64,000 bases of DNA from Salinimicrobium gaetbulicola (GTDB lineage: Bacteria > Bacteroidota > Bacteroidia > Flavobacteriales > Flavobacteriaceae). The stretch covers positions 873,709 through 937,708 of the forward strand of contig NZ_JBHTJP010000032.1 in NCBI RefSeq assembly GCF_042676025.1, written 5' to 3'. The notes beneath the pieces were generated by a model, which did no database searches, was not told the DNA's origin, and saw only the letters and a list, made by a program, of their open reading frames with translations. The translations under genes were made by a program, and so were the position numbers. Each line of letters begins with the position of its first letter. Position 1 is the first letter of the stretch. Positions 1 to 64,000 of the stretch are shown piece by piece.

Positions 1-245
1 CTCCACATTTCCGGCCCATTGCTGCTTACCTATTACAATACGGGAATTAAAAAAATCAGGGCCGGACAAAAAATTATGAGTTCCGGTATTAAGAATAGTT
101 ATGGGAAAACCTTCAGAGGTGGTCAAAGAAATATTCTTCCATTTCTGAAATTTCCATAAATAGTGTAAGTAGTCCTCCTGCATCAAATAAAAATAAAACA
201 TTTATCCTTATGATGCTGAATTACAGCTATTTATTGATAAAAAAG

Positions 246-965
246 TCAACTCCCGGCAGCAGCCTTGGCTAAAACCTCATCCACAAATTCTTCTACCCAC
301 AGACTGTACATATCCCCGCTGGGATGAAGATCATCTGAAGCCACCAGATTTTTTTCTTCTAAACCTTTTTCCGAGATGGGAGTAATATTGTAAAAGTCAA
401 TTTCATATTTCCGGGCTACCTGCTCAAAAACCGAATTGAATTCCGCTATTTCACGACCAATTTCCTCGGCTCGAGGCTCACCGTAAGGAGTCGCTCCATA
501 ATCTGGGATACTCACTACAAAAACACCGTCTTTCCCCCTTTTAGAGTGATTAATGGCCTGTTGAAAGATCTCGTGGAGATCGGCTTCGTATGCTTCAATT
601 GATTTTCCCTGATATTGGTTATTAACACCGATCAAAACCGAAACAAGATCAAATTTTTCCTGATCCAGTTTCTGGTCCATTGCCCCCAACAAGTCACCTG
701 TAGTCCATCCTGTTTTTGCGATGATGACCGGATAGTTCACATTTATTTCCCGATCACGCAGGCTGTCCACCAACTGAACCGGCCAACGCATTTCAGGTTC
801 CACACTTTCCCCTATGGTATAAGAATCTCCCAGGGCAAGGTAACTTAAAGAGCTTTCATGCTCTTCATTCATATTTTCAGGGGAATTCTCTTTGCAGCCA
901 AATAACAGCACAGATAATAAAATTGGTAATAGAATTCTCTTCATAATCTGAATTTTTAGAATCAC
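246..965 (-). CDS. SGNH/GDSL-family hydrolase, predicted lipoprotein
   Basis: N-terminal signal peptide ending in a lipobox-like LFGC. A GDSYT block containing the catalytic Ser and a C-terminal DDLHP(S) block are typical of SGNH hydrolases. Confidence 0.75.
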   Translation of the reverse strand: MILKIQIMKRILLPILLSVLLFGCKENSPENMNEEHESSLSYLALGDSYTIGESVEPEMRWPVQLVDSLRDREINVNYPVIIAKTGWTTGDLLGAMDQKLDQEKFDLVSVLIGVNNQYQGKSIEAYEADLHEIFQQAINHSKRGKDGVFVVSIPDYGATPYGEPRAEEIGREIAEFNSVFEQVARKYEIDFYNITPISEKGLEEKNLVASDDLHPSGDMYSLWVEEFVDEVLAKAAAGS

Positions 966-1289
966 TAAAATATATTTTCTTAAGCAATAGCCAACCTCCT
1001 TTAGTACTTTTACCGCATACAGGTAAATGATTATATCTTAATCCCGGGTTAAACAGGCTGGGATGACAGTATGATTGAGGTGAAAATTTTATCTTACTAA
1101 AAATTTAATAACTATGGAACCTTCCGAACGGGCACCAGAGGAGAAAAAAGCTATAAAGCAACAACAACAGACTCCTTTAAAAAAGGAAAGTAAATTCATA
1201 AAGGGCCTTAGAAAGGTTGGGTTTAATGTATGGCTGGCGGTTATGATCATTGGAGGTGCACTGGCATTTATTACAGCTCTGTTCCTGAT

Positions 1290-1664
1290 ATGAAAAGAAT
1301 CAATCTATTATTTTGGCTTTCTTTCGGAATATTTCTTCTGAATCTGCTTCTTCTGCGGCTCCCTGTACAGCTACCGGCATTTTTCTCCTCGCATTTGAAC
1401 GACCTGTTGTGTATGCCTATAGTTTTAAGTATATGTCATTATATTATCCGGAAAATGAATCCAGATAAAAACCTTAAGATCAATCTTTTTTCAGCCTTTT
1501 CCCTGGCCGCATTATATGCTGTTTATTTTGAATTTTACCTGCCCCGGATAACAGAAAGGTACACCTATGATGTTGTGGATATATTTCTATATTTTACAGG
1601 CGCTTTTATCTTCTGGCTGGCCCAACAAACTGATGCGCCAAAAAAAATTCAGCAAAACGAATAA
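1290..1664 (+). CDS. hypothetical small membrane protein
   Basis: ORF with 3-4 hydrophobic helices. Start moved to the internal ATG at 1290 (MKRINLLFWL...) because the upstream extension looks non-coding. No recognisable family. Confidence 0.4.
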   Translation: MKRINLLFWLSFGIFLLNLLLLRLPVQLPAFFSSHLNDLLCMPIVLSICHYIIRKMNPDKNLKINLFSAFSLAALYAVYFEFYLPRITERYTYDVVDIFLYFTGAFIFWLAQQTDAPKKIQQNE

Positions 1665-1733
1665 AAAAAGCCACCTTTGGCAAGGCAGCTTTCTATGTGC
1701 ATAGAGTCCTAAACCCGGACTCCTCAATCTTAA

Positions 1734-2714
1734 TTATTCAATATATCCTTTTTCACGCATCCAGTCATCGTTGAACATTTTTCCAACGTAACGGCTTCCG
1801 TGGTCATGGAATAAAACGACTACAACATCATCTTTTTTGAAATGTTCCTTCAGTTGAAGTAAACCTTTCATAGCTGCTCCTGCACTGTTCCCAAGGAACA
1901 TTCCTTCTTCCTTCGCCAGTCTTTGAGTGTAGATCGCAGCATCCTTATCGGTCACTTTGGTAAATCCGTCAATAATGTCGAAATCCACATTCTTCGGAAG
2001 TATATCTTCTCCAATACCTTCTGTAACATAAGGGTAGATCTCTTTTTCATCAAATTCCCCGGTCTCGTGGTATTTTTTAAAAACCGAACCATAGGTATCA
2101 ATCCCCCAAACTTTGATGTTCGGGTTTTGTTCTTTTAAATATTTTCCAACTCCGGAAATAGTTCCGCCGGTACCAACACCTACTACGAAATGAGTGATTT
2201 TTCCATCGGTCTGTTTCCAGATCTCAGGCCCGGTAGTTTCATAGTGAGCCTTTCGGTTTGAAAGGTTATCATATTGATTTACGTACCAGGAATTCGGAGT
2301 TTCTTCTGCCAGTCTTTTAGAAGTAGAATAATAAGACCTTGGATCGTCAGGCTCTACATCTGTAGGGCAAACTATGACCTCGCTCCCAACAGCTCTAAGA
2401 ATATCGACCTTTTCTTTGGATTGTTTATCGGCCATCACACAGACCATTTTGTAACCTTTTACAATGGCGACAAGGGCTAGGCCCATTCCAGTATTTCCGG
2501 AAGTACCTTCTATAATAGTTCCACCCGGTTTCAACAGTCCGGCAGCCTCAGCATCCTCGATCATTTTAACCGCCATACGGTCTTTAACCGAGTTTCCGGG
2601 ATTGAAGGTTTCATATTTAGCAAGTACCAAGGCATCGATCTCTTCAGCAAGTTTATTGATCTTCACTAAAGGGGTGTTCCCGATGGTACCTAAGATATTT
2701 TCAGCGTATTCCAT
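1734..2714 (-). CDS. cysteine synthase / cystathionine beta-synthase family PLP enzyme (CysK/CysM-like)
   Basis: GNTPLVKI, SVKDRMA (the PLP-lysine motif) and GTSGNTG glycine-rich loop. Start set at the internal Met (MEYAENILG) at 2712-2714, since the longer N-terminal extension is Cys/Phe-rich and implausible. Confidence 0.85.
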   Translation of the reverse strand: MEYAENILGTIGNTPLVKINKLAEEIDALVLAKYETFNPGNSVKDRMAVKMIEDAEAAGLLKPGGTIIEGTSGNTGMGLALVAIVKGYKMVCVMADKQSKEKVDILRAVGSEVIVCPTDVEPDDPRSYYSTSKRLAEETPNSWYVNQYDNLSNRKAHYETTGPEIWKQTDGKITHFVVGVGTGGTISGVGKYLKEQNPNIKVWGIDTYGSVFKKYHETGEFDEKEIYPYVTEGIGEDILPKNVDFDIIDGFTKVTDKDAAIYTQRLAKEEGMFLGNSAGAAMKGLLQLKEHFKKDDVVVVLFHDHGSRYVGKMFNDDWMREKGYIE

Positions 2715-2809
2715 AACAAAATTTTTGCGGCTGCAAAGGTAACAAAAAAAGCAGGTTTTAAAATAGGTCGCAAAAAGCTGAAGCACATTACTTTCAAAAA
2801 AGGTAAATC

Positions 2810-4045
2810 CTAATCAAATTTCATGGCTTTGACGGGCGTAATACGCGTGATGATGAAGGACGGTACCAGCAGCATCAGCATACATAGTATCAATGTACCA
2901 ACATTAACTCCTACGATATATTCCCAGCCAATGTAGACAGGAGCTTCGGTCACATAGTAAGTTTGAGGGTTAAGAGGAATAAGCTCCAGATATTTTTGAG
3001 CGAAGAGCAATCCTAATCCAATCAGGTTACCCCAAAAGAGACCTAAAAGTATAAGGTATCCCGCATTGTAAAGGAAGATCTTCCGAATACTCCAGTCATT
3101 ACTCCCTAAAGCTTTCAGGATGCCTATCATTTGGGTGCGTTCCAGGATCAATACCAGTAAAGCGGTAATCATATTGATACCTGCCACCAGGATCATGATC
3201 CCGATAATAAGAGCGATATTGAAATCGAAAAGGGATAACCATTCAAAAATGGAAAAATATTTCTGCTTTATAGTTCGTGTATCAAGGAAGGAACCGGTAT
3301 TCTCATAGATCTGCCTGCCCTTTTCGTCAAGTTCACTAAAATCCTCCAGGAAGACCTCAAAGTTCCCTACTTCATTTTTCTCCCATTTATTCAATCGTTG
3401 AATATGTCTGATATCTGCGATCATATAGAGCTCATCAAACTCCTGAAAACCCGAACTGTAAATTCCTGTTACTTCAAAGGCACGCAATAATGGAGTTTTG
3501 CGGCTGTCTTCTCTCAAAAAGTACGTAACCACCTTATCCCCTACTTTGAAGCCCAAACGTCTGGCGATATATTCTGAAATAAGCACCTGCTCATTCAGCC
3601 CATCTGAATATTCGGGCAACTCACCCTCTATCAGAAAGTCTTTAAAGTAGTCCCATTTATAATCGGTGCCAACACCTTTTATGATAATACCTTCAAAATC
3701 TGAAGCCGTCCGTATCACCCCTCCTTTATATGCGGTAGCCTGCACGTGAGAAATTCCCTCAACCGAAGTGAATTCGGGATAAAAATCCTGATCCAGAGAA
3801 ATAGGCTTCAGGGAAACCTGGGAATTGTTATTATCGTAGTTGGAAATGGTGATATGACCGGTAAAAGCCGACATTTTTTCCCGAATCTTCTGCTGTAAAC
3901 CAATTCCGGTCGCGAAGGCCACCAGCATCATGATAACCCCAATAGCAATTGCCACAATGGCAATTTTTATTATAGGAGCCGAAATGCTACTTTTGTGTTG
4001 CTTCGCACTTATCAGGCGCCTGGCTATAAAAAATTCAAGATTCAA
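2810..4045 (-). CDS. FtsX-like ABC transporter permease (LolC/LolE-type lipoprotein-release family)
   Basis: N-terminal FIARRL motif, then a TM helix, a large periplasmic domain and a C-terminal three-TM FtsX domain. ~410 aa is typical of LolE-like permeases. Confidence 0.8.
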   Translation of the reverse strand: MNLEFFIARRLISAKQHKSSISAPIIKIAIVAIAIGVIMMLVAFATGIGLQQKIREKMSAFTGHITISNYDNNNSQVSLKPISLDQDFYPEFTSVEGISHVQATAYKGGVIRTASDFEGIIIKGVGTDYKWDYFKDFLIEGELPEYSDGLNEQVLISEYIARRLGFKVGDKVVTYFLREDSRKTPLLRAFEVTGIYSSGFQEFDELYMIADIRHIQRLNKWEKNEVGNFEVFLEDFSELDEKGRQIYENTGSFLDTRTIKQKYFSIFEWLSLFDFNIALIIGIMILVAGINMITALLVLILERTQMIGILKALGSNDWSIRKIFLYNAGYLILLGLFWGNLIGLGLLFAQKYLELIPLNPQTYYVTEAPVYIGWEYIVGVNVGTLILCMLMLLVPSFIITRITPVKAMKFD

Positions 4046-4054
4046 GAGTCGCTT

Positions 4055-5284
4055 ATGATTTTAAGATTTTTCAAAAGTACATTTTTATTCGTACTTGTCA
4101 GCATCACCGCTTGCGGAAACACTTCCGCGGAAAAAGAGAACAACAAAGAAACAGTACAGGATTCCGTTTCTGTACAGCAGGCCCGAATCGTAATGGGCGC
4201 CGAAAGAGTAGGCGAATATCTACCCCTTTTTAAAGGTAAAAAAGTAGGGTTCGTCGGAAATCAAACCAGTATCATTCCTGCTGAAGGACAACCTATGCAC
4301 CTGGTAGATTTCCTGCTTGGTTTTGAGGTTGACCTGAAAACCGTTTTTGCACCCGAGCATGGTTTCAGAGGAACCGCAGATGCCGGGGAAGTCGTTAAAG
4401 ACGGAAAGGATCCCAAAACCGGACTACCCATCATCTCTTTATATGGAGACAACAAGAAACCATCAGCCGAACAATTAAAGGACCTTGATATTCTCATTTT
4501 TGACATCCAGGATGTAGGCGCGCGATTCTACACCTACATTTCTACCCTTCACTACGTGATGGAGGCCGCTGCCGAAAATAATATCCCGGTACTCGTTTTT
4601 GACAGACCGAATCCGAACGGACATTATATTGACGGACCAATCCTCGAGCCAGATCATAAGAGTTTTGTGGGCATGCATACCGTTCCTGTGGTTCACGGGA
4701 TGACCATTGGGGAATATGCTAAAATGGTGAACGGTGAAAAATGGCTGAAAAACGGAATCCAGGCTGATCTTACCATTATTGAAATGGAAAATTATGATCA
4801 CTCAAGATCGTATGACCTCCCGGTAAAGCCTTCTCCCAACCTACCCAACGCACAGGCGATCAATTTATATCCCAGCCTTTGCTTTTTTGAAGGCACCAAT
4901 GTCAATGCCGGAAGAGGAACCAGCAAACAATTCCAGGTTTTCGGATCTCCATATTTACCTGCCGAAAAATACGCCTTCATTTATACACCTAAATCTAATG
5001 AGGGTGCGAAATCACCTAAGCATTTAGGTGAAGAATGCTTTGGAAAAGACCTTACTCAACATCCAAAATTGAGTAAGATCAACCTGGAATGGCTGATAAA
5101 TGCCTTTCAAAACACTTCAGACCAAAAGGTATTCTTCAACAGTTTCTTTACAAAATTAGCAGGAACTACCAAGTTGCAAACCCAGATCGAAGAAGGTTTG
5201 ACGTCTGAAGAGATCAGAGAAATATGGAAACCGGGATTAGAGAGGTTCAAGATCGTTAGGCAAAAGTATTTGTCGTATCCTTAA
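4055..5284 (+). CDS. DUF1343-family lipoprotein (NamZ-like exo-beta-N-acetylmuramidase family)
   Basis: Lipoprotein signal (ITACGN). Conserved blocks recalled for DUF1343/NamZ: GLVTNQT-like GFVGNQTS, DIQDVGARFYTY and VFDRPNP. Start moved to the internal Met at 4055 to remove the 50-nt overlap with the preceding convergent gene. Confidence 0.6.
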   Translation: MILRFFKSTFLFVLVSITACGNTSAEKENNKETVQDSVSVQQARIVMGAERVGEYLPLFKGKKVGFVGNQTSIIPAEGQPMHLVDFLLGFEVDLKTVFAPEHGFRGTADAGEVVKDGKDPKTGLPIISLYGDNKKPSAEQLKDLDILIFDIQDVGARFYTYISTLHYVMEAAAENNIPVLVFDRPNPNGHYIDGPILEPDHKSFVGMHTVPVVHGMTIGEYAKMVNGEKWLKNGIQADLTIIEMENYDHSRSYDLPVKPSPNLPNAQAINLYPSLCFFEGTNVNAGRGTSKQFQVFGSPYLPAEKYAFIYTPKSNEGAKSPKHLGEECFGKDLTQHPKLSKINLEWLINAFQNTSDQKVFFNSFFTKLAGTTKLQTQIEEGLTSEEIREIWKPGLERFKIVRQKYLSYP

Positions 5285-5337
5285 AAGGTTAAAATGAGTG
5301 GGTTCCAGGTTGCAAGTTGCAGGTTATATCAAGTTCT

Positions 5338-5700
5338 CTAGGAGTTTTCTACATACCTAATAAATGCCAGGATCTTGGAACCTAGTATTTCGTAATCTGA
5401 TTTTAAGGTCTTATGATCTTGCATAATTTCAGGATACAAATAATTTAGCTTTTCTAAATGACAAATCGTTTCATCACTGCTTGAATGCGCATAAATAAGA
5501 AACTTTAAAAAATCTGCTTTATATTTCTTTCTACCATATCCTTCGACAATATTAGTTACGATTGAGTCAGAAGATCTTCGGACTTGACTACCTAACTTAT
5601 ATAATTCATATTTAGGCAACTGAAGGCTCAAAGGATGAAGTTGGTAGAAAAGTTGAAGAGAAGAAGTATAAATTTCGAGATCCCTGTACGATTTAGCCAT
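5338..5700 (-). CDS. four-helix-bundle protein (TIGR02436 / 23S rRNA intervening-sequence protein family)
   Basis: MAKSYRDLEIY..., LGSQVRRSSDSIVTNIVEGYGR and YAHSSSDE blocks are characteristic of this family. Start at the internal Met (5698-5700). Confidence 0.7.
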   Translation of the reverse strand: MAKSYRDLEIYTSSLQLFYQLHPLSLQLPKYELYKLGSQVRRSSDSIVTNIVEGYGRKKYKADFLKFLIYAHSSSDETICHLEKLNYLYPEIMQDHKTLKSDYEILGSKILAFIRYVENS

Positions 5701-5770
5701 TACTTTTGGTTTTACTGTAAAGTACAACAAGAACTTACAACATGCAACAAGCAACTTGCAACTTGAAACT

Positions 5771-6262
5771 TTAAGGCAACCGTTTCTTCATCTCCTCCAC
5801 TATATTGAAAGCTGCGGGACAGATCGCGACATTTTTCATGGTGAGATTACTTATTTTATGGAAGTCTTTTCGATTGGTATGAGGGAATTCACTGCAGGCC
5901 TTTGGACGAACATCATAGATCATACAGTAGTTCTCCGCATCAAGAAAAGTACAGGGCACTTCCTGTAATACGTAATCATTCTCTTCATCTATCCTTAGAT
6001 ACTGGTCAATGAATTGCTGAGGCTTCAGTTTAAGAAATTTTGAAATGCGCTCAATGTCCTTATTAGTGAAAAGCGGACCCGTGGTTTTACAGCAATTCGC
6101 GCATTTAAGGCAGTCTGTTCGCTCAAACTCCTCATCGTGAATCTCTTGCATTTGCTGATCTAAATGCCTGGGAGGCTTCTTTTTAAGCTTAGAAAAAAAC
6201 TTTTTATTCTCCTTATGCTTATCTTTGGCCCTTTGCGGGAGCCCATTTATTTCTTCCTGCAT
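5771..6262 (-). CDS. YkgJ-family (UPF0153) cysteine-cluster protein
   Basis: CLKCANCC Cys cluster plus downstream Cys residues, length ~160 aa. Start placed at MQEEINGL. Confidence 0.6.
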   Translation of the reverse strand: MQEEINGLPQRAKDKHKENKKFFSKLKKKPPRHLDQQMQEIHDEEFERTDCLKCANCCKTTGPLFTNKDIERISKFLKLKPQQFIDQYLRIDEENDYVLQEVPCTFLDAENYCMIYDVRPKACSEFPHTNRKDFHKISNLTMKNVAICPAAFNIVEEMKKRLP

Positions 6263-6288
6263 GTTGCAAAGATAAAAAGAACACAAGC

Positions 6289-7023
6289 TTGAACAACGAA
6301 AAAAATGATCCCGATATCTTCGGAAAAGCCATAAAAGCCTATTTTGAATCGGGAGACGAGGAGGATATCACAGTGCACTCTCCCGACTTTGATGACGATG
6401 TCATCCCTGTACCTTATTTATTCAGAAGCTATAAAGAAATGCCTCCTTTGGAAAAAAAGGCTCTGACATTAGCTAAAGGTCGGGTTTTGGATGTTGGTTG
6501 CGGCGCCGGAAGCCATGTACTTTACCTTCAGAAAGAAAAAAAGCTAGCAGTTACGGCCATCGATACTTCCGAAGGAGCGATAGAAATATGTAAAAAGCGT
6601 GGGATCACAGACGCCAGAAAACTCGCTTTTGAAGATCTTTCCGAAGAAAAATATGACACCATTCTTATGCTTATGAACGGCACCGGAATAGTGGGTAAAA
6701 TGAGAAATCTGGATGCCTTCTTTAAAAAATTAAGATCCCTGCTGAATCCGGAAGGGCAGGTTTTAATAGATTCTTCAGACCTGGTTTACCTATTTGACAC
6801 CGATGAAGACGGCGGAGTTTGGGTAGATGCCGCGCATGGGTATTATGGGGAACTTACCTACTCTTTGAGTTATAAAGGGGAAACTTCAAAAACCTTTGAT
6901 TGGCTGTACCTTGATTTTGATTCATTATATTTAGCTTCGGCCAAGAATGGATTTAATTGTGAACTGGTGAAGAAAGGGGAACATTATGACTACCTGGCCC
7001 GTTTAACTTTAAAAAAATCTTAA
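6289..7023 (+). CDS. class I SAM-dependent methyltransferase
   Basis: VLDVGCGAGSH, which is motif I of class I SAM-dependent methyltransferases. The ORF begins at a TTG codon (6289-6291), so the start is uncertain. Confidence 0.7.
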   Translation: MNNEKNDPDIFGKAIKAYFESGDEEDITVHSPDFDDDVIPVPYLFRSYKEMPPLEKKALTLAKGRVLDVGCGAGSHVLYLQKEKKLAVTAIDTSEGAIEICKKRGITDARKLAFEDLSEEKYDTILMLMNGTGIVGKMRNLDAFFKKLRSLLNPEGQVLIDSSDLVYLFDTDEDGGVWVDAAHGYYGELTYSLSYKGETSKTFDWLYLDFDSLYLASAKNGFNCELVKKGEHYDYLARLTLKKS

Positions 7024-7030
7024 GCACCTG

Positions 7031-7777
7031 ATGAAAATAAAATCTCAGATACTTTCCCTACTTAGCGTGTTCTTTTTACTGGTTGTTTCCTGTTCAACAG
7101 AAGAGGAAGTAGCACCAGATGATCGTCCTTTAGGGGTTTCTGCGAGGTCTTTCCTGAGTGATGAGAGTTACACTTCTTTAGAGGTCGAGATGGTATATGT
7201 GACCGGTTATGAGCCTTCTCAAAATTCCATTTCCACCCTGGAAACATTTCTGAAAAAATACCTGAACAAACCCGGCGGAGTCTCCATCAAAACGAGAGCT
7301 ATTGCCGCACCGGGAGCAGGCACATATTCCCTTTCTGAAATCAGGAATGTTGAGGAGGAACAGCGTACTGTCTTCACTTCAGGAAATAAACTCAGCACTT
7401 TTATTTTCATCGCCGATAATAAAAGTGATTCCTCAACCGGGGAAAACGTGATCCTGGGCAAAGCTTACAGAAACACTTCTATGGTGATCTTTCAAAAAGA
7501 GATCAGGGAATTGGCCTCCAGCCTTGGCACCGTTTCAAGTGATGAGATCCAGGCCACCACCATCAAGCATGAATTCGGGCACCTCTTTGGCCTTGTAAAT
7601 AACGGAACTCCCGCCCAAACCCTTCATGAAGACCAGGATCCGGAGAATAAAGCGCATTGCGATGTTGAAAGTTGCTTAATGGCCGCTTTACAGGATTTCG
7701 GAAACCAGTCCGCTACCGGAAGCCTCGATTTTGATGAGCACTGTCATCGAGATCTTATAGCGAATGGTGGAAAATAA
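7031..7777 (+). CDS. predicted lipoprotein zinc metalloprotease (HExxH)
   Basis: Signal peptide with lipobox (VVSCS). HEFGH zincin motif followed by paired Cys residues near the C-terminus. Confidence 0.6.
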   Translation: MKIKSQILSLLSVFFLLVVSCSTEEEVAPDDRPLGVSARSFLSDESYTSLEVEMVYVTGYEPSQNSISTLETFLKKYLNKPGGVSIKTRAIAAPGAGTYSLSEIRNVEEEQRTVFTSGNKLSTFIFIADNKSDSSTGENVILGKAYRNTSMVIFQKEIRELASSLGTVSSDEIQATTIKHEFGHLFGLVNNGTPAQTLHEDQDPENKAHCDVESCLMAALQDFGNQSATGSLDFDEHCHRDLIANGGK

Positions 7778-7934
7778 AAAAGCCTGCCAGAGGAGCGAAA
7801 ATTACGTCAACCTGAACTGGTTTCAGGTTCTTCCTGGTTTTAAGATTCAAATCAATAGACTCTGAAATAAATTCAGAGTGACGCCATAAGATCACTTTTC
7901 CAACGGCCTTTCCGTTACTCCCCAAAAAAGGCCT

Positions 7935-9557
7935 TTAAAACACCTTTTCTCCTCCTAAATAAGTTGAATTCACTTTTATATTAGGAATTTCATTCTCCGG
8001 GATCTCCATGATATCCTGTTCGAGAATAACAAAATCAGCAAATTTTCCGGGTTCAATGCTACCCTTTTCATCTTCTTCAAAATTACTATAGGCCGCCCAG
8101 ATGGTCATCCCTTTTAAGGTCTCCTCCCTACTCAACGCCTGCTCTTTCATATATCCTCCTTCGGGATAGTCTTTCGTGTCCTTTCTTGCAACGGAAGCGT
8201 AAAAGGTCAAAAACGGACTTACTTTTTCCACCGGAAAATCTGTTCCTAAGGCGATTATTCCGGCTTGATCCAGTAATTGCTTATAAGCGTAAGCGCCTTT
8301 TTCACGTTCCTCCCCCAGCCTGTCCTTGGCCCAGTACATATCACTGGTAGCATGGGTAGGTTGTACAGAAGGAATAATATTCTTGCTGAAGTAACCGAAA
8401 TCTTCCTGGTCGATCACCTGGGAATGCTCCACTTTCCAACGACGATCTCCTTCTTTCCCCATCAAAGAATCATAGGTCTTTAAAACCACATAATTGGCAG
8501 AGTCTCCTATGGCGTGAGTATTCATTTGATATTCTGAATTAGCGATACGCTCTGCGGTCCTTTTAAAATCATCTACCGAAGATAATAAGGCTCCAAAGTG
8601 ATTGTGCTTGTCTGAATAAGGCTCTTTTAAAGCCGCGCCACGAGAACCTAAGGCTCCGTCAGCATAGAATTTTACCGAACGAACGTTCAGCCTGTCTGTT
8701 TTATAAGGTTCTTTATCCAGGTAATAATCTAGATTTTCAGGAGTATTGCTGATCATCGCGTAGATCCTCATCTTAAGATCCCCTTTCTGCTGAAGACTAT
8801 CGATCAATTCGATGGTGCTTCTATCCAGTCCGGCGTCATTTATCGTAGTAAGACCATACTGAAAAGCCATTTTTTGAGCATCCAGTAAAGCGGTAGCTTC
8901 TGTCTGTTTTCCTGCTTTCGGAATCGCATTTTCAACAAGCATCATTGGATTATCGATAAGGATCCCCGTTAGTTTGCCGTTCTTCTTTTCGATCTCTCCA
9001 CCTTCCGCAGGAGTTTCGAAAGTAATACCTGCGGCATTTAGAGCCGCCTGGTTAGCCAGCAATGCATGACCATCAATACGGGTGATTGCCACCGGAGTAT
9101 CAGGAAAAAGAATGTCCAAAGTATCTTTTACGGGAAATTCCTTTTCCTCCCAGTCATTCTGATCCCATCCTCTGCCTACGATGAAATCAACTTTCTTTTC
9201 CTTTTGAAAATCGGTTATTCTTTTGACTACTTCTTCAAAGCTATTAGTTTCAGTAAGATCAACATGCTGCAACTGCATTCCAAGTCCGTAGAAATGAGCG
9301 TGGGCATCAATGAATCCCGGAAATACTGTTTTTCCCTGGGCATCAATTTTTTCTTTGGCTTTATATTTTTTCGATAAATCTTTCGAAATACCTATCTCAA
9401 CGAACTTACCGTCATGTACCGCAAAAGCTTCCGCTTTGGAAAAATCTGAATCAACTGTGTATATTCTAGCGTTAACCACTAACAGGTCAACTTCTTCCTT
9501 TTTTTCACATGACGCGAGCATTCCGAAGAAAAGGGAAACAAAGAGTATTTTTTTCAT
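7935..9557 (-). CDS. amidohydrolase-family (amidohydrolase_3) metal-dependent hydrolase, lipoprotein
   Basis: Signal plus lipobox (LASCEKK). PGFIDAHAHF metal-binding motif; ~540 aa TIM-barrel hydrolase layout with a C-terminal His/Asp region. Confidence 0.8.
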   Translation of the reverse strand: MKKILFVSLFFGMLASCEKKEEVDLLVVNARIYTVDSDFSKAEAFAVHDGKFVEIGISKDLSKKYKAKEKIDAQGKTVFPGFIDAHAHFYGLGMQLQHVDLTETNSFEEVVKRITDFQKEKKVDFIVGRGWDQNDWEEKEFPVKDTLDILFPDTPVAITRIDGHALLANQAALNAAGITFETPAEGGEIEKKNGKLTGILIDNPMMLVENAIPKAGKQTEATALLDAQKMAFQYGLTTINDAGLDRSTIELIDSLQQKGDLKMRIYAMISNTPENLDYYLDKEPYKTDRLNVRSVKFYADGALGSRGAALKEPYSDKHNHFGALLSSVDDFKRTAERIANSEYQMNTHAIGDSANYVVLKTYDSLMGKEGDRRWKVEHSQVIDQEDFGYFSKNIIPSVQPTHATSDMYWAKDRLGEEREKGAYAYKQLLDQAGIIALGTDFPVEKVSPFLTFYASVARKDTKDYPEGGYMKEQALSREETLKGMTIWAAYSNFEEDEKGSIEPGKFADFVILEQDIMEIPENEIPNIKVNSTYLGGEKVF

Positions 9558-9639
9558 AATTAAAACTTGAATTAGGTAAAAATAAAAAATGCGCCCTTAA
9601 AAAAAGAGCGCATTTGACTTTTATTAAAATTTATACTGT

Positions 9640-10767
9640 TTACCAGCTTGTCAGGGCATCGATAATCACAGTACGTATTTCTTCGTTGGCACCAGCTGCA
9701 AGGGCAACCGAAATGAAAAGACCGGTCATGGCTGCAGAGAAATCTCTGAAGATCATTTTTCCTGCTTTCTTGCGGTGCTTCTTACCTTTCTTGGTTCTGG
9801 CAAGACTTATAGCGATTTCACGCCCTCCAATTATCCCTAGGAAAACCCAGGTGGTACTCATTGGAACGGTACTGATGAATAACTTGTATATTAACAGGAT
9901 CACATAGGTGGCATCTACAAGAGTTGCAGCTCTTACGTCTGAAATTCTTGCTTTCTCACTTACTACTTCCTGGATCTTATCTCCCCTCAGGTAAAATAAC
10001 AAACCAAGACCTGCAAAAATGGTTAAGGCGAAGATCGAGAATTGGAATACATCAAGTTGTCTTGGTAAGAAAACCGCGATGTTCGCACCATCCTGCATTA
10101 CCCATACACCCCAAAGTGTACCTGAAACAACCCATTGAACGATATTCCAGCTCTTATTGAACTTTCGGCTTTTAAAGTATTTCTTGATAAGGTTATAGGA
10201 GAAGTACCAAACCAGGAAGGATAGTACAAACGCCATGATATATCCCGTCCAACTCTTCCAAACTACCGAAGTGATCCCCGAAGTATTTGCACTGAACACA
10301 CTTAAAATAAGGAAAGTGGTCGACACAGGCATTCTCATCCTGGTAAGAATAAGCAGTACTAAAGGTGCGATGATCTGGAAGAAACTAAAGGTTTCAGGAT
10401 GCGGATATTTAGTAGTCCCGTCAGGGCTTAAAAGTCTTTGATAGGTAACGTCCCCATCAAAATAAACCCAGCTAAAAGTAACTGTGAGAAGGAATATCCC
10501 TCCAATGAACAACCAAAGTTTCCACCATTGTTTGTCTTTATTACTCTCAATAAATGTTCCCAATGACTGAATACTGTCATTGGCTACTGTTGCATAGGCC
10601 GCAAAAAAGAAACCAAGCCACATTCCTGTCTGACTTCCTGCCATAACTCCCGCCAAGGCAAGGCCTATTATTACAATAAACAGGAACGTCTTTTCCTGCA
10701 CCATAAAGTCCAGGATATTCAAATAAGGCCTGTCCCTTTTTACACGTGTAAATTTCTTTTTTGCCAT
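9640..10767 (-). CDS. polytopic membrane protein, possibly PiT/PHO4-like inorganic phosphate transporter family
   Basis: About 10 predicted TM helices. The N-terminal ATVANDSIQSLGT is loosely like the PiT GANDVANAFGT signature, so the family assignment is weak. Confidence 0.4.
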   Translation of the reverse strand: MAKKKFTRVKRDRPYLNILDFMVQEKTFLFIVIIGLALAGVMAGSQTGMWLGFFFAAYATVANDSIQSLGTFIESNKDKQWWKLWLFIGGIFLLTVTFSWVYFDGDVTYQRLLSPDGTTKYPHPETFSFFQIIAPLVLLILTRMRMPVSTTFLILSVFSANTSGITSVVWKSWTGYIMAFVLSFLVWYFSYNLIKKYFKSRKFNKSWNIVQWVVSGTLWGVWVMQDGANIAVFLPRQLDVFQFSIFALTIFAGLGLLFYLRGDKIQEVVSEKARISDVRAATLVDATYVILLIYKLFISTVPMSTTWVFLGIIGGREIAISLARTKKGKKHRKKAGKMIFRDFSAAMTGLFISVALAAGANEEIRTVIIDALTSW

Positions 10768-10925
10768 TTTCTTGTAGAGAGTTTAAATCGCTTACAATAT
10801 AAGCTTGTAAAATAGTTTTTATTTCTGATTTTTTATAGAACTGCAAAAATACCTACTTAGCCTAAATTTTGATTTAAATTCAATGTTATGTAATTGTTAA
10901 GAAATAATTAACGTTAGACTTACGG

Positions 10926-10960
10926 CACAAAAAAACCGAACTCATAGAGTCCGGCTTTTT
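10926..10960 (-). terminator. rho-independent terminator downstream of the beta-barrel gene
   Basis: An imperfect hairpin (CCGAACTC...GAGTCCGG) is followed by a T-run on the minus strand. Confidence 0.5.
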
Positions 10961-10980
10961 AAAAATCTCTTTTTCAACTC

Positions 10981-12696
10981 TTATCTTCCGAAGTCGAATT
11001 TATAGGTTGCTCCCGCCATAACCTGAAGCCCGTAAACCGGGTAATTTTTCCATTTTTCATAATTATCACCCAGCAGGTTCTTTCCTTTAGCAAAGATCGA
11101 AAGCCTGTCATTGAAGCGATATCCAAGATTTAAGTTCATGTCAAAATAACTGTCAAGAGTGGTAATATTTTCTTCGGGACTGAAGATATCATTCTGATAC
11201 TCGACATCCTTTCTTTCCCCTATCAAGAAGAAGTTCGCGCCCGCAAACCAGTTTTTGGTAATCTGGTAATCAGCCAGAAGGTTTGCCTTAAAATTAGGCA
11301 GGTTCCAAACTTCAGATTGAACATCAGTATCATATACAAAATACTCTCCGTTCACTCGAAGGTTAAAACTGCTGTTCACATCAAAGCTGAGTTCCCCAAA
11401 CGCTGAAACTGTTTTCACTTTATCGTAGACAACTCCAAAGGAGTTTACGTTGGCGTATGGCTCCTGATTGGCACCGGCAACAGGAGGATTAGCCACGAAC
11501 ATATGTTTCATATCTTCGGAAATAAGATTTCCCTTAAGATTAAAACTCACACTATTAGATAATTTCCCCTTAGCGCCAAGGTATGCATCATACTGTTGAT
11601 CTGTTGGAGCTATGGCCAAAGTTGGGGACACGAATGGATTCTCCTTCGCAAAATTATAATAAGTATTTTGTTTCAATCCACCTTCAAGTCCGGCATAGGC
11701 AATAAAATAGTCTCCTGCCATTCTGTAACTGGCCGTAACCTGCGGATATACATATACAGAACCATCACTATTCTCAGTGTCAAGCCCATAATAGATCGCA
11801 GCTCCCAGATTCAGTGTCAGATCATCTCTAAGGATCAATAAGCCAGATGAAATTCCGGCATTCAGATAACCGTAATTTATTCCGTCTTCAACGAAAAGAT
11901 CGCGGTCAAAAGATCCGTTTACATAGTCAAGCATTAAACTGGTATTCAAAAGCTCCCCTCCAATAGTCAATTCCATGGTAGGCTTAAAGGTCAAATGGTG
12001 TTCGGTAGAATTGAAGTCATCCCCAAAATACCTATACTTCGCTTTTGCCCTTTCGAAAAAGGAATCATCAAGGTTAACTTCCCCACCAACGTACACGCTG
12101 TAAAAGTTGTGCTGCGGATCAAAATCATAATTCTCACCCGGCCCCGGAGAAACTCCATACCAGTTATACAACTGATGCTCCACTCCAAAATCTGTATTCC
12201 ATACAAGATCTCGCTGGCGGGATGAATAGTTCAGATTCAACTCTGTGTCATAATAATGGTCGTCTAGAACAACATCCTCGATATCTCCCTGAGCAGAGTT
12301 GTGAGTGAGGAATATTCCGAAGTTATCGGTCCTGTTCACTTCCAGGTTACTATAAAATTCAGCCAGAGCGCTGGTATATGAACCAAAGCCAAGCGTGATG
12401 TAGTTGTCATATACTTTTTGAGGGCTCTCCCGCTCCACACTAGCCGCACGACCTTTTGCAGGAGAAAACGTAGAAGCCACCGGTACCGAAAAAATACTGT
12501 AAGTAACGTTCTTCTTTTCCAGACTGATGGAATCTGTAATGGCAGGTTTCTCCTTGATCTTAAAGGCATCGCTCACACTTGGCGTGTAAGGTTTTACGAC
12601 CACGATAGAATCACTTTTGATCTCCTGGGCGCTCAGAATACCTGCAAACAGAAATGATATAATAAATGCACTGTTCCTTAATGAGTTGAATTTCAT
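10981..12696 (-). CDS. outer-membrane beta-barrel protein (putative porin)
   Basis: Cleavable signal peptide (…FAGILSAQE). The sequence is rich in alternating aromatic/polar beta-strand stretches, Gly/Asn/Tyr-rich, and ends in an aromatic-containing strand (YKFDFGR). Confidence 0.55.
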   Translation of the reverse strand: MKFNSLRNSAFIISFLFAGILSAQEIKSDSIVVVKPYTPSVSDAFKIKEKPAITDSISLEKKNVTYSIFSVPVASTFSPAKGRAASVERESPQKVYDNYITLGFGSYTSALAEFYSNLEVNRTDNFGIFLTHNSAQGDIEDVVLDDHYYDTELNLNYSSRQRDLVWNTDFGVEHQLYNWYGVSPGPGENYDFDPQHNFYSVYVGGEVNLDDSFFERAKAKYRYFGDDFNSTEHHLTFKPTMELTIGGELLNTSLMLDYVNGSFDRDLFVEDGINYGYLNAGISSGLLILRDDLTLNLGAAIYYGLDTENSDGSVYVYPQVTASYRMAGDYFIAYAGLEGGLKQNTYYNFAKENPFVSPTLAIAPTDQQYDAYLGAKGKLSNSVSFNLKGNLISEDMKHMFVANPPVAGANQEPYANVNSFGVVYDKVKTVSAFGELSFDVNSSFNLRVNGEYFVYDTDVQSEVWNLPNFKANLLADYQITKNWFAGANFFLIGERKDVEYQNDIFSPEENITTLDSYFDMNLNLGYRFNDRLSIFAKGKNLLGDNYEKWKNYPVYGLQVMAGATYKFDFGR

Positions 12697-12721
12697 GGGA
12701 AGGCTTGGTTTTTTATGAGAA

Positions 12722-15700
12722 TTAATTGTTGGTTGGTTCTACGGAAGCATTGGTCCTGGCTTCCTTGGCTTTGATGCGGGCAAGTTCTGTTCTGGCTTCT
12801 TTTACCACTTCAGGGAACTGACCAAAATTCTTGATCACATTATCCAGAATGTAAGTAGCCTGGTAGGCATCTCCTAACTGGTCAAAGTTTTTACCCATCA
12901 ATACGAGCCCTTTTGCTCCGTACAATTTATAACCGGAATACTCTTTCGCAAGTTTTTGCACCGCGTCGTTTGAAGCTTTATAGTTTCCGTTCTTATGTTT
13001 AAAGTAAGCATCATAGTAAAGTGCTTCAGCGGCAAGCTCTCCCGAAGCCGACTTCATTACTTCGGCGTAGGCTTGTTGGGCCCGGGCCTCGTTTCCTGTT
13101 CTAATGGCAGCGCGGGCAATGATCACCTGCGCGTCATTCTTAGCAGTTTTCTCAGCTGCAGGATTAGCAAGTACCTTTTCGGCGTAACTCACAGCTTCAG
13201 AATACCTGTCTTCCTGCAAATAAGATTTCATCAAGTTTGACTGGGCAAAAATGACATTCTGAGAATAAGCCGCTTCGGTCTCTAATTGCTTCAGCACCGG
13301 GATAGCTTCGGAATAATTTTGCTGGTCAAGATATACTTCGGCTAAACGAGCGAGCGCCTGTTCATTAAATTCACTTCCTCCCCTGTAGATCACAAACTTG
13401 TAATGAGGGATACTTTTAGCTTTATTCCCATCTCTGAAGTATAACTGAGCGAGGTAGAAATTGGCTTCGAGAGAATGTAAACCGTTCGGGAAAGATTGGA
13501 TGTATTTTTCAAGAGCAACTCTCGCTTTTTCTGAATTGTTTTCCCTGTATTGCTTATCGGCAGCCTCAAAAGTGGTATTATCAAGATCAGCATCTGTAAT
13601 CTCGACAAAATCCAGGTTTTTCACCCAGGCAGCATATTCGTCGATTCGCCCTAGATCAATATAAACCAACCTGGCAGTTTGAACTGCCTGTGCCGCTTCG
13701 GGAGAATTGGGATAATCCGTCACCACTCTTTTCATTTTGTCTAAAGCCTGGTTTCCCTGATCCCGGTTATAGTAAATAAGCCCTTGCTTCAGCAGCGCTT
13801 TTGGCACCAAGGAGCTTCCCGGAACTTCTCTCACCAGCCTGTCATAGGCATCCATGGCCCTAGAAGTATTGTTCATGGCCACATACGTGTTCCCGAGTTC
13901 GTAAGATGCGTCGTCACGATAGGAAGAACGCGGATACCTGTTAAGGAAATCTCCTAATGCTTCGATCTTACTCTCATTACGGTTCACAAACCCATAACTA
14001 ATGGCCTTTTGAAAAGCTGCATAATCGTTTTGAGTTCCGTTCATTGAAATAGCAGAATTATAGGCTTCCATTGCCGGCCAGTAGCTGCTGTTCACAAAAT
14101 AACTGTCTCCCAGCCGCACAAAAGCATCATTTCTTCTCGAGTCATCGTTGGCTGCATTGTTGGCGTATCTTTTGAAATATTCAATTGCCCGGTCGTATTC
14201 CCGTTGCTTGAAATAGGCATACCCGATATTGTAATCCAGGTTTTCTCGTTCCGCTGAATTCTTTGCACCGCTCATTCCGCTGAATTCTCTATACCCGATA
14301 AGGGCTTCCCGGAAATTGTTCAGGTTGAAATCACTCTCTGCTTTCCAGAAGGTCGCTAAAGCTGTGAAACGAGGATCTCTTCTCTCGCTTAAAGCTTTTC
14401 CGAAGAATTCATTCGCCTCACGGAAGTTCCCTTCGTTGAATAATTCTATCCCTCTGTAAAGTGCTACCTGCTGATAAACGACGTTGTTTTGGAAATTTCG
14501 GTTCCCCTGAAGCAATCTCATCGCCTCCTCATAATTTTTAGTGGTAATGAAGGAATTGATCAGCAACTCATTGATCTCCTCTTTTGCAGAAGAATTCGGG
14601 TATTGCTCCAAATAGTTCATCAACACTTCGGGAACGCTGGCATAGTTATTACCTATCTCATAACTAAGTTTCGCGTAATTAAGAGCCGCATCTGCCTGGA
14701 TCTCCTTATTGAAATCCATCTCACTCGCATTTTTGAACGCGTTTAGAGCTTCCTGTTTTTTATCGGTCTTTAAATAAGATTGAGCCAGGTGATAATAGGC
14801 ATTCTGCGCAACAGCGTTTTTACCGTCTATAATTTTATTGAACTCAGAAATGGCTTTTTCGTAATCTCCCTGCTGGAAATAAGCATAGCCTAACTGGTAG
14901 TAATCTGTATTGTTCCATCTTCCGCGCTGTCCTTTATACTCGGTCAGGTATGGAATCGCTTTTTCATATTGCCCCAGGTTAAAATAGCTTTCCCCAATGA
15001 TCTTGTTCAGCTCACTTTGATCTTTGCGGTCAGCCTTCGGAAGTTGTTCCAAACCGAGTTGGATCGCCTTTTCAAAATTCCCTTGCTTGAAGTTCATATC
15101 GCTCTGGAAGTAAGAAAGGTCTTCCTGGTAGCGCTCCTCCTGTTTTACATCTTCAAAAAGCTCGTTGGCTTCCCGATAATCATCACCTTCATAGGCCATA
15201 AATCCGAGGTAATACTTTGCCTGAGACCCATATTTCTTTGAGTTTTTAACCTTCGATAAGTATTCTTTAGCTTCATCGAACTTATTTCCTTTAAAATAGG
15301 AATAACCGTTATTGAAGTTAAAACGTTCTTTTTCAGCCCTGCTCAGGTTGTCCTGGTCAACTGTATCATACCATTTTCTGGCAAGAGAATATTTCCCTGT
15401 TTCAAAGTAATAATCGGCCACATCCAAGAAGGCCGCGTTGGTCTTGGTGCTGGTCGGGTACCGTTCCACAAATTCTTCCATGAGCTCATCTGCACCCGGC
15501 TGGTTAAGGCGTATGGCAGCATTGGCTATATAATATGCGCAGTTCGCTTTGATCCTTTCGTCATCTATTTCGTCCTGTACTTCATCAAACAAGGTTTGGG
15601 CGGCCAGGTACTGACTTCCGTTATAAAGTTCCAGTGCACGATTATAGTCTGCCAGCTCTGTGGTATGAAGAGCAGTTTGCTGAGGAAAAACGGAAATACT

Positions 15701-15745
15701 TAGGAAAAGGAAAACAACAAAAAGGTAAGTTTTGCTATGTGTCAT
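12722..15745 (-). CDS. large tetratricopeptide-repeat (TPR) protein with N-terminal signal/TM
   Basis: More than 20 recognisable TPR-like 34-aa units (repeated W/Y-LG-Y-A-P pattern such as YYLGFMAYE and YYQLGYAYFQQGDYEKA). Start set at the internal Met preceding the hydrophobic segment (15743-15745). Confidence 0.8.
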   Translation of the reverse strand: MTHSKTYLFVVFLFLSISVFPQQTALHTTELADYNRALELYNGSQYLAAQTLFDEVQDEIDDERIKANCAYYIANAAIRLNQPGADELMEEFVERYPTSTKTNAAFLDVADYYFETGKYSLARKWYDTVDQDNLSRAEKERFNFNNGYSYFKGNKFDEAKEYLSKVKNSKKYGSQAKYYLGFMAYEGDDYREANELFEDVKQEERYQEDLSYFQSDMNFKQGNFEKAIQLGLEQLPKADRKDQSELNKIIGESYFNLGQYEKAIPYLTEYKGQRGRWNNTDYYQLGYAYFQQGDYEKAISEFNKIIDGKNAVAQNAYYHLAQSYLKTDKKQEALNAFKNASEMDFNKEIQADAALNYAKLSYEIGNNYASVPEVLMNYLEQYPNSSAKEEINELLINSFITTKNYEEAMRLLQGNRNFQNNVVYQQVALYRGIELFNEGNFREANEFFGKALSERRDPRFTALATFWKAESDFNLNNFREALIGYREFSGMSGAKNSAERENLDYNIGYAYFKQREYDRAIEYFKRYANNAANDDSRRNDAFVRLGDSYFVNSSYWPAMEAYNSAISMNGTQNDYAAFQKAISYGFVNRNESKIEALGDFLNRYPRSSYRDDASYELGNTYVAMNNTSRAMDAYDRLVREVPGSSLVPKALLKQGLIYYNRDQGNQALDKMKRVVTDYPNSPEAAQAVQTARLVYIDLGRIDEYAAWVKNLDFVEITDADLDNTTFEAADKQYRENNSEKARVALEKYIQSFPNGLHSLEANFYLAQLYFRDGNKAKSIPHYKFVIYRGGSEFNEQALARLAEVYLDQQNYSEAIPVLKQLETEAAYSQNVIFAQSNLMKSYLQEDRYSEAVSYAEKVLANPAAEKTAKNDAQVIIARAAIRTGNEARAQQAYAEVMKSASGELAAEALYYDAYFKHKNGNYKASNDAVQKLAKEYSGYKLYGAKGLVLMGKNFDQLGDAYQATYILDNVIKNFGQFPEVVKEARTELARIKAKEARTNASVEPTNN

Positions 15746-15941
15746 TCGAGGGTTTAGTTTTGTTGATGATACCAAAGATATAAGAATCTCTTTGGTAATA
15801 ACGCCTATCTGCCAAGATAAATTATATGCATTTATCAAATGATCCTTCAATTTTCTGCGGAAAAATCCTTTAAGAATTATAAGTCTAGTCCTAATATTTA
15901 CGTTCTCTTTCTTACTTTTACCTCACAAAAACCGACTTTTC

Positions 15942-16625
15942 ATGGCCAATACGGTGTTACACCTCAAAGACGCTTCCATCTACCAAAGGGAGAGCCTCAT
16001 ACTTTCTGAAGTCAATATCGAGATCGAAAAAGGGGAATTCGTCTACCTGATCGGAAAAACAGGAACCGGAAAAAGTAGTTTTATGAAAACGCTTTACGGA
16101 GATCTTCCACTTTCAGAAGGTGAAGGCAGTATTGTAGATTATAACCTCAGGACCCTGAAAGAAAAAGATATTCCGTTCCTTCGAAGGAAACTGGGAGTTG
16201 TTTTCCAGGATTTCAAACTATTGAATGACCGCAACGTTAAAGATAATCTCTTATTTGTCCTGAAAGCGACCGGCTGGAAAGACAAGGCTGCCATGGACAA
16301 AAAGATCGAGGAAGTTCTCAACAAGGTAGGAATGGGCACTAAAGGATTTAAAAATCCATACCAGCTTTCTGGAGGGGAACAGCAAAGAATCGCCATCGCG
16401 AGGGCGCTTCTCAATGACCCTGAATTGATCCTGGCCGATGAGCCTACAGGTAACCTGGATCCCCAGACATCTGTTGAAGTTATGGAAGTACTCCAGGAGA
16501 TCAGTAAAAATGGTAAGACCATTCTGATGGCTACCCATGACTATGCGCTACTTCTGAAATACCCTTCCAAAACCCTGAAATGTGACGGGCAAAAGGTATT
16601 TGAGGTAGTTCAAAAAACGGTGTAG
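15942..16625 (+). CDS. ftsE: cell-division ABC ATPase FtsE
   Basis: Walker A GKTGTGKSS, ABC signature LSGGEQQR and Walker B ILADEPTGNLD. ~225 aa, typical FtsE size. Confidence 0.85.
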   Translation: MANTVLHLKDASIYQRESLILSEVNIEIEKGEFVYLIGKTGTGKSSFMKTLYGDLPLSEGEGSIVDYNLRTLKEKDIPFLRRKLGVVFQDFKLLNDRNVKDNLLFVLKATGWKDKAAMDKKIEEVLNKVGMGTKGFKNPYQLSGGEQQRIAIARALLNDPELILADEPTGNLDPQTSVEVMEVLQEISKNGKTILMATHDYALLLKYPSKTLKCDGQKVFEVVQKTV

Positions 16626-16764
16626 AAATAAGTTTTCTGTGTCATTCTGAACTAAGCAACGCGAAGTGAAGAATCTCTTTTTTTCGGCACACTGTCCCGA
16701 AGTTTCGGGAGTTTCAGGGTCTACTCAATAAGATGCGGAAATAAATTCAGCATAACGTTTTTAA

Positions 16765-16810
16765 ATAAAAAACCCTTTCAAAAAATACATTTTGAAAGGG
16801 TTTTTTTTGT
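16765..16810. terminator. bidirectional rho-independent terminator
   Basis: CCCTTTCAAAA…TTTTGAAAGGG hairpin flanked by an A-run on one side and T8 on the other. It sits between the convergent ftsE and the small minus-strand ORF. Confidence 0.6.
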
Positions 16811-16825
16811 TCTTCAGATAAAAAC

Positions 16826-17074
16826 CTAAGCTTCTTTCGGAGCAGTGTTTTTCTTGCTGATAAACAGGTAATATAAGTTTACCAGAATGATCGCGGCATT
16901 GGTAATGATAATTGGCCAGGAATTCAATAGTATTCCGTAGACCACAAAGAACATACAGCCCAGGGTATTTACATATCTCAAGGTGGTAATGTTTCGCATA
17001 AGGAATGACATCAACACAAAAAGCGACGCCAGGTACCCAAACCATTCCACGTATGATATTCCAAGTATTTCCAT
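16826..17074 (-). CDS. hypothetical small membrane protein (2-3 TM)
   Basis: Strongly hydrophobic 82-aa ORF. Preferred over the overlapping 94-aa ORF in another frame, which has random-looking composition. Confidence 0.4.
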   Translation of the reverse strand: MEILGISYVEWFGYLASLFVLMSFLMRNITTLRYVNTLGCMFFVVYGILLNSWPIIITNAAIILVNLYYLFISKKNTAPKEA

Positions 17075-17152
17075 AATTAAGGTCTAAAAATTAAAAGCTG
17101 TCAAATTTAGAACTTTCATTCTTTATCTGACAGCTTTTTAAAAATTCAAAAA

Positions 17153-18952
17153 CTATATAGTCTTATTTCTTTTTCTGTCGTTTTCGGTAAGATAGATCTT
17201 TCTAAGACGAAGGTGGTTTGGAGTAACCTCAACATATTCGTCTTTCTGGATGTATTCCAAAGCCTCTTCCAACGAGAATTTAATAGCAGGAACGATCTTC
17301 GCCTTATCATCTGCTCCAGATGAACGTACGTTAGAAAGTTTCTTGGTCTTGGTAATGTTCACCACCATATCATCCTGACGGGAGTTCTCACCAATCACCT
17401 GTCCTTCGTAAATATCCTCTCCCGGATCAACAAAGAATTTACCTCTATCCTGAAGTTTATCGATAGAATAAGGAATTGCTTTTCCTTTTTCCATAGAAAC
17501 CAAAGATCCGTTTTGGCGCTCTGGAATTCCACCTTTCAACGGCTGATATTCTTTATAACGGTGAGCCATGATTGCTTCACCTGCAGTCGCGGTCAATAAC
17601 TGGTTACGTAAACCAATGATTCCACGAGAAGGGATCTGGAACTGAATGGTCATCCTGTCTCCTTTTCCTTCCATGCTTAACATTTCACCTTTACGCATAG
17701 TCACCATTTCAACCGCTTTTCCTGAAACATCTTCAGGAAGGTCAATGGTAAGCTCTTCAATAGGCTCACATTTAACTCCGTCAATTTCTTTAATGATAAC
17801 CTGAGGCTGCCCAATCTGAAGTTCATAACCTTCACGGCGCATGGTCTCGATAAGTACAGATAAGTGAAGTACCCCACGCCCGAAGACCATGAATTTATCG
17901 GCACTATCGGTCTCCTCTACTCTAAGAGCAAGGTTCTTTTCAAGCTCCTTCATCAGGCGATCCTTGATGTGCCTGGAAGTAACGAATTTTCCGTCTTTTC
18001 CAAAGAAAGGGGAATCGTTGATCGTGAATAACATGCTCATTGTAGGCTCATCGATCGCGATGGTCTTCAATCCTTGCGGATTTTCAATATCTGCAACCGT
18101 GTCCCCGATCTCAAATCCTTCAAGTCCAACCAGGGCACAAATGTCTCCTGCCTGTACTTCTTCAACTTTTCTACGGCCTAAACCTTCAAAAGTATGAAGT
18201 TCTTTGATTTTTGTCTTTTTAATAGTACCGTCACGCTTCACAAGAGAAACCTGCATTCCCTCTTTCAATGTCCCACGTTGAAGACGCCCAATTGCGATCC
18301 TTCCGGTGAACGATGAAAAGTCAAGGGAAGTGATCAACATCTGTGGTGTACCTTCCTCGATCTTTGGAGAAGGAATGTGCTCGATCACCATGTCAAGTAA
18401 CGGTTCAATATTTTCAGTTTGATTTCTCCAGTCGTCACTCATCCAGTTATTCTTAGCTGAACCGTAAACGGTTGGAAAATCCAACTGCCATTCTTCTGCA
18501 CCCAGTTCGAACATAAGGTCGAACACTTTTTCATGAACCTCTTCTGGAGTACAGTTTTCTTTATCTACTTTGTTTACCACCACACAAGGCTTAAGACCTA
18601 AATCGATGGCTTTTTGCAATACAAAACGAGTTTGCGGCATTGGACCTTCAAAAGCATCAACAAGAAGCAATACTCCGTCGGCCATATTCAATACTCTTTC
18701 AACCTCACCACCAAAATCGGCGTGACCAGGAGTATCGATAATATTAATTTTCGTGTCTTTATAAACTACGGAAACGTTCTTAGAAGTAATTGTGATCCCT
18801 CTTTCTCTTTCAAGATCATTGTTATCAAGGATCAAGTCTCCGGTATTTTCGTTTTCCCTGAAAAGTTGACAATGGTACATAATCTTATCTACCAACGTGG
18901 TCTTTCCGTGGTCAACGTGCGCGATAATCGCGATGTTTTTAATAGCTGTCAT
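17153..18952 (-). CDS. typA: translational GTPase TypA/BipA
   Basis: [16 protein letters not shown]1 motif, DTPGHADF G3 motif and NKVD G4 motif. ~600 aa EF-G-like domain order with the BipA-specific C-terminal domain. Confidence 0.95.
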
Positions 18953-19258
18953 ATAAACGCCTGATTTTTAAGGCTGCAAAGGTACGTTTATTTTTTGCGA
19001 AAAAAACAACCCCGACAGTTTTATTATTCCCCACCCGCAAAAGACATTCAAAAAATTGATTATCAGCAAATTAAACAACACCAAACCACTTAATTATAAA
19101 GGAATCGCTGTTAGGTTTTAAAAAATTGTCAAATTCATATATCTGTCAGAAAATAAAGAATTTAAGATTTCTCAAATACCTTTTAATCCTAAGATTTCGT
19201 AAATTTAAAGGATTAGAAATCAGAATCATACAAACCATAACCCCTAAAACCCGATGGT

Positions 19259-19846
19259 ATGAAAAATATTAATTACAATAAATACATTTACTTTTTACTG
19301 ATAGTACTGATATCAGGTGCCAGTATGGGACTTTATGGTCAGAAACCAGAACCGGCAAGCCTTGATTACCCTAATGTTCAAAAAGACATTGAGACCGTAA
19401 AAGCCACTATTAAAGCTTATGAGAACGGGAACTGGGAGCAACTACGCAATAACCTTGCAGAAGATGCTATGGTGTATAACCTGGGAAGTTTTGACAGTCT
19501 AACAGTTGACCAGACCGTAAATTACTGGAAAAAAGGCCGAGATTCGGCTATTCCAATGATTTCTGAAGATGGAATCTGGCTGGGTGTTGCAGTTTCTGAA
19601 GGCCCACGCGAAGGAAACTGGATTCTTCATTGGGGTAATAACACCCTTACTTACCCAAACGGGGAAACCATTAGTTTCCCTTACCACCTTGCCACTCATA
19701 TGAAAGAGGACCAGATCGACCGGATCTATTTTTATTACGATAACGGAAGGATCATCCGCAGTTTAGGATATTCCATTGACCCACCTGTCAAAGAAGATGA
19801 TGACGACGGCCTGGAAGATTTTGAAGGCTACAGGGAGAACGATTAG
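19259..19846 (+). CDS. hypothetical secreted protein, NTF2/SnoaL-like fold suspected
   Basis: Signal peptide. The size and an aromatic-rich core suggest an NTF2-like fold; the family is uncertain. Confidence 0.5.
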   Translation: MKNINYNKYIYFLLIVLISGASMGLYGQKPEPASLDYPNVQKDIETVKATIKAYENGNWEQLRNNLAEDAMVYNLGSFDSLTVDQTVNYWKKGRDSAIPMISEDGIWLGVAVSEGPREGNWILHWGNNTLTYPNGETISFPYHLATHMKEDQIDRIYFYYDNGRIIRSLGYSIDPPVKEDDDDGLEDFEGYREND

Positions 19847-19925
19847 AAATTTCAATTTTTAGAAGATTTGTTAGCCGGGTATAAAGATTCTCAAAAAGGG
19901 TATCTTTGTACCCAAATTTTATTTT

Positions 19926-20744
19926 ATGAAACTGGAAAAAATCCCTCAAATAAAACACGCTAATTCAGGAAACTTCTTCTTACTGGCAGGACCTTGCGCC
20001 ATTGAAGGAGAAGAAATGGCCCTTAGAATTGCCGAAACTATCCTGAAGATCACAGATAAACTGGAGATTCCATTAATTTTCAAAGGCTCCTTCAAAAAAG
20101 CGAACCGAAGCCGTATTGACAGCTTCACGGGTATCGGCGATGAAAAAGCTTTAAAGATCCTGAGAAAAGTTTCCGAAACTTTTGAGGTTCCAACCGTGAC
20201 AGATATTCACGAACGATCTGATGCTGCCATGGCCGCGGAATATGTTGATGTATTACAAATTCCGGCTTTCCTGGTAAGACAAACAGACCTTGTTGTTGCC
20301 GCAGCCGAAACCGGAAAGGTGGTTAACCTTAAAAAAGGTCAGTTCATGAGCCCTGAAAGTATGAAACATGCGGTAACCAAAGTAACCGACTGCAACAACG
20401 AACAGGTAATGGTAACAGACCGTGGAACCATGTTCGGATACCAGGATATGATCGTTGACTTCAGAGGAATTCCAACCATGCGACAATTCGCGCCAACTGT
20501 GCTTGATGTAACCCATTCTTTACAACAGCCTAATCAAAGCAGCGGAGTGACTGGGGGAAGACCTGATATGATCGAAACAATTGCCAGAGCTGGTATCGCT
20601 ACCGGAGCTGACGGTATTTTTATTGAAACCCATTTCGATCCGGCTAACGCGAAAAGTGACGGTGCCAACATGCTCGACATTCAGTACCTCGAAAGACTAT
20701 TGACGAATCTTACCGCCATCAGGAAGACCATCAATACTTTCTAG
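19926..20744 (+). CDS. kdsA: 3-deoxy-8-phosphooctulonate (KDO-8-P) synthase
   Basis: LLAGPCAIE, KGSFKKANRS and later QIPAFL blocks are characteristic of KdsA. ~270 aa. Confidence 0.9.
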   Translation: MKLEKIPQIKHANSGNFFLLAGPCAIEGEEMALRIAETILKITDKLEIPLIFKGSFKKANRSRIDSFTGIGDEKALKILRKVSETFEVPTVTDIHERSDAAMAAEYVDVLQIPAFLVRQTDLVVAAAETGKVVNLKKGQFMSPESMKHAVTKVTDCNNEQVMVTDRGTMFGYQDMIVDFRGIPTMRQFAPTVLDVTHSLQQPNQSSGVTGGRPDMIETIARAGIATGADGIFIETHFDPANAKSDGANMLDIQYLERLLTNLTAIRKTINTF

Positions 20745-20764
20745 ATCACAAAAAAGGAAATAAT

Positions 20765-20796
20765 AAAAAACCCACTTCTTTCGAGTGGGTTTTTTC
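20765..20796. terminator. bidirectional rho-independent terminator between kdsA and nrdJ
   Basis: A-run, then a CCCACTTctttcgAGTGGG hairpin, then T5. It serves the convergent kdsA (+) and nrdJ (-). Confidence 0.65.
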
Positions 20797-20820
20797 ATTT
20801 TTATTGAGGGACAAAAAGTA

Positions 20821-23373
20821 TTATCCACATTTAGAGTAACCACAGCTCTTACAAACCAGGCAACCTTCAGAGAAAATGATTCCTTCCGGATCACCACATT
20901 CTCCACATTCCTTGTCTGCCGCCGGAGTTCCGTCAGGCACAAATTGTTTCAATGCACGAACCACCCCTGCTTTCCAGGTATTGATGTTCTCATCCATCAA
21001 ATTCAGGTTGTTGATAAGATCTACCACGTAAGGAATAGGCATTCCGTGACGCAATACCCCAGAGATCAATTTGGCGTAGTTCCAATATTCCTCATTGAAG
21101 GATCTTGAAAGCCCTTCAATTGTCACTTTATAACCATGCTTATCACAGAACTGGAAATCATATCTTGATCTCTCTTCCTCATCTCGATTCTTGATCACAT
21201 ATCCTTTTTCCACCCAGTTCGGAAGGTTGAACACATCTTCCATTTTCCCTGTAAAGATCTCATAAGGACGATCATGCAATAATCCTACAACCGCAAGCCA
21301 TTTTTCATTTTCATTATTGAAACGTACGATCTTAGCTTCCAGTTTCTTCGGACGTTTTGGAGCAAAAGTTTCAGCGAACACTGATTCGTTCTCCTTTTTG
21401 TCTTTTTTATCTTCGGAAGAAACAAGGATTCCGCTTCTTGATCCGTCTCGGTAAACTGTGATCCCTTTAAGCCCTTGCCTCCATGATTCAATATAGATAT
21501 CACTAACCTTTTCAAGACTTACATCTGTAGCCAAGTTGATGGTAGAACTAATGGAGTGAGTAGTGTATTTTTGAACAAGCGCCTGCATTTCCACGCGCTT
21601 ATGCCAGTCAATTTCTGAAGCCGTAGCGCCAGCATACGGACTTTCTTCAATATTATCTTTCCCGGTAGCGTCCATCCAGGTTTTAACTTTTGGATGGTAT
21701 ACCGTGAACTCTTCAAAGGCATCACCGGTAGCATCTACAAATGCAACTTTGGCGTTCTTTTCTGAAGGATTTACTTTTCTTCTTCTCTTATAGGAAAGCA
21801 TGAATACAGGCTCAATTCCTGAAGAAGTTTGTGCCAGCATACTTAGACTTCCGGTTGGAGCAACTGTACTGATGGAAATGTTCCTTCTTCCGAATTGCAT
21901 CATTCTGGAATAGATCTCCGGAAATTCATTTTTCATCATCTGTACAAAATCTGACTTCTCCTCGATAGCCGGATCAAACACCTTGAATGGCTCTCTGGTG
22001 ATGGCCATATCAATACTACTGTCAAACTCCCCACGGAATTTAGTTTGCATGATCTTATCAACTACTTCCAGAGCTTCATCAGTGTCAAACTTCACACCCA
22101 ACGCAGCGACAGCATCGGCAAGAGCCGTAAATCCAAGTCCAGTTCTACGACCGTTCTTTCCGTTTTCTGCTAACAGCTTCCAGGTATCGATCTCATTCTT
22201 TTTAATGAAGTCAGGCTCAGAATCCTGATCGATTTTTCCAAGAATTCTTTCGACAGCTTCCAATTCCAGATCTACAAGATCATCCATCAAACGTTGAGTT
22301 TCATAGATCACTTTATAGAACTTCTCATGGTTAAAACTTGCATTTTCAGTAAACGGCTGATCAACAAAATTGTATAGGTTCACGGCGATCAAACGACAGG
22401 AATCTCCTCCCTGCATAGCGATCTCAGAACATGGATTTGTCGAGCTGTTCTTGAAACCAGGATAATAAGACGAGGTAGAATACGTATGTTGCTTATCCCA
22501 GAAGATCAGTCCAGGTTCTGCAGTATTGTGAGCGCATTTAATGATAGTATCCCAAAGTTCTTTTGCGCGAACAGTTCTGGTGTATTTAGGATCTGGGCTG
22601 TCAATCGGGAAACGCAAAGTGAAATCTGCATCTTCGGTCACGGCTTTCATGAACTCATCTGAAAGTCGGACTGAAATATTGGCTCCGGTCACCTTTTGAA
22701 GGTCCTGCTTGATGGTAATGAAATCCTCCACATCAGGGTGAGCCACATCAATGGTCAACATTAATGCTCCCCTTCTGCCGTTTTGAGCAACCTCCCTTGT
22801 GGTATTCGAGAAACGATCCATAAAAGAAACCGCTCCTGTAGTGGTTCCGGCCGCATTTGAAACAAGTGCATCCTTAGGACGAAGTCCGGAAAGGTCTACC
22901 CCAACTCCACATCTTCTTTTGAATAACTGAACGAGCTGTTGGTCTGTATAAAGAATCCCTCCATAAGAATCGTATACCGGTGGGACAACCACACAGTTCG
23001 AAAGCGAAGCGATCATTTGGTCATTCCCAAGTGCTGCCATGACACTTCCTTGGGGAATGCTGTATTTAAAATCTTTGAAAAGTTGAAAAATTCGCTCTTC
23101 GGTAAGAGATTCCCTTACTTTTCCGTACTCAGAAAGGTTTTCGACATTTCCGGCCTTATCAGCATATTTCGCTTCTACCCTGGCAAATTCCTTTGCCATA
23201 CGCTGATGCATATCATTAGGTGATAATTCAAGAAAATTTCCGCTTTTATCCTTTACCGCATATTTATTAATCCAGGTAGTGGCAGCAAGCTCATCATTCT
23301 TGAAATATTTCAATGATTCTTTTAAGACTTCATCGTACGTATAAGTCTGAGTAGTAAATAATTCTTCAACCAT
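20821..23373 (-). CDS. nrdJ: adenosylcobalamin-dependent (class II) ribonucleotide reductase
   Basis: 850 aa. Long N-terminal ATP-cone-less catalytic core, and a C-terminal Cys-rich tail (CGECGDP…CLVCKSCGYSKCG) typical of monomeric class II RNR. Confidence 0.85.
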   Translation of the reverse strand: MVEELFTTQTYTYDEVLKESLKYFKNDELAATTWINKYAVKDKSGNFLELSPNDMHQRMAKEFARVEAKYADKAGNVENLSEYGKVRESLTEERIFQLFKDFKYSIPQGSVMAALGNDQMIASLSNCVVVPPVYDSYGGILYTDQQLVQLFKRRCGVGVDLSGLRPKDALVSNAAGTTTGAVSFMDRFSNTTREVAQNGRRGALMLTIDVAHPDVEDFITIKQDLQKVTGANISVRLSDEFMKAVTEDADFTLRFPIDSPDPKYTRTVRAKELWDTIIKCAHNTAEPGLIFWDKQHTYSTSSYYPGFKNSSTNPCSEIAMQGGDSCRLIAVNLYNFVDQPFTENASFNHEKFYKVIYETQRLMDDLVDLELEAVERILGKIDQDSEPDFIKKNEIDTWKLLAENGKNGRRTGLGFTALADAVAALGVKFDTDEALEVVDKIMQTKFRGEFDSSIDMAITREPFKVFDPAIEEKSDFVQMMKNEFPEIYSRMMQFGRRNISISTVAPTGSLSMLAQTSSGIEPVFMLSYKRRRKVNPSEKNAKVAFVDATGDAFEEFTVYHPKVKTWMDATGKDNIEESPYAGATASEIDWHKRVEMQALVQKYTTHSISSTINLATDVSLEKVSDIYIESWRQGLKGITVYRDGSRSGILVSSEDKKDKKENESVFAETFAPKRPKKLEAKIVRFNNENEKWLAVVGLLHDRPYEIFTGKMEDVFNLPNWVEKGYVIKNRDEEERSRYDFQFCDKHGYKVTIEGLSRSFNEEYWNYAKLISGVLRHGMPIPYVVDLINNLNLMDENINTWKAGVVRALKQFVPDGTPAADKECGECGDPEGIIFSEGCLVCKSCGYSKCG

Positions 23374-23677
23374 GGCAGTTTAAATTTGTTTTAATAGAAA
23401 GAGTGATAAAGTTATTTTAAAAATTGACTTTTTGATTGCGGCCTTACACATTCTTATCAACCATTCATTGTTGAAAAATTTTCAATTTTTTTCTCGCGAA
23501 TTTCTCATTTTTCGCCAGCCCTTGCTACTACTGATTTCAATCAAATTTTTGACCAAAACTATACTCTTTAGAAAACCTTAACATTCTGAAAAAATCACAT
23601 AAACTCTTGTTAACCAGCTGGGGCTTAAGAGCTTTTTGACTTAAATTAATGTTCTAACCTTCTAAAAATTATGAAAA

Positions 23678-24931
23678 ATGGAAAATCAACTCGAAGAGAT
23701 CGGTAATAGCATTGCCGATTTTTTACCAGATCTTTTAGGCGCCCTGATCGTTCTCTTGATAGGCTGGCTAATTGCCAAAGGCATTAAAACATTAGTCGTT
23801 AAAATGCTCCGTAAAACATCCTGGGACGAACGCGTTTTCGGAAGGGATAATATAGAGGACACAAACGTTTTTGTAGGCAACATCCTCTATTACCTTATTA
23901 TGGTGATCGTCTTATTGATCGTCCTCGAGATATTAGGTATTAGCGAAGTCCTTACTCCGCTGGAAAATATGCTGAATGAATTCCTGTTGTTTATCCCTAA
24001 CTTAATTGGAGCAGCCCTTATAGCTTTTATTGGCTATGTTCTCGCTAAGTTCGTAGCGAACCTCATTAGGATAAGTGGAGGAATCCTCGACAAATGGATT
24101 GATAAAACCGGATTTAAAGACACAGATAAATTAGCTGACATTCTTAGAAAAGTAGTTTTTATCATCATTTTCATACCGTTTCTTATTCAGGCTTTCAATA
24201 CCCTGCAGCTGGATGCCATTTCAGATCCTGCAAATGAAATTCTATATGGTTTCACCGAAATGATTGGTGAAATTATCATCGCTGCAGTGATCCTTCTTGT
24301 ATTTATATGGGGTGGAAAATTCCTGGCAGACTTTCTTGAAGATCTTTTTAAAAGTCTCGGTTTAGATCGGGCTGCTGAAAAGATACAAATACACAATATG
24401 ATAGGTACCGGCCAGTCCTTATCTAAACTGGTTGCTAACCTTATTTATTTTTTCCTTGTCTTCTTCGGAATTATTACGGCTGTAGAGATATTAGGACTTT
24501 CACGATTATCAGAAATTCTAAATGACATACTGGATGTTACCGGACAAATAATTTTCGGATTGATCATCCTGGCGATCGGAAATTATATCTCCTTATTGAT
24601 CTATAATACCATGACCAGGTCTAACAAGAATAATTTCATTGCCAGCATTATTAGATGGGCTTCATTGGCACTTTTCATTGCCATCGCCCTAAGGACTATG
24701 GGAATCGCCAATGAGATCGTGGAACTTGCGTTCGGATTGATCCTTGGCGCCATTGCAGTAGCCGTAGCTCTAAGTTACGGACTGGGAGGCCGTGAGGCGG
24801 CTGGAGAACATTTCCGGGATATCATTAAAAAGCTGAGAGAAGAATCGGCAGATTATAAGACTGAAAAGAAAAAACTACCTCCGGCTGATGACAGGGATGA
24901 AACGAGGGATCATCGAAACCCTCCAATGTAA
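23678..24931 (+). CDS. membrane protein built from conserved TM-helix repeats (mechanosensitive-channel N-terminal-like)
   Basis: A repeated ~60-aa unit recurs at least five times: hhhhIGxhhAKxh(a/v)xhh followed by an acidic loop (e.g. LIGWLIAKGIKTLV, FIGYVLAKFVANLI, IWGGKFLADFLEDLF). Confidence 0.6.
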   Translation: MENQLEEIGNSIADFLPDLLGALIVLLIGWLIAKGIKTLVVKMLRKTSWDERVFGRDNIEDTNVFVGNILYYLIMVIVLLIVLEILGISEVLTPLENMLNEFLLFIPNLIGAALIAFIGYVLAKFVANLIRISGGILDKWIDKTGFKDTDKLADILRKVVFIIIFIPFLIQAFNTLQLDAISDPANEILYGFTEMIGEIIIAAVILLVFIWGGKFLADFLEDLFKSLGLDRAAEKIQIHNMIGTGQSLSKLVANLIYFFLVFFGIITAVEILGLSRLSEILNDILDVTGQIIFGLIILAIGNYISLLIYNTMTRSNKNNFIASIIRWASLALFIAIALRTMGIANEIVELAFGLILGAIAVAVALSYGLGGREAAGEHFRDIIKKLREESADYKTEKKKLPPADDRDETRDHRNPPM

Positions 24932-24934
24932 AAC

Positions 24935-24968
24935 AAAAAAACCAGCCTTGAGCTGGTTTTTTTTATTT
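24935..24968. terminator. rho-independent terminator (bidirectional)
   Basis: An ACCAGCcttgAGCTGGT hairpin is preceded by an A-run and followed by T9. It overlaps the stop codon of the convergent minus-strand gene. Confidence 0.65.
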
Positions 24969-25799
24969 CAGTTTTAACTGTACCAGTACCGGTAAGTGAT
25001 CTGAAGGATATTTTAAATCATATGAATCTGATAACACTCCATACTTCAGGATCTCGAAATCACCTTGAGAGGTAAAGATATAATCAATTCGACGTGTAAC
25101 AGGCTCTGTGAAATTGTATGTATTGAATGTACCTTCCGGACCAAAAACGAGTTTTGCAATGCGTTTCGAATCATCCATTTTCCCGGAAAGGAGTTTGATT
25201 TCAGAAGTTTCAGGTTCGAGATTAAAATCCCCCATCAGGATAAACGGAAGATTTTCTTTATTCAATTCGTCGATCTTTGAAATGATAAGTCTGGTACTCT
25301 CTTCCCTCGCCCGGTCTCCCACATGGTCAAAATGAGTATTGAACACGAAAAACTTATCACCGGTCACCAAATCCTTTAATAATATATAGGTGCAGATCCT
25401 TGGATATGCCGCATCCCAGCCTTTTGAAACAATTTCCGGGGTTTCTGAAAGCCAGAAAGTTCCCTCCTCTATTAGTTGATATTTTTTTTTATTATAAAAT
25501 ATAGCAGTGTATTCCCCTTTATTTTGACCATCACGACCAACGCCTGAGAAATCATAGTCGGGAAGACCTTGCAGCAAAAACTTCAATTGCACTAGCTGAG
25601 CTTCCTGCACCCCTAAAATATCTGGCTCATAAAATGCAACTTGATTACGCAAATGCTCCTTTCTAAAAGACCAGCTGTTTTCCCCGTCATTCTCATTGGC
25701 ATATTTAATATTATAGGTCATTACTTTCATCTGTCCGTATCCTGATAAGGTTCCGCCCAAAAACAGCAGCGAAAAAAACAATTTAGATAGCCTCTTCAT
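24963..25799 (-). CDS. endonuclease/exonuclease/phosphatase (EEP) family protein, secreted
   Basis: Signal peptide. DILGVQEA, a Mg-binding Glu block typical of EEP enzymes, and later blocks of Asp, Asn and His residues. Confidence 0.8.
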   Translation of the reverse strand: MKRLSKLFFSLLFLGGTLSGYGQMKVMTYNIKYANENDGENSWSFRKEHLRNQVAFYEPDILGVQEAQLVQLKFLLQGLPDYDFSGVGRDGQNKGEYTAIFYNKKKYQLIEEGTFWLSETPEIVSKGWDAAYPRICTYILLKDLVTGDKFFVFNTHFDHVGDRAREESTRLIISKIDELNKENLPFILMGDFNLEPETSEIKLLSGKMDDSKRIAKLVFGPEGTFNTYNFTEPVTRRIDYIFTSQGDFEILKYGVLSDSYDLKYPSDHLPVLVQLKLK

Positions 25800-25802
25800 C
25801 CT

Positions 25803-27005
25803 CTATTCTTTAACGTAATCTTCCAAATATTTAAATCTCTCGGTAAGCTTTCCGTCTTTGGTCATTCTGGCTCTTTCCAGGATCCCGTCTTTATCATTAT
25901 CAAAGAAAGCCGGTAATACGTTATCCAGGAACATTTGCCCGAATCCTTCGCTGGCATCTTTTGGCAGTTCGCAGGGCAGGTTATCTACAGCCATGACCGC
26001 GATCGCGTTCTTTTCCCGAAAATCAACTTCCCCACCGGTTTCCGGGCTGTAGCCGTAAAAAGGCTCGGCTATGGTAGAAGGACGAATCGTACTGGCAACA
26101 GGTCCTGCTATGTCACAGGAAATATCTGCTACATAGCGAATTTTGAAAGCCGCGGACTTGGTATCTTCAGCAGTAAAGAAAACCGGTGCTCCCTGGCCAT
26201 AAAAATGACCGGCTATAAAAAAGTCACTGGCCCTGGCGAAACGTAAAAAATCGGATTCATAATTTTCTGGATGGTCATAAAAATCCTGAACCGAAGCTTC
26301 CTTTCCATCTTTTCTCTTATTGTAATCCATGACATCAATATGGCAAAAGACCGGCTCCTCAAAGCTCTCTCTGAGGTACTCTTCTACTCCAACTTGTTTT
26401 ATTTGGAGATGATCCATGATCTCTTTGGCTCCATGCGCTACTTTCCCACTTCCGGTAAGCACTATCTTTATTGGAGGTACAGAAATCCTGTCCAGTTCTG
26501 CAAGCATGGTTTTTAGATCGGGGAGTTCCTCAGCTTTGGGTAACTCAAAAATACCTTTTTTAAGCCCCAGCATCCTGAAGCCGTTATAAGCTCCTACGAG
26601 TCCGGCATATCTTCCGAAACCAATCAGCCGGTGTCCCCGTTCATTAATGATCACCTCATGATCATACAGTTCAATATTATTTTTAAGGATCTCCCTTAAC
26701 AGGTCTCTGTTATAAGGTTGTTTTTTTATAGTATGGGAAAAGAAAAAGTATTTTTTATTCGGAATAAGAGCAGGAATAGGAACTTCCTTCACCCCTAGCA
26801 ACACATCGCAATCTGAAATTTCCCCGGAAACTTCAAAATCGGCATCAAGATATGCACTGTCGGGAAAGATTCGAATATCTGATGTTTCCACTTTAAAACT
26901 TGCCTCCGGAAACTTTTTCACGGCTTCTTTCAATTTTTGGGGAGAAAAAACTACTCTTCTGTCTGGTGGTGTTTTTCGCTCTTTAATGAGGGCAAATTTT
27001 ATCAT
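25803..27005 (-). CDS. AlaDH/PNT-family NAD(P) oxidoreductase (saccharopine-dehydrogenase-like)
   Basis: N-terminal LIKERKTPPDRRV…P resembles the substrate domain of lysine-forming saccharopine dehydrogenase. A central Rossmann segment has GSGKVAHGA. Confidence 0.65.
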   Translation of the reverse strand: MIKFALIKERKTPPDRRVVFSPQKLKEAVKKFPEASFKVETSDIRIFPDSAYLDADFEVSGEISDCDVLLGVKEVPIPALIPNKKYFFFSHTIKKQPYNRDLLREILKNNIELYDHEVIINERGHRLIGFGRYAGLVGAYNGFRMLGLKKGIFELPKAEELPDLKTMLAELDRISVPPIKIVLTGSGKVAHGAKEIMDHLQIKQVGVEEYLRESFEEPVFCHIDVMDYNKRKDGKEASVQDFYDHPENYESDFLRFARASDFFIAGHFYGQGAPVFFTAEDTKSAAFKIRYVADISCDIAGPVASTIRPSTIAEPFYGYSPETGGEVDFREKNAIAVMAVDNLPCELPKDASEGFGQMFLDNVLPAFFDNDKDGILERARMTKDGKLTERFKYLEDYVKE

Positions 27006-27129
27006 ATTTTGGTATAGGTTTTGAGTATTTATTGATGAATTTCAAAGATAGGAATTTAAAACCTATCTTTGCACTTCCCTGAAGCAGGATGGCACTTCGT
27101 GCCTTTGTTTCGGTAAGTTCTTTTTTTAT

Positions 27130-27527
27130 GGGGTCGACTTGGTTTTGACAGCGAGTCTAATTGAGTTGTAAGCACGTCGAGCGCTGGGAAATAGCTCGTA
27201 AATCTCATTTTTCACACTTTTTTAAACGGCGAGAATAACTACGCCTTGGCTGCATAATCCGAATCATAGTAGGATAGCTTAGTCCCTGCAAGGCAGGGAG
27301 CCAAGATGTCTCGTGGAAGCCTTGATTTACGGCGTCCGCACCAGAGGCACCGATAAAGTAAATATAGTAATCACAGGGCCTTGATGTGGTTGCGAAACTT
27401 AACCGAGGATACGTGTAAGATTGGTGGTTTTCGGCCGGTCTTGCATCGACAACCAAGCGAAAACTAAGCGTGAAGAAAGCATCTGAATTGCTTGTTTGGA
27501 CGAGGGTTCGAACCCCTCCGACTCCAC
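27130..27527 (+). ncRNA. ssrA: tmRNA (ssrA) with tag reading frame …GENNYALAA*
   Basis: 5' GGGGTCG pairs with 3' CGACTCC to give a 7-bp acceptor stem. A T-arm GGTTCGAACCCCTCC lies just upstream of the 3' end. The internal ORF gcg aga ata act acg cct tgg ctg cat aa encodes GENNYALAA-stop. CCA is not encoded. Confidence 0.9.
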
Positions 27528-27669
27528 GATCAAGCGCAGCTAAGTTGCGGATTAGAACAGGAAAATCCTGCCAAACAGTTGTTTGCGCGGGATTCTTTCG
27601 TTTTAAGACGCCCAGCCCGCAGGGATGGTTAAGCTTAGCTGCATTTGCAGAAAGTTAGTTTCAGGGGGA

Positions 27670-27740
27670 AGGCGCAGCCAACCCCTCCGACTCCACAATA
27701 TAACCCGGTAAGCCTTGTGTTTACCGGGTTTTTTGTTTTA
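27670..27740 (+). repeat. repeat B: copy of the tmRNA 3' end (AACCCCTCCGACTCCAC, identical to 27511-27527) fused to a hairpin plus T-run terminator
   Basis: The exact 17-nt match to the ssrA 3' end lies ~150 nt downstream of the gene. It is followed by CCCGGTAAgccttgtgtTTACCGGG and a T-run. Confidence 0.7.
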
Positions 27741-28054
27741 AGATAACAATATGGATGACAAATAAAACCTGTCTTATTCCTCTTATTGAAACCTTAATTT
27801 CTTTAAAAACATTTTTCGTTTAAAAGCTGACTTCAATAATGACTTTATTTAATCTATCTCGAAATTTTCGTCATTTCGTTTAGAAAGATGAAAAGAACAT
27901 TGGTTAAAATTATTATAGAAAATTCTTTAAGAATTTCCCCTTCTCTCTTCCCGGACCTCTTTCTTAAAGTCCTCAAAACCACCTTTCCTCTTTAAAGTAC
28001 AAGCCTATCAGACTCTTGGGATTTTATAGATTAGGAGTGTAGGCAACATCTACT

Positions 28055-28810
28055 TTAAATCTGCGACTTAATTTTAGCGAACTCCTGTTCCAGAAACCGT
28101 AGTTTTTCTTCGAGTCCGTTTCCGGTTTCAGGGACACGATGATAGAATACATAACAAATATTCCAAAGTTCTTTAACCTCGTCCAGCCCTAAAGTAATAT
28201 CTTCTATAAGTTTGTGGTCTGCCCTTAGCACAAGGCTTGATTTCAAGATATATCCTCTTCGTAATACCAGTTGGTCCTCGGTTATAACCAATAATAGTTT
28301 TCCATTGTCCAGGTTTTTATATTCCTTTTTCGGCACAAATTGTCCAACCACCACATCCTTAGGAAATAACCCTTTTTCATGTGAACTCATCTCCAGAGAG
28401 TCTACCACAAAGCCTCGAAAGGATAAATCTCTGCTAATTGGCAACCTGAGGCAGGGTAGTCTACTTATAAATTCCTGGTTACCATACTCGGAAAGGTAGC
28501 TATTCCTGTTTGTAGGGACTATACAGGGAACGGAGGCGAACTGCTCTTTTAAAAGCTCGTCCTGATTTTCTGCAAAGTCGCCCTTAAACCTAAGCAACCG
28601 GTTTACCGTAAGCTCTTTCGTCAGCAATTCGTCGATGGAAATGCTAAAATGCTTAGCAATTTTTATCACGGTATCGATCTTTGGCTCACTCCTCCCCTCC
28701 TCATAAGCACCTAAGGTCCCGCGCTTTAAATCAAACATTTCCGCAAAGGCTTGCTGACTTAAAGATTTCACAGTGCGGATCTTCTTAATGTTTTTTCCAA
28801 AAAAAGACAT
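28055..28810 (-). CDS. phage-CI/LexA-like transcriptional repressor (HTH_XRE N-terminus plus S24 peptidase-like C-terminus)
   Basis: The N-terminal …IKKIRTVKSLSQQAFAEMFDLKRGTLGAYEEGRSEP…ISIDELL is a canonical XRE helix-turn-helix. The C-terminus carries VVDSLEMS, resembling the S24 GDSM catalytic-Ser motif, with basic residues downstream. Confidence 0.7.
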   Translation of the reverse strand: MSFFGKNIKKIRTVKSLSQQAFAEMFDLKRGTLGAYEEGRSEPKIDTVIKIAKHFSISIDELLTKELTVNRLLRFKGDFAENQDELLKEQFASVPCIVPTNRNSYLSEYGNQEFISRLPCLRLPISRDLSFRGFVVDSLEMSSHEKGLFPKDVVVGQFVPKKEYKNLDNGKLLLVITEDQLVLRRGYILKSSLVLRADHKLIEDITLGLDEVKELWNICYVFYHRVPETGNGLEEKLRFLEQEFAKIKSQI

Positions 28811-28884
28811 ATTTTGCTAATTTTATTTGCGTTAATGAAATAAATTCGTACATTGGTCTAACAATATTAGCAAAAAAGTTTGGG

Positions 28885-28894
28885 ATTAGCTAAT
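28885..28894. promoter_or_regulatory. candidate operator: perfect palindrome ATTAGCTAAT in the divergent promoter region, with further GCTAAT/ATTAGC half-sites at 28816-28821 and 28866-28871
   Basis: Read directly from the sequence between the repressor start (28810) and the first gene of the pspA operon (29112). Confidence 0.25.
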
Positions 28895-29111
28895 ATTATG
28901 AGGAGGACATTGACCCTTCCGATAATAAATTTCTCAGGACTGAATATTTTTTCGGGTAACATTTTAAAGAAATTCATACTAACCTATAACAAAACATTAT
29001 GATACCATTAATTATTTGCTTTTTTACTCAAGTAGTTAAACTTTTGGCTACCATGCTTTAGAGTTTTTTCGTAATATTAACTTTTAGAAATTTTTAACAA
29101 TCCCGCCAATA

Positions 29112-29507
29112 ATGAAAAACCACTTCAATATCACTAAAGATTTTTTACTGGAGCTAAATTTCCACATTAGTCGAGAGGATACGGAGAATAATGTTCTTGT
29201 GGTCCAAAAAGAAAACCACGGGATTAGAAACCTCATATTAGGGATTGCTCCTCCAATTTTAATCATGGAGCAGTATATTTTCAAGGTGAGCAACCAATCT
29301 GAAAAGGTTTTTAAAAACTTACTCCAAAAAAACAGGGATGTCATTCATGGAGCTTTTGTTTTGGATGATTCCGGTGAAAAAGTAATTTTCAGGGATACCC
29401 TTCAAATTGAAAACCTTGATATCAATGAACTCGAAGGCAGTCTTAATTCTTTAAGTCTCTTAATGAGTGAATTCTCAGACCGTATAATTGAATTTTCTAA
29501 ATACTAA
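29112..29507 (+). CDS. hypothetical cytoplasmic protein, YbjN-like (T3SS-chaperone-like fold) suspected
   Basis: 131 aa and acidic. Its alternation of hydrophobic beta-like segments and a C-terminal helix resembles YbjN-domain proteins, a weak call. It is the first gene of the operon and its end overlaps the pspA-like gene. Confidence 0.5.
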   Translation: MKNHFNITKDFLLELNFHISREDTENNVLVVQKENHGIRNLILGIAPPILIMEQYIFKVSNQSEKVFKNLLQKNRDVIHGAFVLDDSGEKVIFRDTLQIENLDINELEGSLNSLSLLMSEFSDRIIEFSKY

Positions 29508-29523
29508 CCTTAACCTTTACATC

Positions 29524-30240
29524 ATGAATATTTTTAAACGTTTATTTAAAATTGGGCAGGCAGAAACAAATTCTGCAATTGACAGCATGGAAGATCCTAT
29601 CAAGATGACCGAACAGGGCATCAGGGATATGAAAGAAGATCTGGACCGAAGCCTCGAGGCACTTGCACAGGTAAAAGCATTGGCAATAAGAGCCAAAAAT
29701 GACCAGGAAGAGTACCAGGAAAAGGCGGAAGAATACCAGAAAAAGGCCATTATTATTCTTAAAAAAGGTCATAGCAAAGAACTTGAACCTACCGAAGCAG
29801 ATGAGCTTGCAAAAGAAGCACTTGTTCAAAAAGAAACTGCAGAGAAACAGGCAGGTCGCAGTAAGGAGGAAGCCGCTAAGTTTGATGATAACGTGGCGCA
29901 ATTGCAAAAAACAATCCAGTCTATCAAGAGCAATATCAGCAACTGGGAAAATGAACTTAAAACCCTGAAGGCACGTGTAAAAGTTTCTAAGGCTACTACG
30001 AACCTTAACAAACAAATGGCTGAACTCGACAGTACTGGAACTGTTTCAATGCTTGAGCGAATGAAAGAAAAAGTAGCCCAGGAAGAAGCTCTTGCTGAAG
30101 CCTATAGCGATATTGCGAATGCATCAAAGTCTGTTGACGAAAAGATCGACAAGGCTGCAGATACTTCCAAAGCTAAAGCAGATGACGATCTAGCTAGATT
30201 GAAAGAACAATTAGGTCTTAACGCTAACAAAGATTCATAA
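29524..30240 (+). CDS. pspA: PspA/IM30 (phage-shock protein A / Vipp1, ESCRT-III-like) family protein
   Basis: N-terminal MNIFKRLFKIGQAETNSAIDSMEDPIKMTEQGIRDMKEDL matches the PspA amphipathic N-terminus and first helix (compare MGIFSRF…EDPEKMLEQ…IRDME). The remainder is a long coiled coil. Start set at the ATG at 29524. Confidence 0.85.
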   Translation: MNIFKRLFKIGQAETNSAIDSMEDPIKMTEQGIRDMKEDLDRSLEALAQVKALAIRAKNDQEEYQEKAEEYQKKAIIILKKGHSKELEPTEADELAKEALVQKETAEKQAGRSKEEAAKFDDNVAQLQKTIQSIKSNISNWENELKTLKARVKVSKATTNLNKQMAELDSTGTVSMLERMKEKVAQEEALAEAYSDIANASKSVDEKIDKAADTSKAKADDDLARLKEQLGLNANKDS

Positions 30241-30242
30241 TT

Positions 30243-30953
30243 TTGGGCAACCTTTATGACATTTTATTCTCTGAGGTCAACCTTATATTGACCGTTCTCC
30301 TCATTGTTCTCCTTCTTTACTGGATAGTTTCAATGATTGGCGGATTAGACTTCGACGTTGACTTTGATGTAGAGGTCGATCTTGATCCGGCGATTGACGC
30401 CGGCACCGCAATAGATGGAGGCAATATGGATTTCCAGGACCTCTCCAATGCGGAAGTGAACCAGGAAGATGTGGTGGGAAAAAGACGAAGACCACTTAAA
30501 TGGTGGCAGGTTTTTTTAATCTACTTCAATTTTGTTGGACTTCCCTTCATGTTCACCTTTACCTGTTGGATTTTTATTTGGTGGTTTATGACCGCATTGA
30601 CTACGGCAATGACCTTTTCCTATGACAATTATTTCGGCTTTGCGATTATGTTGATTGCCATGTTTCCGGCACTTATCGTCAACAAAATACTCACAACCCC
30701 TTTTAAAGGTTTCTTTAAAAATCTGAACAAAAACGGTGACACCCCTATAGATTATCTTGGCCGAAAAGGTCTTTTACTCTCTTCTATCTCAGGTGACAGG
30801 ATGGGTAATGCCGAAGTAAAAGTCGACGGCAACACCATGTCTATTTATGTAAAATCCCTTTCCGGAGATCCCCTACCCTACGGAAGCAATATTTTAATTA
30901 TTAAAAGGTCTCCGGACCAAAATTACTACCTAGTTGAAAATTATAACGAATAA
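30243..30953 (+). CDS. NfeD/YqiJ-like membrane protein (N-terminal TM helices plus C-terminal OB-fold), predicted partner of the flotillin
   Basis: Several TM helices, then a C-terminal soluble beta-rich domain (GRKGLLLSSISGDRMGNAEVKVDGNTMSIYVKS…ILIIKR). It sits immediately upstream of an SPFH protein, as in the yqiJ-yqiK and nfeD-floA pairs. TTG start 2 nt after the pspA stop. Confidence 0.6.
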   Translation: MGNLYDILFSEVNLILTVLLIVLLLYWIVSMIGGLDFDVDFDVEVDLDPAIDAGTAIDGGNMDFQDLSNAEVNQEDVVGKRRRPLKWWQVFLIYFNFVGLPFMFTFTCWIFIWWFMTALTTAMTFSYDNYFGFAIMLIAMFPALIVNKILTTPFKGFFKNLNKNGDTPIDYLGRKGLLLSSISGDRMGNAEVKVDGNTMSIYVKSLSGDPLPYGSNILIIKRSPDQNYYLVENYNE

Positions 30954-30964
30954 ATAAAAATTTA

Positions 30965-33037
30965 ATGGAATCAATTCTACAAATTATCGGACTTGGAATA
31001 GGCGTGCTGCTGTTCCTTATAGTAGTCTATTTCGCGATCATTGCGATGTTCTACAAAAAAGTTCCGCAGGGGCAGGCATTAATCAGAACAGGGTTTGGAG
31101 GCACCCAGGTCGCAACAGACAAAGGACTATATGTTGTTCCTGTTTTTCACAAAGTGGAGATCATGGATGTTTCTGTCAAAAAAATTCAGATCGAGCGATT
31201 GGCTCACGAAGGGCTTATCTGTAAAGACAATATGAGAGCAGACATCAAAGTTGCTTTTTTTGTAAGAGTAAATAACGATGTGGAATATATTAAAAAAGTG
31301 GCCCAAACCATTGGAGTAGCCCGTGCATCTAGGATCGAAACCCTGGAAGATCTGTTTGAGGCAAAATTTTCCGAAGCTTTAAAAACAGTCGGTAAAAAAT
31401 TTGAATTTATTGAACTATATGAAGCCCGCCGGGAATTTCGCGATGAAATCGTTGACATTATAGGGACTGATCTTAATGGATATACCCTCGAAGACTGCGC
31501 AATTGATTATTTGGAGCAAACTTCAATAAAAGAGCTAAAGCCGGACAATATCCTTGATGCAGAAGGTATCAAAAAGATCACTGAATTAACCGCGGTTCAA
31601 AGTGTTAAAGCAAATCTTATCAAAAGGGACGAAGAAAAAACCATCAGGAAGCAGGATGTAGAGGCAAGAGAAGCCATTCTTGAACTGGATAAGCAGTTAG
31701 CTGAAAAAGAAGAGCAGCAAAAACGTGAGATCGCAAATATCAAGTCTCGTGAAGAAGCTGAAACACTGAAAGTAGCTGAAGAGGAGCGGTTAAAATCTGA
31801 AACTGCTCGCATTATCACTCTGGAAAAAGTAAAGGTTGCCGAAGAAAACATGGAGCGCCAGGTTATTGTTGCCCTTAAAAACAAACAACGCACCGATGCT
31901 GTCGAAACAGAACGTGTGGAAAAAGATCGTTTACTCGAAGCTACCGAGCGGGAAAGAGTAGTGACCCTTGCACAGATCGAGAAAGAAAAAGTGGTGGAAG
32001 TTGAGAAGAAAAACATCCAAGATATTATCCGCGATAGGGTCGCCCTGGAAAAAGGCGTGGTCGAAGAGCAGGAAAACATGAAAGATATCCAGGCTTTTAA
32101 AACTGCAGACCGTGACAAACAGGTAAAAATCACTCTTGCTGAGGCCAATGCTGAGGAAGATCTTATTAAAACCATTAAAGCTGCTGAAGCACAAAAAGAA
32201 GCCGCAAAACAAAAAGCTGAAGAGATCAATATCGAGGCCCTTGCTCATAAAGAAGCTAGTGAGAAAGAAGCTGAGGCTCGCAAGATCCTTGCTGAAGCAC
32301 AGGCCAAAGAAGAAGCTACTGTTGGAATGTCTGAAGCACAAGTAATGCATGCAAAAGCAGATGCAAATGAGCGTCAGGGACTGGTAGAAGCCAATATTAT
32401 TGAGAAAAAAGCCAAAGCAGAAGCGGCCGGTATTGAGGCCAAAGCCGAGGCGAAGCGTAAAGACGGACTTGCAGAAGCTGCGGTAATAAAAGAAAAGGCA
32501 TTATCTGATGCTGCCGGGATCGAAGAGAAAGCAAATGCTATGAAGAAACTGGATGGCGTAGGTAAAGACCATGAAGAATTTAAACTGCGCCTGGACAAGG
32601 ACCTGAAGGTAGACCTTGCACACATCAATGTTCACAGGGATATTGCAGACGCCCAGGCAAAAGTACTTGGAGATGCATTAAAAGCTGCTAAAATCGATAT
32701 TGTAGGTGGTGAAACAATGTTCTTTGAACAGATCGTTGGACAGATTGCCAGAGGAAAAGGAATTGACCGACTTGTAGAGAACAGCAGCAACATACGCGAA
32801 GTCAAAGAAGCTGTTCTGGGTGATGAACAGGCCAATGGAAACCTACTGGACAAGATCAAGACCTTTACAGAAAAATACGGTATATCTGCAGAAGACATCA
32901 AGAACCTCACTGTTGCCAACCTGTTACTCGATCTAAAGAGAAAATCTGATGATTCAGGAGAGCAGTCTACCCTCAGTAATTTGCTGAATATGGCTAATGA
33001 ACTGGGCATCGCAAACAAACCAATCAACAAACTCTAG
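30965..33037 (+). CDS. flotillin-family SPFH/band-7 protein (YqiK/FloT-like)
   Basis: N-terminal TM helix, an SPFH domain (…VPQGQALIRTGFGG…YVVPVFHKVEIMDVS…), then a ~350-aa E/A/K-rich coiled coil typical of flotillins. Confidence 0.85.
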   Translation: MESILQIIGLGIGVLLFLIVVYFAIIAMFYKKVPQGQALIRTGFGGTQVATDKGLYVVPVFHKVEIMDVSVKKIQIERLAHEGLICKDNMRADIKVAFFVRVNNDVEYIKKVAQTIGVARASRIETLEDLFEAKFSEALKTVGKKFEFIELYEARREFRDEIVDIIGTDLNGYTLEDCAIDYLEQTSIKELKPDNILDAEGIKKITELTAVQSVKANLIKRDEEKTIRKQDVEAREAILELDKQLAEKEEQQKREIANIKSREEAETLKVAEEERLKSETARIITLEKVKVAEENMERQVIVALKNKQRTDAVETERVEKDRLLEATERERVVTLAQIEKEKVVEVEKKNIQDIIRDRVALEKGVVEEQENMKDIQAFKTADRDKQVKITLAEANAEEDLIKTIKAAEAQKEAAKQKAEEINIEALAHKEASEKEAEARKILAEAQAKEEATVGMSEAQVMHAKADANERQGLVEANIIEKKAKAEAAGIEAKAEAKRKDGLAEAAVIKEKALSDAAGIEEKANAMKKLDGVGKDHEEFKLRLDKDLKVDLAHINVHRDIADAQAKVLGDALKAAKIDIVGGETMFFEQIVGQIARGKGIDRLVENSSNIREVKEAVLGDEQANGNLLDKIKTFTEKYGISAEDIKNLTVANLLLDLKRKSDDSGEQSTLSNLLNMANELGIANKPINKL

Positions 33038-33044
33038 CAGAATT

Positions 33045-33080
33045 AAGCGCCCTGGTAATTCTTAACAGGGCGCTGTTTTT
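33045..33080 (+). terminator. rho-independent terminator after the flotillin gene
   Basis: GCGCCCTGgtaattcttaaCAGGGCGC hairpin followed by TGTTTTT. Confidence 0.6.
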
Positions 33081-33244
33081 ATCGACTTATAAAACTTCCA
33101 CTTAAGGCAAACTTGCTATTTAGTTAGGATAAGTAGTTATACCAATGGGACGCATGAAAAATACAAGAGTAATAAGAACTCATTTTTAAAGCCACCCGTA
33201 TGGACAACAGCAATAATATTTTCGCCTAAAAGGAAAAAGCAGAA

Positions 33245-36200
33245 TTGGAAATGGCAGTACAGGAACAAAAAAATAAATCATCACAGACTCTGGACGGCGG
33301 TACTTATGAAGTGATCCAGGGCAGGTTACAGAAACAGAAAAAGGATTTACAGGATCGGCTGCAAAAACTCGATACAGATCGTAAAAAGGTTTTTGGTTCC
33401 CTGGAAACCAAATTGATTTCCAATGACAGGATCAATACAGAAAACCGCTGCATAGCCCGGGATATTGTGTCGTTCGGTGACACCTGTCTATTTGGGTACA
33501 ATGTTCATTTTGGACTGCGTACAGAGATTAATATATCTGATGTTTTCAGTGTCTATGAGTTTAAAAATAATAAACTAGAACCCAAGACCCTAGAGATATT
33601 AGAGAACGAACTTTTTCAGTCAGATTTCACCAACCTTTATAAATATTACCGTCATACCATTTTTTCGAAGTTCGCCATCATTGGAAATTACCTGTATATG
33701 GTCTTTAGGTTGAGCGAAAGTGTAACCGATATTAAAACCTTTAAATGGCTTATTAAAGAAGAGTCTCTGGAGTACGTGGACAATCGCAGTGATCACGAGT
33801 ATAAATTCCAGGCACAGCACGAATTTAAATGGCGGGAAGTAACAAGAGATATGCACCGCTACGGTGTTCATTCCCACGTCTCGATTCTCGATCGAGTATT
33901 TGTAGAAACCATCGGTGGGGACCTTACTATTAAAATAGAAGATAATACCGAAGACGGTAAAGGCATTCTCACTGAGCCTGTTGAACATCGTGATCAGACA
34001 TTAGATGATGGAAATTATAGATTTGGCCAAATAGGAAATTTGATTCCGTTAGAGATAAAACCTTTTCAAGAACCGGCACGTTATTTTGTTTATAATCATA
34101 AGCTTCGTGAAGTAAAGAAGATCGAGAGCATAAAAGAAAGCTGCATTCTTCTTCCGGACGACCAGGGGATCATTTTTCCTAATGGTTATTACTTGCAAAC
34201 CGGCGAATACAAAATTTTCACGAACAGCATTGATGATGTAAAATTCGAGCAGAAGATAGCGTCACCCAACGGTGAAGACTTTTTGTACGTCTTCTACTCT
34301 CCCCAGAAAGGTTTGTACAACCTAATGTCCTACAATATCATTAGCCGCGAAATTCAGACCCCAATCATCTGTAACGGATTCACCCTGCTCAAAAATGGAG
34401 AACTATGCTATTTCAGGAGTGAAGAGGAACAAACCCGGCACCATGTGATCCAGATTTGGCAAACGCCTTTTCTGAAGGGGGACTTTATGCCTTCACAACA
34501 CGAGGACACTTTGCTCTATAAGATCGGAAATAAGGAAATTGTACAGGCAATGGCCGAAGCAAACAGCCTTATCAACCTGCTGAACAAGGAGGACAACTAT
34601 GACGGACTCTACAATGACATTGCCCGGGTTTCCAAAGACATTCTCGATTCCTATTACTGGTTGCCCGAAGCAGAATCCCAACAGCTAAATGAGCCTCTTT
34701 CTGAAATTAACAAGGCAGCCAATGCTGCAATGGATGAATTCGAGAAAGTGGTGCAGCTTAAGAAGAATGCAACGAAGCAGACTAATGAAATACAGGAAAA
34801 AGCGGAAGCCCTTTTCACAAAGATCAAGAGCTCTTCCTTTAATTCAATTAATGACTTTGTCGCATTCCTAACTGAACTTCGAAAACTGCGCGGGGAAGCA
34901 CTTTCCCTGAAGGAAGTGCGCTACGTCAATGAAGAGTTCATCAAAAAATTAGAGGAGGAAATAGCAACTCATACTACAAAACTTTCTGAGCGCTGTGTAA
35001 AATTCCTGCTCGATGAAAAGGCCTTACAGCCATATCATGACAAAGTTGGGGAAAAACAGGCGGCTTTAGAAAAGGTTACCAAGGTTGTGGATGTTCGTAA
35101 ATTGGAAGAAGAGGTGAACCAGATCGCTGCAGACCTGGAATTGCTAATAGATATAATTACGAATCTGGATATTGAAGACACCTCCCACTCTACCACGATC
35201 ATCGATAACATCTCGCTGATCTTTTCGACAATAAATCAGCTGAAAGCTGCGCTAAAGAACAAAAAGAATGCCTTGGGTAGTGCAGAGGCACGTGCCGATT
35301 TTGCCGCACAATTAAAACTAATTGATCAAAGTATCATCAATTACCTAGACATGGCAGGCACTCCCGAAAAATGTGATGAATTCCAGACGAAGATCTCCAT
35401 TCAACTGGAAGAGTTGGAGGGAAAATTTACCGACTTCGAAGAGTTCATAGGGAGCATTATTGAAAAACGGGAAGAAGTCCACGCTGCTTTTGAGTCCAAA
35501 AAGAATGCGCTTGTCGAAAAACGGAACAAAAAAGCCCTTGCTCTTCACAATGCCTCTGAAAGGATCCTGAAGGGTGCCCGTTCAAAGGTGCAAAGTTTTC
35601 GTACCGCCGCAGAGATCCAGGGCTATTTCGCTTCAGATCTTATGATCAACAAAGTTCGGGACATCATTCAGCAACTAAAGGATCTCGATGATTCAGGAAA
35701 AGCTGAAGAGATCGAGACCAGCCTTAAGTCGGCACGTGAGAACGCACTCCGGCAATTAAAGGATAAGCTCGACCTATATGAAGATGGTGACAACATAATA
35801 AGATTGGGAAAACATAAATTCGGGGTAAACAAGCAGCCACTTGACCTCAGTATTGTTTTCAAAAGCGGAACCCCTTACTGTCATTTAACAGGAACCGATT
35901 TTTACCAGGAACTCAGCGATTCAACTCTTCTCAATTCCAAAGATCTCTGGGACCAGGAATTTGTTTCTGAAAATTCAAAAGTCTATCGTTCCTCATACCT
36001 TGCCTATAAGCTGTTCAAAAAACTGCCTCATGAGCAATTGCTCCATGCCGGAGAGGAAGAATTACTAAGGATCGTACAGCAGGAAAGTAGCAGCGATTAT
36101 TCAGAAGGTTACCTTAAAGGAGTTCACGATGTAGATGCAAGTAAAATCCTAAAGGTGCTTGTGCATAAACATCACGCAATGGGTTTATTACGATTTCCTC

Positions 36201-38173
36201 CCAAAATACGTGCCTACGCCCAGTACTTCTGGAACAGCCTTCCTGAAAAAATAAAAGATGATCTTGACCGAGGATTAAAAGCTTCAGGCGAGGTACTGAG
36301 TATTTTTCCGGACACCCAAGAATATGACTTTGTCATTAGAGACCTGAGCGACCATGCTAGAAAATTTGCTACGGAAACAGCACTTTTTGATCCTGCTCTG
36401 AGTGAAGAAATAGCAGCTTATATTTTTGAAGAATTGCAGGGCGATGACGAATTTGAACGCAGCCATGTCGCCCTTACCATAAAAGGAGATTTCTGGAAAG
36501 CCTTGAAAAAGGAGCAGGTAGATCTAAGGTTTAAAAACAGCTTGGAATCGGTGACTAATTATGTAGACAGAATTCGCCTGGTAAAGCAATGGATCTCGGC
36601 TTTCGTGAACAGCAAAGCTAAAGCTGAAAAGACTTCTGAAACGATTGAAGCCACTAATTACATTGATGAAGTTGTTTGCCGAATTTTATCTGAGGATGAA
36701 TCAGTTTCCAAAACCAAAACGGTGACCCCCGCGGAGACCATAGAAGGTCTTACCGGCGATCATCCTACTTTCAAAAAAGGCATCTTTCATTTTCAATATC
36801 ATAACTTTATTTCTCAACTGGAGCAGTTTGTAAGAGAAGATATTCCCACGTATAACACCTACCGGAAAACCAAACATGCGCTCACAAAGCAACTGAAAGA
36901 GGAACTAAAACTGGAAGAATTCAAACCAAGAGTACTGACTTCTTTTGTCCGGAATAAATTGATAGACCAAGTTTACTTTCCGCTGTTTGGAGACAACCTG
37001 GCAAAACAGCTGGGAACCGTTGGAGATAAAACCAGGACAGACCGAAGCGGAATGCTTCTACTCGTATCCCCACCGGGATACGGTAAAACCACGTTAATGG
37101 AATACATTGCCGATCGTCTGGGGCTCGTTTTTATGCGCATCAACGGACCTGCAATCGGGCATGATATCACTTCAATAGATCCGGCTTCGGCTACCAATTC
37201 AGGTGCCAGGGAGGAGTTGAAGAAGCTAAATCTGGCGTTTGAAATGGGCAACAATGTGATGTTGTATCTGGATGATATACAGCATTGTAATCCAGAATTC
37301 CTCCAGAAATTCATTTCCCTTTCTGACGGAACCAGAAAAATTGAAGGGATATTTAACGGAAGATCCAAAACCTATGATTTGCGTGGAAAGAAATTCTGCG
37401 TGATCATGGCAGGGAACCCATACACCGAAACCGGGGATAAATTCAGAATACCTGATATGCTGGCGAACAGGGCAGATATCTACAACCTGGGAGACATCAT
37501 TGGTGATACAGAGCACCTGTTCAAACTCAGTTTGATCGAAAACTCCCTCACTTCTAATCCTCTTTTGCAGCAGCTTAGCAGCTCCAACTTTGAGGATGTA
37601 TATACGCTTTTGGATCGTGTGGAAAATAACAACCAGGAGACGCAACTAATAGGCAATCACAGCTCACAAGATGTTCAGGAATACACTTCAATACTAAAAA
37701 AGGTGGTTAGCCTTCGCGATACAGTACTAAAAGTAAATGCTGCTTATATCAAAAGTGCAGCTATGGAAGATGAATACAGAATAGAACCTGCATTTAAGTT
37801 GCAGGGCTCCTATAGAGATATGAACAAACTTGTGGCGAAAGTAGTGCCGATCATGGACGAGAAAGAGCTACAGCGATTGGTTCTTTCCCATTATGAAAGT
37901 GAATCACAAACCCTCACCTCCTCTGCCGAAGCAAACCTGCTAAAGTTCAAAGAACTGGTAAATGCATTGAATCCTGAAGAACAGGAACGTTGGACCAAGA
38001 TTTGCGAAACATTTTTAAAAAACAATAAACTGAAAGCTTTTGGAGACAAAAATGAAATGGCACAGGTACTATCCCAGATGATGCTGTTCTCTGAAAACCT
38101 TGAAGGTATCAAGAAAGTTCTGGAGCGGGGAATTGAAAACGGACTTGAACGCCCCGAATTGCCGCAGTTATAA
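33245..38173 (+). CDS. giant (1642 aa) multidomain protein with a single AAA+ ATPase domain (MoxR/dynein-like AAA_5-type) near the C-terminus
   Basis: Walker A LLLVSPPGYGKTTLMEY (~aa 1275), Walker B-like VMLYLDDIQH, and a downstream sensor/Arg region (MAGNPYTETGDKFRIPDMLANRADIY). The N-terminal ~470 aa is a globular region of unknown function. aa ~470-1250 is helical/coiled-coil rich. Confidence 0.8.
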   Translation: MEMAVQEQKNKSSQTLDGGTYEVIQGRLQKQKKDLQDRLQKLDTDRKKVFGSLETKLISNDRINTENRCIARDIVSFGDTCLFGYNVHFGLRTEINISDVFSVYEFKNNKLEPKTLEILENELFQSDFTNLYKYYRHTIFSKFAIIGNYLYMVFRLSESVTDIKTFKWLIKEESLEYVDNRSDHEYKFQAQHEFKWREVTRDMHRYGVHSHVSILDRVFVETIGGDLTIKIEDNTEDGKGILTEPVEHRDQTLDDGNYRFGQIGNLIPLEIKPFQEPARYFVYNHKLREVKKIESIKESCILLPDDQGIIFPNGYYLQTGEYKIFTNSIDDVKFEQKIASPNGEDFLYVFYSPQKGLYNLMSYNIISREIQTPIICNGFTLLKNGELCYFRSEEEQTRHHVIQIWQTPFLKGDFMPSQHEDTLLYKIGNKEIVQAMAEANSLINLLNKEDNYDGLYNDIARVSKDILDSYYWLPEAESQQLNEPLSEINKAANAAMDEFEKVVQLKKNATKQTNEIQEKAEALFTKIKSSSFNSINDFVAFLTELRKLRGEALSLKEVRYVNEEFIKKLEEEIATHTTKLSERCVKFLLDEKALQPYHDKVGEKQAALEKVTKVVDVRKLEEEVNQIAADLELLIDIITNLDIEDTSHSTTIIDNISLIFSTINQLKAALKNKKNALGSAEARADFAAQLKLIDQSIINYLDMAGTPEKCDEFQTKISIQLEELEGKFTDFEEFIGSIIEKREEVHAAFESKKNALVEKRNKKALALHNASERILKGARSKVQSFRTAAEIQGYFASDLMINKVRDIIQQLKDLDDSGKAEEIETSLKSARENALRQLKDKLDLYEDGDNIIRLGKHKFGVNKQPLDLSIVFKSGTPYCHLTGTDFYQELSDSTLLNSKDLWDQEFVSENSKVYRSSYLAYKLFKKLPHEQLLHAGEEELLRIVQQESSSDYSEGYLKGVHDVDASKILKVLVHKHHAMGLLRFPPKIRAYAQYFWNSLPEKIKDDLDRGLKASGEVLSIFPDTQEYDFVIRDLSDHARKFATETALFDPALSEEIAAYIFEELQGDDEFERSHVALTIKGDFWKALKKEQVDLRFKNSLESVTNYVDRIRLVKQWISAFVNSKAKAEKTSETIEATNYIDEVVCRILSEDESVSKTKTVTPAETIEGLTGDHPTFKKGIFHFQYHNFISQLEQFVREDIPTYNTYRKTKHALTKQLKEELKLEEFKPRVLTSFVRNKLIDQVYFPLFGDNLAKQLGTVGDKTRTDRSGMLLLVSPPGYGKTTLMEYIADRLGLVFMRINGPAIGHDITSIDPASATNSGAREELKKLNLAFEMGNNVMLYLDDIQHCNPEFLQKFISLSDGTRKIEGIFNGRSKTYDLRGKKFCVIMAGNPYTETGDKFRIPDMLANRADIYNLGDIIGDTEHLFKLSLIENSLTSNPLLQQLSSSNFEDVYTLLDRVENNNQETQLIGNHSSQDVQEYTSILKKVVSLRDTVLKVNAAYIKSAAMEDEYRIEPAFKLQGSYRDMNKLVAKVVPIMDEKELQRLVLSHYESESQTLTSSAEANLLKFKELVNALNPEEQERWTKICETFLKNNKLKAFGDKNEMAQVLSQMMLFSENLEGIKKVLERGIENGLERPELPQL

Positions 38174-38190
38174 ATTTAAAAATTCCTTTT

Positions 38191-38247
38191 CCTCCAACTC
38201 CACAATATAACCCGGTAAGCCTTTTTTTACTGGGTTTTTTTGTTTTT
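38191..38247 (+). repeat. repeat C: second copy of the ssrA 3'-end fragment plus terminator (CCTCCAACTCCACAATATAACCCGGTAAGCC…TACTGGGTTTTTTTGTTTTT)
   Basis: ~57 nt, about 88% identical by eye to repeat B (27685-27740). It also acts as a rho-independent terminator for the giant gene. Confidence 0.7.
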
Positions 38248-38476
38248 AGGTGACAAAAATATTTGACTATTTCCTGAGAACTAGCTTAGAGCTTTTGAAC
38301 CTACAGAGCCACATTTCATTATAAACTATTCTGAGTGTTAATTTTTTAATTATAGATCACTGACAATCAATAACGAAGAAAATCCTCAGTAAAAAACAAC
38401 TATTTTTCCTTTGATTATTATTTAGATTGATTCTACATTTGCCATTGTTTTTAATTAATCTAAATAAGAATCATTA

Positions 38477-40819
38477 ATGAAATCCCTCCTATTTTCTACC
38501 TTAATGCTGTTTAGTGTTATTGCCAGCGCTCAAAATGCCTCCCTCTCAGGACGGCTTACTAATACACTGGGTGAGGTTATCCCTTTTGCAACGATAAGCT
38601 TTCAGAAAGCACCTTATACTTCGACTACTTCCGAAACCGGACAGTACATTATCCGGGATATTTCTTCTGGTAGCTATACCGTTATTTATTCTTCCCCAGG
38701 TTTCACTACCGTGGTTCGGGAAGTAAATTTAAAAGCGGGTGAAGAGCGAATACTTGATATCCAACTGGAAGAAGACATTAAGACACTGGATGAAATTATA
38801 ATTACCTCAAATAGAAGAATAGAAACGCTTGACGAAGTGCCTTCTTCGGTATCAGTATTAAGCTCTGCACAAATTGAAAAACTATCTCTTACCAGTAACT
38901 CAGTTGCAGACATCATGAACGAGGTGCCGGGACTGGCTTTAAGTACAAGCCAGACCAGCAATACTGGGCAGACCCTGCGTGGAAGAAAAATGCTGATATT
39001 GATCGATGGGATTCCTCAGTCCACCCCATTAAGAAACGGAAGCAGAGATGTGAACACGATCGACCCTAACGTGATAGAGCGGATTGAGGTGATCAAAGGA
39101 GCAACGGCCATTTATGGAAATGGTGCTGATGGAGGGATCATCAATTACATTACAAAAAATCCAAAAGCCTCAGAAAAACTTGAAAGTACCACCGAACTTA
39201 GCAGCGGAATTTCACTGGTAGATACAGATCACTCTCTTAGCTCAAAGCTATCTCAGACTTTTTCAGGACAAGTTGGAAAATTAGGGTATGTTGCCAACGG
39301 AAGCTTCCAGCAAACTGGGGTTTTTCGGGATGCAAACGGAGAAATAATCTCTCCTTCTTATGGCCTGGGAGAAACGGACCAATATAACCTGTTTGGAAAG
39401 TTTAACTATCAAATTAATCAGGATCATTCCCTTGAGTTCATGTACAACTACTTCAGCAGCAATCAAGACACTGAATACATCAATCAACCCGGAGTATACG
39501 GGGTAAGACCAGCTATAGGTGTGATTGGGGAAGACCCGGGAGTAGCCCAGGGAAATCGCTACAATCATAACGGTCAATTTACATATAACGCTTTCAACTT
39601 GATTGGAAACACAGATTTCAATTTAAACCTATATTTTCAGAACTTCCAAACCATTTATGGCTTTTCACCTTTCTTCTCTAATGAAGAAACCGGATATGAA
39701 GGAGGCCAGTCTATGATTGAGTCAGATAAAAAAGGGGCACGCATCAATTTCAAGACACCCTATACTCTTGGAAGTAAATTTTCGGGTGATATTCTTTACG
39801 GGGTTGACATCCTGAACGATGTTACCTCGCAGTACCTGGTTGATGGCCGTTTATGGGTACCCGAAATCGACATGAGCAACCTTGCCCCTTATGCACAATT
39901 AAAGTCCCTTTACAAAGATTTCGTCTTTAAAGCCGGGATACGCTTGGAGAATATAAATATTGACATCCCAGATTACAGAACTATATACATCTATCCAAAT
40001 GGGGGCACACCGCAAGGAAACGTAGCTGTTGAAGGAGGGGAATTAAAGTATGATGCCACGACCTTAAATGTAGGTTTACGATTTAACCGATGGTCACAAT
40101 TCAAACCTTTTGCAAGTTTCTCCCAGAGTTTTTCTATTGCAGATTTAGGCCGTACCCTTAGAAGTGCCACAGAGAATACCGTGGGTAATATTTCTTCGGA
40201 AGCAGTAATCGCCAATAATTATGAGGTTGGTTTTAATAGTTACCTTGGAAGGACCAGTATTAGTGGAGCATACTTCTTGAGTACTTCAGAACTTGGAGCA
40301 ACTTACCGAGAGGTTAACGGAATATTTCAGATCGCCCGTCAGCCTGAAAAGGTTTATGGTTTTGAATTAGCTGTAGATACTAAACTTACTGACCGAATCG
40401 ACCTGGGAAGCTCACTTTCCTGGACAGAGGGAAAACTGGATTCTGAAGACAACGACAACTATGATACATGGATGAACGGGGATCGCATCCCTCCTTTGAA
40501 GACTGTGACATATTTAAGCTATAATGCTTTTGATAAATTGAACTTAAGATTATCACATGTTTATAGTGGAAGGCGTGACCGTTTCGAGCCGAAAGCAGAT
40601 GGCAGCTACACTTATGGCCAGGGGCGGGTCGAGGACATCAACCTATTTAATCTTACCGCCAATTATAAAATGACAAACCAAACCTCCTTAGGACTAGGGG
40701 TCGAAAACCTCTTTAATGAAGATTATTATCTACCCATTTCCCAGTGGGATGCCAGACCGCAAAATTATATTAAAGGTAATGGAGCAAGGCTGAGTCTTTC
40801 TCTTAAAGTGAATTTATAA
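38477..40819 (+). CDS. TonB-dependent outer-membrane receptor with N-terminal carboxypeptidase-regulatory-like domain
   Basis: Signal peptide. SGRLTN…G…IPFATISF CarbopepD_reg-like domain. A plug region (DEVPSSVSVLS, TonB-box-like), then a long beta-barrel. Confidence 0.85.
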   Translation: MKSLLFSTLMLFSVIASAQNASLSGRLTNTLGEVIPFATISFQKAPYTSTTSETGQYIIRDISSGSYTVIYSSPGFTTVVREVNLKAGEERILDIQLEEDIKTLDEIIITSNRRIETLDEVPSSVSVLSSAQIEKLSLTSNSVADIMNEVPGLALSTSQTSNTGQTLRGRKMLILIDGIPQSTPLRNGSRDVNTIDPNVIERIEVIKGATAIYGNGADGGIINYITKNPKASEKLESTTELSSGISLVDTDHSLSSKLSQTFSGQVGKLGYVANGSFQQTGVFRDANGEIISPSYGLGETDQYNLFGKFNYQINQDHSLEFMYNYFSSNQDTEYINQPGVYGVRPAIGVIGEDPGVAQGNRYNHNGQFTYNAFNLIGNTDFNLNLYFQNFQTIYGFSPFFSNEETGYEGGQSMIESDKKGARINFKTPYTLGSKFSGDILYGVDILNDVTSQYLVDGRLWVPEIDMSNLAPYAQLKSLYKDFVFKAGIRLENINIDIPDYRTIYIYPNGGTPQGNVAVEGGELKYDATTLNVGLRFNRWSQFKPFASFSQSFSIADLGRTLRSATENTVGNISSEAVIANNYEVGFNSYLGRTSISGAYFLSTSELGATYREVNGIFQIARQPEKVYGFELAVDTKLTDRIDLGSSLSWTEGKLDSEDNDNYDTWMNGDRIPPLKTVTYLSYNAFDKLNLRLSHVYSGRRDRFEPKADGSYTYGQGRVEDINLFNLTANYKMTNQTSLGLGVENLFNEDYYLPISQWDARPQNYIKGNGARLSLSLKVNL

Positions 40820-40836
40820 ACACTAATACAGCAGCT

Positions 40837-41919
40837 ATGGGTACGCCCGTAGCTGCTTTTCTTATGAAAAACAGGCAGATCTTAAAATACCATTCTATAG
40901 CCGGACTTGTGGTTGGAGCTTTTTTGTTCCTTATGGGCCTGTCCGGAGCAGTCCTTGTTTTTCAGCATGATATAGAGGATCTTCAATGGGAGAAATATAA
41001 ATCTGTCTCCTCAGCTGAAGATTTAAATATTGATCTAGGAATTAATACCATACAGGAAAACTACCCTGGCTGGGATACCAGGCTTATTCATTTTAAAGCA
41101 AAGGAATCCCTGGTCTTCAATTTGCGGAAACCAACCGAACGATTATTTGTCTTTATCCATCCTTCCTCCGGGGAAATTATAAAAGAGGTTAATGAACTTA
41201 CTACCTTTACCCGTTGGTTGCTGAAGTTCCACTATTCCTTCCAGGCAGGTCCTGCCGGAAGAATTTTGGTTTTTTTCGTAGGCTTACTGTTCCTGTTTTC
41301 AATTTTATCCGGATTATATCTATACCGAAAATCTTTTTTTAAAACCTTGTTCTTTAAAATGAGGATCGTCTCGAAGAATAAAAGAACCTTTTATTCTTCC
41401 CTGCATCGAATTGTGGGAGTGTGGAGCCTGATCTTGAACCTACTTCTGGTAGTTACAGGAGTGTTTCTTGCCTGGACGGTAGCGGCAGCAGGATTGAAGC
41501 CGCCGTCCACGCCAGAAACTCCAATTGTCACCACATCTGTTGAGGAGCTTTTGAATAAAATAAATATCCAAAACCAGGATTTTACGCCCACATATATACG
41601 CCTTCCATTATCACCCGGTGGCGATCTTAGAGTGTATGGGCTTTATGACGATGATGCTTTTTTCTTTTCGGAATTCTACAACAGTTTCTTGGCCAATTAT
41701 GAGACTGGAGAGATCACCGGAAAAATAAGGGTTCAGGAAGCTGACTTAAAAACCCAATTATCCAGCACATTAATTCCATTGCATTTTGGGCAATATGGAG
41801 GGATATGGAGCAAGATATTGTATTGCCTTACGGGTCTTTCTGGTCCTTTCCTTTCAATTTCTGGGTTTATAATCTGGAAAAAGAGAAATGATAAGCGAAG
41901 GTATATTCACAAAGCTTAA
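40837..41919 (+). CDS. PepSY-associated TM-helix protein
   Basis: N-terminal …YHSIAGLVVGAFLFLMGLSGAVLVF, the hallmark first TM of PepSY_TM proteins. Four TM helices with periplasmic PepSY-like inserts. Adjacent to a TonB-dependent receptor as usual. Confidence 0.8.
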   Translation: MGTPVAAFLMKNRQILKYHSIAGLVVGAFLFLMGLSGAVLVFQHDIEDLQWEKYKSVSSAEDLNIDLGINTIQENYPGWDTRLIHFKAKESLVFNLRKPTERLFVFIHPSSGEIIKEVNELTTFTRWLLKFHYSFQAGPAGRILVFFVGLLFLFSILSGLYLYRKSFFKTLFFKMRIVSKNKRTFYSSLHRIVGVWSLILNLLLVVTGVFLAWTVAAAGLKPPSTPETPIVTTSVEELLNKINIQNQDFTPTYIRLPLSPGGDLRVYGLYDDDAFFFSEFYNSFLANYETGEITGKIRVQEADLKTQLSSTLIPLHFGQYGGIWSKILYCLTGLSGPFLSISGFIIWKKRNDKRRYIHKA

Positions 41920-41932
41920 GAAAGCAAACCCA

Positions 41933-43333
41933 TTAATCATCAACCAAACTGATCTTGTATATCTTGCCTGTATTTCCTGTAGGCCCCAACTCGCTTGATA
42001 CCGCAAGATAAATCTCTCCCTCGAGGTCTTGTCCGAAACCTTTTAGAAAATATCCAATATCTCCAGGGGTGCTTTTGAACTCCAATTCTTGAAAATCCCA
42101 AAGACCAGGACCGGAAGGATTGGCAAAAAATACTTCTCCTGTAGGCTCAAAGTCTCTGGAAAATGATCCAAATACATATTGCCCACTTAATTCAGGGATG
42201 GCACTACCCCTATAAACATATCCTCCAATGATAGTAACAGTTGAACCTCCAGCAGGGTTACTCGTATTGCTCATCTCTATTACGGGATCGATCAGCTCGT
42301 TGCCCAGGTTATCGATATCGGGACAAGAAGCCAGCACATTTAGATTATTGGAAGCATCAAAACAATGAGTTCCTTCTTTTACGTTCCAACCATAATTACC
42401 GCCATTTTCCACTACACTAATTTCCTCCCATAAGCGTTGGCCGGCATCTCCTACAAATAACCGGTGATCTCCTCCCATATCAAATGAAAATCTAAACGGG
42501 TTCCTGAAGCCATAAGCATAGATTTCATCCTTCCCTTCAGAATTTACGAATGGGTTATCACCAGGGATACCGTAAGAATCACCGCTATCAACATCTATTC
42601 TTAAAATATTTCCCAGAAGGTTAGCTTCAACGTCCTGGCCGTTCCCTCCTTCATTCACTTCATACCAATCCTCAACATGCCCCGGAGACACATCATCAGA
42701 GTCTCCTCCATCCCCAATAGAGATGTAGAGGTAACCGTCAGGTCCAAAAGCTATAGTTCCACCTTCATGATTACCTTGTGGTTGATTGATGTCCAAAATT
42801 ATTTTTTCTGAGCCGGCCATTACCATAGTTGGATCGGTATCTGAGACAATGAACTCAGATATTCTACTAGTATTATCCCACATTTCTCCTTCCTCGGGTC
42901 CTCCGGCTTTTGGCGGGGCTGTATAATAAACAAATAGCCGTCCATTTGAGCTGTAGTCCGGATGAAAAGCAAGACCCAGTAAGCCTCTTTCATCATAATT
43001 TGGAGTCAAGGAAACCATCATTGAGCTCACATCCAGGAAAGGATCTTCCAGTAATGTACCCGAATCATCAATGACCCAAACTTTCCCGATCTGGTCTATT
43101 ACGAATAAGTTTCCTGAGTTATCAGGTGAGGGGACAAGACCCACTGGAGATGCCATATTTTCAGCCACCAGGACAAGATCAATAGACTGGCTTTGCTCCA
43201 CGGGAGGAGGTGTGTTGTCATCGTCATCTGAACATCCTATTGCGCCAAAAAGCAGGGAAATTAAGCATATATATATCGGTAAGAACAAATTTCTACCGAA
43301 ATGTCCAAAATGTATAATTTTCGAATTTTTCAT
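41933..43333 (-). CDS. PQQ-dependent soluble sugar (glucose/sorbosone) dehydrogenase family beta-propeller lipoprotein
   Basis: Lipoprotein signal (AIGCSDDDD). PVGLV…DNSG.LFV.DQ.GKVWVI and LLGLAFHPDY blocks are typical of the YliI/GSDH family. Confidence 0.7.
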   Translation of the reverse strand: MKNSKIIHFGHFGRNLFLPIYICLISLLFGAIGCSDDDDNTPPPVEQSQSIDLVLVAENMASPVGLVPSPDNSGNLFVIDQIGKVWVIDDSGTLLEDPFLDVSSMMVSLTPNYDERGLLGLAFHPDYSSNGRLFVYYTAPPKAGGPEEGEMWDNTSRISEFIVSDTDPTMVMAGSEKIILDINQPQGNHEGGTIAFGPDGYLYISIGDGGDSDDVSPGHVEDWYEVNEGGNGQDVEANLLGNILRIDVDSGDSYGIPGDNPFVNSEGKDEIYAYGFRNPFRFSFDMGGDHRLFVGDAGQRLWEEISVVENGGNYGWNVKEGTHCFDASNNLNVLASCPDIDNLGNELIDPVIEMSNTSNPAGGSTVTIIGGYVYRGSAIPELSGQYVFGSFSRDFEPTGEVFFANPSGPGLWDFQELEFKSTPGDIGYFLKGFGQDLEGEIYLAVSSELGPTGNTGKIYKISLVDD

Positions 43334-43736
43334 AGCAAGAATTATTTTAAAAGATTATACCAGTTAAGGGAGCCTTTTAAAATTACCAAGATCTATTATG
43401 AGTTGGAATATTTTGTAGATGTATCCTTACAATTTTAACAGCTTCAATAGGCGATTTACCATTATTTTATAATTGATATCGGTTTTTAAAAACAATAATT
43501 AATAACACTAAAATATTTTTACGTAAATAATATTAATAACTTCGTAAAAATGTTAAACTTAAAGTTGAATTTATAGATTTTTGTAATTTTGATGAATATT
43601 TAATTTTTAGAGTTTATAAGATTATAAACTTTACTTATTCATCGATAAATCCCCCTCACTTACCTGCCTCAATTTTATCTGACTTCACCCAGGCAATCAT
43701 GAAGATACAAGGAGTATTAATTTAAATTATTGGATT

Positions 43737-44138
43737 ATGGACAGGAAAACATTTATTCAGAAAACAACAATGGGGATACTTTTAAGCATTCCGGCAGTTA
43801 GCATGCTCGGTTGCTCAGGATCTGATGATAACGGAAATGGAGTTCCAGACCCCGATCCCGATCCAACACCCACTGCGAAAAATTGCGTGGAAAACGGAAC
43901 CAGCGCTTCGGTAAGTTCGGCGCAGAATCATACTCACACTCTAACCGTTTCTAAAGAGGATGTTTCGGCTGCCACTACCAAGACTTATGATCTAAGCGAG
44001 TCAGCAAATCATATACACCAAGTTACACTTGAAGCAAATGATTTTCAAGCGCTGAAGGATAATCCAAACCAATCTATTACAAAGGTATCTACTACAAATA
44101 GCCAACACAGTCACAACGTAACAGTTTCCTGTGCCTGA
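43737..44138 (+). CDS. small lipoprotein with three H-x-H motifs (putative metal-binding)
   Basis: Lipobox MLGCSGSDD, a DPDPDPTPT linker, then three units of ~30 aa each containing N/Q-H-x-H-x-(V/L)-T-(V/L): QNHTHTLTV, ANHIHQVTL, SQHSHNVTV. Confidence 0.5.
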   Translation: MDRKTFIQKTTMGILLSIPAVSMLGCSGSDDNGNGVPDPDPDPTPTAKNCVENGTSASVSSAQNHTHTLTVSKEDVSAATTKTYDLSESANHIHQVTLEANDFQALKDNPNQSITKVSTTNSQHSHNVTVSCA

Positions 44139-44227
44139 TCTTTGTAATGTTCTAATTTAAATCCCTTTTTGCATTCAGGTAAAAAGGGATTACTTTTCTA
44201 CTGTATTTTCTGGATTATATCAGGATA

Positions 44228-44249
44228 AGGCACAGCCAACCCCTCCGAC
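44228..44249 (+). repeat. repeat D: 22-nt copy (one mismatch) of the left arm of repeat B (AGGC[G/A]CAGCCAACCCCTCCGAC)
   Basis: Direct match read from the sequence: 27670-27691 versus 44228-44249. Confidence 0.55.
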
Positions 44250-44411
44250 CCTAACAAAACTTATGTTTACAGGAGATTTCTCCCCACACTTTCCATACTT
44301 ACGGAGCAATGCACAATCGGTTTCTCGGAATGACTGCAATATTACGGCCATTGCAAAAAGAATAAAACCGCAATCATTGCGGTTTTATTCTTTATATCCA
44401 TCAAATAAGCA

Positions 44412-45101
44412 CTAGAACGTACTATTTAATCGAACAGTAAATTCCTTAGGACCTGCCAATTCCTCCCCATCTACCTTGAATTTAGGATTATATTTTCCCG
44501 TAGGAAGATCTTGGAAGGTATAAGTGTTACATGCTTTGGCAACGTCAACATATTTAGTCGCAGCCGTATTAACGGCAGATAAAGCCAAATTAGCCACTAA
44601 ACCTAACACCCCAGGAGCACCAGTATTGACGGAAGTATCATAGACAACCTCACCTTTTCTATTATACAAGGTCTCATTAGTCTTGGTCGATTTTATAATA
44701 TATTCCACTTCGACCTTTACGTTTGATCCAATTGCTGACTTATCCCACTTGTTGATAATGGTAAAAACAGCAAGATCAGCACCAAAGATTTCTCCAAAAG
44801 TACTCAATGGTGAATCTAAAAACAATTCAGCATCATAGGCACTTTCCTTCTTTAAGATCTCCATTGAAAGGAACGGAGGAATTACATAATATCCGGCATT
44901 TGCCAGGGGAACATTTAATGTGGTGTGGAAATATTCCTTGGCTTCCACATTAGTAGTTCTGTTAATGGGGGGCATCAATAAGACAGTAAGAGGCTCTTGC
45001 TCATACATTTGTTGATAAGCAACCGATTTTGCAACTTTGGGTGTACTACAACTGGAAAGTGTAAATACAATTAAACTAAATACAAACAGTGCTCTTTTCA
45101 T
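44412..45101 (-). CDS. DUF799 (GNA1162-like) lipoprotein
   Basis: Lipobox LSSCS. ~230 aa. It is the last gene of a four-lipoprotein operon with CsgG-like and DUF4810-like partners. Confidence 0.6.
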   Translation of the reverse strand: MKRALFVFSLIVFTLSSCSTPKVAKSVAYQQMYEQEPLTVLLMPPINRTTNVEAKEYFHTTLNVPLANAGYYVIPPFLSMEILKKESAYDAELFLDSPLSTFGEIFGADLAVFTIINKWDKSAIGSNVKVEVEYIIKSTKTNETLYNRKGEVVYDTSVNTGAPGVLGLVANLALSAVNTAATKYVDVAKACNTYTFQDLPTGKYNPKFKVDGEELAGPKEFTVRLNSTF

Positions 45102-45442
45102 AACTCAGTTAGTTTTAAGATTCTTTCAATAAAAATTTTAGATTCAGGATATAGCTCTATTTCTTTTGCCAGCATATCTTTTCCCTGGGCTACTTCTCCT
45201 TTTTGCAGTAGAATAAAACCATAATCGGCGTAGATTCCCGGGGGCACGGCCTTCCTTGTTCCGGTTTGTTCTGAAATTATTTTTTTGTAATTCTCAAGAA
45301 GGGTCGTTAATGATTCTTCATCACTTTTTTTAATATAGTTGTAACTGGCGTCCTCGTATTTTTCCCAGGAATAAAGTTGTTTTGGGGCAGTGCAGGATAC
45401 GGCCAGAATTGCTACAGTAAGTATTAAGATTATTTTTTTCAT
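45098..45442 (-). CDS. DUF4810-like small lipoprotein
   Basis: Lipobox AVSCT. YSWEKYEDASYNY near the N-terminus and a PPG…YGFLL…LYPES pattern. Overlaps both neighbours by 4 nt. Confidence 0.55.
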   Translation of the reverse strand: MKKIILILTVAILAVSCTAPKQLYSWEKYEDASYNYIKKSDEESLTTLLENYKKIISEQTGTRKAVPPGIYADYGFILLQKGEVAQGKDMLAKEIELYPESKIFIERILKLTEL

Positions 45443-45765
45443 GGTAGTATTATTTTTTTAGTCTCTTGGGCAGATACAAAAATTCTTTTTTGATAGATGA
45501 TCTCGTTATTATGAGCAACAGAGACCAGATGCTGGCCCGTTGAAATAGCATAAACTTTTCCCTTTGGTCTGTCAGCATGGTTTTTTTGCACCTCTGCAGA
45601 AAAAGAGGTTTTGCCATCAATGCTTACCTCTACACCCGAGTCGTAATTTTCGGGGTTTCCCAAAAAAACCAGAAATGCTTCATTTTCTAGACCTGAAGTG
45701 GTTGTTTTTACACCAGTGCATCCTACTGATAGGAGCACAATAAATAGAAGGATCAATTTTCTCAT
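45439..45765 (-). CDS. small lipoprotein, hypothetical
   Basis: Lipobox SVGCT, 108 aa. Translationally coupled to both neighbours by 4-nt overlaps. Confidence 0.5.
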   Translation of the reverse strand: MRKLILLFIVLLSVGCTGVKTTTSGLENEAFLVFLGNPENYDSGVEVSIDGKTSFSAEVQKNHADRPKGKVYAISTGQHLVSVAHNNEIIYQKRIFVSAQETKKIILP

Positions 45766-46694
45766 ATCTTAATTTCTTTAATGTAATACATATCAAGATT
45801 ACTACTATCAATCGTTCCCTCAACAAATGAAACCATTGAGAATTCAGATTGCGGATTATCACCTCCCATATGAGTTACTTTAACCTTTCCAACTGCTTTT
45901 CCCGGCAATTCCATCATCATCCCTGTTTGTGGATTTTTGACACTTTTACCTTTTTCAACGACCTCAAAAATGTCATTTACTTTAATTCCTTGACTGGCAC
46001 CTCCCGATATCAAAATTCCGTCTTGGTCATAAGTCAGGAAATAAGATTTCCAGGGTCTGTCCATACAATTGTTGATAATATTTTCTACGAGTTTAGAAAT
46101 GGCTACTGAAATTGCCTTGTCGCTTAAAGTGGCATCATAATCAGTACGTTCTCCCATTCCCATTACGGTTTTGTTGGTAGTTTCGGCCTCTCCCTTAGCC
46201 TCTTCAGAATAAATGATCTGGCCTGTGGAAACATCTACTAATCGTATGCTCACTCCAGCCTGTACGGTCTGTGTTTTACTTCGGGAGAAAACATTGACAT
46301 CACCAACATTTTTACGACCAAATTCAGTGACCGACCCAATAATCAGATAATCAGCCCCTAACTTTTGCCCCTGATTTTCAGAAAGCTTGTATTCCTCCAT
46401 TATTTTATCCATCTCCTGGCGTTCCAGAAGTATAAATTTATTTGTGGAAGCTAGTTTTGTTGTTAAAATGTCCAGTGCCTGATTGGTAATTGGATCATTT
46501 TCTTTTTCGTAGAAGATTCCTTTCGCATACTGGGTTTCATTTGAAAACCGGGCAATAGCTACTTTTCGCTTCAACCCCTGCGCCTCGGGTTGTTTTAATT
46601 CCTTGACCTGCGGTTCTACCTGGACAACATTTTGCTGCACAGTGCAGCTCATGAGGGTGCAACCAAGCGCAAGGCCCATTAGAGTTTTTCTCAT
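45762..46694 (-). CDS. CsgG-family (curli secretion channel-like / LpoB-like) lipoprotein
   Basis: Lipobox LMSCT. KRKVAIARFSNETQYAKG, LASTNKFILLERQEMDKIMEE and GADYLIIGSVTEFG blocks are typical of CsgG-family proteins. Confidence 0.7.
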   Translation of the reverse strand: MRKTLMGLALGCTLMSCTVQQNVVQVEPQVKELKQPEAQGLKRKVAIARFSNETQYAKGIFYEKENDPITNQALDILTTKLASTNKFILLERQEMDKIMEEYKLSENQGQKLGADYLIIGSVTEFGRKNVGDVNVFSRSKTQTVQAGVSIRLVDVSTGQIIYSEEAKGEAETTNKTVMGMGERTDYDATLSDKAISVAISKLVENIINNCMDRPWKSYFLTYDQDGILISGGASQGIKVNDIFEVVEKGKSVKNPQTGMMMELPGKAVGKVKVTHMGGDNPQSEFSMVSFVEGTIDSSNLDMYYIKEIKI

Positions 46695-47071
46695 TTTACC
46701 ATAATTTTTAATAGGTTAAGTAAAACCGACATTCCCAGAAAATCTTCTGTGAATTCCTTTCTGGTAGGGCAGAATATCGACATAACAATAATAATAAAAT
46801 TTTGTTAAAATTTTATTATATTTTAATTGTATTTTCGACGAACGACTCTCCTAAACACCTAAAATTCCATTTATTCTGACCAAATGAATCGTTCTAGTTT
46901 AACGGAGAATACTATTCCCGGAAAAGTTTTTATAGTACTCACTCATGGTGATCTCTAACCAGATTAAAATTATCTAGATTTTGTATTAAAATAAGACCAA
47001 TTACCAATTTAGCTGTCTCCTTGGCAAAAAGTGTTTTTTCATGTAACTTCATGAAATCTTTCAACCCTTAA

Positions 47072-49072
47072 ATGCAGTATGTTATGAAAAAAATCTTTCC
47101 AATGCTTCTATTGTTTCTAACCAGCCCTCTCTTTGCACAGGAAAATGTGCTTACCCCAGAGGATGTGGCAAAACTGGAGGTCATTACTGATGCCTTGATC
47201 TCTCCGAACGGACAGAAAATTGCCTATCAAAAAATGGTTCCCGCCGATCCTACAAAGGAAAACGCACCGGGAAGTATGCATCTATATCTCTTTGACCTGG
47301 CTTCAAATTCATCTACTTCCCTGGTCACGGATTACAGCGTCTCCAACATCAAATTCAGGCCTAAACAAAACAATATAACCTTTGCTGCCAAACAGGAAAA
47401 AGATTCGGCAACCTCGATCTATCAAATACCTGTAGCAGGTGGAGAACCCCAGAAGATCTTTGAATATGAATCGTCTATTTCAGGGTTTGAATGGAATCCT
47501 GAGGGATCAAAAATTGCCTTTGTCGCTAAAGAATCTAAAAAGGAAAAGGAATCCGCCTTACCTTACCAACCGGAGATCTACGAGGGAGACCTGCAAAATT
47601 CCGCAGCCTATATTGCACAATTAAACGATCCTTCCCCTGTAAAAATTGAAGTTCAGGGGCATGTAACTGGACTAAAATGGAGTCCGAACGGTAAATATCT
47701 CGCGGTAAGCGCTGCCCCCTCCTCTCTTGTTGATGATTTTTATACCGGACAAAAGCTTTATATAATAGACGCCGAAACTTCCAAAGTATCTGCGCAGGTT
47801 GATCACAAGGCTAAAATGGGTGCCTTCCATTGGAGTCCAAACGGGAAAAAAATTGCCTTCATTGCCGGAGAAGATGAAAATGATCCAACTGACGGCCGAA
47901 TTTTTATCGCTGAAGCTACAGGAGGAAGTCCGCAGATCCTACAGCGCGATTTCAAAGGTAAGTTTGAAACAATAGCCTGGAAGGATGACAAAACGCTCAC
48001 CTACCTTGCAAGTGAAGGGGTATACAGCAATCTGGGTACTTTAGGAATGGATGGAAAAACCAAAAAAGTATTCGAAGATAAAAATTTACATATTACAGGT
48101 TTCTCGCTGGCTAAAGACAACAGCATTGCTTTTACGGGGAATACCCCTAAACATCCTAACGAATTATTTTTTCTTAAAGCAGGATCTGATTCTGCACAAA
48201 AATTGACTACTTCCAATCCATGGCTGGAAGAGGAAAATTTAGGAAAACAAGAGGTATTTACCTTTAATGCAGACGATGGTATGGAAATACAGGGGATTTT
48301 GATCCACCCGGTCAATAACGCAGAAAGAGCTCCCCTTATTACTGTTGTTCATGGTGGGCCTGAAGCTCACTACAGCAACGGCTGGCTGACAGCCTACAGC
48401 ATGCCAGGCCAAATGGGTGCAGGTGAAGGCTATTATGTCTTCTATCCCAATTACAGGGGAAGTACGGGCCGGGGAGTAGAATTCGCCAAATCCAGCCAGG
48501 GAGATCCGGGAGGAAAAGAATTTGATGATATCATCCACGGTATTGACCACCTTATTACCGATTACGGAATCGATAAAGATAAAGTAGGTGTAACCGGAGG
48601 TTCTTACGGAGGGTATGCCACAGCCTGGATGTCTACCCGCCATACTGAAAGATTTGCGGCAGGGGTCATGTTCGTAGGTATCAGCAATAATCTTTCAAAA
48701 TGGGGAACCAGCGATATACCTGAAGAAATGTTCCTGGTACACAGCCGAAAAAGAATATGGGACGATTACCAGTTCTTCCTTGAGAGAAGCCCGATCTTTT
48801 ATGCAGACCAGGCAAAAACTCCGTTACTTATAATGCACGGAAAAGAAGACACCCGTGTTGACCCGGGGCAATCCTATGAACTGTACCGACATATAAAAAC
48901 CCGAACTGATACTCCGGTTAGATTAGTACTATATCCCGGTGAAGGACATGGTAACCGCAATTCAACGGCGAGATATGACTATAGCCTTCGTATGATGCGC
49001 TGGTTCAACACCTATTTAAAGAGTGAAAATGCTGAAATGCCAGAGTCTGTTTTAGACCTATCAGGACAGTAA
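47072..49072 (+). CDS. S9-family serine peptidase (prolyl oligopeptidase / dipeptidyl aminopeptidase-like) with N-terminal beta-propeller
   Basis: Signal peptide. Repeated SPDG/SPNGK propeller blades. C-terminal alpha/beta hydrolase with GGSYGGY (nucleophile Ser) and downstream Asp/His blocks. Confidence 0.85.
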   Translation: MQYVMKKIFPMLLLFLTSPLFAQENVLTPEDVAKLEVITDALISPNGQKIAYQKMVPADPTKENAPGSMHLYLFDLASNSSTSLVTDYSVSNIKFRPKQNNITFAAKQEKDSATSIYQIPVAGGEPQKIFEYESSISGFEWNPEGSKIAFVAKESKKEKESALPYQPEIYEGDLQNSAAYIAQLNDPSPVKIEVQGHVTGLKWSPNGKYLAVSAAPSSLVDDFYTGQKLYIIDAETSKVSAQVDHKAKMGAFHWSPNGKKIAFIAGEDENDPTDGRIFIAEATGGSPQILQRDFKGKFETIAWKDDKTLTYLASEGVYSNLGTLGMDGKTKKVFEDKNLHITGFSLAKDNSIAFTGNTPKHPNELFFLKAGSDSAQKLTTSNPWLEEENLGKQEVFTFNADDGMEIQGILIHPVNNAERAPLITVVHGGPEAHYSNGWLTAYSMPGQMGAGEGYYVFYPNYRGSTGRGVEFAKSSQGDPGGKEFDDIIHGIDHLITDYGIDKDKVGVTGGSYGGYATAWMSTRHTERFAAGVMFVGISNNLSKWGTSDIPEEMFLVHSRKRIWDDYQFFLERSPIFYADQAKTPLLIMHGKEDTRVDPGQSYELYRHIKTRTDTPVRLVLYPGEGHGNRNSTARYDYSLRMMRWFNTYLKSENAEMPESVLDLSGQ

Positions 49073-49092
49073 TCATAGCTTCCTAAAAACCA

Positions 49093-49128
49093 AAAGCCCG
49101 TAACTTTAATCAGTTACGGGCTTTTTTT
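49093..49128. terminator. bidirectional rho-independent terminator between the S9 peptidase (+) and ccsBA (-)
   Basis: AAAGCCCGTAACTttaatcAGTTACGGGCTTTTTTT. Confidence 0.7.
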
Positions 49129-49139
49129 AGTTTTCATTT

Positions 49140-52100
49140 CTATACCGTCACCTTTGATCTTCGGTATTTCCTATCACGGAAAAATGCCAGAATGGCGATT
49201 GCCGTAAGAATTGCTATTAGCACATAGATGAATGATGGAATGGGCAGCGGGTCACCGGCTGCATAGCTATGTAGGCCTGATAAATAATAGTTCACTCCAA
49301 AAGAGGTCATTATAATAGATCCGAAAGCGAAGACACTTACCGCGTTCAATACAAACCTGCCTCGCAGAGCCGGAATAAACCGAAGGTGCAGCACCACTGT
49401 ATAGACAATAATACTTATGAGCGCCCAGGTTTCCTTGGGATCCCATGCCCAGTAACGCCCCCAGGATTCATTGGCCCAGATACCGCCAAGAAAAGTTCCT
49501 ACCGCCAGTACGAATAAACCAATGGTCATTGCGATCTCATTGATATAAGTGATCTCTTTAATCTTCACATTGATCTTTTTCTGAGAACCGGGTGTTCTGA
49601 AAATTATTAGAAGTAAGGCCATTAGTCCCAAAATAGCAGAAAGCGCCAGAGGAGCATAACTGCTTACGATAGTAGCGACATGCACTTTCAGCCAGAAAGA
49701 TGATTTTAGCACAGGCATCAAATTAGTGATCTCAGGGTTCAACCAGTCCAGGTAACTCACAAATAAAAGAGCCCCGGTAAATAAAGTAGCAAGAGGCAAT
49801 GCGAAATCAGATTTTCTAAAGGTGAGCAAACCACATAGCAAGAGCGTCCATGCCACAAAGACCAGCATTTCATAACCATTGCTCCATGGGGCGTGTTGAG
49901 CTACGTACCAGCGCAATATGATATTTCCGGTGAAAGCCAGGAAGCTTATCAAAGTGATAAGGATCAAAGCGTTCCACACGATCTCAATACCTTTATTATT
50001 CGTAAAGATCTTGACAATAGCAAGCAGTAACAAGATCGCCCCAATAGTAAAGTACAACTGGAACAACCAAAAATTAAGATTCAGTTCATTGTACCAGATC
50101 TCGGCCTCAACTCTCTTACTGTCAGGAATTATCTCCTCTCCCAGAACATCCTGAAATTTCTTGATATACGTTAATTTTTCGCTGGCTGCTGCCCAGTCTT
50201 TATTTTTGACATCATTAAAATACCCCGGAATTATCCCCTTTGCAAAACGGGCATCTTCTGCCGGAAAATCATTAAAATCATGAGTGGGGCTGTACCATTT
50301 GTTAGTACTGTCATTACTGTTAGGGAATATTTTCAAATAATGCCCCGCAAAAACATTGTAGAGAATATTGAAGCGTTCGTCGACCTTGATCACTTCCTTA
50401 TCTAATTCATTACGTTCTGCAGGCTTTTTCTGATTGGCATCTTCAATAGCTTTGACCAGCAAATAATTTCCTTTATCATCTAGAAGTTGCGCAAACGACA
50501 CCAGGTCATCCTCACTAAGTTCAAGGGCAGAAAAAGCGCCTTTGGCCTTATCCCGGTCTATTTTTATCAACGGAATATATTGCCACACATTGGGAGAAGC
50601 ATGCATCGCCAGAAAGGCCTGGTTGGCACTTAAGGTTGTTTTTTCGCCTTCCTTAGTGAATTTAAAATATGGCTTTCTGGTTAGCTTCCGAAGAAATTCT
50701 GAAGCCAGGGTGTTGACAGGTTTTATTCTTCCATCAAGATCCTGAACCATAAGCCTTCCGAACATCTCTGCATGCTGTTCGTTCACCGTTTGCTCTTCAA
50801 TAATATCTATCGTGATCTCAGGATCAGGTTCCTGTGCATTCATTCCGGCAGAAAAGCCAAAAAGCAGAAGTAACAAACTTATCGTTTTCATTTTCTTGAG
50901 TTTCTTATTGATCTGTGTGAACCTCGAAGCTCTTCCGAAGAGCGTAAAGAACATTCCTATCATCATTAGAAAATAACCCGCGTAGGTAACATAAGTTCCC
51001 GGAGCATCATGATTCACAGCCAGCACTGTTCCCATCTCATCGGTGTCATAACTGGCTTGAAAGAATCTGTACCCTTCATAATCCAGGACATTGTTCATAT
51101 AAATGCGATGGGGCATGGCCTTACCATTATCCATCACCTTAACTTCACTCGCATAAGAGGAAGGGCTTGTTGAACCGGGATAGCGCTCCAGCTGAAAATC
51201 ATCAAGATGAATGGCAAAAGGTGTGGTTAAAGCCTTTGAACCGTAGGACAAAATCACTTTTGTGCCTGCCAACTCAACCTCATGTTGGGATGGCAAAAAG
51301 CCTTGCCTGTACAATAAGGTCACCTTTTCTTCCTGATCACCAACTTTGACGTTCACCACAAGGGCATCATCCTTGATCTCATCATTATCTTTTGGTTTTT
51401 CAGATTCGCTCACCAATTTAATGGACGCATTAGGATGGTAAGATAACGGAACAAAGGACGCATCTCCATCTCTATACAAAGTTCGAAGGGACATGGGATG
51501 TAAACTGTCCTTTAACAGTGTTCCGGCTTTTTCTGAAGCCATCACAAAAGTTCCCAGATTCCGCGGAGACCTTATCTTAAAGCTGCCGTCCTCCTCTGTA
51601 ATATTGATCACCCCTTCCCCTTCAGCTTCAAAGCCTATTTTGTGATTATGAGTACCTATGTTCTCGATCTCTCCTTTCTCAAGAAAAACGGTCTGGCGTT
51701 GACTACCTGCCGAAACCACCATTTGAAGCATTGGCTTTCCTCCTTCGATGCCGTCAACAATTTCGGGAACCGCATCTGCCACAAACTCATTATAACTCAC
51801 GGTTACCGGCTGACCGTTGAATTCGGTGTCAATGGTAAAATCATTATCCCCGATAGGAGAAAAATTCATTCTCTTTTCAAGGGTCTTTGAACCATTCTTA
51901 TCACTCAATGTGAACTTTAAAAAATTGGCATCTGAAATTATCGTGTTAGAAGCTGCTCCTTCCCGTATGCGCATGATCCCACCATAAGAAGTGTACCGGG
52001 TAATTCCTGCGCCAATGAGGATCACGATAAAAGCCAGGTGAAATAAAAGGATCGCCCATTTCTCTTTTCTCCAGAGGTTGTATTTAAAAATATTGGCCGC

Positions 52101-52283
52101 AAAACTAATTCCCAGGCCTAGCATAATGAGTTCAAACCATAAGGAATCATAGATCAACTGCCAGGCAGTTGCTGTACCAAAATCATTTTCAACAAAGGTG
52201 GCGACCGCCATAGCTACCGCATACGCGAACAATAATAGTACTGCCAAAACAGGCGATGCGAAAACTTTATATAACTTTTTCAT
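49140..52283 (-). CDS. ccsBA: fused cytochrome c biogenesis protein CcsB(ResB)-CcsA (system II, CcsBA)
   Basis: 1047 aa. The N-terminal ResB-like half has TM helices and a large periplasmic domain. The C-terminal half contains the CcsA WWD heme-handling motif (WGRYWAWDPKETWAL) and conserved His residues. Confidence 0.85.
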   Translation of the reverse strand: MKKLYKVFASPVLAVLLLFAYAVAMAVATFVENDFGTATAWQLIYDSLWFELIMLGLGISFAANIFKYNLWRKEKWAILLFHLAFIVILIGAGITRYTSYGGIMRIREGAASNTIISDANFLKFTLSDKNGSKTLEKRMNFSPIGDNDFTIDTEFNGQPVTVSYNEFVADAVPEIVDGIEGGKPMLQMVVSAGSQRQTVFLEKGEIENIGTHNHKIGFEAEGEGVINITEEDGSFKIRSPRNLGTFVMASEKAGTLLKDSLHPMSLRTLYRDGDASFVPLSYHPNASIKLVSESEKPKDNDEIKDDALVVNVKVGDQEEKVTLLYRQGFLPSQHEVELAGTKVILSYGSKALTTPFAIHLDDFQLERYPGSTSPSSYASEVKVMDNGKAMPHRIYMNNVLDYEGYRFFQASYDTDEMGTVLAVNHDAPGTYVTYAGYFLMMIGMFFTLFGRASRFTQINKKLKKMKTISLLLLLFGFSAGMNAQEPDPEITIDIIEEQTVNEQHAEMFGRLMVQDLDGRIKPVNTLASEFLRKLTRKPYFKFTKEGEKTTLSANQAFLAMHASPNVWQYIPLIKIDRDKAKGAFSALELSEDDLVSFAQLLDDKGNYLLVKAIEDANQKKPAERNELDKEVIKVDERFNILYNVFAGHYLKIFPNSNDSTNKWYSPTHDFNDFPAEDARFAKGIIPGYFNDVKNKDWAAASEKLTYIKKFQDVLGEEIIPDSKRVEAEIWYNELNLNFWLFQLYFTIGAILLLLAIVKIFTNNKGIEIVWNALILITLISFLAFTGNIILRWYVAQHAPWSNGYEMLVFVAWTLLLCGLLTFRKSDFALPLATLFTGALLFVSYLDWLNPEITNLMPVLKSSFWLKVHVATIVSSYAPLALSAILGLMALLLIIFRTPGSQKKINVKIKEITYINEIAMTIGLFVLAVGTFLGGIWANESWGRYWAWDPKETWALISIIVYTVVLHLRFIPALRGRFVLNAVSVFAFGSIIMTSFGVNYYLSGLHSYAAGDPLPIPSFIYVLIAILTAIAILAFFRDRKYRRSKVTV

Positions 52284-52360
52284 TGCAATTTATTTTCTCC
52301 ATAAAATATAGAGACACCTAATTTTCACAAAAGGTGCCTCTATATAATATCAATATTTGA

Positions 52361-53863
52361 TTATTCTTCTACCGAAGAAACCGCTTTTTTAGTATCCATT
52401 TTTGCTTCACGTTCCTTGGCTCTTTCCATCCATTTTGGAAGCAGGTTTTCTTTAAAACTTTCTTTCTCAGCCTCTAATTTTTCCATATCAAGGCCAATGA
52501 ATTTCTGAGCTTTTTCTTTAGTATCAATGTCTGGCATTTCAATAGGTTTGTTATGACCAAGATCAGCCAACAAACGGCTTAACTTCAATCTTGCATCCTG
52601 TGCTTTCACAAGACCTCCGCCTATCACTCTGGCGATCTCCACAGGCGAGTGGAAAGACGCCCCATGAGCCGCAGCAGAGAAATCCCAACGCCATTGTGCA
52701 TGACGAATATCTTGCAGGATATCTTTCATCTGCTCTTCGGTTGCACCTAGATCCCAGCATTTTTTTGCTTCCAGGTGAGCTCGCACTAACAGATCCTCCA
52801 GTTTCAATCTATTTTCAGTCGCTTTCTTCTGTCTTTCATAAACATTTGCGATCAACTTGGTAGATTCTTCCCTGTGGCATACCTGGCAGGCATTTGAGGT
52901 ATTGTTCAAAGGAGATTGGATATGGTGGTCTGTGAACTTTTGACCGCCTTCACTTTTATAAGGCATATGACAATCCGCGCAGGAAACTCCCCTGTCTGCA
53001 TGAACCCCTGTCACGAAAGTTTCATACCCCGGATGCTGTGCTTTTAGCATTGGCGCTTTACTTAACTTATGTGTCCAGTCTGAAAACTGAATATTATCAT
53101 AATATCTCTCCATGTCTTCTACAGTGGTACCTTCTTCCCATGGAAATACCAGATAAGGCACACCTTCTTTACCCGGAAGGTTCTTATTAAAGTAATATTC
53201 CACGTGACATTGCGCACACACCAGCGAGCGCATTTCATTATGGGTAGCGTTATTTATATCTTTTCCCATAGCATCAAAGGCCTCTACTAGAGCAGGTCTG
53301 GTGATTCGAAGTTTCATACTTTTTGGGTCGTGACAATCTGCACAACCAATAGGATTCACCACCTCATGACCTTTATCTGCCCATTTTCCGCTGTAGAACT
53401 CGGCAACTCCAATTTCATTCATTAATCTTGGAACATCGGGACTTTTACAAGTCCAGCAGGTAGAAGGCATAGGCCCATCTCCTTCTCCTTTAGGGCCACC
53501 GGTTCTTAAAGTATTATGAATGTCCTCGATCGCGTAGGCATGTCCGCGACCCTGGTTATAATCTTTTGAAAAACCGTAACCTGCGAACAAAATAACAAGA
53601 TTAGGGTCTTCTTCAAGAACGTCGATCATAGACGATCCTCCCTGGAAAGAGGAAAAGGAAGTATCCCTGGTTTGCATGAAAGACTGATATTCTTTAGGAT
53701 AATTCTCGCCCCATACTTCATTTCTTGGTTCATTCTCTGCAATCTCAACTTTAGGGGTGAACTGATATTTTGCTTCAGACTTCCGGTTAATGATGCTGGA
53801 AGCCAATAGTCCTAAAAGGAATACGACTATAATGGTTACAATAAATAATACTTTATTTTTCAT
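52361..53863 (-). CDS. nrfA: cytochrome c552 nitrite reductase, ammonia-forming, catalytic subunit NrfA
   Basis: CWTCK, the CxxCK active-site heme motif specific to NrfA, plus four CxxCH motifs (CADCHD, CAQCHV, CADCHM, CQVCH). ~500 aa. Confidence 0.9.
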   Translation of the reverse strand: MKNKVLFIVTIIVVFLLGLLASSIINRKSEAKYQFTPKVEIAENEPRNEVWGENYPKEYQSFMQTRDTSFSSFQGGSSMIDVLEEDPNLVILFAGYGFSKDYNQGRGHAYAIEDIHNTLRTGGPKGEGDGPMPSTCWTCKSPDVPRLMNEIGVAEFYSGKWADKGHEVVNPIGCADCHDPKSMKLRITRPALVEAFDAMGKDINNATHNEMRSLVCAQCHVEYYFNKNLPGKEGVPYLVFPWEEGTTVEDMERYYDNIQFSDWTHKLSKAPMLKAQHPGYETFVTGVHADRGVSCADCHMPYKSEGGQKFTDHHIQSPLNNTSNACQVCHREESTKLIANVYERQKKATENRLKLEDLLVRAHLEAKKCWDLGATEEQMKDILQDIRHAQWRWDFSAAAHGASFHSPVEIARVIGGGLVKAQDARLKLSRLLADLGHNKPIEMPDIDTKEKAQKFIGLDMEKLEAEKESFKENLLPKWMERAKEREAKMDTKKAVSSVEE

Positions 53864-54467
53864 TCTTCGGGTTTTTATCTGTTTGTTCTGCCAACCAATC
53901 GGGAATAACCATTTCTTCCTGGTCGGTAGGAATAGGTGCCAAATTATATTTAATAGTAGTTAATCCGTGTACATCTCCATGAGGAACTTGTTGATGACAG
54001 CTCCAGCATTGTCTTCCAGTCCGTTTTTCGCGGTGATCATCCACCCAGCCGTCATATTTTACCTGAGTCACCTGCTGTACATGACAACGAATACAGTTTT
54101 GCTGAACCACTTCTTGAGAAGCCTCTTTCATCTTGATCACATCAGGTTCTGCTCTTGCCGTAAATACTGAAGCATGGTATAGACCATCTTTAGCTTTGAA
54201 ATAATATTTATTCACCACATTATCATGTGGCACATGACAATCATTACAATTAGCCCATTCCCTATGTGAACTGTTCATCCAGCTGTTGTACACCGGGGTC
54301 ATAACATGACAATTGACACATGCCTGCGGATCATCTGAAAGATATGAGGTTACCCTGGCCTCCTTCATCATGAACAATCCTAACCCAATGATAATTGCGA
54401 TAAAAAATAATGCGACCTGACGCCAATTAGAGCCTTTTTGAGGTAATAGATTAAATGGTGATTTCAT
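53853..54467 (-). CDS. nrfH: NrfH, NapC/NirT-family tetraheme membrane quinol dehydrogenase
   Basis: N-terminal TM helix and four CxxCH motifs (CVNCH, CNDCH, CIRCH, CWSCH). 204 aa. It overlaps the nrfA start. Confidence 0.85.
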   Translation of the reverse strand: MKSPFNLLPQKGSNWRQVALFFIAIIIGLGLFMMKEARVTSYLSDDPQACVNCHVMTPVYNSWMNSSHREWANCNDCHVPHDNVVNKYYFKAKDGLYHASVFTARAEPDVIKMKEASQEVVQQNCIRCHVQQVTQVKYDGWVDDHREKRTGRQCWSCHQQVPHGDVHGLTTIKYNLAPIPTDQEEMVIPDWLAEQTDKNPKNEK

Positions 54468-54725
54468 ATTGGAAGGTCTGCTGGTTAGTTTACTCTAATG
54501 TCAATGTTATAGAATATGGGATTTTTATCAAATAGATTCTTCCAATTTTAAAAAGGGAACCTATTTGATTGGCTCTTAATCCGGCTATATCATTTTCATT
54601 ACAAAAATATTCCGACCATTTTACCCGATTTATGACAATGATCAGTATTTGAAAAATAAAATTAAGAAAATTTTAATACTTCGGAAATTTAATAACTCAG
54701 TTATTCTTCTTTTTGGAAAGGACAA

Positions 54726-54757
54726 AAAAAAAGACCGGCTCTACCGGTCTTTTAACT
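54726..54757 (-). terminator. rho-independent terminator downstream of katG
   Basis: AGACCGGctctACCGGTCT hairpin with T9 on the minus strand (A-run on the plus strand). Confidence 0.7.
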
Positions 54758-54771
54758 AAATTATCGCTTAG

Positions 54772-57093
<2,322 letters not shown>

Positions 57094-57207
57094 TTATCGC
57101 AAAAATCAATGATAACCATGTATAAAATTTATATCACCTTCTAAAAAGCAAAATCCCGTCAAAACTTTTGACGGGACCTATCATTTTTTCCGAAGAAACC
57201 GGAACTA

Positions 57208-57627
57208 CTATTTTCTCTTTTGAATGGCTTCCGCTTCTTTTTGAGAAATTCGTTTTCCATTGTAGAAATATACCACGAAGGCATCGTCAAATCCATTCCT
57301 ACGAAGCTCTCGCTTTAATCGTGAAGCTTCATGACGTAGACGAGTCCTACCCCAAATATATTTGGTCAATCCGTTATGTTCATAGGAATAAACGTTTCCT
57401 AAATTCTTTAAACGTGCATCAGTTGATGAAAGTGGTTCTTTCGAAGTCAAAAATTGAACTTTGTAAACCAGACCGGACTGCCAGTCTAATAAATTAGCTG
57501 AAGTCATGTTAGAAACTTCTGAAATGGCTTTAATGGCCGATTCATCTGAAGTTTGTTTTGATTGAGCACCCGCATATGAAGTTATAAAGCCCAATAATAC
57601 GGTTAAGATCAGAGTAATTTTTCTCAA
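57208..57627 (-). CDS. secreted SPOR-domain-like protein (peptidoglycan-binding)
   Basis: Signal peptide. The C-terminal ~75 aa has a SPOR-like pattern (YKVQF…L……G…G……R…LRRNGFDDAFVV). Confidence 0.5.
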   Translation of the reverse strand: MRKITLILTVLLGFITSYAGAQSKQTSDESAIKAISEVSNMTSANLLDWQSGLVYKVQFLTSKEPLSSTDARLKNLGNVYSYEHNGLTKYIWGRTRLRHEASRLKRELRRNGFDDAFVVYFYNGKRISQKEAEAIQKRK

Positions 57628-57908
57628 GGCTGTTAGTTTTATGGTGTTAAAAAAAGGTTAATTAAGGCGAAAGTATAAAATTCAGAACGAAAAACTACAT
57701 CCACTCGCCAAAGTGCGCGATTTACAGGTTATGTGACACAATCAACACTAATAAAGCGTGGAATAAAATACTTGAGAAGACATTAGGATCATCACAAATA
57801 AATTTTTGTCAGGCCTAACTAAACGAAAAAAAGAGGTAAATTTTTGCAGGCGGAATCCTGGGTTGGTGATATAAAATTCAGAAAGAATTGGAGAATATTA
57901 TTTAAGCC

Positions 57909-58133
57909 TTAGGACCCTGAAGACAGTCTTTGCATTCTTCGCTGGTAAACCTCAGCTAGGATAGCATTGGTTTCCTTGTATTTAGGAGTTAACTTTTCGA
58001 CACTGCCATTGGCAGTATCGGTCAATTCTTCACCACAACACTTACATCTATACTCATGAACGTGGGCGGTAATATTATTTGAGACCACATACTGATGTCC
58101 TAAAACTGCACAGATTAATTTTTTGAGGATCAT
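57909..58133 (-). CDS. small Cys-containing hypothetical protein
   Basis: 74-aa ORF with an RCKCCGEEL cluster and a hydrophobic N-terminus. No recognisable family, so it may not be expressed. Confidence 0.3.
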   Translation of the reverse strand: MILKKLICAVLGHQYVVSNNITAHVHEYRCKCCGEELTDTANGSVEKLTPKYKETNAILAEVYQRRMQRLSSGS

Positions 58134-58431
58134 ATTGAAATGATTTTTTTCTTAAACATTCTTAAGCCAACTCCCTGACCGTTAACGCTAATTTAACAAT
58201 AAAAATATGGAAATCTGCTTAAAAATATTATTTATTCGATGAAATACACAATTTAGTTTGTTTTCCTACTTAATTTTTGTAGGACACATGTTAAATATTT
58301 CCCTACAAAATAAGAGTCTGTTTAGAAATTTCCAAAAATAATTCTAGCTCCGGTTCCTTAAATTATTTATAAATCATTTGTAGTCATCGGCTTTTCCAGT
58401 ATTTTAAGAGATCAACCAACTAAACAACCAG

Positions 58432-59220
58432 ATGGACAAAAAAATCAAAAACACGGCGAGGACAGGATTTGTTGCAAAAGGAGTAGTATATGGTATCACC
58501 GGCGTACTAACTTTTATGGCAGCATTTAATATGGGCGGCCAAAAAACAGGACGCTTACAGGTCCTTGAATTTCTGGACAAACAGACCTTCGGAAATATTC
58601 TTCTAATCTTAATGGGAATAGGTCTTATCGCATATGCCATATGGAGGTTTATTCAGAGTATAAAGGATCCTGAAAATATAGGTACTGATACCAAAGGAAA
58701 GGCTAAGCGAGTCGCTTTTTTCATAAGTGGGATCATTTATCTCGGCCTGGCAGTGATGGCAATTTTAAGAGTCGTAGGCTCAGGAGGCGGTAGCGGTTCA
58801 GGATCACAGGCACAGAAATCATCTTTTCTGGCCAGCGAAACGGGTTTGATTTTGATAGGGATAGCCGGTGCAGGAATTGTGATCGCCGGGATCTACCAGT
58901 TCATTAAGGCTTATAGAAATGATTACACCAAAAAATTCGACCTATCCTCGCTAAGTGAAGAGAAAAAAAGAAGGAGCATTAAAAAAACAGCTGAATTCGG
59001 ATTAAGTTCAAGAGGGGTCATTTTCCTGATCATAGGTTATTTTGCCCTAAAAGCCTCGTTTACATCAGACCCATCAAAAATTAAAACTACTACAGAAGCA
59101 TTTTCATTTATACAGGATTCATCTTATGGCGCATGGCTCATGGGATTGGTAGCAGCAGGTCTGGTTGCTTACGCGATCTATATGTTCCTCATGGCAAAAT
59201 ACAGGAGATTCCAGGGGTAA
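58432..59220 (+). CDS. DUF1206-domain membrane protein
   Basis: Three repeated units of about 70 aa, each with a G-x-V/I-Y-x-x-I/L-G two-helix hairpin (GVVYGITGVL, GIIYLGLAVM, GVIFLIIGYF), the DUF1206 repeat. Confidence 0.65.
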   Translation: MDKKIKNTARTGFVAKGVVYGITGVLTFMAAFNMGGQKTGRLQVLEFLDKQTFGNILLILMGIGLIAYAIWRFIQSIKDPENIGTDTKGKAKRVAFFISGIIYLGLAVMAILRVVGSGGGSGSGSQAQKSSFLASETGLILIGIAGAGIVIAGIYQFIKAYRNDYTKKFDLSSLSEEKKRRSIKKTAEFGLSSRGVIFLIIGYFALKASFTSDPSKIKTTTEAFSFIQDSSYGAWLMGLVAAGLVAYAIYMFLMAKYRRFQG

Positions 59221-59403
59221 ATTAGAAGAACATTTTTGGGGGTTTTACCCCATAGCGTACGCATTACTTTCTAACTACATTTGAATATACCAATTAAGAT
59301 TTAACACGTGTACGATTTTAAAAGGTAGTTTGTAAATTTTTAGTATTACAAAGAAGGAAGAGAGATTGGGGGATCTCTCTTCCTTTTATTTTATACCTTT
59401 TAA

Positions 59404-60093
59404 TCAATAATCGGTTTCCAGAATAAAATCCACGGCTTTTTTAGCATGCAGATGGGTGGTGGCAATTAGAGGGATATCAAAATCCTTCTCATCTACCAGT
59501 AAAGGCAATTCTGTGCAACCAAGGATAATTCCCTCAGCTCCTTTTTCCTTTAACAATTGCATCTGGTCAATAAAGAAAGAACGGGCTGTTTGGGTGAATT
59601 TACCCTGGGTAAGTTCCGCAGAAACAAATTGGTGAGCTGTATCCAGATATTCCTCCTCAGGAATGATGGTGTCAATGTCATAATTAGCTTTTAACCTCTT
59701 CTGAATAAAGCCTCCCGTCATGGTGGGCTTATTCCCTAAAAGACCCAGGGTTTTCAATTCCCGTTTCGTTGCCTCTTCCCCAACCGAATCAGCAATATGA
59801 AGAATAGGAATAGAGATCTTTGGCTGAACATATTCATACACCATATGAGGCGTATTGGCACATATCACTAATGCTTTCGCTCCGGCTATTTCGAGTTTTC
59901 TGGCAATATGCAAGTATGCCAAATTGATCTTTTCCCAGTTCTGCTCCCTCATTAATTCAATATTAAGACTATAAATAATGAGAGGAGGATTGGCCTGTGG
60001 GCCTATTTTCTTCCCTGCCAATTCATTAATAAGACGATAATACACAATTGTGGAGTGCCAGGAAGTTCCTCCTATAAGACCTATGGTACGCAT
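59404..60093 (-). CDS. aspartate/glutamate/hydantoin racemase-family protein (aspartate racemase-like)
   Basis: IGLIGGTSW N-terminal motif and a second Cys/Thr catalytic block (LGCTE). ~230 aa. Confidence 0.8.
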   Translation of the reverse strand: MRTIGLIGGTSWHSTIVYYRLINELAGKKIGPQANPPLIIYSLNIELMREQNWEKINLAYLHIARKLEIAGAKALVICANTPHMVYEYVQPKISIPILHIADSVGEEATKRELKTLGLLGNKPTMTGGFIQKRLKANYDIDTIIPEEEYLDTAHQFVSAELTQGKFTQTARSFFIDQMQLLKEKGAEGIILGCTELPLLVDEKDFDIPLIATTHLHAKKAVDFILETDY

Positions 60094-60212
60094 AACTTCG
60101 AAACTTTGTTTAAAGATATGTAAACCATCAGGTTGCTTTTGTGACCAAGGTCACATATAATAAAAAAAGCACCCATACGGGTGCTTTTAATTATTTCAAG
60201 TAAGATCTTTTC

Positions 60213-61430
60213 TTAATGAACAATGATAGCATCTGCGTTTCCGTCAGGATCACCGTTTACAGTTCCGTCTGTACTTGCATTTCCTAAAAGAAGTACACCG
60301 GCAGCATGTGGAGATGCCATAGAAGTACCGCTAATAGTATTATAACCACCATCTTTCCATGTAGACTTAATAGCCACACCAGGTGCACAATAATCTACTG
60401 GCGGGTTACTGAAGTTAGAGAAAGAAGCCCAGTTATCATTTTTATCCATGGCAGAAATTGTATAGATATTTGGACCATTTGCTCTGGCTGGAGAATGGTT
60501 ATTCGCATCATCAGTCTCATTACCGGCTGCAAGTGCGAAAATAATTCCAGATGCAGCAGCATTTTTCACAGCTGTATCCAAAGCATCTGAAACAGGACCT
60601 CCAAGACTCATGTTTGCAACATCACCTGGATTTCCATTTTGAGCAACATGGTTAACACCCGCAATAACTCCTGAATAAGATCCGCTTCCACGGCTATCCA
60701 AAACCTTTACAGGGATTACAGTTGCTCCCGGAGCAACACCAATTACCCCTTCGCTGTTATCAAGAGCACCAATGGTCCCTGCAACGTGAGATCCGTGACC
60801 GTTACCATCGTCAAGAGATTTGGCATCTCTTCCTGAAGTAAAAGCGTTAAACCCTCTTGAAGCGTCTACATTAAGGTCAGGGTGATCAAGATCGATTCCT
60901 GAATCGATTATCCAGGCCACGCCAGATCCGGTATAAGCACCGCCTCCATTAACTCTGGTGATACCGAAAGGAACTTCCTGACCGCTTCCACCTCCTCCGG
61001 TTCCTGGATCTGAACAAGGGTTAGTTGGAGTTCCACAAGGAGGTGCCAAAGCAATAATTCTGTCTTGCTCCACAAAAGCCACGTCTGCACTGTTTCTTAG
61101 CTTAGCAGCCTGGTCTTTTGTCATCCTTACACTAACACCTGAAAGTGCAGCACTATAAACACTTAAGATCTCAGCATTACCGATCATATTGTCGGACATT
61201 ATCTTCTGGGTCTTAGATTTGACCGCTTCCTTGTTCAGGTTATGATCTCCCTGTAATTTTCCGCCTTCGCGGTACACAACTATATACTGGTCAGGAATAG
61301 GTTGTGAAAAAGCTTGAGCAGCTTCCGGTGCATCTGGGGTTGAAACTTCTGTTCCGTCTTTGGAGCAGGAAACAAATGCTGTCGCAGCAAATGCTAAAGC
61401 CCAAAGAGTAGAGGTTTTTTTAAACTTCAT
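60213..61430 (-). CDS. S8-family subtilisin-like serine peptidase with I9 propeptide, lipoprotein
   Basis: Lipobox (FVSCSKDG). Asp block (IDSGID), His block (GHGSHVAGT) and Ser block (GTSMASPHAAG). Confidence 0.85.
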   Translation of the reverse strand: MKFKKTSTLWALAFAATAFVSCSKDGTEVSTPDAPEAAQAFSQPIPDQYIVVYREGGKLQGDHNLNKEAVKSKTQKIMSDNMIGNAEILSVYSAALSGVSVRMTKDQAAKLRNSADVAFVEQDRIIALAPPCGTPTNPCSDPGTGGGGSGQEVPFGITRVNGGGAYTGSGVAWIIDSGIDLDHPDLNVDASRGFNAFTSGRDAKSLDDGNGHGSHVAGTIGALDNSEGVIGVAPGATVIPVKVLDSRGSGSYSGVIAGVNHVAQNGNPGDVANMSLGGPVSDALDTAVKNAAASGIIFALAAGNETDDANNHSPARANGPNIYTISAMDKNDNWASFSNFSNPPVDYCAPGVAIKSTWKDGGYNTISGTSMASPHAAGVLLLGNASTDGTVNGDPDGNADAIIVH

Positions 61431-61649
61431 AAAGTAAATTTTAATGGTTAATGTTAAAAGATTTGCCGAATCTATGTTTTATTAATTAAAATTAAAATTT
61501 TTTAACATTTAAAGAATCAGCAATAAACTCATTAAAAAGCATCATATTAGACACAAATCCCCCATAAAACCTACACCTATTGACGTAAAAAAGGGCAACT
61601 GTTAAAAATTTCACAGCCGCCCTTTTTCGGTTTTATAATAATCTGAAAG

Positions 61650-61961
61650 TTACTCAGCCTTCTCGCCTTCCCATTGTGAAAAACCTCCAATAAGATTATA
61701 GGTTTGCTTAAAGCCTTTTTGATCCATCAAATTACAGGCTTGAGCACTTCTTGCCCCCGACCTGCAATACACATAATAATTCTTTTCTTTATCCAGCTTA
61801 TCAAGTTCCTGAAGAAACTCCTGGCCTTTATAAATATCTATATTTTTGGCTTCAGGAATATACCCTTCTTCCACCTCTAATTCGGTTCTCACATCAAGGA
61901 TCACGGCATTGTCGTCATTACTGATCTGCTTTCTCCACTCTTCTTGTGATAATTCTTTCAT
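61650..61961 (-). CDS. rhodanese-like single-domain sulfurtransferase
   Basis: Active-site loop CRSGARS, ~100 aa. Confidence 0.8.
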   Translation of the reverse strand: MKELSQEEWRKQISNDDNAVILDVRTELEVEEGYIPEAKNIDIYKGQEFLQELDKLDKEKNYYVYCRSGARSAQACNLMDQKGFKQTYNLIGGFSQWEGEKAE

Positions 61962-62122
61962 AAACGCTATTTTTAATTTGTTATATACCTACAATAAATG
62001 TTCCGCTCGCAAATATAAGAATCCAAACTTCCCACCTTCGTTAGAGGATTCAAAAATCTACGATGTTATAATCTGTCATAAAAAGTTGGTAATAATACAA
62101 ATCCCTTTTATATTTGTCCGCA

Positions 62123-62179
62123 ATGAACCTAACTGTACAACATAACTGGTGGTGGAAATACTTACGTCAAACGTCGTGA
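62123..62179 (+). CDS. trp operon leader peptide MNLTVQHNWWWKYLRQTS
   Basis: An 18-codon ORF with three consecutive TGG codons. It lies immediately upstream of a hairpin plus T-run and of trpE. Confidence 0.65.
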   Translation: MNLTVQHNWWWKYLRQTS

Positions 62180-62205
62180 GCAACACCTCCTGTAACTATA
62201 TTACA

Positions 62206-62240
62206 AAGGCTTGTCATCGCGACAAGCCTTTTTTATTTTC
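62206..62240 (+). terminator. attenuator terminator of the trp leader
   Basis: AAGGCTTGTCatcgcGACAAGCCTT followed by TTTTATTTT, 48 nt upstream of trpE. Confidence 0.7.
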
Positions 62241-62287
62241 AGCTATTTTGATCTTCTGCAGAAGCGGAATCATTTAAAAAGACAAAC

Positions 62288-63682
62288 ATGATTAAACTGA
62301 ATACCACTTATAAAAAGTTACTTGCCGATACCTTTACCCCTGTAAGTATTTATTTAAAGATAAGAGACCGCTACCCGAACAGTCTCCTGCTTGAAAGTAG
62401 CGATTACCACGGCAGTGAGAACAGTTTTTCATATATATGCTGTAATCCGCTTGCGTCAATAAAGGTTCAAAATGAAAAGGTCACCGAAACTTTTCCTGAC
62501 GGTAGTTTAAAAGAGACTAATATTACCGGCGAAACCAGTATTCCCGAAACCGTACAAAACTTTGCCCGTCAGTTTGAGACGACAGGCCCTCACTTTAATT
62601 TCATTAACCAGGGTCTCTTCGGATACATCGCCTATGATGCGGTAAAATATTTCGAAAACATCGAACTTCAGAAGAAAAAAGGAGACCTTCAAATCCCCGA
62701 AATTTATTACGCCGTCTATCAGAACATTATTGCGATCAACCACTTCAACAATGAGGCGTATATTTTTGATCATAGCGTCAATTCCGAAAATAACCTGGAT
62801 GAGATCGAGCAGCTTTTAAAAGTGAAGAATTTTGCTTCCTTTCATTTTTCCGCGGAAGGTGAGCCGGTTTCAAATGAAACCGATGAAGGTTATATTGAAA
62901 AAGTGTTGGAGGCAAAAAAACATTGCCATCGCGGAGATGTTTTCCAAATGGTACTCTCCCGAAGATTCTCACAGGCCTTTAAAGGGGATGAATTCAATGT
63001 TTATAGAGCCCTGCGGAATGTGAATCCTTCCCCATATTTATTTTACTTCGATTACGGTGATTTTAAGATCTTCGGAAGTTCTCCCGAAGCTCAACTGGTA
63101 GTAAAAGATGATAAGGCTGAGATCCATCCCATCGCCGGAACTTTTAAGAGAACGGGAAACGATGAACACGATGCTCAAAGCGCTAAAGCACTGGCCGCCG
63201 ACGAAAAAGAAAATGCAGAACACGTAATGCTCGTTGACCTTGCCCGTAATGACCTGAGTCGTCATGGTAGTGAGGTGAAAGTGGAAACTTATAAAGAGAT
63301 CCAATTCTTTTCACATGTGATCCACCTGGTAAGTAAGGTTACTGGTAAAAAGAACGATGACACCAGCACTATGCAAATGGTGGCAGATACTTTTCCTGCC
63401 GGTACTTTGAGTGGCGCACCAAAACACAAGGCGATGCAACTCATTGAGAAATTAGAGAATGTGAACCGGGATTTCTATGGTGGAGCCATCGGGTTTATGG
63501 ATTTCAAAGGAAATTTCAATCATGCGATCGTCATACGATCTTTTTTGAGTAAAAATCATCAGCTTCATTACCAGGCGGGAGCCGGAATTGTTTCCGAATC
63601 AAAAGAAGAGAATGAATTACAGGAAGTTTATAACAAATTAGGCGCCCTTACCCGGGCACTTGAAATAGCAGAAACCATCTAA
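62288..63682 (+). CDS. trpE: anthranilate synthase component I
   Basis: C-terminal chorismate-binding blocks (…IAGT.KR…, NDLSRHG, …GAPK..AM..I..LE…RG.YGGA.G) and a leader with Trp codons upstream. Confidence 0.9.
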   Translation: MIKLNTTYKKLLADTFTPVSIYLKIRDRYPNSLLLESSDYHGSENSFSYICCNPLASIKVQNEKVTETFPDGSLKETNITGETSIPETVQNFARQFETTGPHFNFINQGLFGYIAYDAVKYFENIELQKKKGDLQIPEIYYAVYQNIIAINHFNNEAYIFDHSVNSENNLDEIEQLLKVKNFASFHFSAEGEPVSNETDEGYIEKVLEAKKHCHRGDVFQMVLSRRFSQAFKGDEFNVYRALRNVNPSPYLFYFDYGDFKIFGSSPEAQLVVKDDKAEIHPIAGTFKRTGNDEHDAQSAKALAADEKENAEHVMLVDLARNDLSRHGSEVKVETYKEIQFFSHVIHLVSKVTGKKNDDTSTMQMVADTFPAGTLSGAPKHKAMQLIEKLENVNRDFYGGAIGFMDFKGNFNHAIVIRSFLSKNHQLHYQAGAGIVSESKEENELQEVYNKLGALTRALEIAETI

Positions 63683-63712
63683 TCCCGGTAAAATGGGAAT
63701 AACTATATAGAG

Positions 63713-64000
63713 ATGAAAAAGAATACAAAACAAATTTCAGTACTGGTGATCGATAATTACGATTCCTTTGTTTACAACCTGGTTCATTACCTGGAAGAAT
63801 TGGATTGCAAAGTCACCGTAAAACGAAATAATGAACTTGATCTCGAAGAAGTAGAGGACTACGACAAGATCCTGCTTTCTCCCGGACCCGGAATACCGGA
63901 TGAAGCCGGCCTACTTAAAGCAATCATTTCCAAATACGCATCCAAAAAGAGCATTTTAGGAGTCTGTCTCGGGCAGCAAGCTATAGGGGAAGTTTTTGGC
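63713..64000 (+). CDS. trpG: anthranilate synthase component II / glutamine amidotransferase (5' partial, runs off window)
   Basis: …VLVIDNYDSFVYNLVHYL…ILLSPGPGIP…GVCLGQQAI (the catalytic Cys of GATase type 1). Truncated by the window end. Confidence 0.85.
   Translation, partial: MKKNTKQISVLVIDNYDSFVYNLVHYLEELDCKVTVKRNNELDLEEVEDYDKILLSPGPGIPDEAGLLKAIISKYASKKSILGVCLGQQAIGEVFG

Follow-up and report, generated by a model that had tools for sequence, protein, structure and literature searches.

Traffic at the tmRNA gene (ssrA), reportedly a theme of Williams in 2003, is general background on this insertion site. The closest described case is that of the ssrA-GIs of Dehalococcoides, islands which lie serially 3′ of a single tmRNA gene, each have its 3′ end as a short direct repeat at their borders and vary in content among strains; some of them are without an integration module and have been proposed to be cis-mobilizable (McMurdie et al. 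2011, PMC3146451). In streptococci, CIMEs and microCIMEs have kept both att sites and lost their recombination and transfer genes. The microCIMEs are gene-less units of 130-220 bp, sometimes paired, which target the protein genes rpmG, rpsI, fda and rplL, and in S. salivarius the rule is a tandem with an ICE or IME in which the microCIME takes the position distal to the target gene (Lao et al. 2020, PMC7563491). Among Islander/TIGER tDNA islands no target is more enriched than the tmRNA gene, and the Islander definition demands a tyrosine integrase gene inside the island (PMC4383910).

Here we analyse a stretch of 64,000 nucleotides from Salinimicrobium gaetbulicola, called the window in the following, in which the region 3′ of ssrA is organised as follows:

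27130-27527, + strand: tmRNA gene (ssrA), tag GENNYALAA, target gene of the array (ARAGORN; Rfam RF00023, 128.6 bits)
27511-27527, + strand: core copy A, formed by the final 17 nt of ssrA; attL-type junction
27528-27679, + strand: body of a gene-less, microCIME-like mini-element (colinear units in relatives)
27680-27696, + strand: core copy B, exact 17-nt ssrA 3′ end; junction between the mini-element (to its left) and segment 1 (to its right)
27697-27749, + strand: T_B, a diverged ssrA terminator module at the left end of segment 1
27750-38190, + strand: cargo of segment 1, a 10.5-kb island with no recombinase (Pfam)
28055-28810, - strand: HTH_3 regulator, segment 1 (Pfam)
29112-29507: CesT/Tir, segment 1 (Pfam)
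29488-30240: PspA, segment 1 (Pfam)
30243-30953: 236-aa protein, segment 1
30965-33037: Band-7/flotillin protein, segment 1 (Pfam)
33245-38173: DUF3686-DUF7902-AAA+ protein of 1642 aa, segment 1 (Pfam)
38191-38256, + strand: repeat C, terminator module T_C preceded by the 13-nt core CCTCCAACTCCAC; bounds segment 1 on the right
38257-44192, + strand: segment 2 (Pfam)
38477-40819: TonB-dependent receptor, segment 2 (Pfam)
40837-41919: PepSY_TM, segment 2 (Pfam)
41933-43333, - strand: GSDH, segment 2 (Pfam)
43737-44138: 133-aa protein (p133), segment 2
44193-44251, + strand: repeat D, a P-arm homologue (~44193-44237) plus truncated core AACCCCTCCGACCC (44238-44251); strain-variable junction
44252-46694, - strand: GNA1162-like/DUF4810/108-aa/CsgG-like operon, right flank (Pfam)

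Copies of the tmRNA 3′ end and their surroundings

ARAGORN calls a single tmRNA gene, to which the Rfam match corresponds at 27130-27529, and an AlaDH-like gene adjoins ssrA in all the relatives of the ARAGORN scan (30/30). The last 17 nt of the gene, AACCCCTCCGACTCCAC, cover the T-loop end, the 3′ T-stem and the 3′ acceptor strand; as the original prediction had it, they recur exactly at 27680-27696, these being the two exact occurrences of the 17-mer (0 expected from 100 shuffles). The terminator said to be fused to this second copy is likewise there, with a hairpin (27702-27730) and T-run that score as a terminator by prediction, the whole of T_B being made up of hairpin, T-run and GATAACAA..GATGACAA. 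Repeat C, first described as a shorter copy with a one-mismatch core and the same terminator, now extends over 38191-38256 and forms with B (27684-27749) a 66-nt direct repeat of 83% identity, 10,507 bp apart. The two have an identical stretch of 27-33 nt in common, AATATAACCCGGTAAGCC is confined to them, and the C core CCTCCAACTCCAC is mismatched at 1 of its 13 positions; C is probably the resident ssrA terminator. Repeat D, correctly seen as a copy of the left arm of B, is now placed at 44227-44249, where 22 of 23 positions are identical to the left arm plus core of B (27669-27691); it is no copy of C, with which it has only part of the core in common, and its own core is truncated and lacks a terminator. 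None of the repeats B, C and D is expected by chance, and the displaced ssrA 3′ fragments at 27680, 38191 and 44238 all lie on the + strand, downstream of the intact gene.

The approximately 150 nt between ssrA and B were originally taken for a deleted remnant, a notion that had to be abandoned: they constitute a conserved and recurrent gene-less mini-element, found in at least five other genomes, with a core-to-core period of 169 bp between exact 17-nt cores (162-170 bp in relatives). Its P′ arm has an invariant hairpin at 27535-27549, then a terminator at 27558-27604, followed by a third hairpin (27610-27629) and the P arm (27631-27679), and searches of its body against Rfam gave no match. 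Colinear units directly adjoin ssrA in the window, L090, L015, L021, L026, L088 and L089, the last two, of S. soli, having two copies in tandem 170 bp apart. Seven colinear copies have a mean identity of 77%, with compensatory changes in both the terminator and the third hairpin, and the unit precedes three different flank modules in different genera.

The predicted absence of an integrase from 27.5-44.3 kb extends to the whole 64 kb: the Pfam scan, which took in all ORFs of the window from 180 aa upward and the smaller ones called at 27.5-46.7 kb, returned no recombinase or transposase, and tblastn with three integrases from relatives gave 0 matches in the window. There are no relaxase, conjugation or recombination genes in the array (Pfam) or in the gene lists of contigs L086 and L111. 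None of the 118 related loci has an ICE or IME with such arms, and scans with the P arm found 0 viral contigs and 1 metagenome contig.

Relatives present a different picture at the same site. Twelve related genomes have a tyrosine integrase ~250 nt 3′ of the same tmRNA end (L001-L004, L011-L013, L023, L024, L047, L057, L064), with the domains Arm-DNA-bind_5, SAM_5 and Phage_integrase, and in L009 and L067 a second integrase type adjoins a distal core copy. At least four alternative modules abut the end ...GACTCCAC in the ssrA 3′ flank, stacked in genome-specific orders. Upstream of ssrA the genes (RNR, MscS, EEP, AlaDH) are syntenic, while the downstream content differs among relatives, in agreement with the variability that had been anticipated. 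An empty site had also been predicted, with ssrA followed directly by the terminator and then by the sequence from 44.3 kb onward; its first part is found in other genera, which have the AATATAACCCGG... terminator type directly 3′ of ssrA (L055, L017, L020, L022, L008, L048), and the full arrangement was not found among the relatives. A check for foreign composition, suggested at the same time, gave no clear signal (GC 0.40 vs 0.41; tetranucleotide distance marginally above control chunks).

Strain-level variation at B/C and D

Segment 1 is strain-variable, because the conspecific metagenome contig L090 runs from core B straight into 38.2 kb. This contig is 99% identical to window positions 21107-27762 and then passes from core B to 38191-38346, its order being ssrA, 169-bp unit, core, terminator and then the 38.2-kb sequence; segment 1 is missing exactly between B and C, and it is present in L084, from another sample, which supports the claim that 27.7-38.2 kb is an island bounded by these repeats. 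The terminator of the island-free L090 is the C version, not T_B, so that the mini-element is joined directly to the T_C module. The core at repeat C is unmutated in L084, CCTCCGACTCCAC, where the contig stops inside the repeat; L090 overlaps the same-sample contig L111 by 55 nt. Loss of the island by homologous recombination between B and C, over their 27-33 nt of identity, and an island never acquired would lead to the same L090 sequence. The empty-site evidence comes from short metagenome contigs, not closed genomes.

The six-gene operon of segment 1 occurs at another location, without att copies, in L081 and L083, and the HTH/CesT/PspA/flotillin/AAA+ operon class has been described (PMC11237479). 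Both the PspA/flotillin/AAA+ operon and the TonB receptor of segment 2 are common in Flavobacteriaceae, with identities that roughly track taxonomy. Segment 1 and the TonB cargo, widespread and with such taxonomy-like identities, are not obviously recent imports.

For segment 2, also predicted to be an island, the evidence is divided: its ends are island-like, but it shows no presence/absence polymorphism, being carried by all the conspecific contigs L111-L113. In L114 the TonB/PepSY pair has unrelated surroundings, and in L024 the GSDH and p133 block is inverted, behind the ssrA-adjacent integrase. Sporadic presence is found, instead, for the cassette at D (L111/L112 vs the window). L111 and L112 are 99.4% identical to the window up to D, diverge inside the D core and continue with CAC, a P′-like hairpin/terminator arm and a DUF3857 gene. 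The core reads AACCCCTCCGACCC followed by TAAC in the window, ...GACCC followed by CAC and P′ in L111, and AACGCCTCCGGCCC followed by TAAC in L115; these core SNPs fit a crossover within CCC. Contigs L115-L117 all start at 44193-44211 and have 99% identity to the right flank (44252-46694), which is ordinary chromosome outside the array, and the conspecific metagenome contig L118 terminates exactly at core copy A. The DUF3857 gene of L111/L112 is 76.5% identical to a gene in a 7.7-kb cassette of S. catena, which is present beside ssrA in L086 and missing in L085 and L087; its borders have the mini-type terminator (P′) at one end and the P arm with a degenerate core at the other.

Origin of the array

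How did such an arrangement arise at a site that has no recombinase in its vicinity? We consider it probable that non-autonomous integrative elements (CIMEs) are stacked here as a tandem array at the ssrA 3′ end, and the serial integration of the original prediction, with an attL followed by attR-like scars, gains support from the strain polymorphisms at B/C and D and from the integrases of relatives at the site. Each element would have entered through conservative site-specific recombination, with the last 12-17 nt of ssrA as the core, every insertion regenerating the ssrA end and displacing the previous end downstream. In what order the insertions took place, where the crossovers fell and which recombinase acted is what we infer. 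Innermost would be the 169-bp mini-element, consisting of two att arms alone and giving ssrA a hairpin and terminator; next outward, segment 1 would have brought its own core and terminator copy along with the HTH/CesT/PspA/flotillin/AAA+ membrane-stress operon; further outward would come the resident terminator and then segment 2, and outermost site D, occupied in other strains by the DUF3857/TPR cassette. An accretion-mobilisation model was reportedly put forward by Pavlovic and colleagues in 2004. The elements would act like CIMEs and microCIMEs: if they move at all, it would be through an integrase provided in trans, or because an autonomous element next to them takes them along; mobilisation in trans we can only infer, since neither the window nor the 118 loci yielded a recombinase for this arm family. 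It is rather unlikely, though conceivable, that the 169-bp unit is more than debris, namely a maintained, trans-mobilised "att-plus-terminator" module, landing repeatedly and directly on ssrA across genera, which would provide a conserved hairpin/terminator for the tmRNA precursor and a fresh docking core for further integrase-less cassettes, the recombinase for all these elements being encoded away from the array (in a helper element or perhaps as a host enzyme, as in Xer-exploiting elements).

A possible, if somewhat doubtful, alternative is that the array is an old fixed scar, whose elements are now immobile and whose strain differences arose by RecA-type deletion or exchange between repeats, or by homologous replacement from other strains. 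It overlaps with the explanation above in assuming the same origin by integration. The lack of an integrase in the window or any cassette, the native-like composition, cargo genes that track taxonomy, the mutated C and D cores (D being also truncated) and the identical stretch of B and C, which could support deletion, would all suit such a scar; yet populations of at least 99% identity show two independent polymorphisms, each located precisely at a core copy, the ssrA-adjacent DUF3857 cassette varies in another species too, the mini-element is doubled in S. soli and stands before three flank modules in different genera, and the SNP pattern of the D core fits a crossover within 3 nt.

It is improbable that the repeats alone are real, and that the empty site and alternative right flank are artefacts of metagenome assembly, with contigs jumping between repeats. 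L090 and L111 are short scaffolds of one study, and the breaks of contigs at or near repeats (L084, L111-L113, L115-L118) indicate that assemblers struggle here, but the L090 terminator has a 12-nt GGTGACAA repeat unit that is missing from C of the window, and 4 SNPs just beyond, so that L090 is a distinct allele and not a B/C splice of the window. Moreover, B and C match exactly over just 27-33 nt, the D-to-DUF3857 junction is present in two assemblies from different pipelines (ENA, Logan), and isolate genomes of S. catena carry, at a site of this kind, an independent homologue of the cassette beyond D. Hardly credible, and already largely refuted, is the reading of the repeats as copies of a terminator-plus-RNA-end module which local duplication or gene conversion multiplied for its usefulness as a terminator, with no link to integrative elements: B and C are both predicted terminators at the ends of transcription units and the mini-element terminator is structurally constrained, but the copies start exactly in the T-loop/acceptor region of ssrA, like att cores, the same position bounds integrase-bearing elements in a dozen relatives, the copies delimit blocks present or absent as units and, against the dispersed terminator repeat that the original prediction had named as its refutation, they occur exclusively downstream of ssrA in the window and 118 related loci.

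Read as a tandem array of CIMEs, the locus presents the tmRNA gene of marine Flavobacteriaceae as a much-used docking site, documented by empty and occupied sites at the level of strains and involving at least four families of 3′-flank modules, at which whole operons (the PspA/flotillin/AAA+ membrane-stress system, the DUF3857/TPR cassette) appear to be shuffled as integrase-less cassettes. For annotation it carries a warning, as the entire array would escape integrase-based island finders; the att set (core, P and P′ arms, T module) can be used in the hunt for the recombinase.

Comparison with described elements

Published examples already exist both of integrase-less tandem islands at ssrA and of microCIMEs without genes (PMC3146451, PMC7563491), and the array leaves current concepts unchanged; it extends microCIME-type elements from the protein-gene targets of Firmicutes to an RNA-gene target in Bacteroidota. 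With Islander/TIGER islands it has in common the intact tDNA with a displaced 3′ fragment in the same orientation, the T-loop core, and sporadic presence with a precise empty site, seen for segment 1 (L090 vs the window and L084) and for the cassette at D (L111 and L112 vs the window), but not for segment 2. Those islands have their integrase inside, whereas Pfam and tblastn found none in the 64 kb here, though relatives have integrase-bearing islands at the site.

The 169-bp unit fits the description of streptococcal microCIMEs in its size within 130-220 bp, its lack of genes, its att repeats at both ends and its occurrence as a tandem pair. Segment 1 fits that of classical CIMEs, with att-type direct repeats at its flanks (66 nt, 83%) and no recombination, relaxase or conjugation genes, as does the DUF3857 cassette, the borders of which in S. 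catena L086 we count as att-type flanks. Unlike in streptococci, the micro-element is the one closest to ssrA in seven of seven genomes, rather than the distal member of a tandem with an ICE or IME, neither of which is in the array; it is kept across at least three genera with covarying hairpins, and its target is ssrA, not a protein gene.

Dehalococcoides is alike in its serial ssrA islands, 3′-end repeats, integrase-less members and strain variation. Many of its islands keep an integrase module, whereas the Salinimicrobium array has none (PMC3146451); its repeat is a uniform 20 bp, while those of Salinimicrobium carry differing arm modules (P′, P and T-type); and its cargo consists of dehalogenases, where a marine flavobacterium here hosts a membrane-stress operon.

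Copies of the ssrA 3' end and the genes around them

The array starts at the tmRNA gene and has the following gene order.

Features of the ssrA array and its flanks
Before ssrA, minus strand: AlaDH-like gene (gene order, Pfam)
27130-27527, plus strand: tmRNA gene (ssrA), single in the window; tag GENNYALAA; Rfam RF00023, 128.6 bits
Between ssrA and B: non-coding stretch of 152 nt
After B, minus strand: HTH_3 regulator, first gene of segment 1
After HTH_3, before the giant gene: CesT/Tir, PspA, 236-aa protein, Band-7/flotillin protein
Last before C: DUF3686-DUF7902-AAA+ protein of 1642 aa (the giant gene)
After C: TonB-dependent receptor, PepSY_TM
After PepSY_TM, minus strand: GSDH
Between GSDH and D: 133-aa protein
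After D, minus strand: GNA1162/DUF4810/CsgG-like operon
Beyond that operon: S9 peptidase, ResB/CcsA

The last 17 nt of ssrA (AACCCCTCCGACTCCAC, core A, 27511-27527), which span the end of the T-loop to the discriminator, have one further exact copy in the window, core B at 27680-27696, against zero matches in 100 shuffles. Core B has AAGGCGCAGCC as its left neighbour and a hairpin/T-run terminator (27702-27740) as its right one. Repeat C (38191-38256), 10,507 bp apart, reproduces the right part of B over 66 nt with 83% identity and has a core, CCTCCAACTCCAC, with one mismatch; repeat D (44227-44249) reproduces the left arm of B plus 12 nt of the core, with 22 of 23 positions identical. No further copies lie within the 64-kb window. 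Our comparison of the repeats agrees with the coordinates and descriptions of the original prediction, the only correction being that D resembles the left arm of B and not C. Elsewhere the window has ordinary chromosomal genes, among them BipA, DAHP synthase, RNR, NrfAH and KatG; GC content is flat at ~0.40, and tetranucleotide usage is only marginally unusual. The predicted lack of an integrase extends to the whole 64 kb: a domain scan of the ORFs found no recombinase or transposase domain anywhere in the window, and tblastn with three integrases from relatives gave zero matches.

In many genera the terminator module of the type found at B and C (T-type) is followed by a tandem GGTGACAA-N4-GGTGACAA motif, which may provide candidate arm-type binding sites. 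Copy C (38247-38256) has lost one GGTGACAA unit through a 12-nt deletion, as seen by comparison with the conspecific contig L090 (reverse complement ~6640-6665), and copy B (27742-27761) has GATAACAA..GATGACAA at the position of the motif. The conspecific contigs L111-L113 all begin immediately right of this 12-nt indel of C. Another conspecific metagenome contig, L118, stops at 27527, the exact last base of ssrA, where the repeated core is merely 17 nt; its end hints faintly at strain differences 3' of ssrA in that sample.

Recurrent modules at ssrA in relatives

The AlaDH-like protein of the window matches that of Salinimicrobium gaetbulicola with 100% identity. A scan of species-representative genomes yielded 80 loci; in each of the 30 on which ARAGORN was run, ssrA adjoins the AlaDH-like gene. 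As the original prediction expected, alignment with relatives finds variable content downstream of ssrA: nothing is conserved on the 3' side, and the upstream genes EEP, MscS and RNR are syntenic within Salinimicrobium. A dispersed terminator repeat unrelated to ssrA, the counter-explanation that had been raised, is ruled out by zero copies away from the gene in the window and in 118 related loci. Restricted in this way to ssrA, the repeats mark a site at which relatives carry integrases.

The DNA abutting ...GACTCCAC sorts into recurrent modules. Class 1 has the flank CTTTTTGAGTACCAAACTC... and, within ~250 nt, a tyrosine integrase with Arm-DNA-bind_5, SAM_5 and Phage_integrase domains (L001-L004, L011-L013, L023, L024, L047, L057 and L064). 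The T-type terminator lies directly 3' of ssrA in L055, L017, L020, L022, L008 and L048, and at distal core copies in L005, L015 and L026. Class 4 consists of a hairpin and a small GIY-YIG gene, and the fourth module is a flank identical in kind to window 27528-27679, the mini-element described below. Many loci have second and third core copies downstream, in varying order, and in L009 and L067 a different integrase stands next to a distal core copy. Because modules, integrases and multiple core copies recur there, we consider ssrA an active, crowded integration site in this clade.

Class 4 was seen in L085 (reverse complement 11858-12900), L086, L088/L089, L006, L016, L018, L062 and L110:100-500; its hairpin/terminator is GC-rich, it contains the motif GGCGAGCTACGGTGGAC...GTCCAC, and its small GIY-YIG nuclease gene encodes 80-113 aa. 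S. catena has 3-4 such units in tandem, and the arrangement resembles a selfish array of GIY-YIG cassettes at ssrA. Two Christiangramia species (L010 and L014, reverse complement ~12040-13450) share the first gene after ssrA, an unannotated 400-aa ORF, while the ~100-nt arm-only flanks in between differ (class 1 versus P'-like), and therefore arms persist or get swapped without the rest of the element. An integrase behind the P'-like arms of L014 and L044 is ruled out, since ordinary genes only are found there. Scanning viral contigs gave no match to the P arm and 18 contigs matching the tmRNA 3' end (L092-L109, IMG/VR), which shows only that phages of Bacteroidota, too, carry or flank this end; in L098 (e.g., 1009-1100), L102 and L104, the 5' end of a tmRNA gene comes immediately after a tmRNA 3' fragment. 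Among metagenomes, core plus terminator (ACTCCACAATATAACCCGGTAAGCC) had no match, and P arm plus core matched one contig, L110, with a mini-element before a GIY-YIG module.

Core A and core B delimit a unit of 169 bp. The original prediction took its ~150 nt for the deleted remnant of an earlier element; instead, it is a discrete mini-element that recurs across genomes and undergoes tandem duplication. Colinear units of 162-170 bp occupy the same position in Christiangramia echinicola (L015), C. portivictoriae (L026), the MAG L021, L090 and S. soli; both genome records of the last show a tandem pair whose cores are spaced by 170 bp. Seven copies align with a mean identity of 77%, and share an invariant CGCAGC/GCTGCG hairpin and a long terminator with compensatory changes. 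A third hairpin, 3' of the terminator (27610-27629; alignment columns 120-137), keeps its pairing across genera through double changes (CCA..TGG versus CTG..CAG), and could be either a structured RNA element or an inverted repeat bound by protein. After the second core comes a T-type module in some genomes, class 1 in L021 and class 4 in S. soli and L110; L005 has the unit in circular permutation (P arm, core, P' arm) 5.7 kb 3' of ssrA. The mini-element has no ORF, and a known RNA family is rejected as its identity, with no Rfam match at E up to 1.

Strain differences at B/C and at D

Units are present or absent as wholes among strains, both at B/C and at D. Over window 21107-27762, contig L090 (ENA ERZ23499196; length 6744 nt) shows 99% identity; after core B it passes to window 38191-38346 (terminator of C and first part of segment 2), with segment 1 (27750-38190) absent. 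The terminator of L090 is of the C version and has the extra 12-nt GGTGACAA unit missing from window C, which makes L090 an allele in its own right and not the product of splicing window DNA. An overlap of 55 nt connects L090 to L111 of the same sample, which continues through segment 2; L084, from another sample, has the occupied state, with a giant protein 99% identical and an unmutated C core, and ends within the repeat. Segment 1 is thus strain-variable, in support of its proposed insertion. Since the terminator copy at B has diverged, it is best read as putatively brought by the island, and that at C as the resident one.

Together with its HTH gene, the cargo operon of segment 1 recurs at 88% identity in L081 and at 83% in L083; its surroundings are different there, and core and terminator copies are absent. 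In L081:1-20119, the closest other species, it lies between AbiEii/DUF6577/M48 genes and an EEP/Hc1/integrase/tRNA-Asp group, and could be cargo of a tRNA-Asp island, although no second tRNA-Asp fragment was found within 20 kb. The operon belongs to a published CesT/PspA/band-7/AAA+ class (PMC11237479), and it is not a recognised defence system, PADLOC giving generic HTH matches only. Nor is the HTH gene a mobile-element repressor, since L081 and L083, where an att context is lacking, have it alongside the operon as well.

Segment 2 (38257-44192) has element-like ends, core and T module on the left, P arm and core on the right, in keeping with its proposed insertion; its absence was not found, every conspecific contig having it. 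Its gene pairs are separate elsewhere: TonB/PepSY in L114, in unrelated context, and GSDH with the 133-aa gene in Christiangramia oceanisediminis (L024:4535-6770, reverse complement 14425-16660), where the block is inverted just behind the ssrA-adjacent integrase, with 72.7% nucleotide identity to window 41937-44191. Segment 2 may be an island that became fixed, or it may be native DNA that was rearranged. In Mesonia oceanica (L048:222-1616, reverse complement 19576-20969), the giant DUF3686-AAA+ gene is inverted ~7.7 kb 3' of ssrA; together with the L024 block, this shows both cargo types recurring close to ssrA in further genera. The TonB-dependent receptor gene is preceded by a 21-nt inverted repeat of 90% complementarity (38412-38473), which is conserved in L114 and is probably the operator of the TonB/PepSY pair, outside the att array.

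At D, contigs L111 and L112 (two assemblies) are 99.4% identical to window 38292-44259 and then depart inside the core: their sequence is ...AAGGCACAGCCAACCCCTCCGACCC-CAC, then a hairpin and a terminator built like the P' arm of the mini-element, then a DUF3857 gene on the minus strand, while the window reads ...CCGACCC-TAACAAAAC and continues into the GNA1162 operon. This DUF3857 gene has a counterpart with 76.5% identity in S. catena L086, within a 7.7-kb TPR/DUF3857 cassette next to ssrA that S. catena L085 and L087 lack. One border of the L086 cassette is a terminator of the mini-element type, and the opposite border is a P-arm-like stretch with a degenerate core. The GNA1162 side is represented by L115-L117, whose starts all fall at the left edge of the P arm (44193-44211) and whose cores vary, AACGCCTCCGGCCCTAAC being one example. 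All three junction types, which come from different samples, would fit conservative exchange within the core CCC. From these alignments D appears to be a live junction, inside whose core strains switch DNA, and the far end of the DUF3857 cassette is predicted to be P arm + AACGCCTCCGGCCC + TAACAAAAC.

Proposed integration history and known systems

How could such an array have arisen? Serial site-specific integration at the ssrA core, as first proposed, is supported with the refinements described here: it would have produced a tandem array each member of which now is without recombinase, its elements presumably moved by an integrase in trans or by accretion with an autonomous neighbour. The order of arrival and the crossover positions within the array we infer only. 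The present strain differences might instead come from homologous deletion or exchange between repeats, which is compatible with the same origin by integration.

Having no integrase, the array falls outside the Islander definition of integrase-requiring islands, and its structure is that defined for CIMEs and microCIMEs, elements with att sites but devoid of recombination and transfer genes. The mini-element fits the description of the microCIMEs of Streptococcus salivarius, which are gene-less, 130-220 bp long, att-bounded and sometimes paired (PMC7563491); however, those lie farthest from the target gene, whereas the mini-element always adjoins ssrA. Among island targets, the tmRNA gene shows the strongest enrichment (PMC4383910), and tandem ssrA islands have been published for Dehalococcoides, 15 of them without integration modules (PMC3146451). 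Hence, the array is one more case of an already known kind, tandem integrase-less islands at ssrA; least ordinary in it are a whole integrase-less element family with common arm modules, for which no recombinase was found, and a conserved micro-element always adjoining ssrA.
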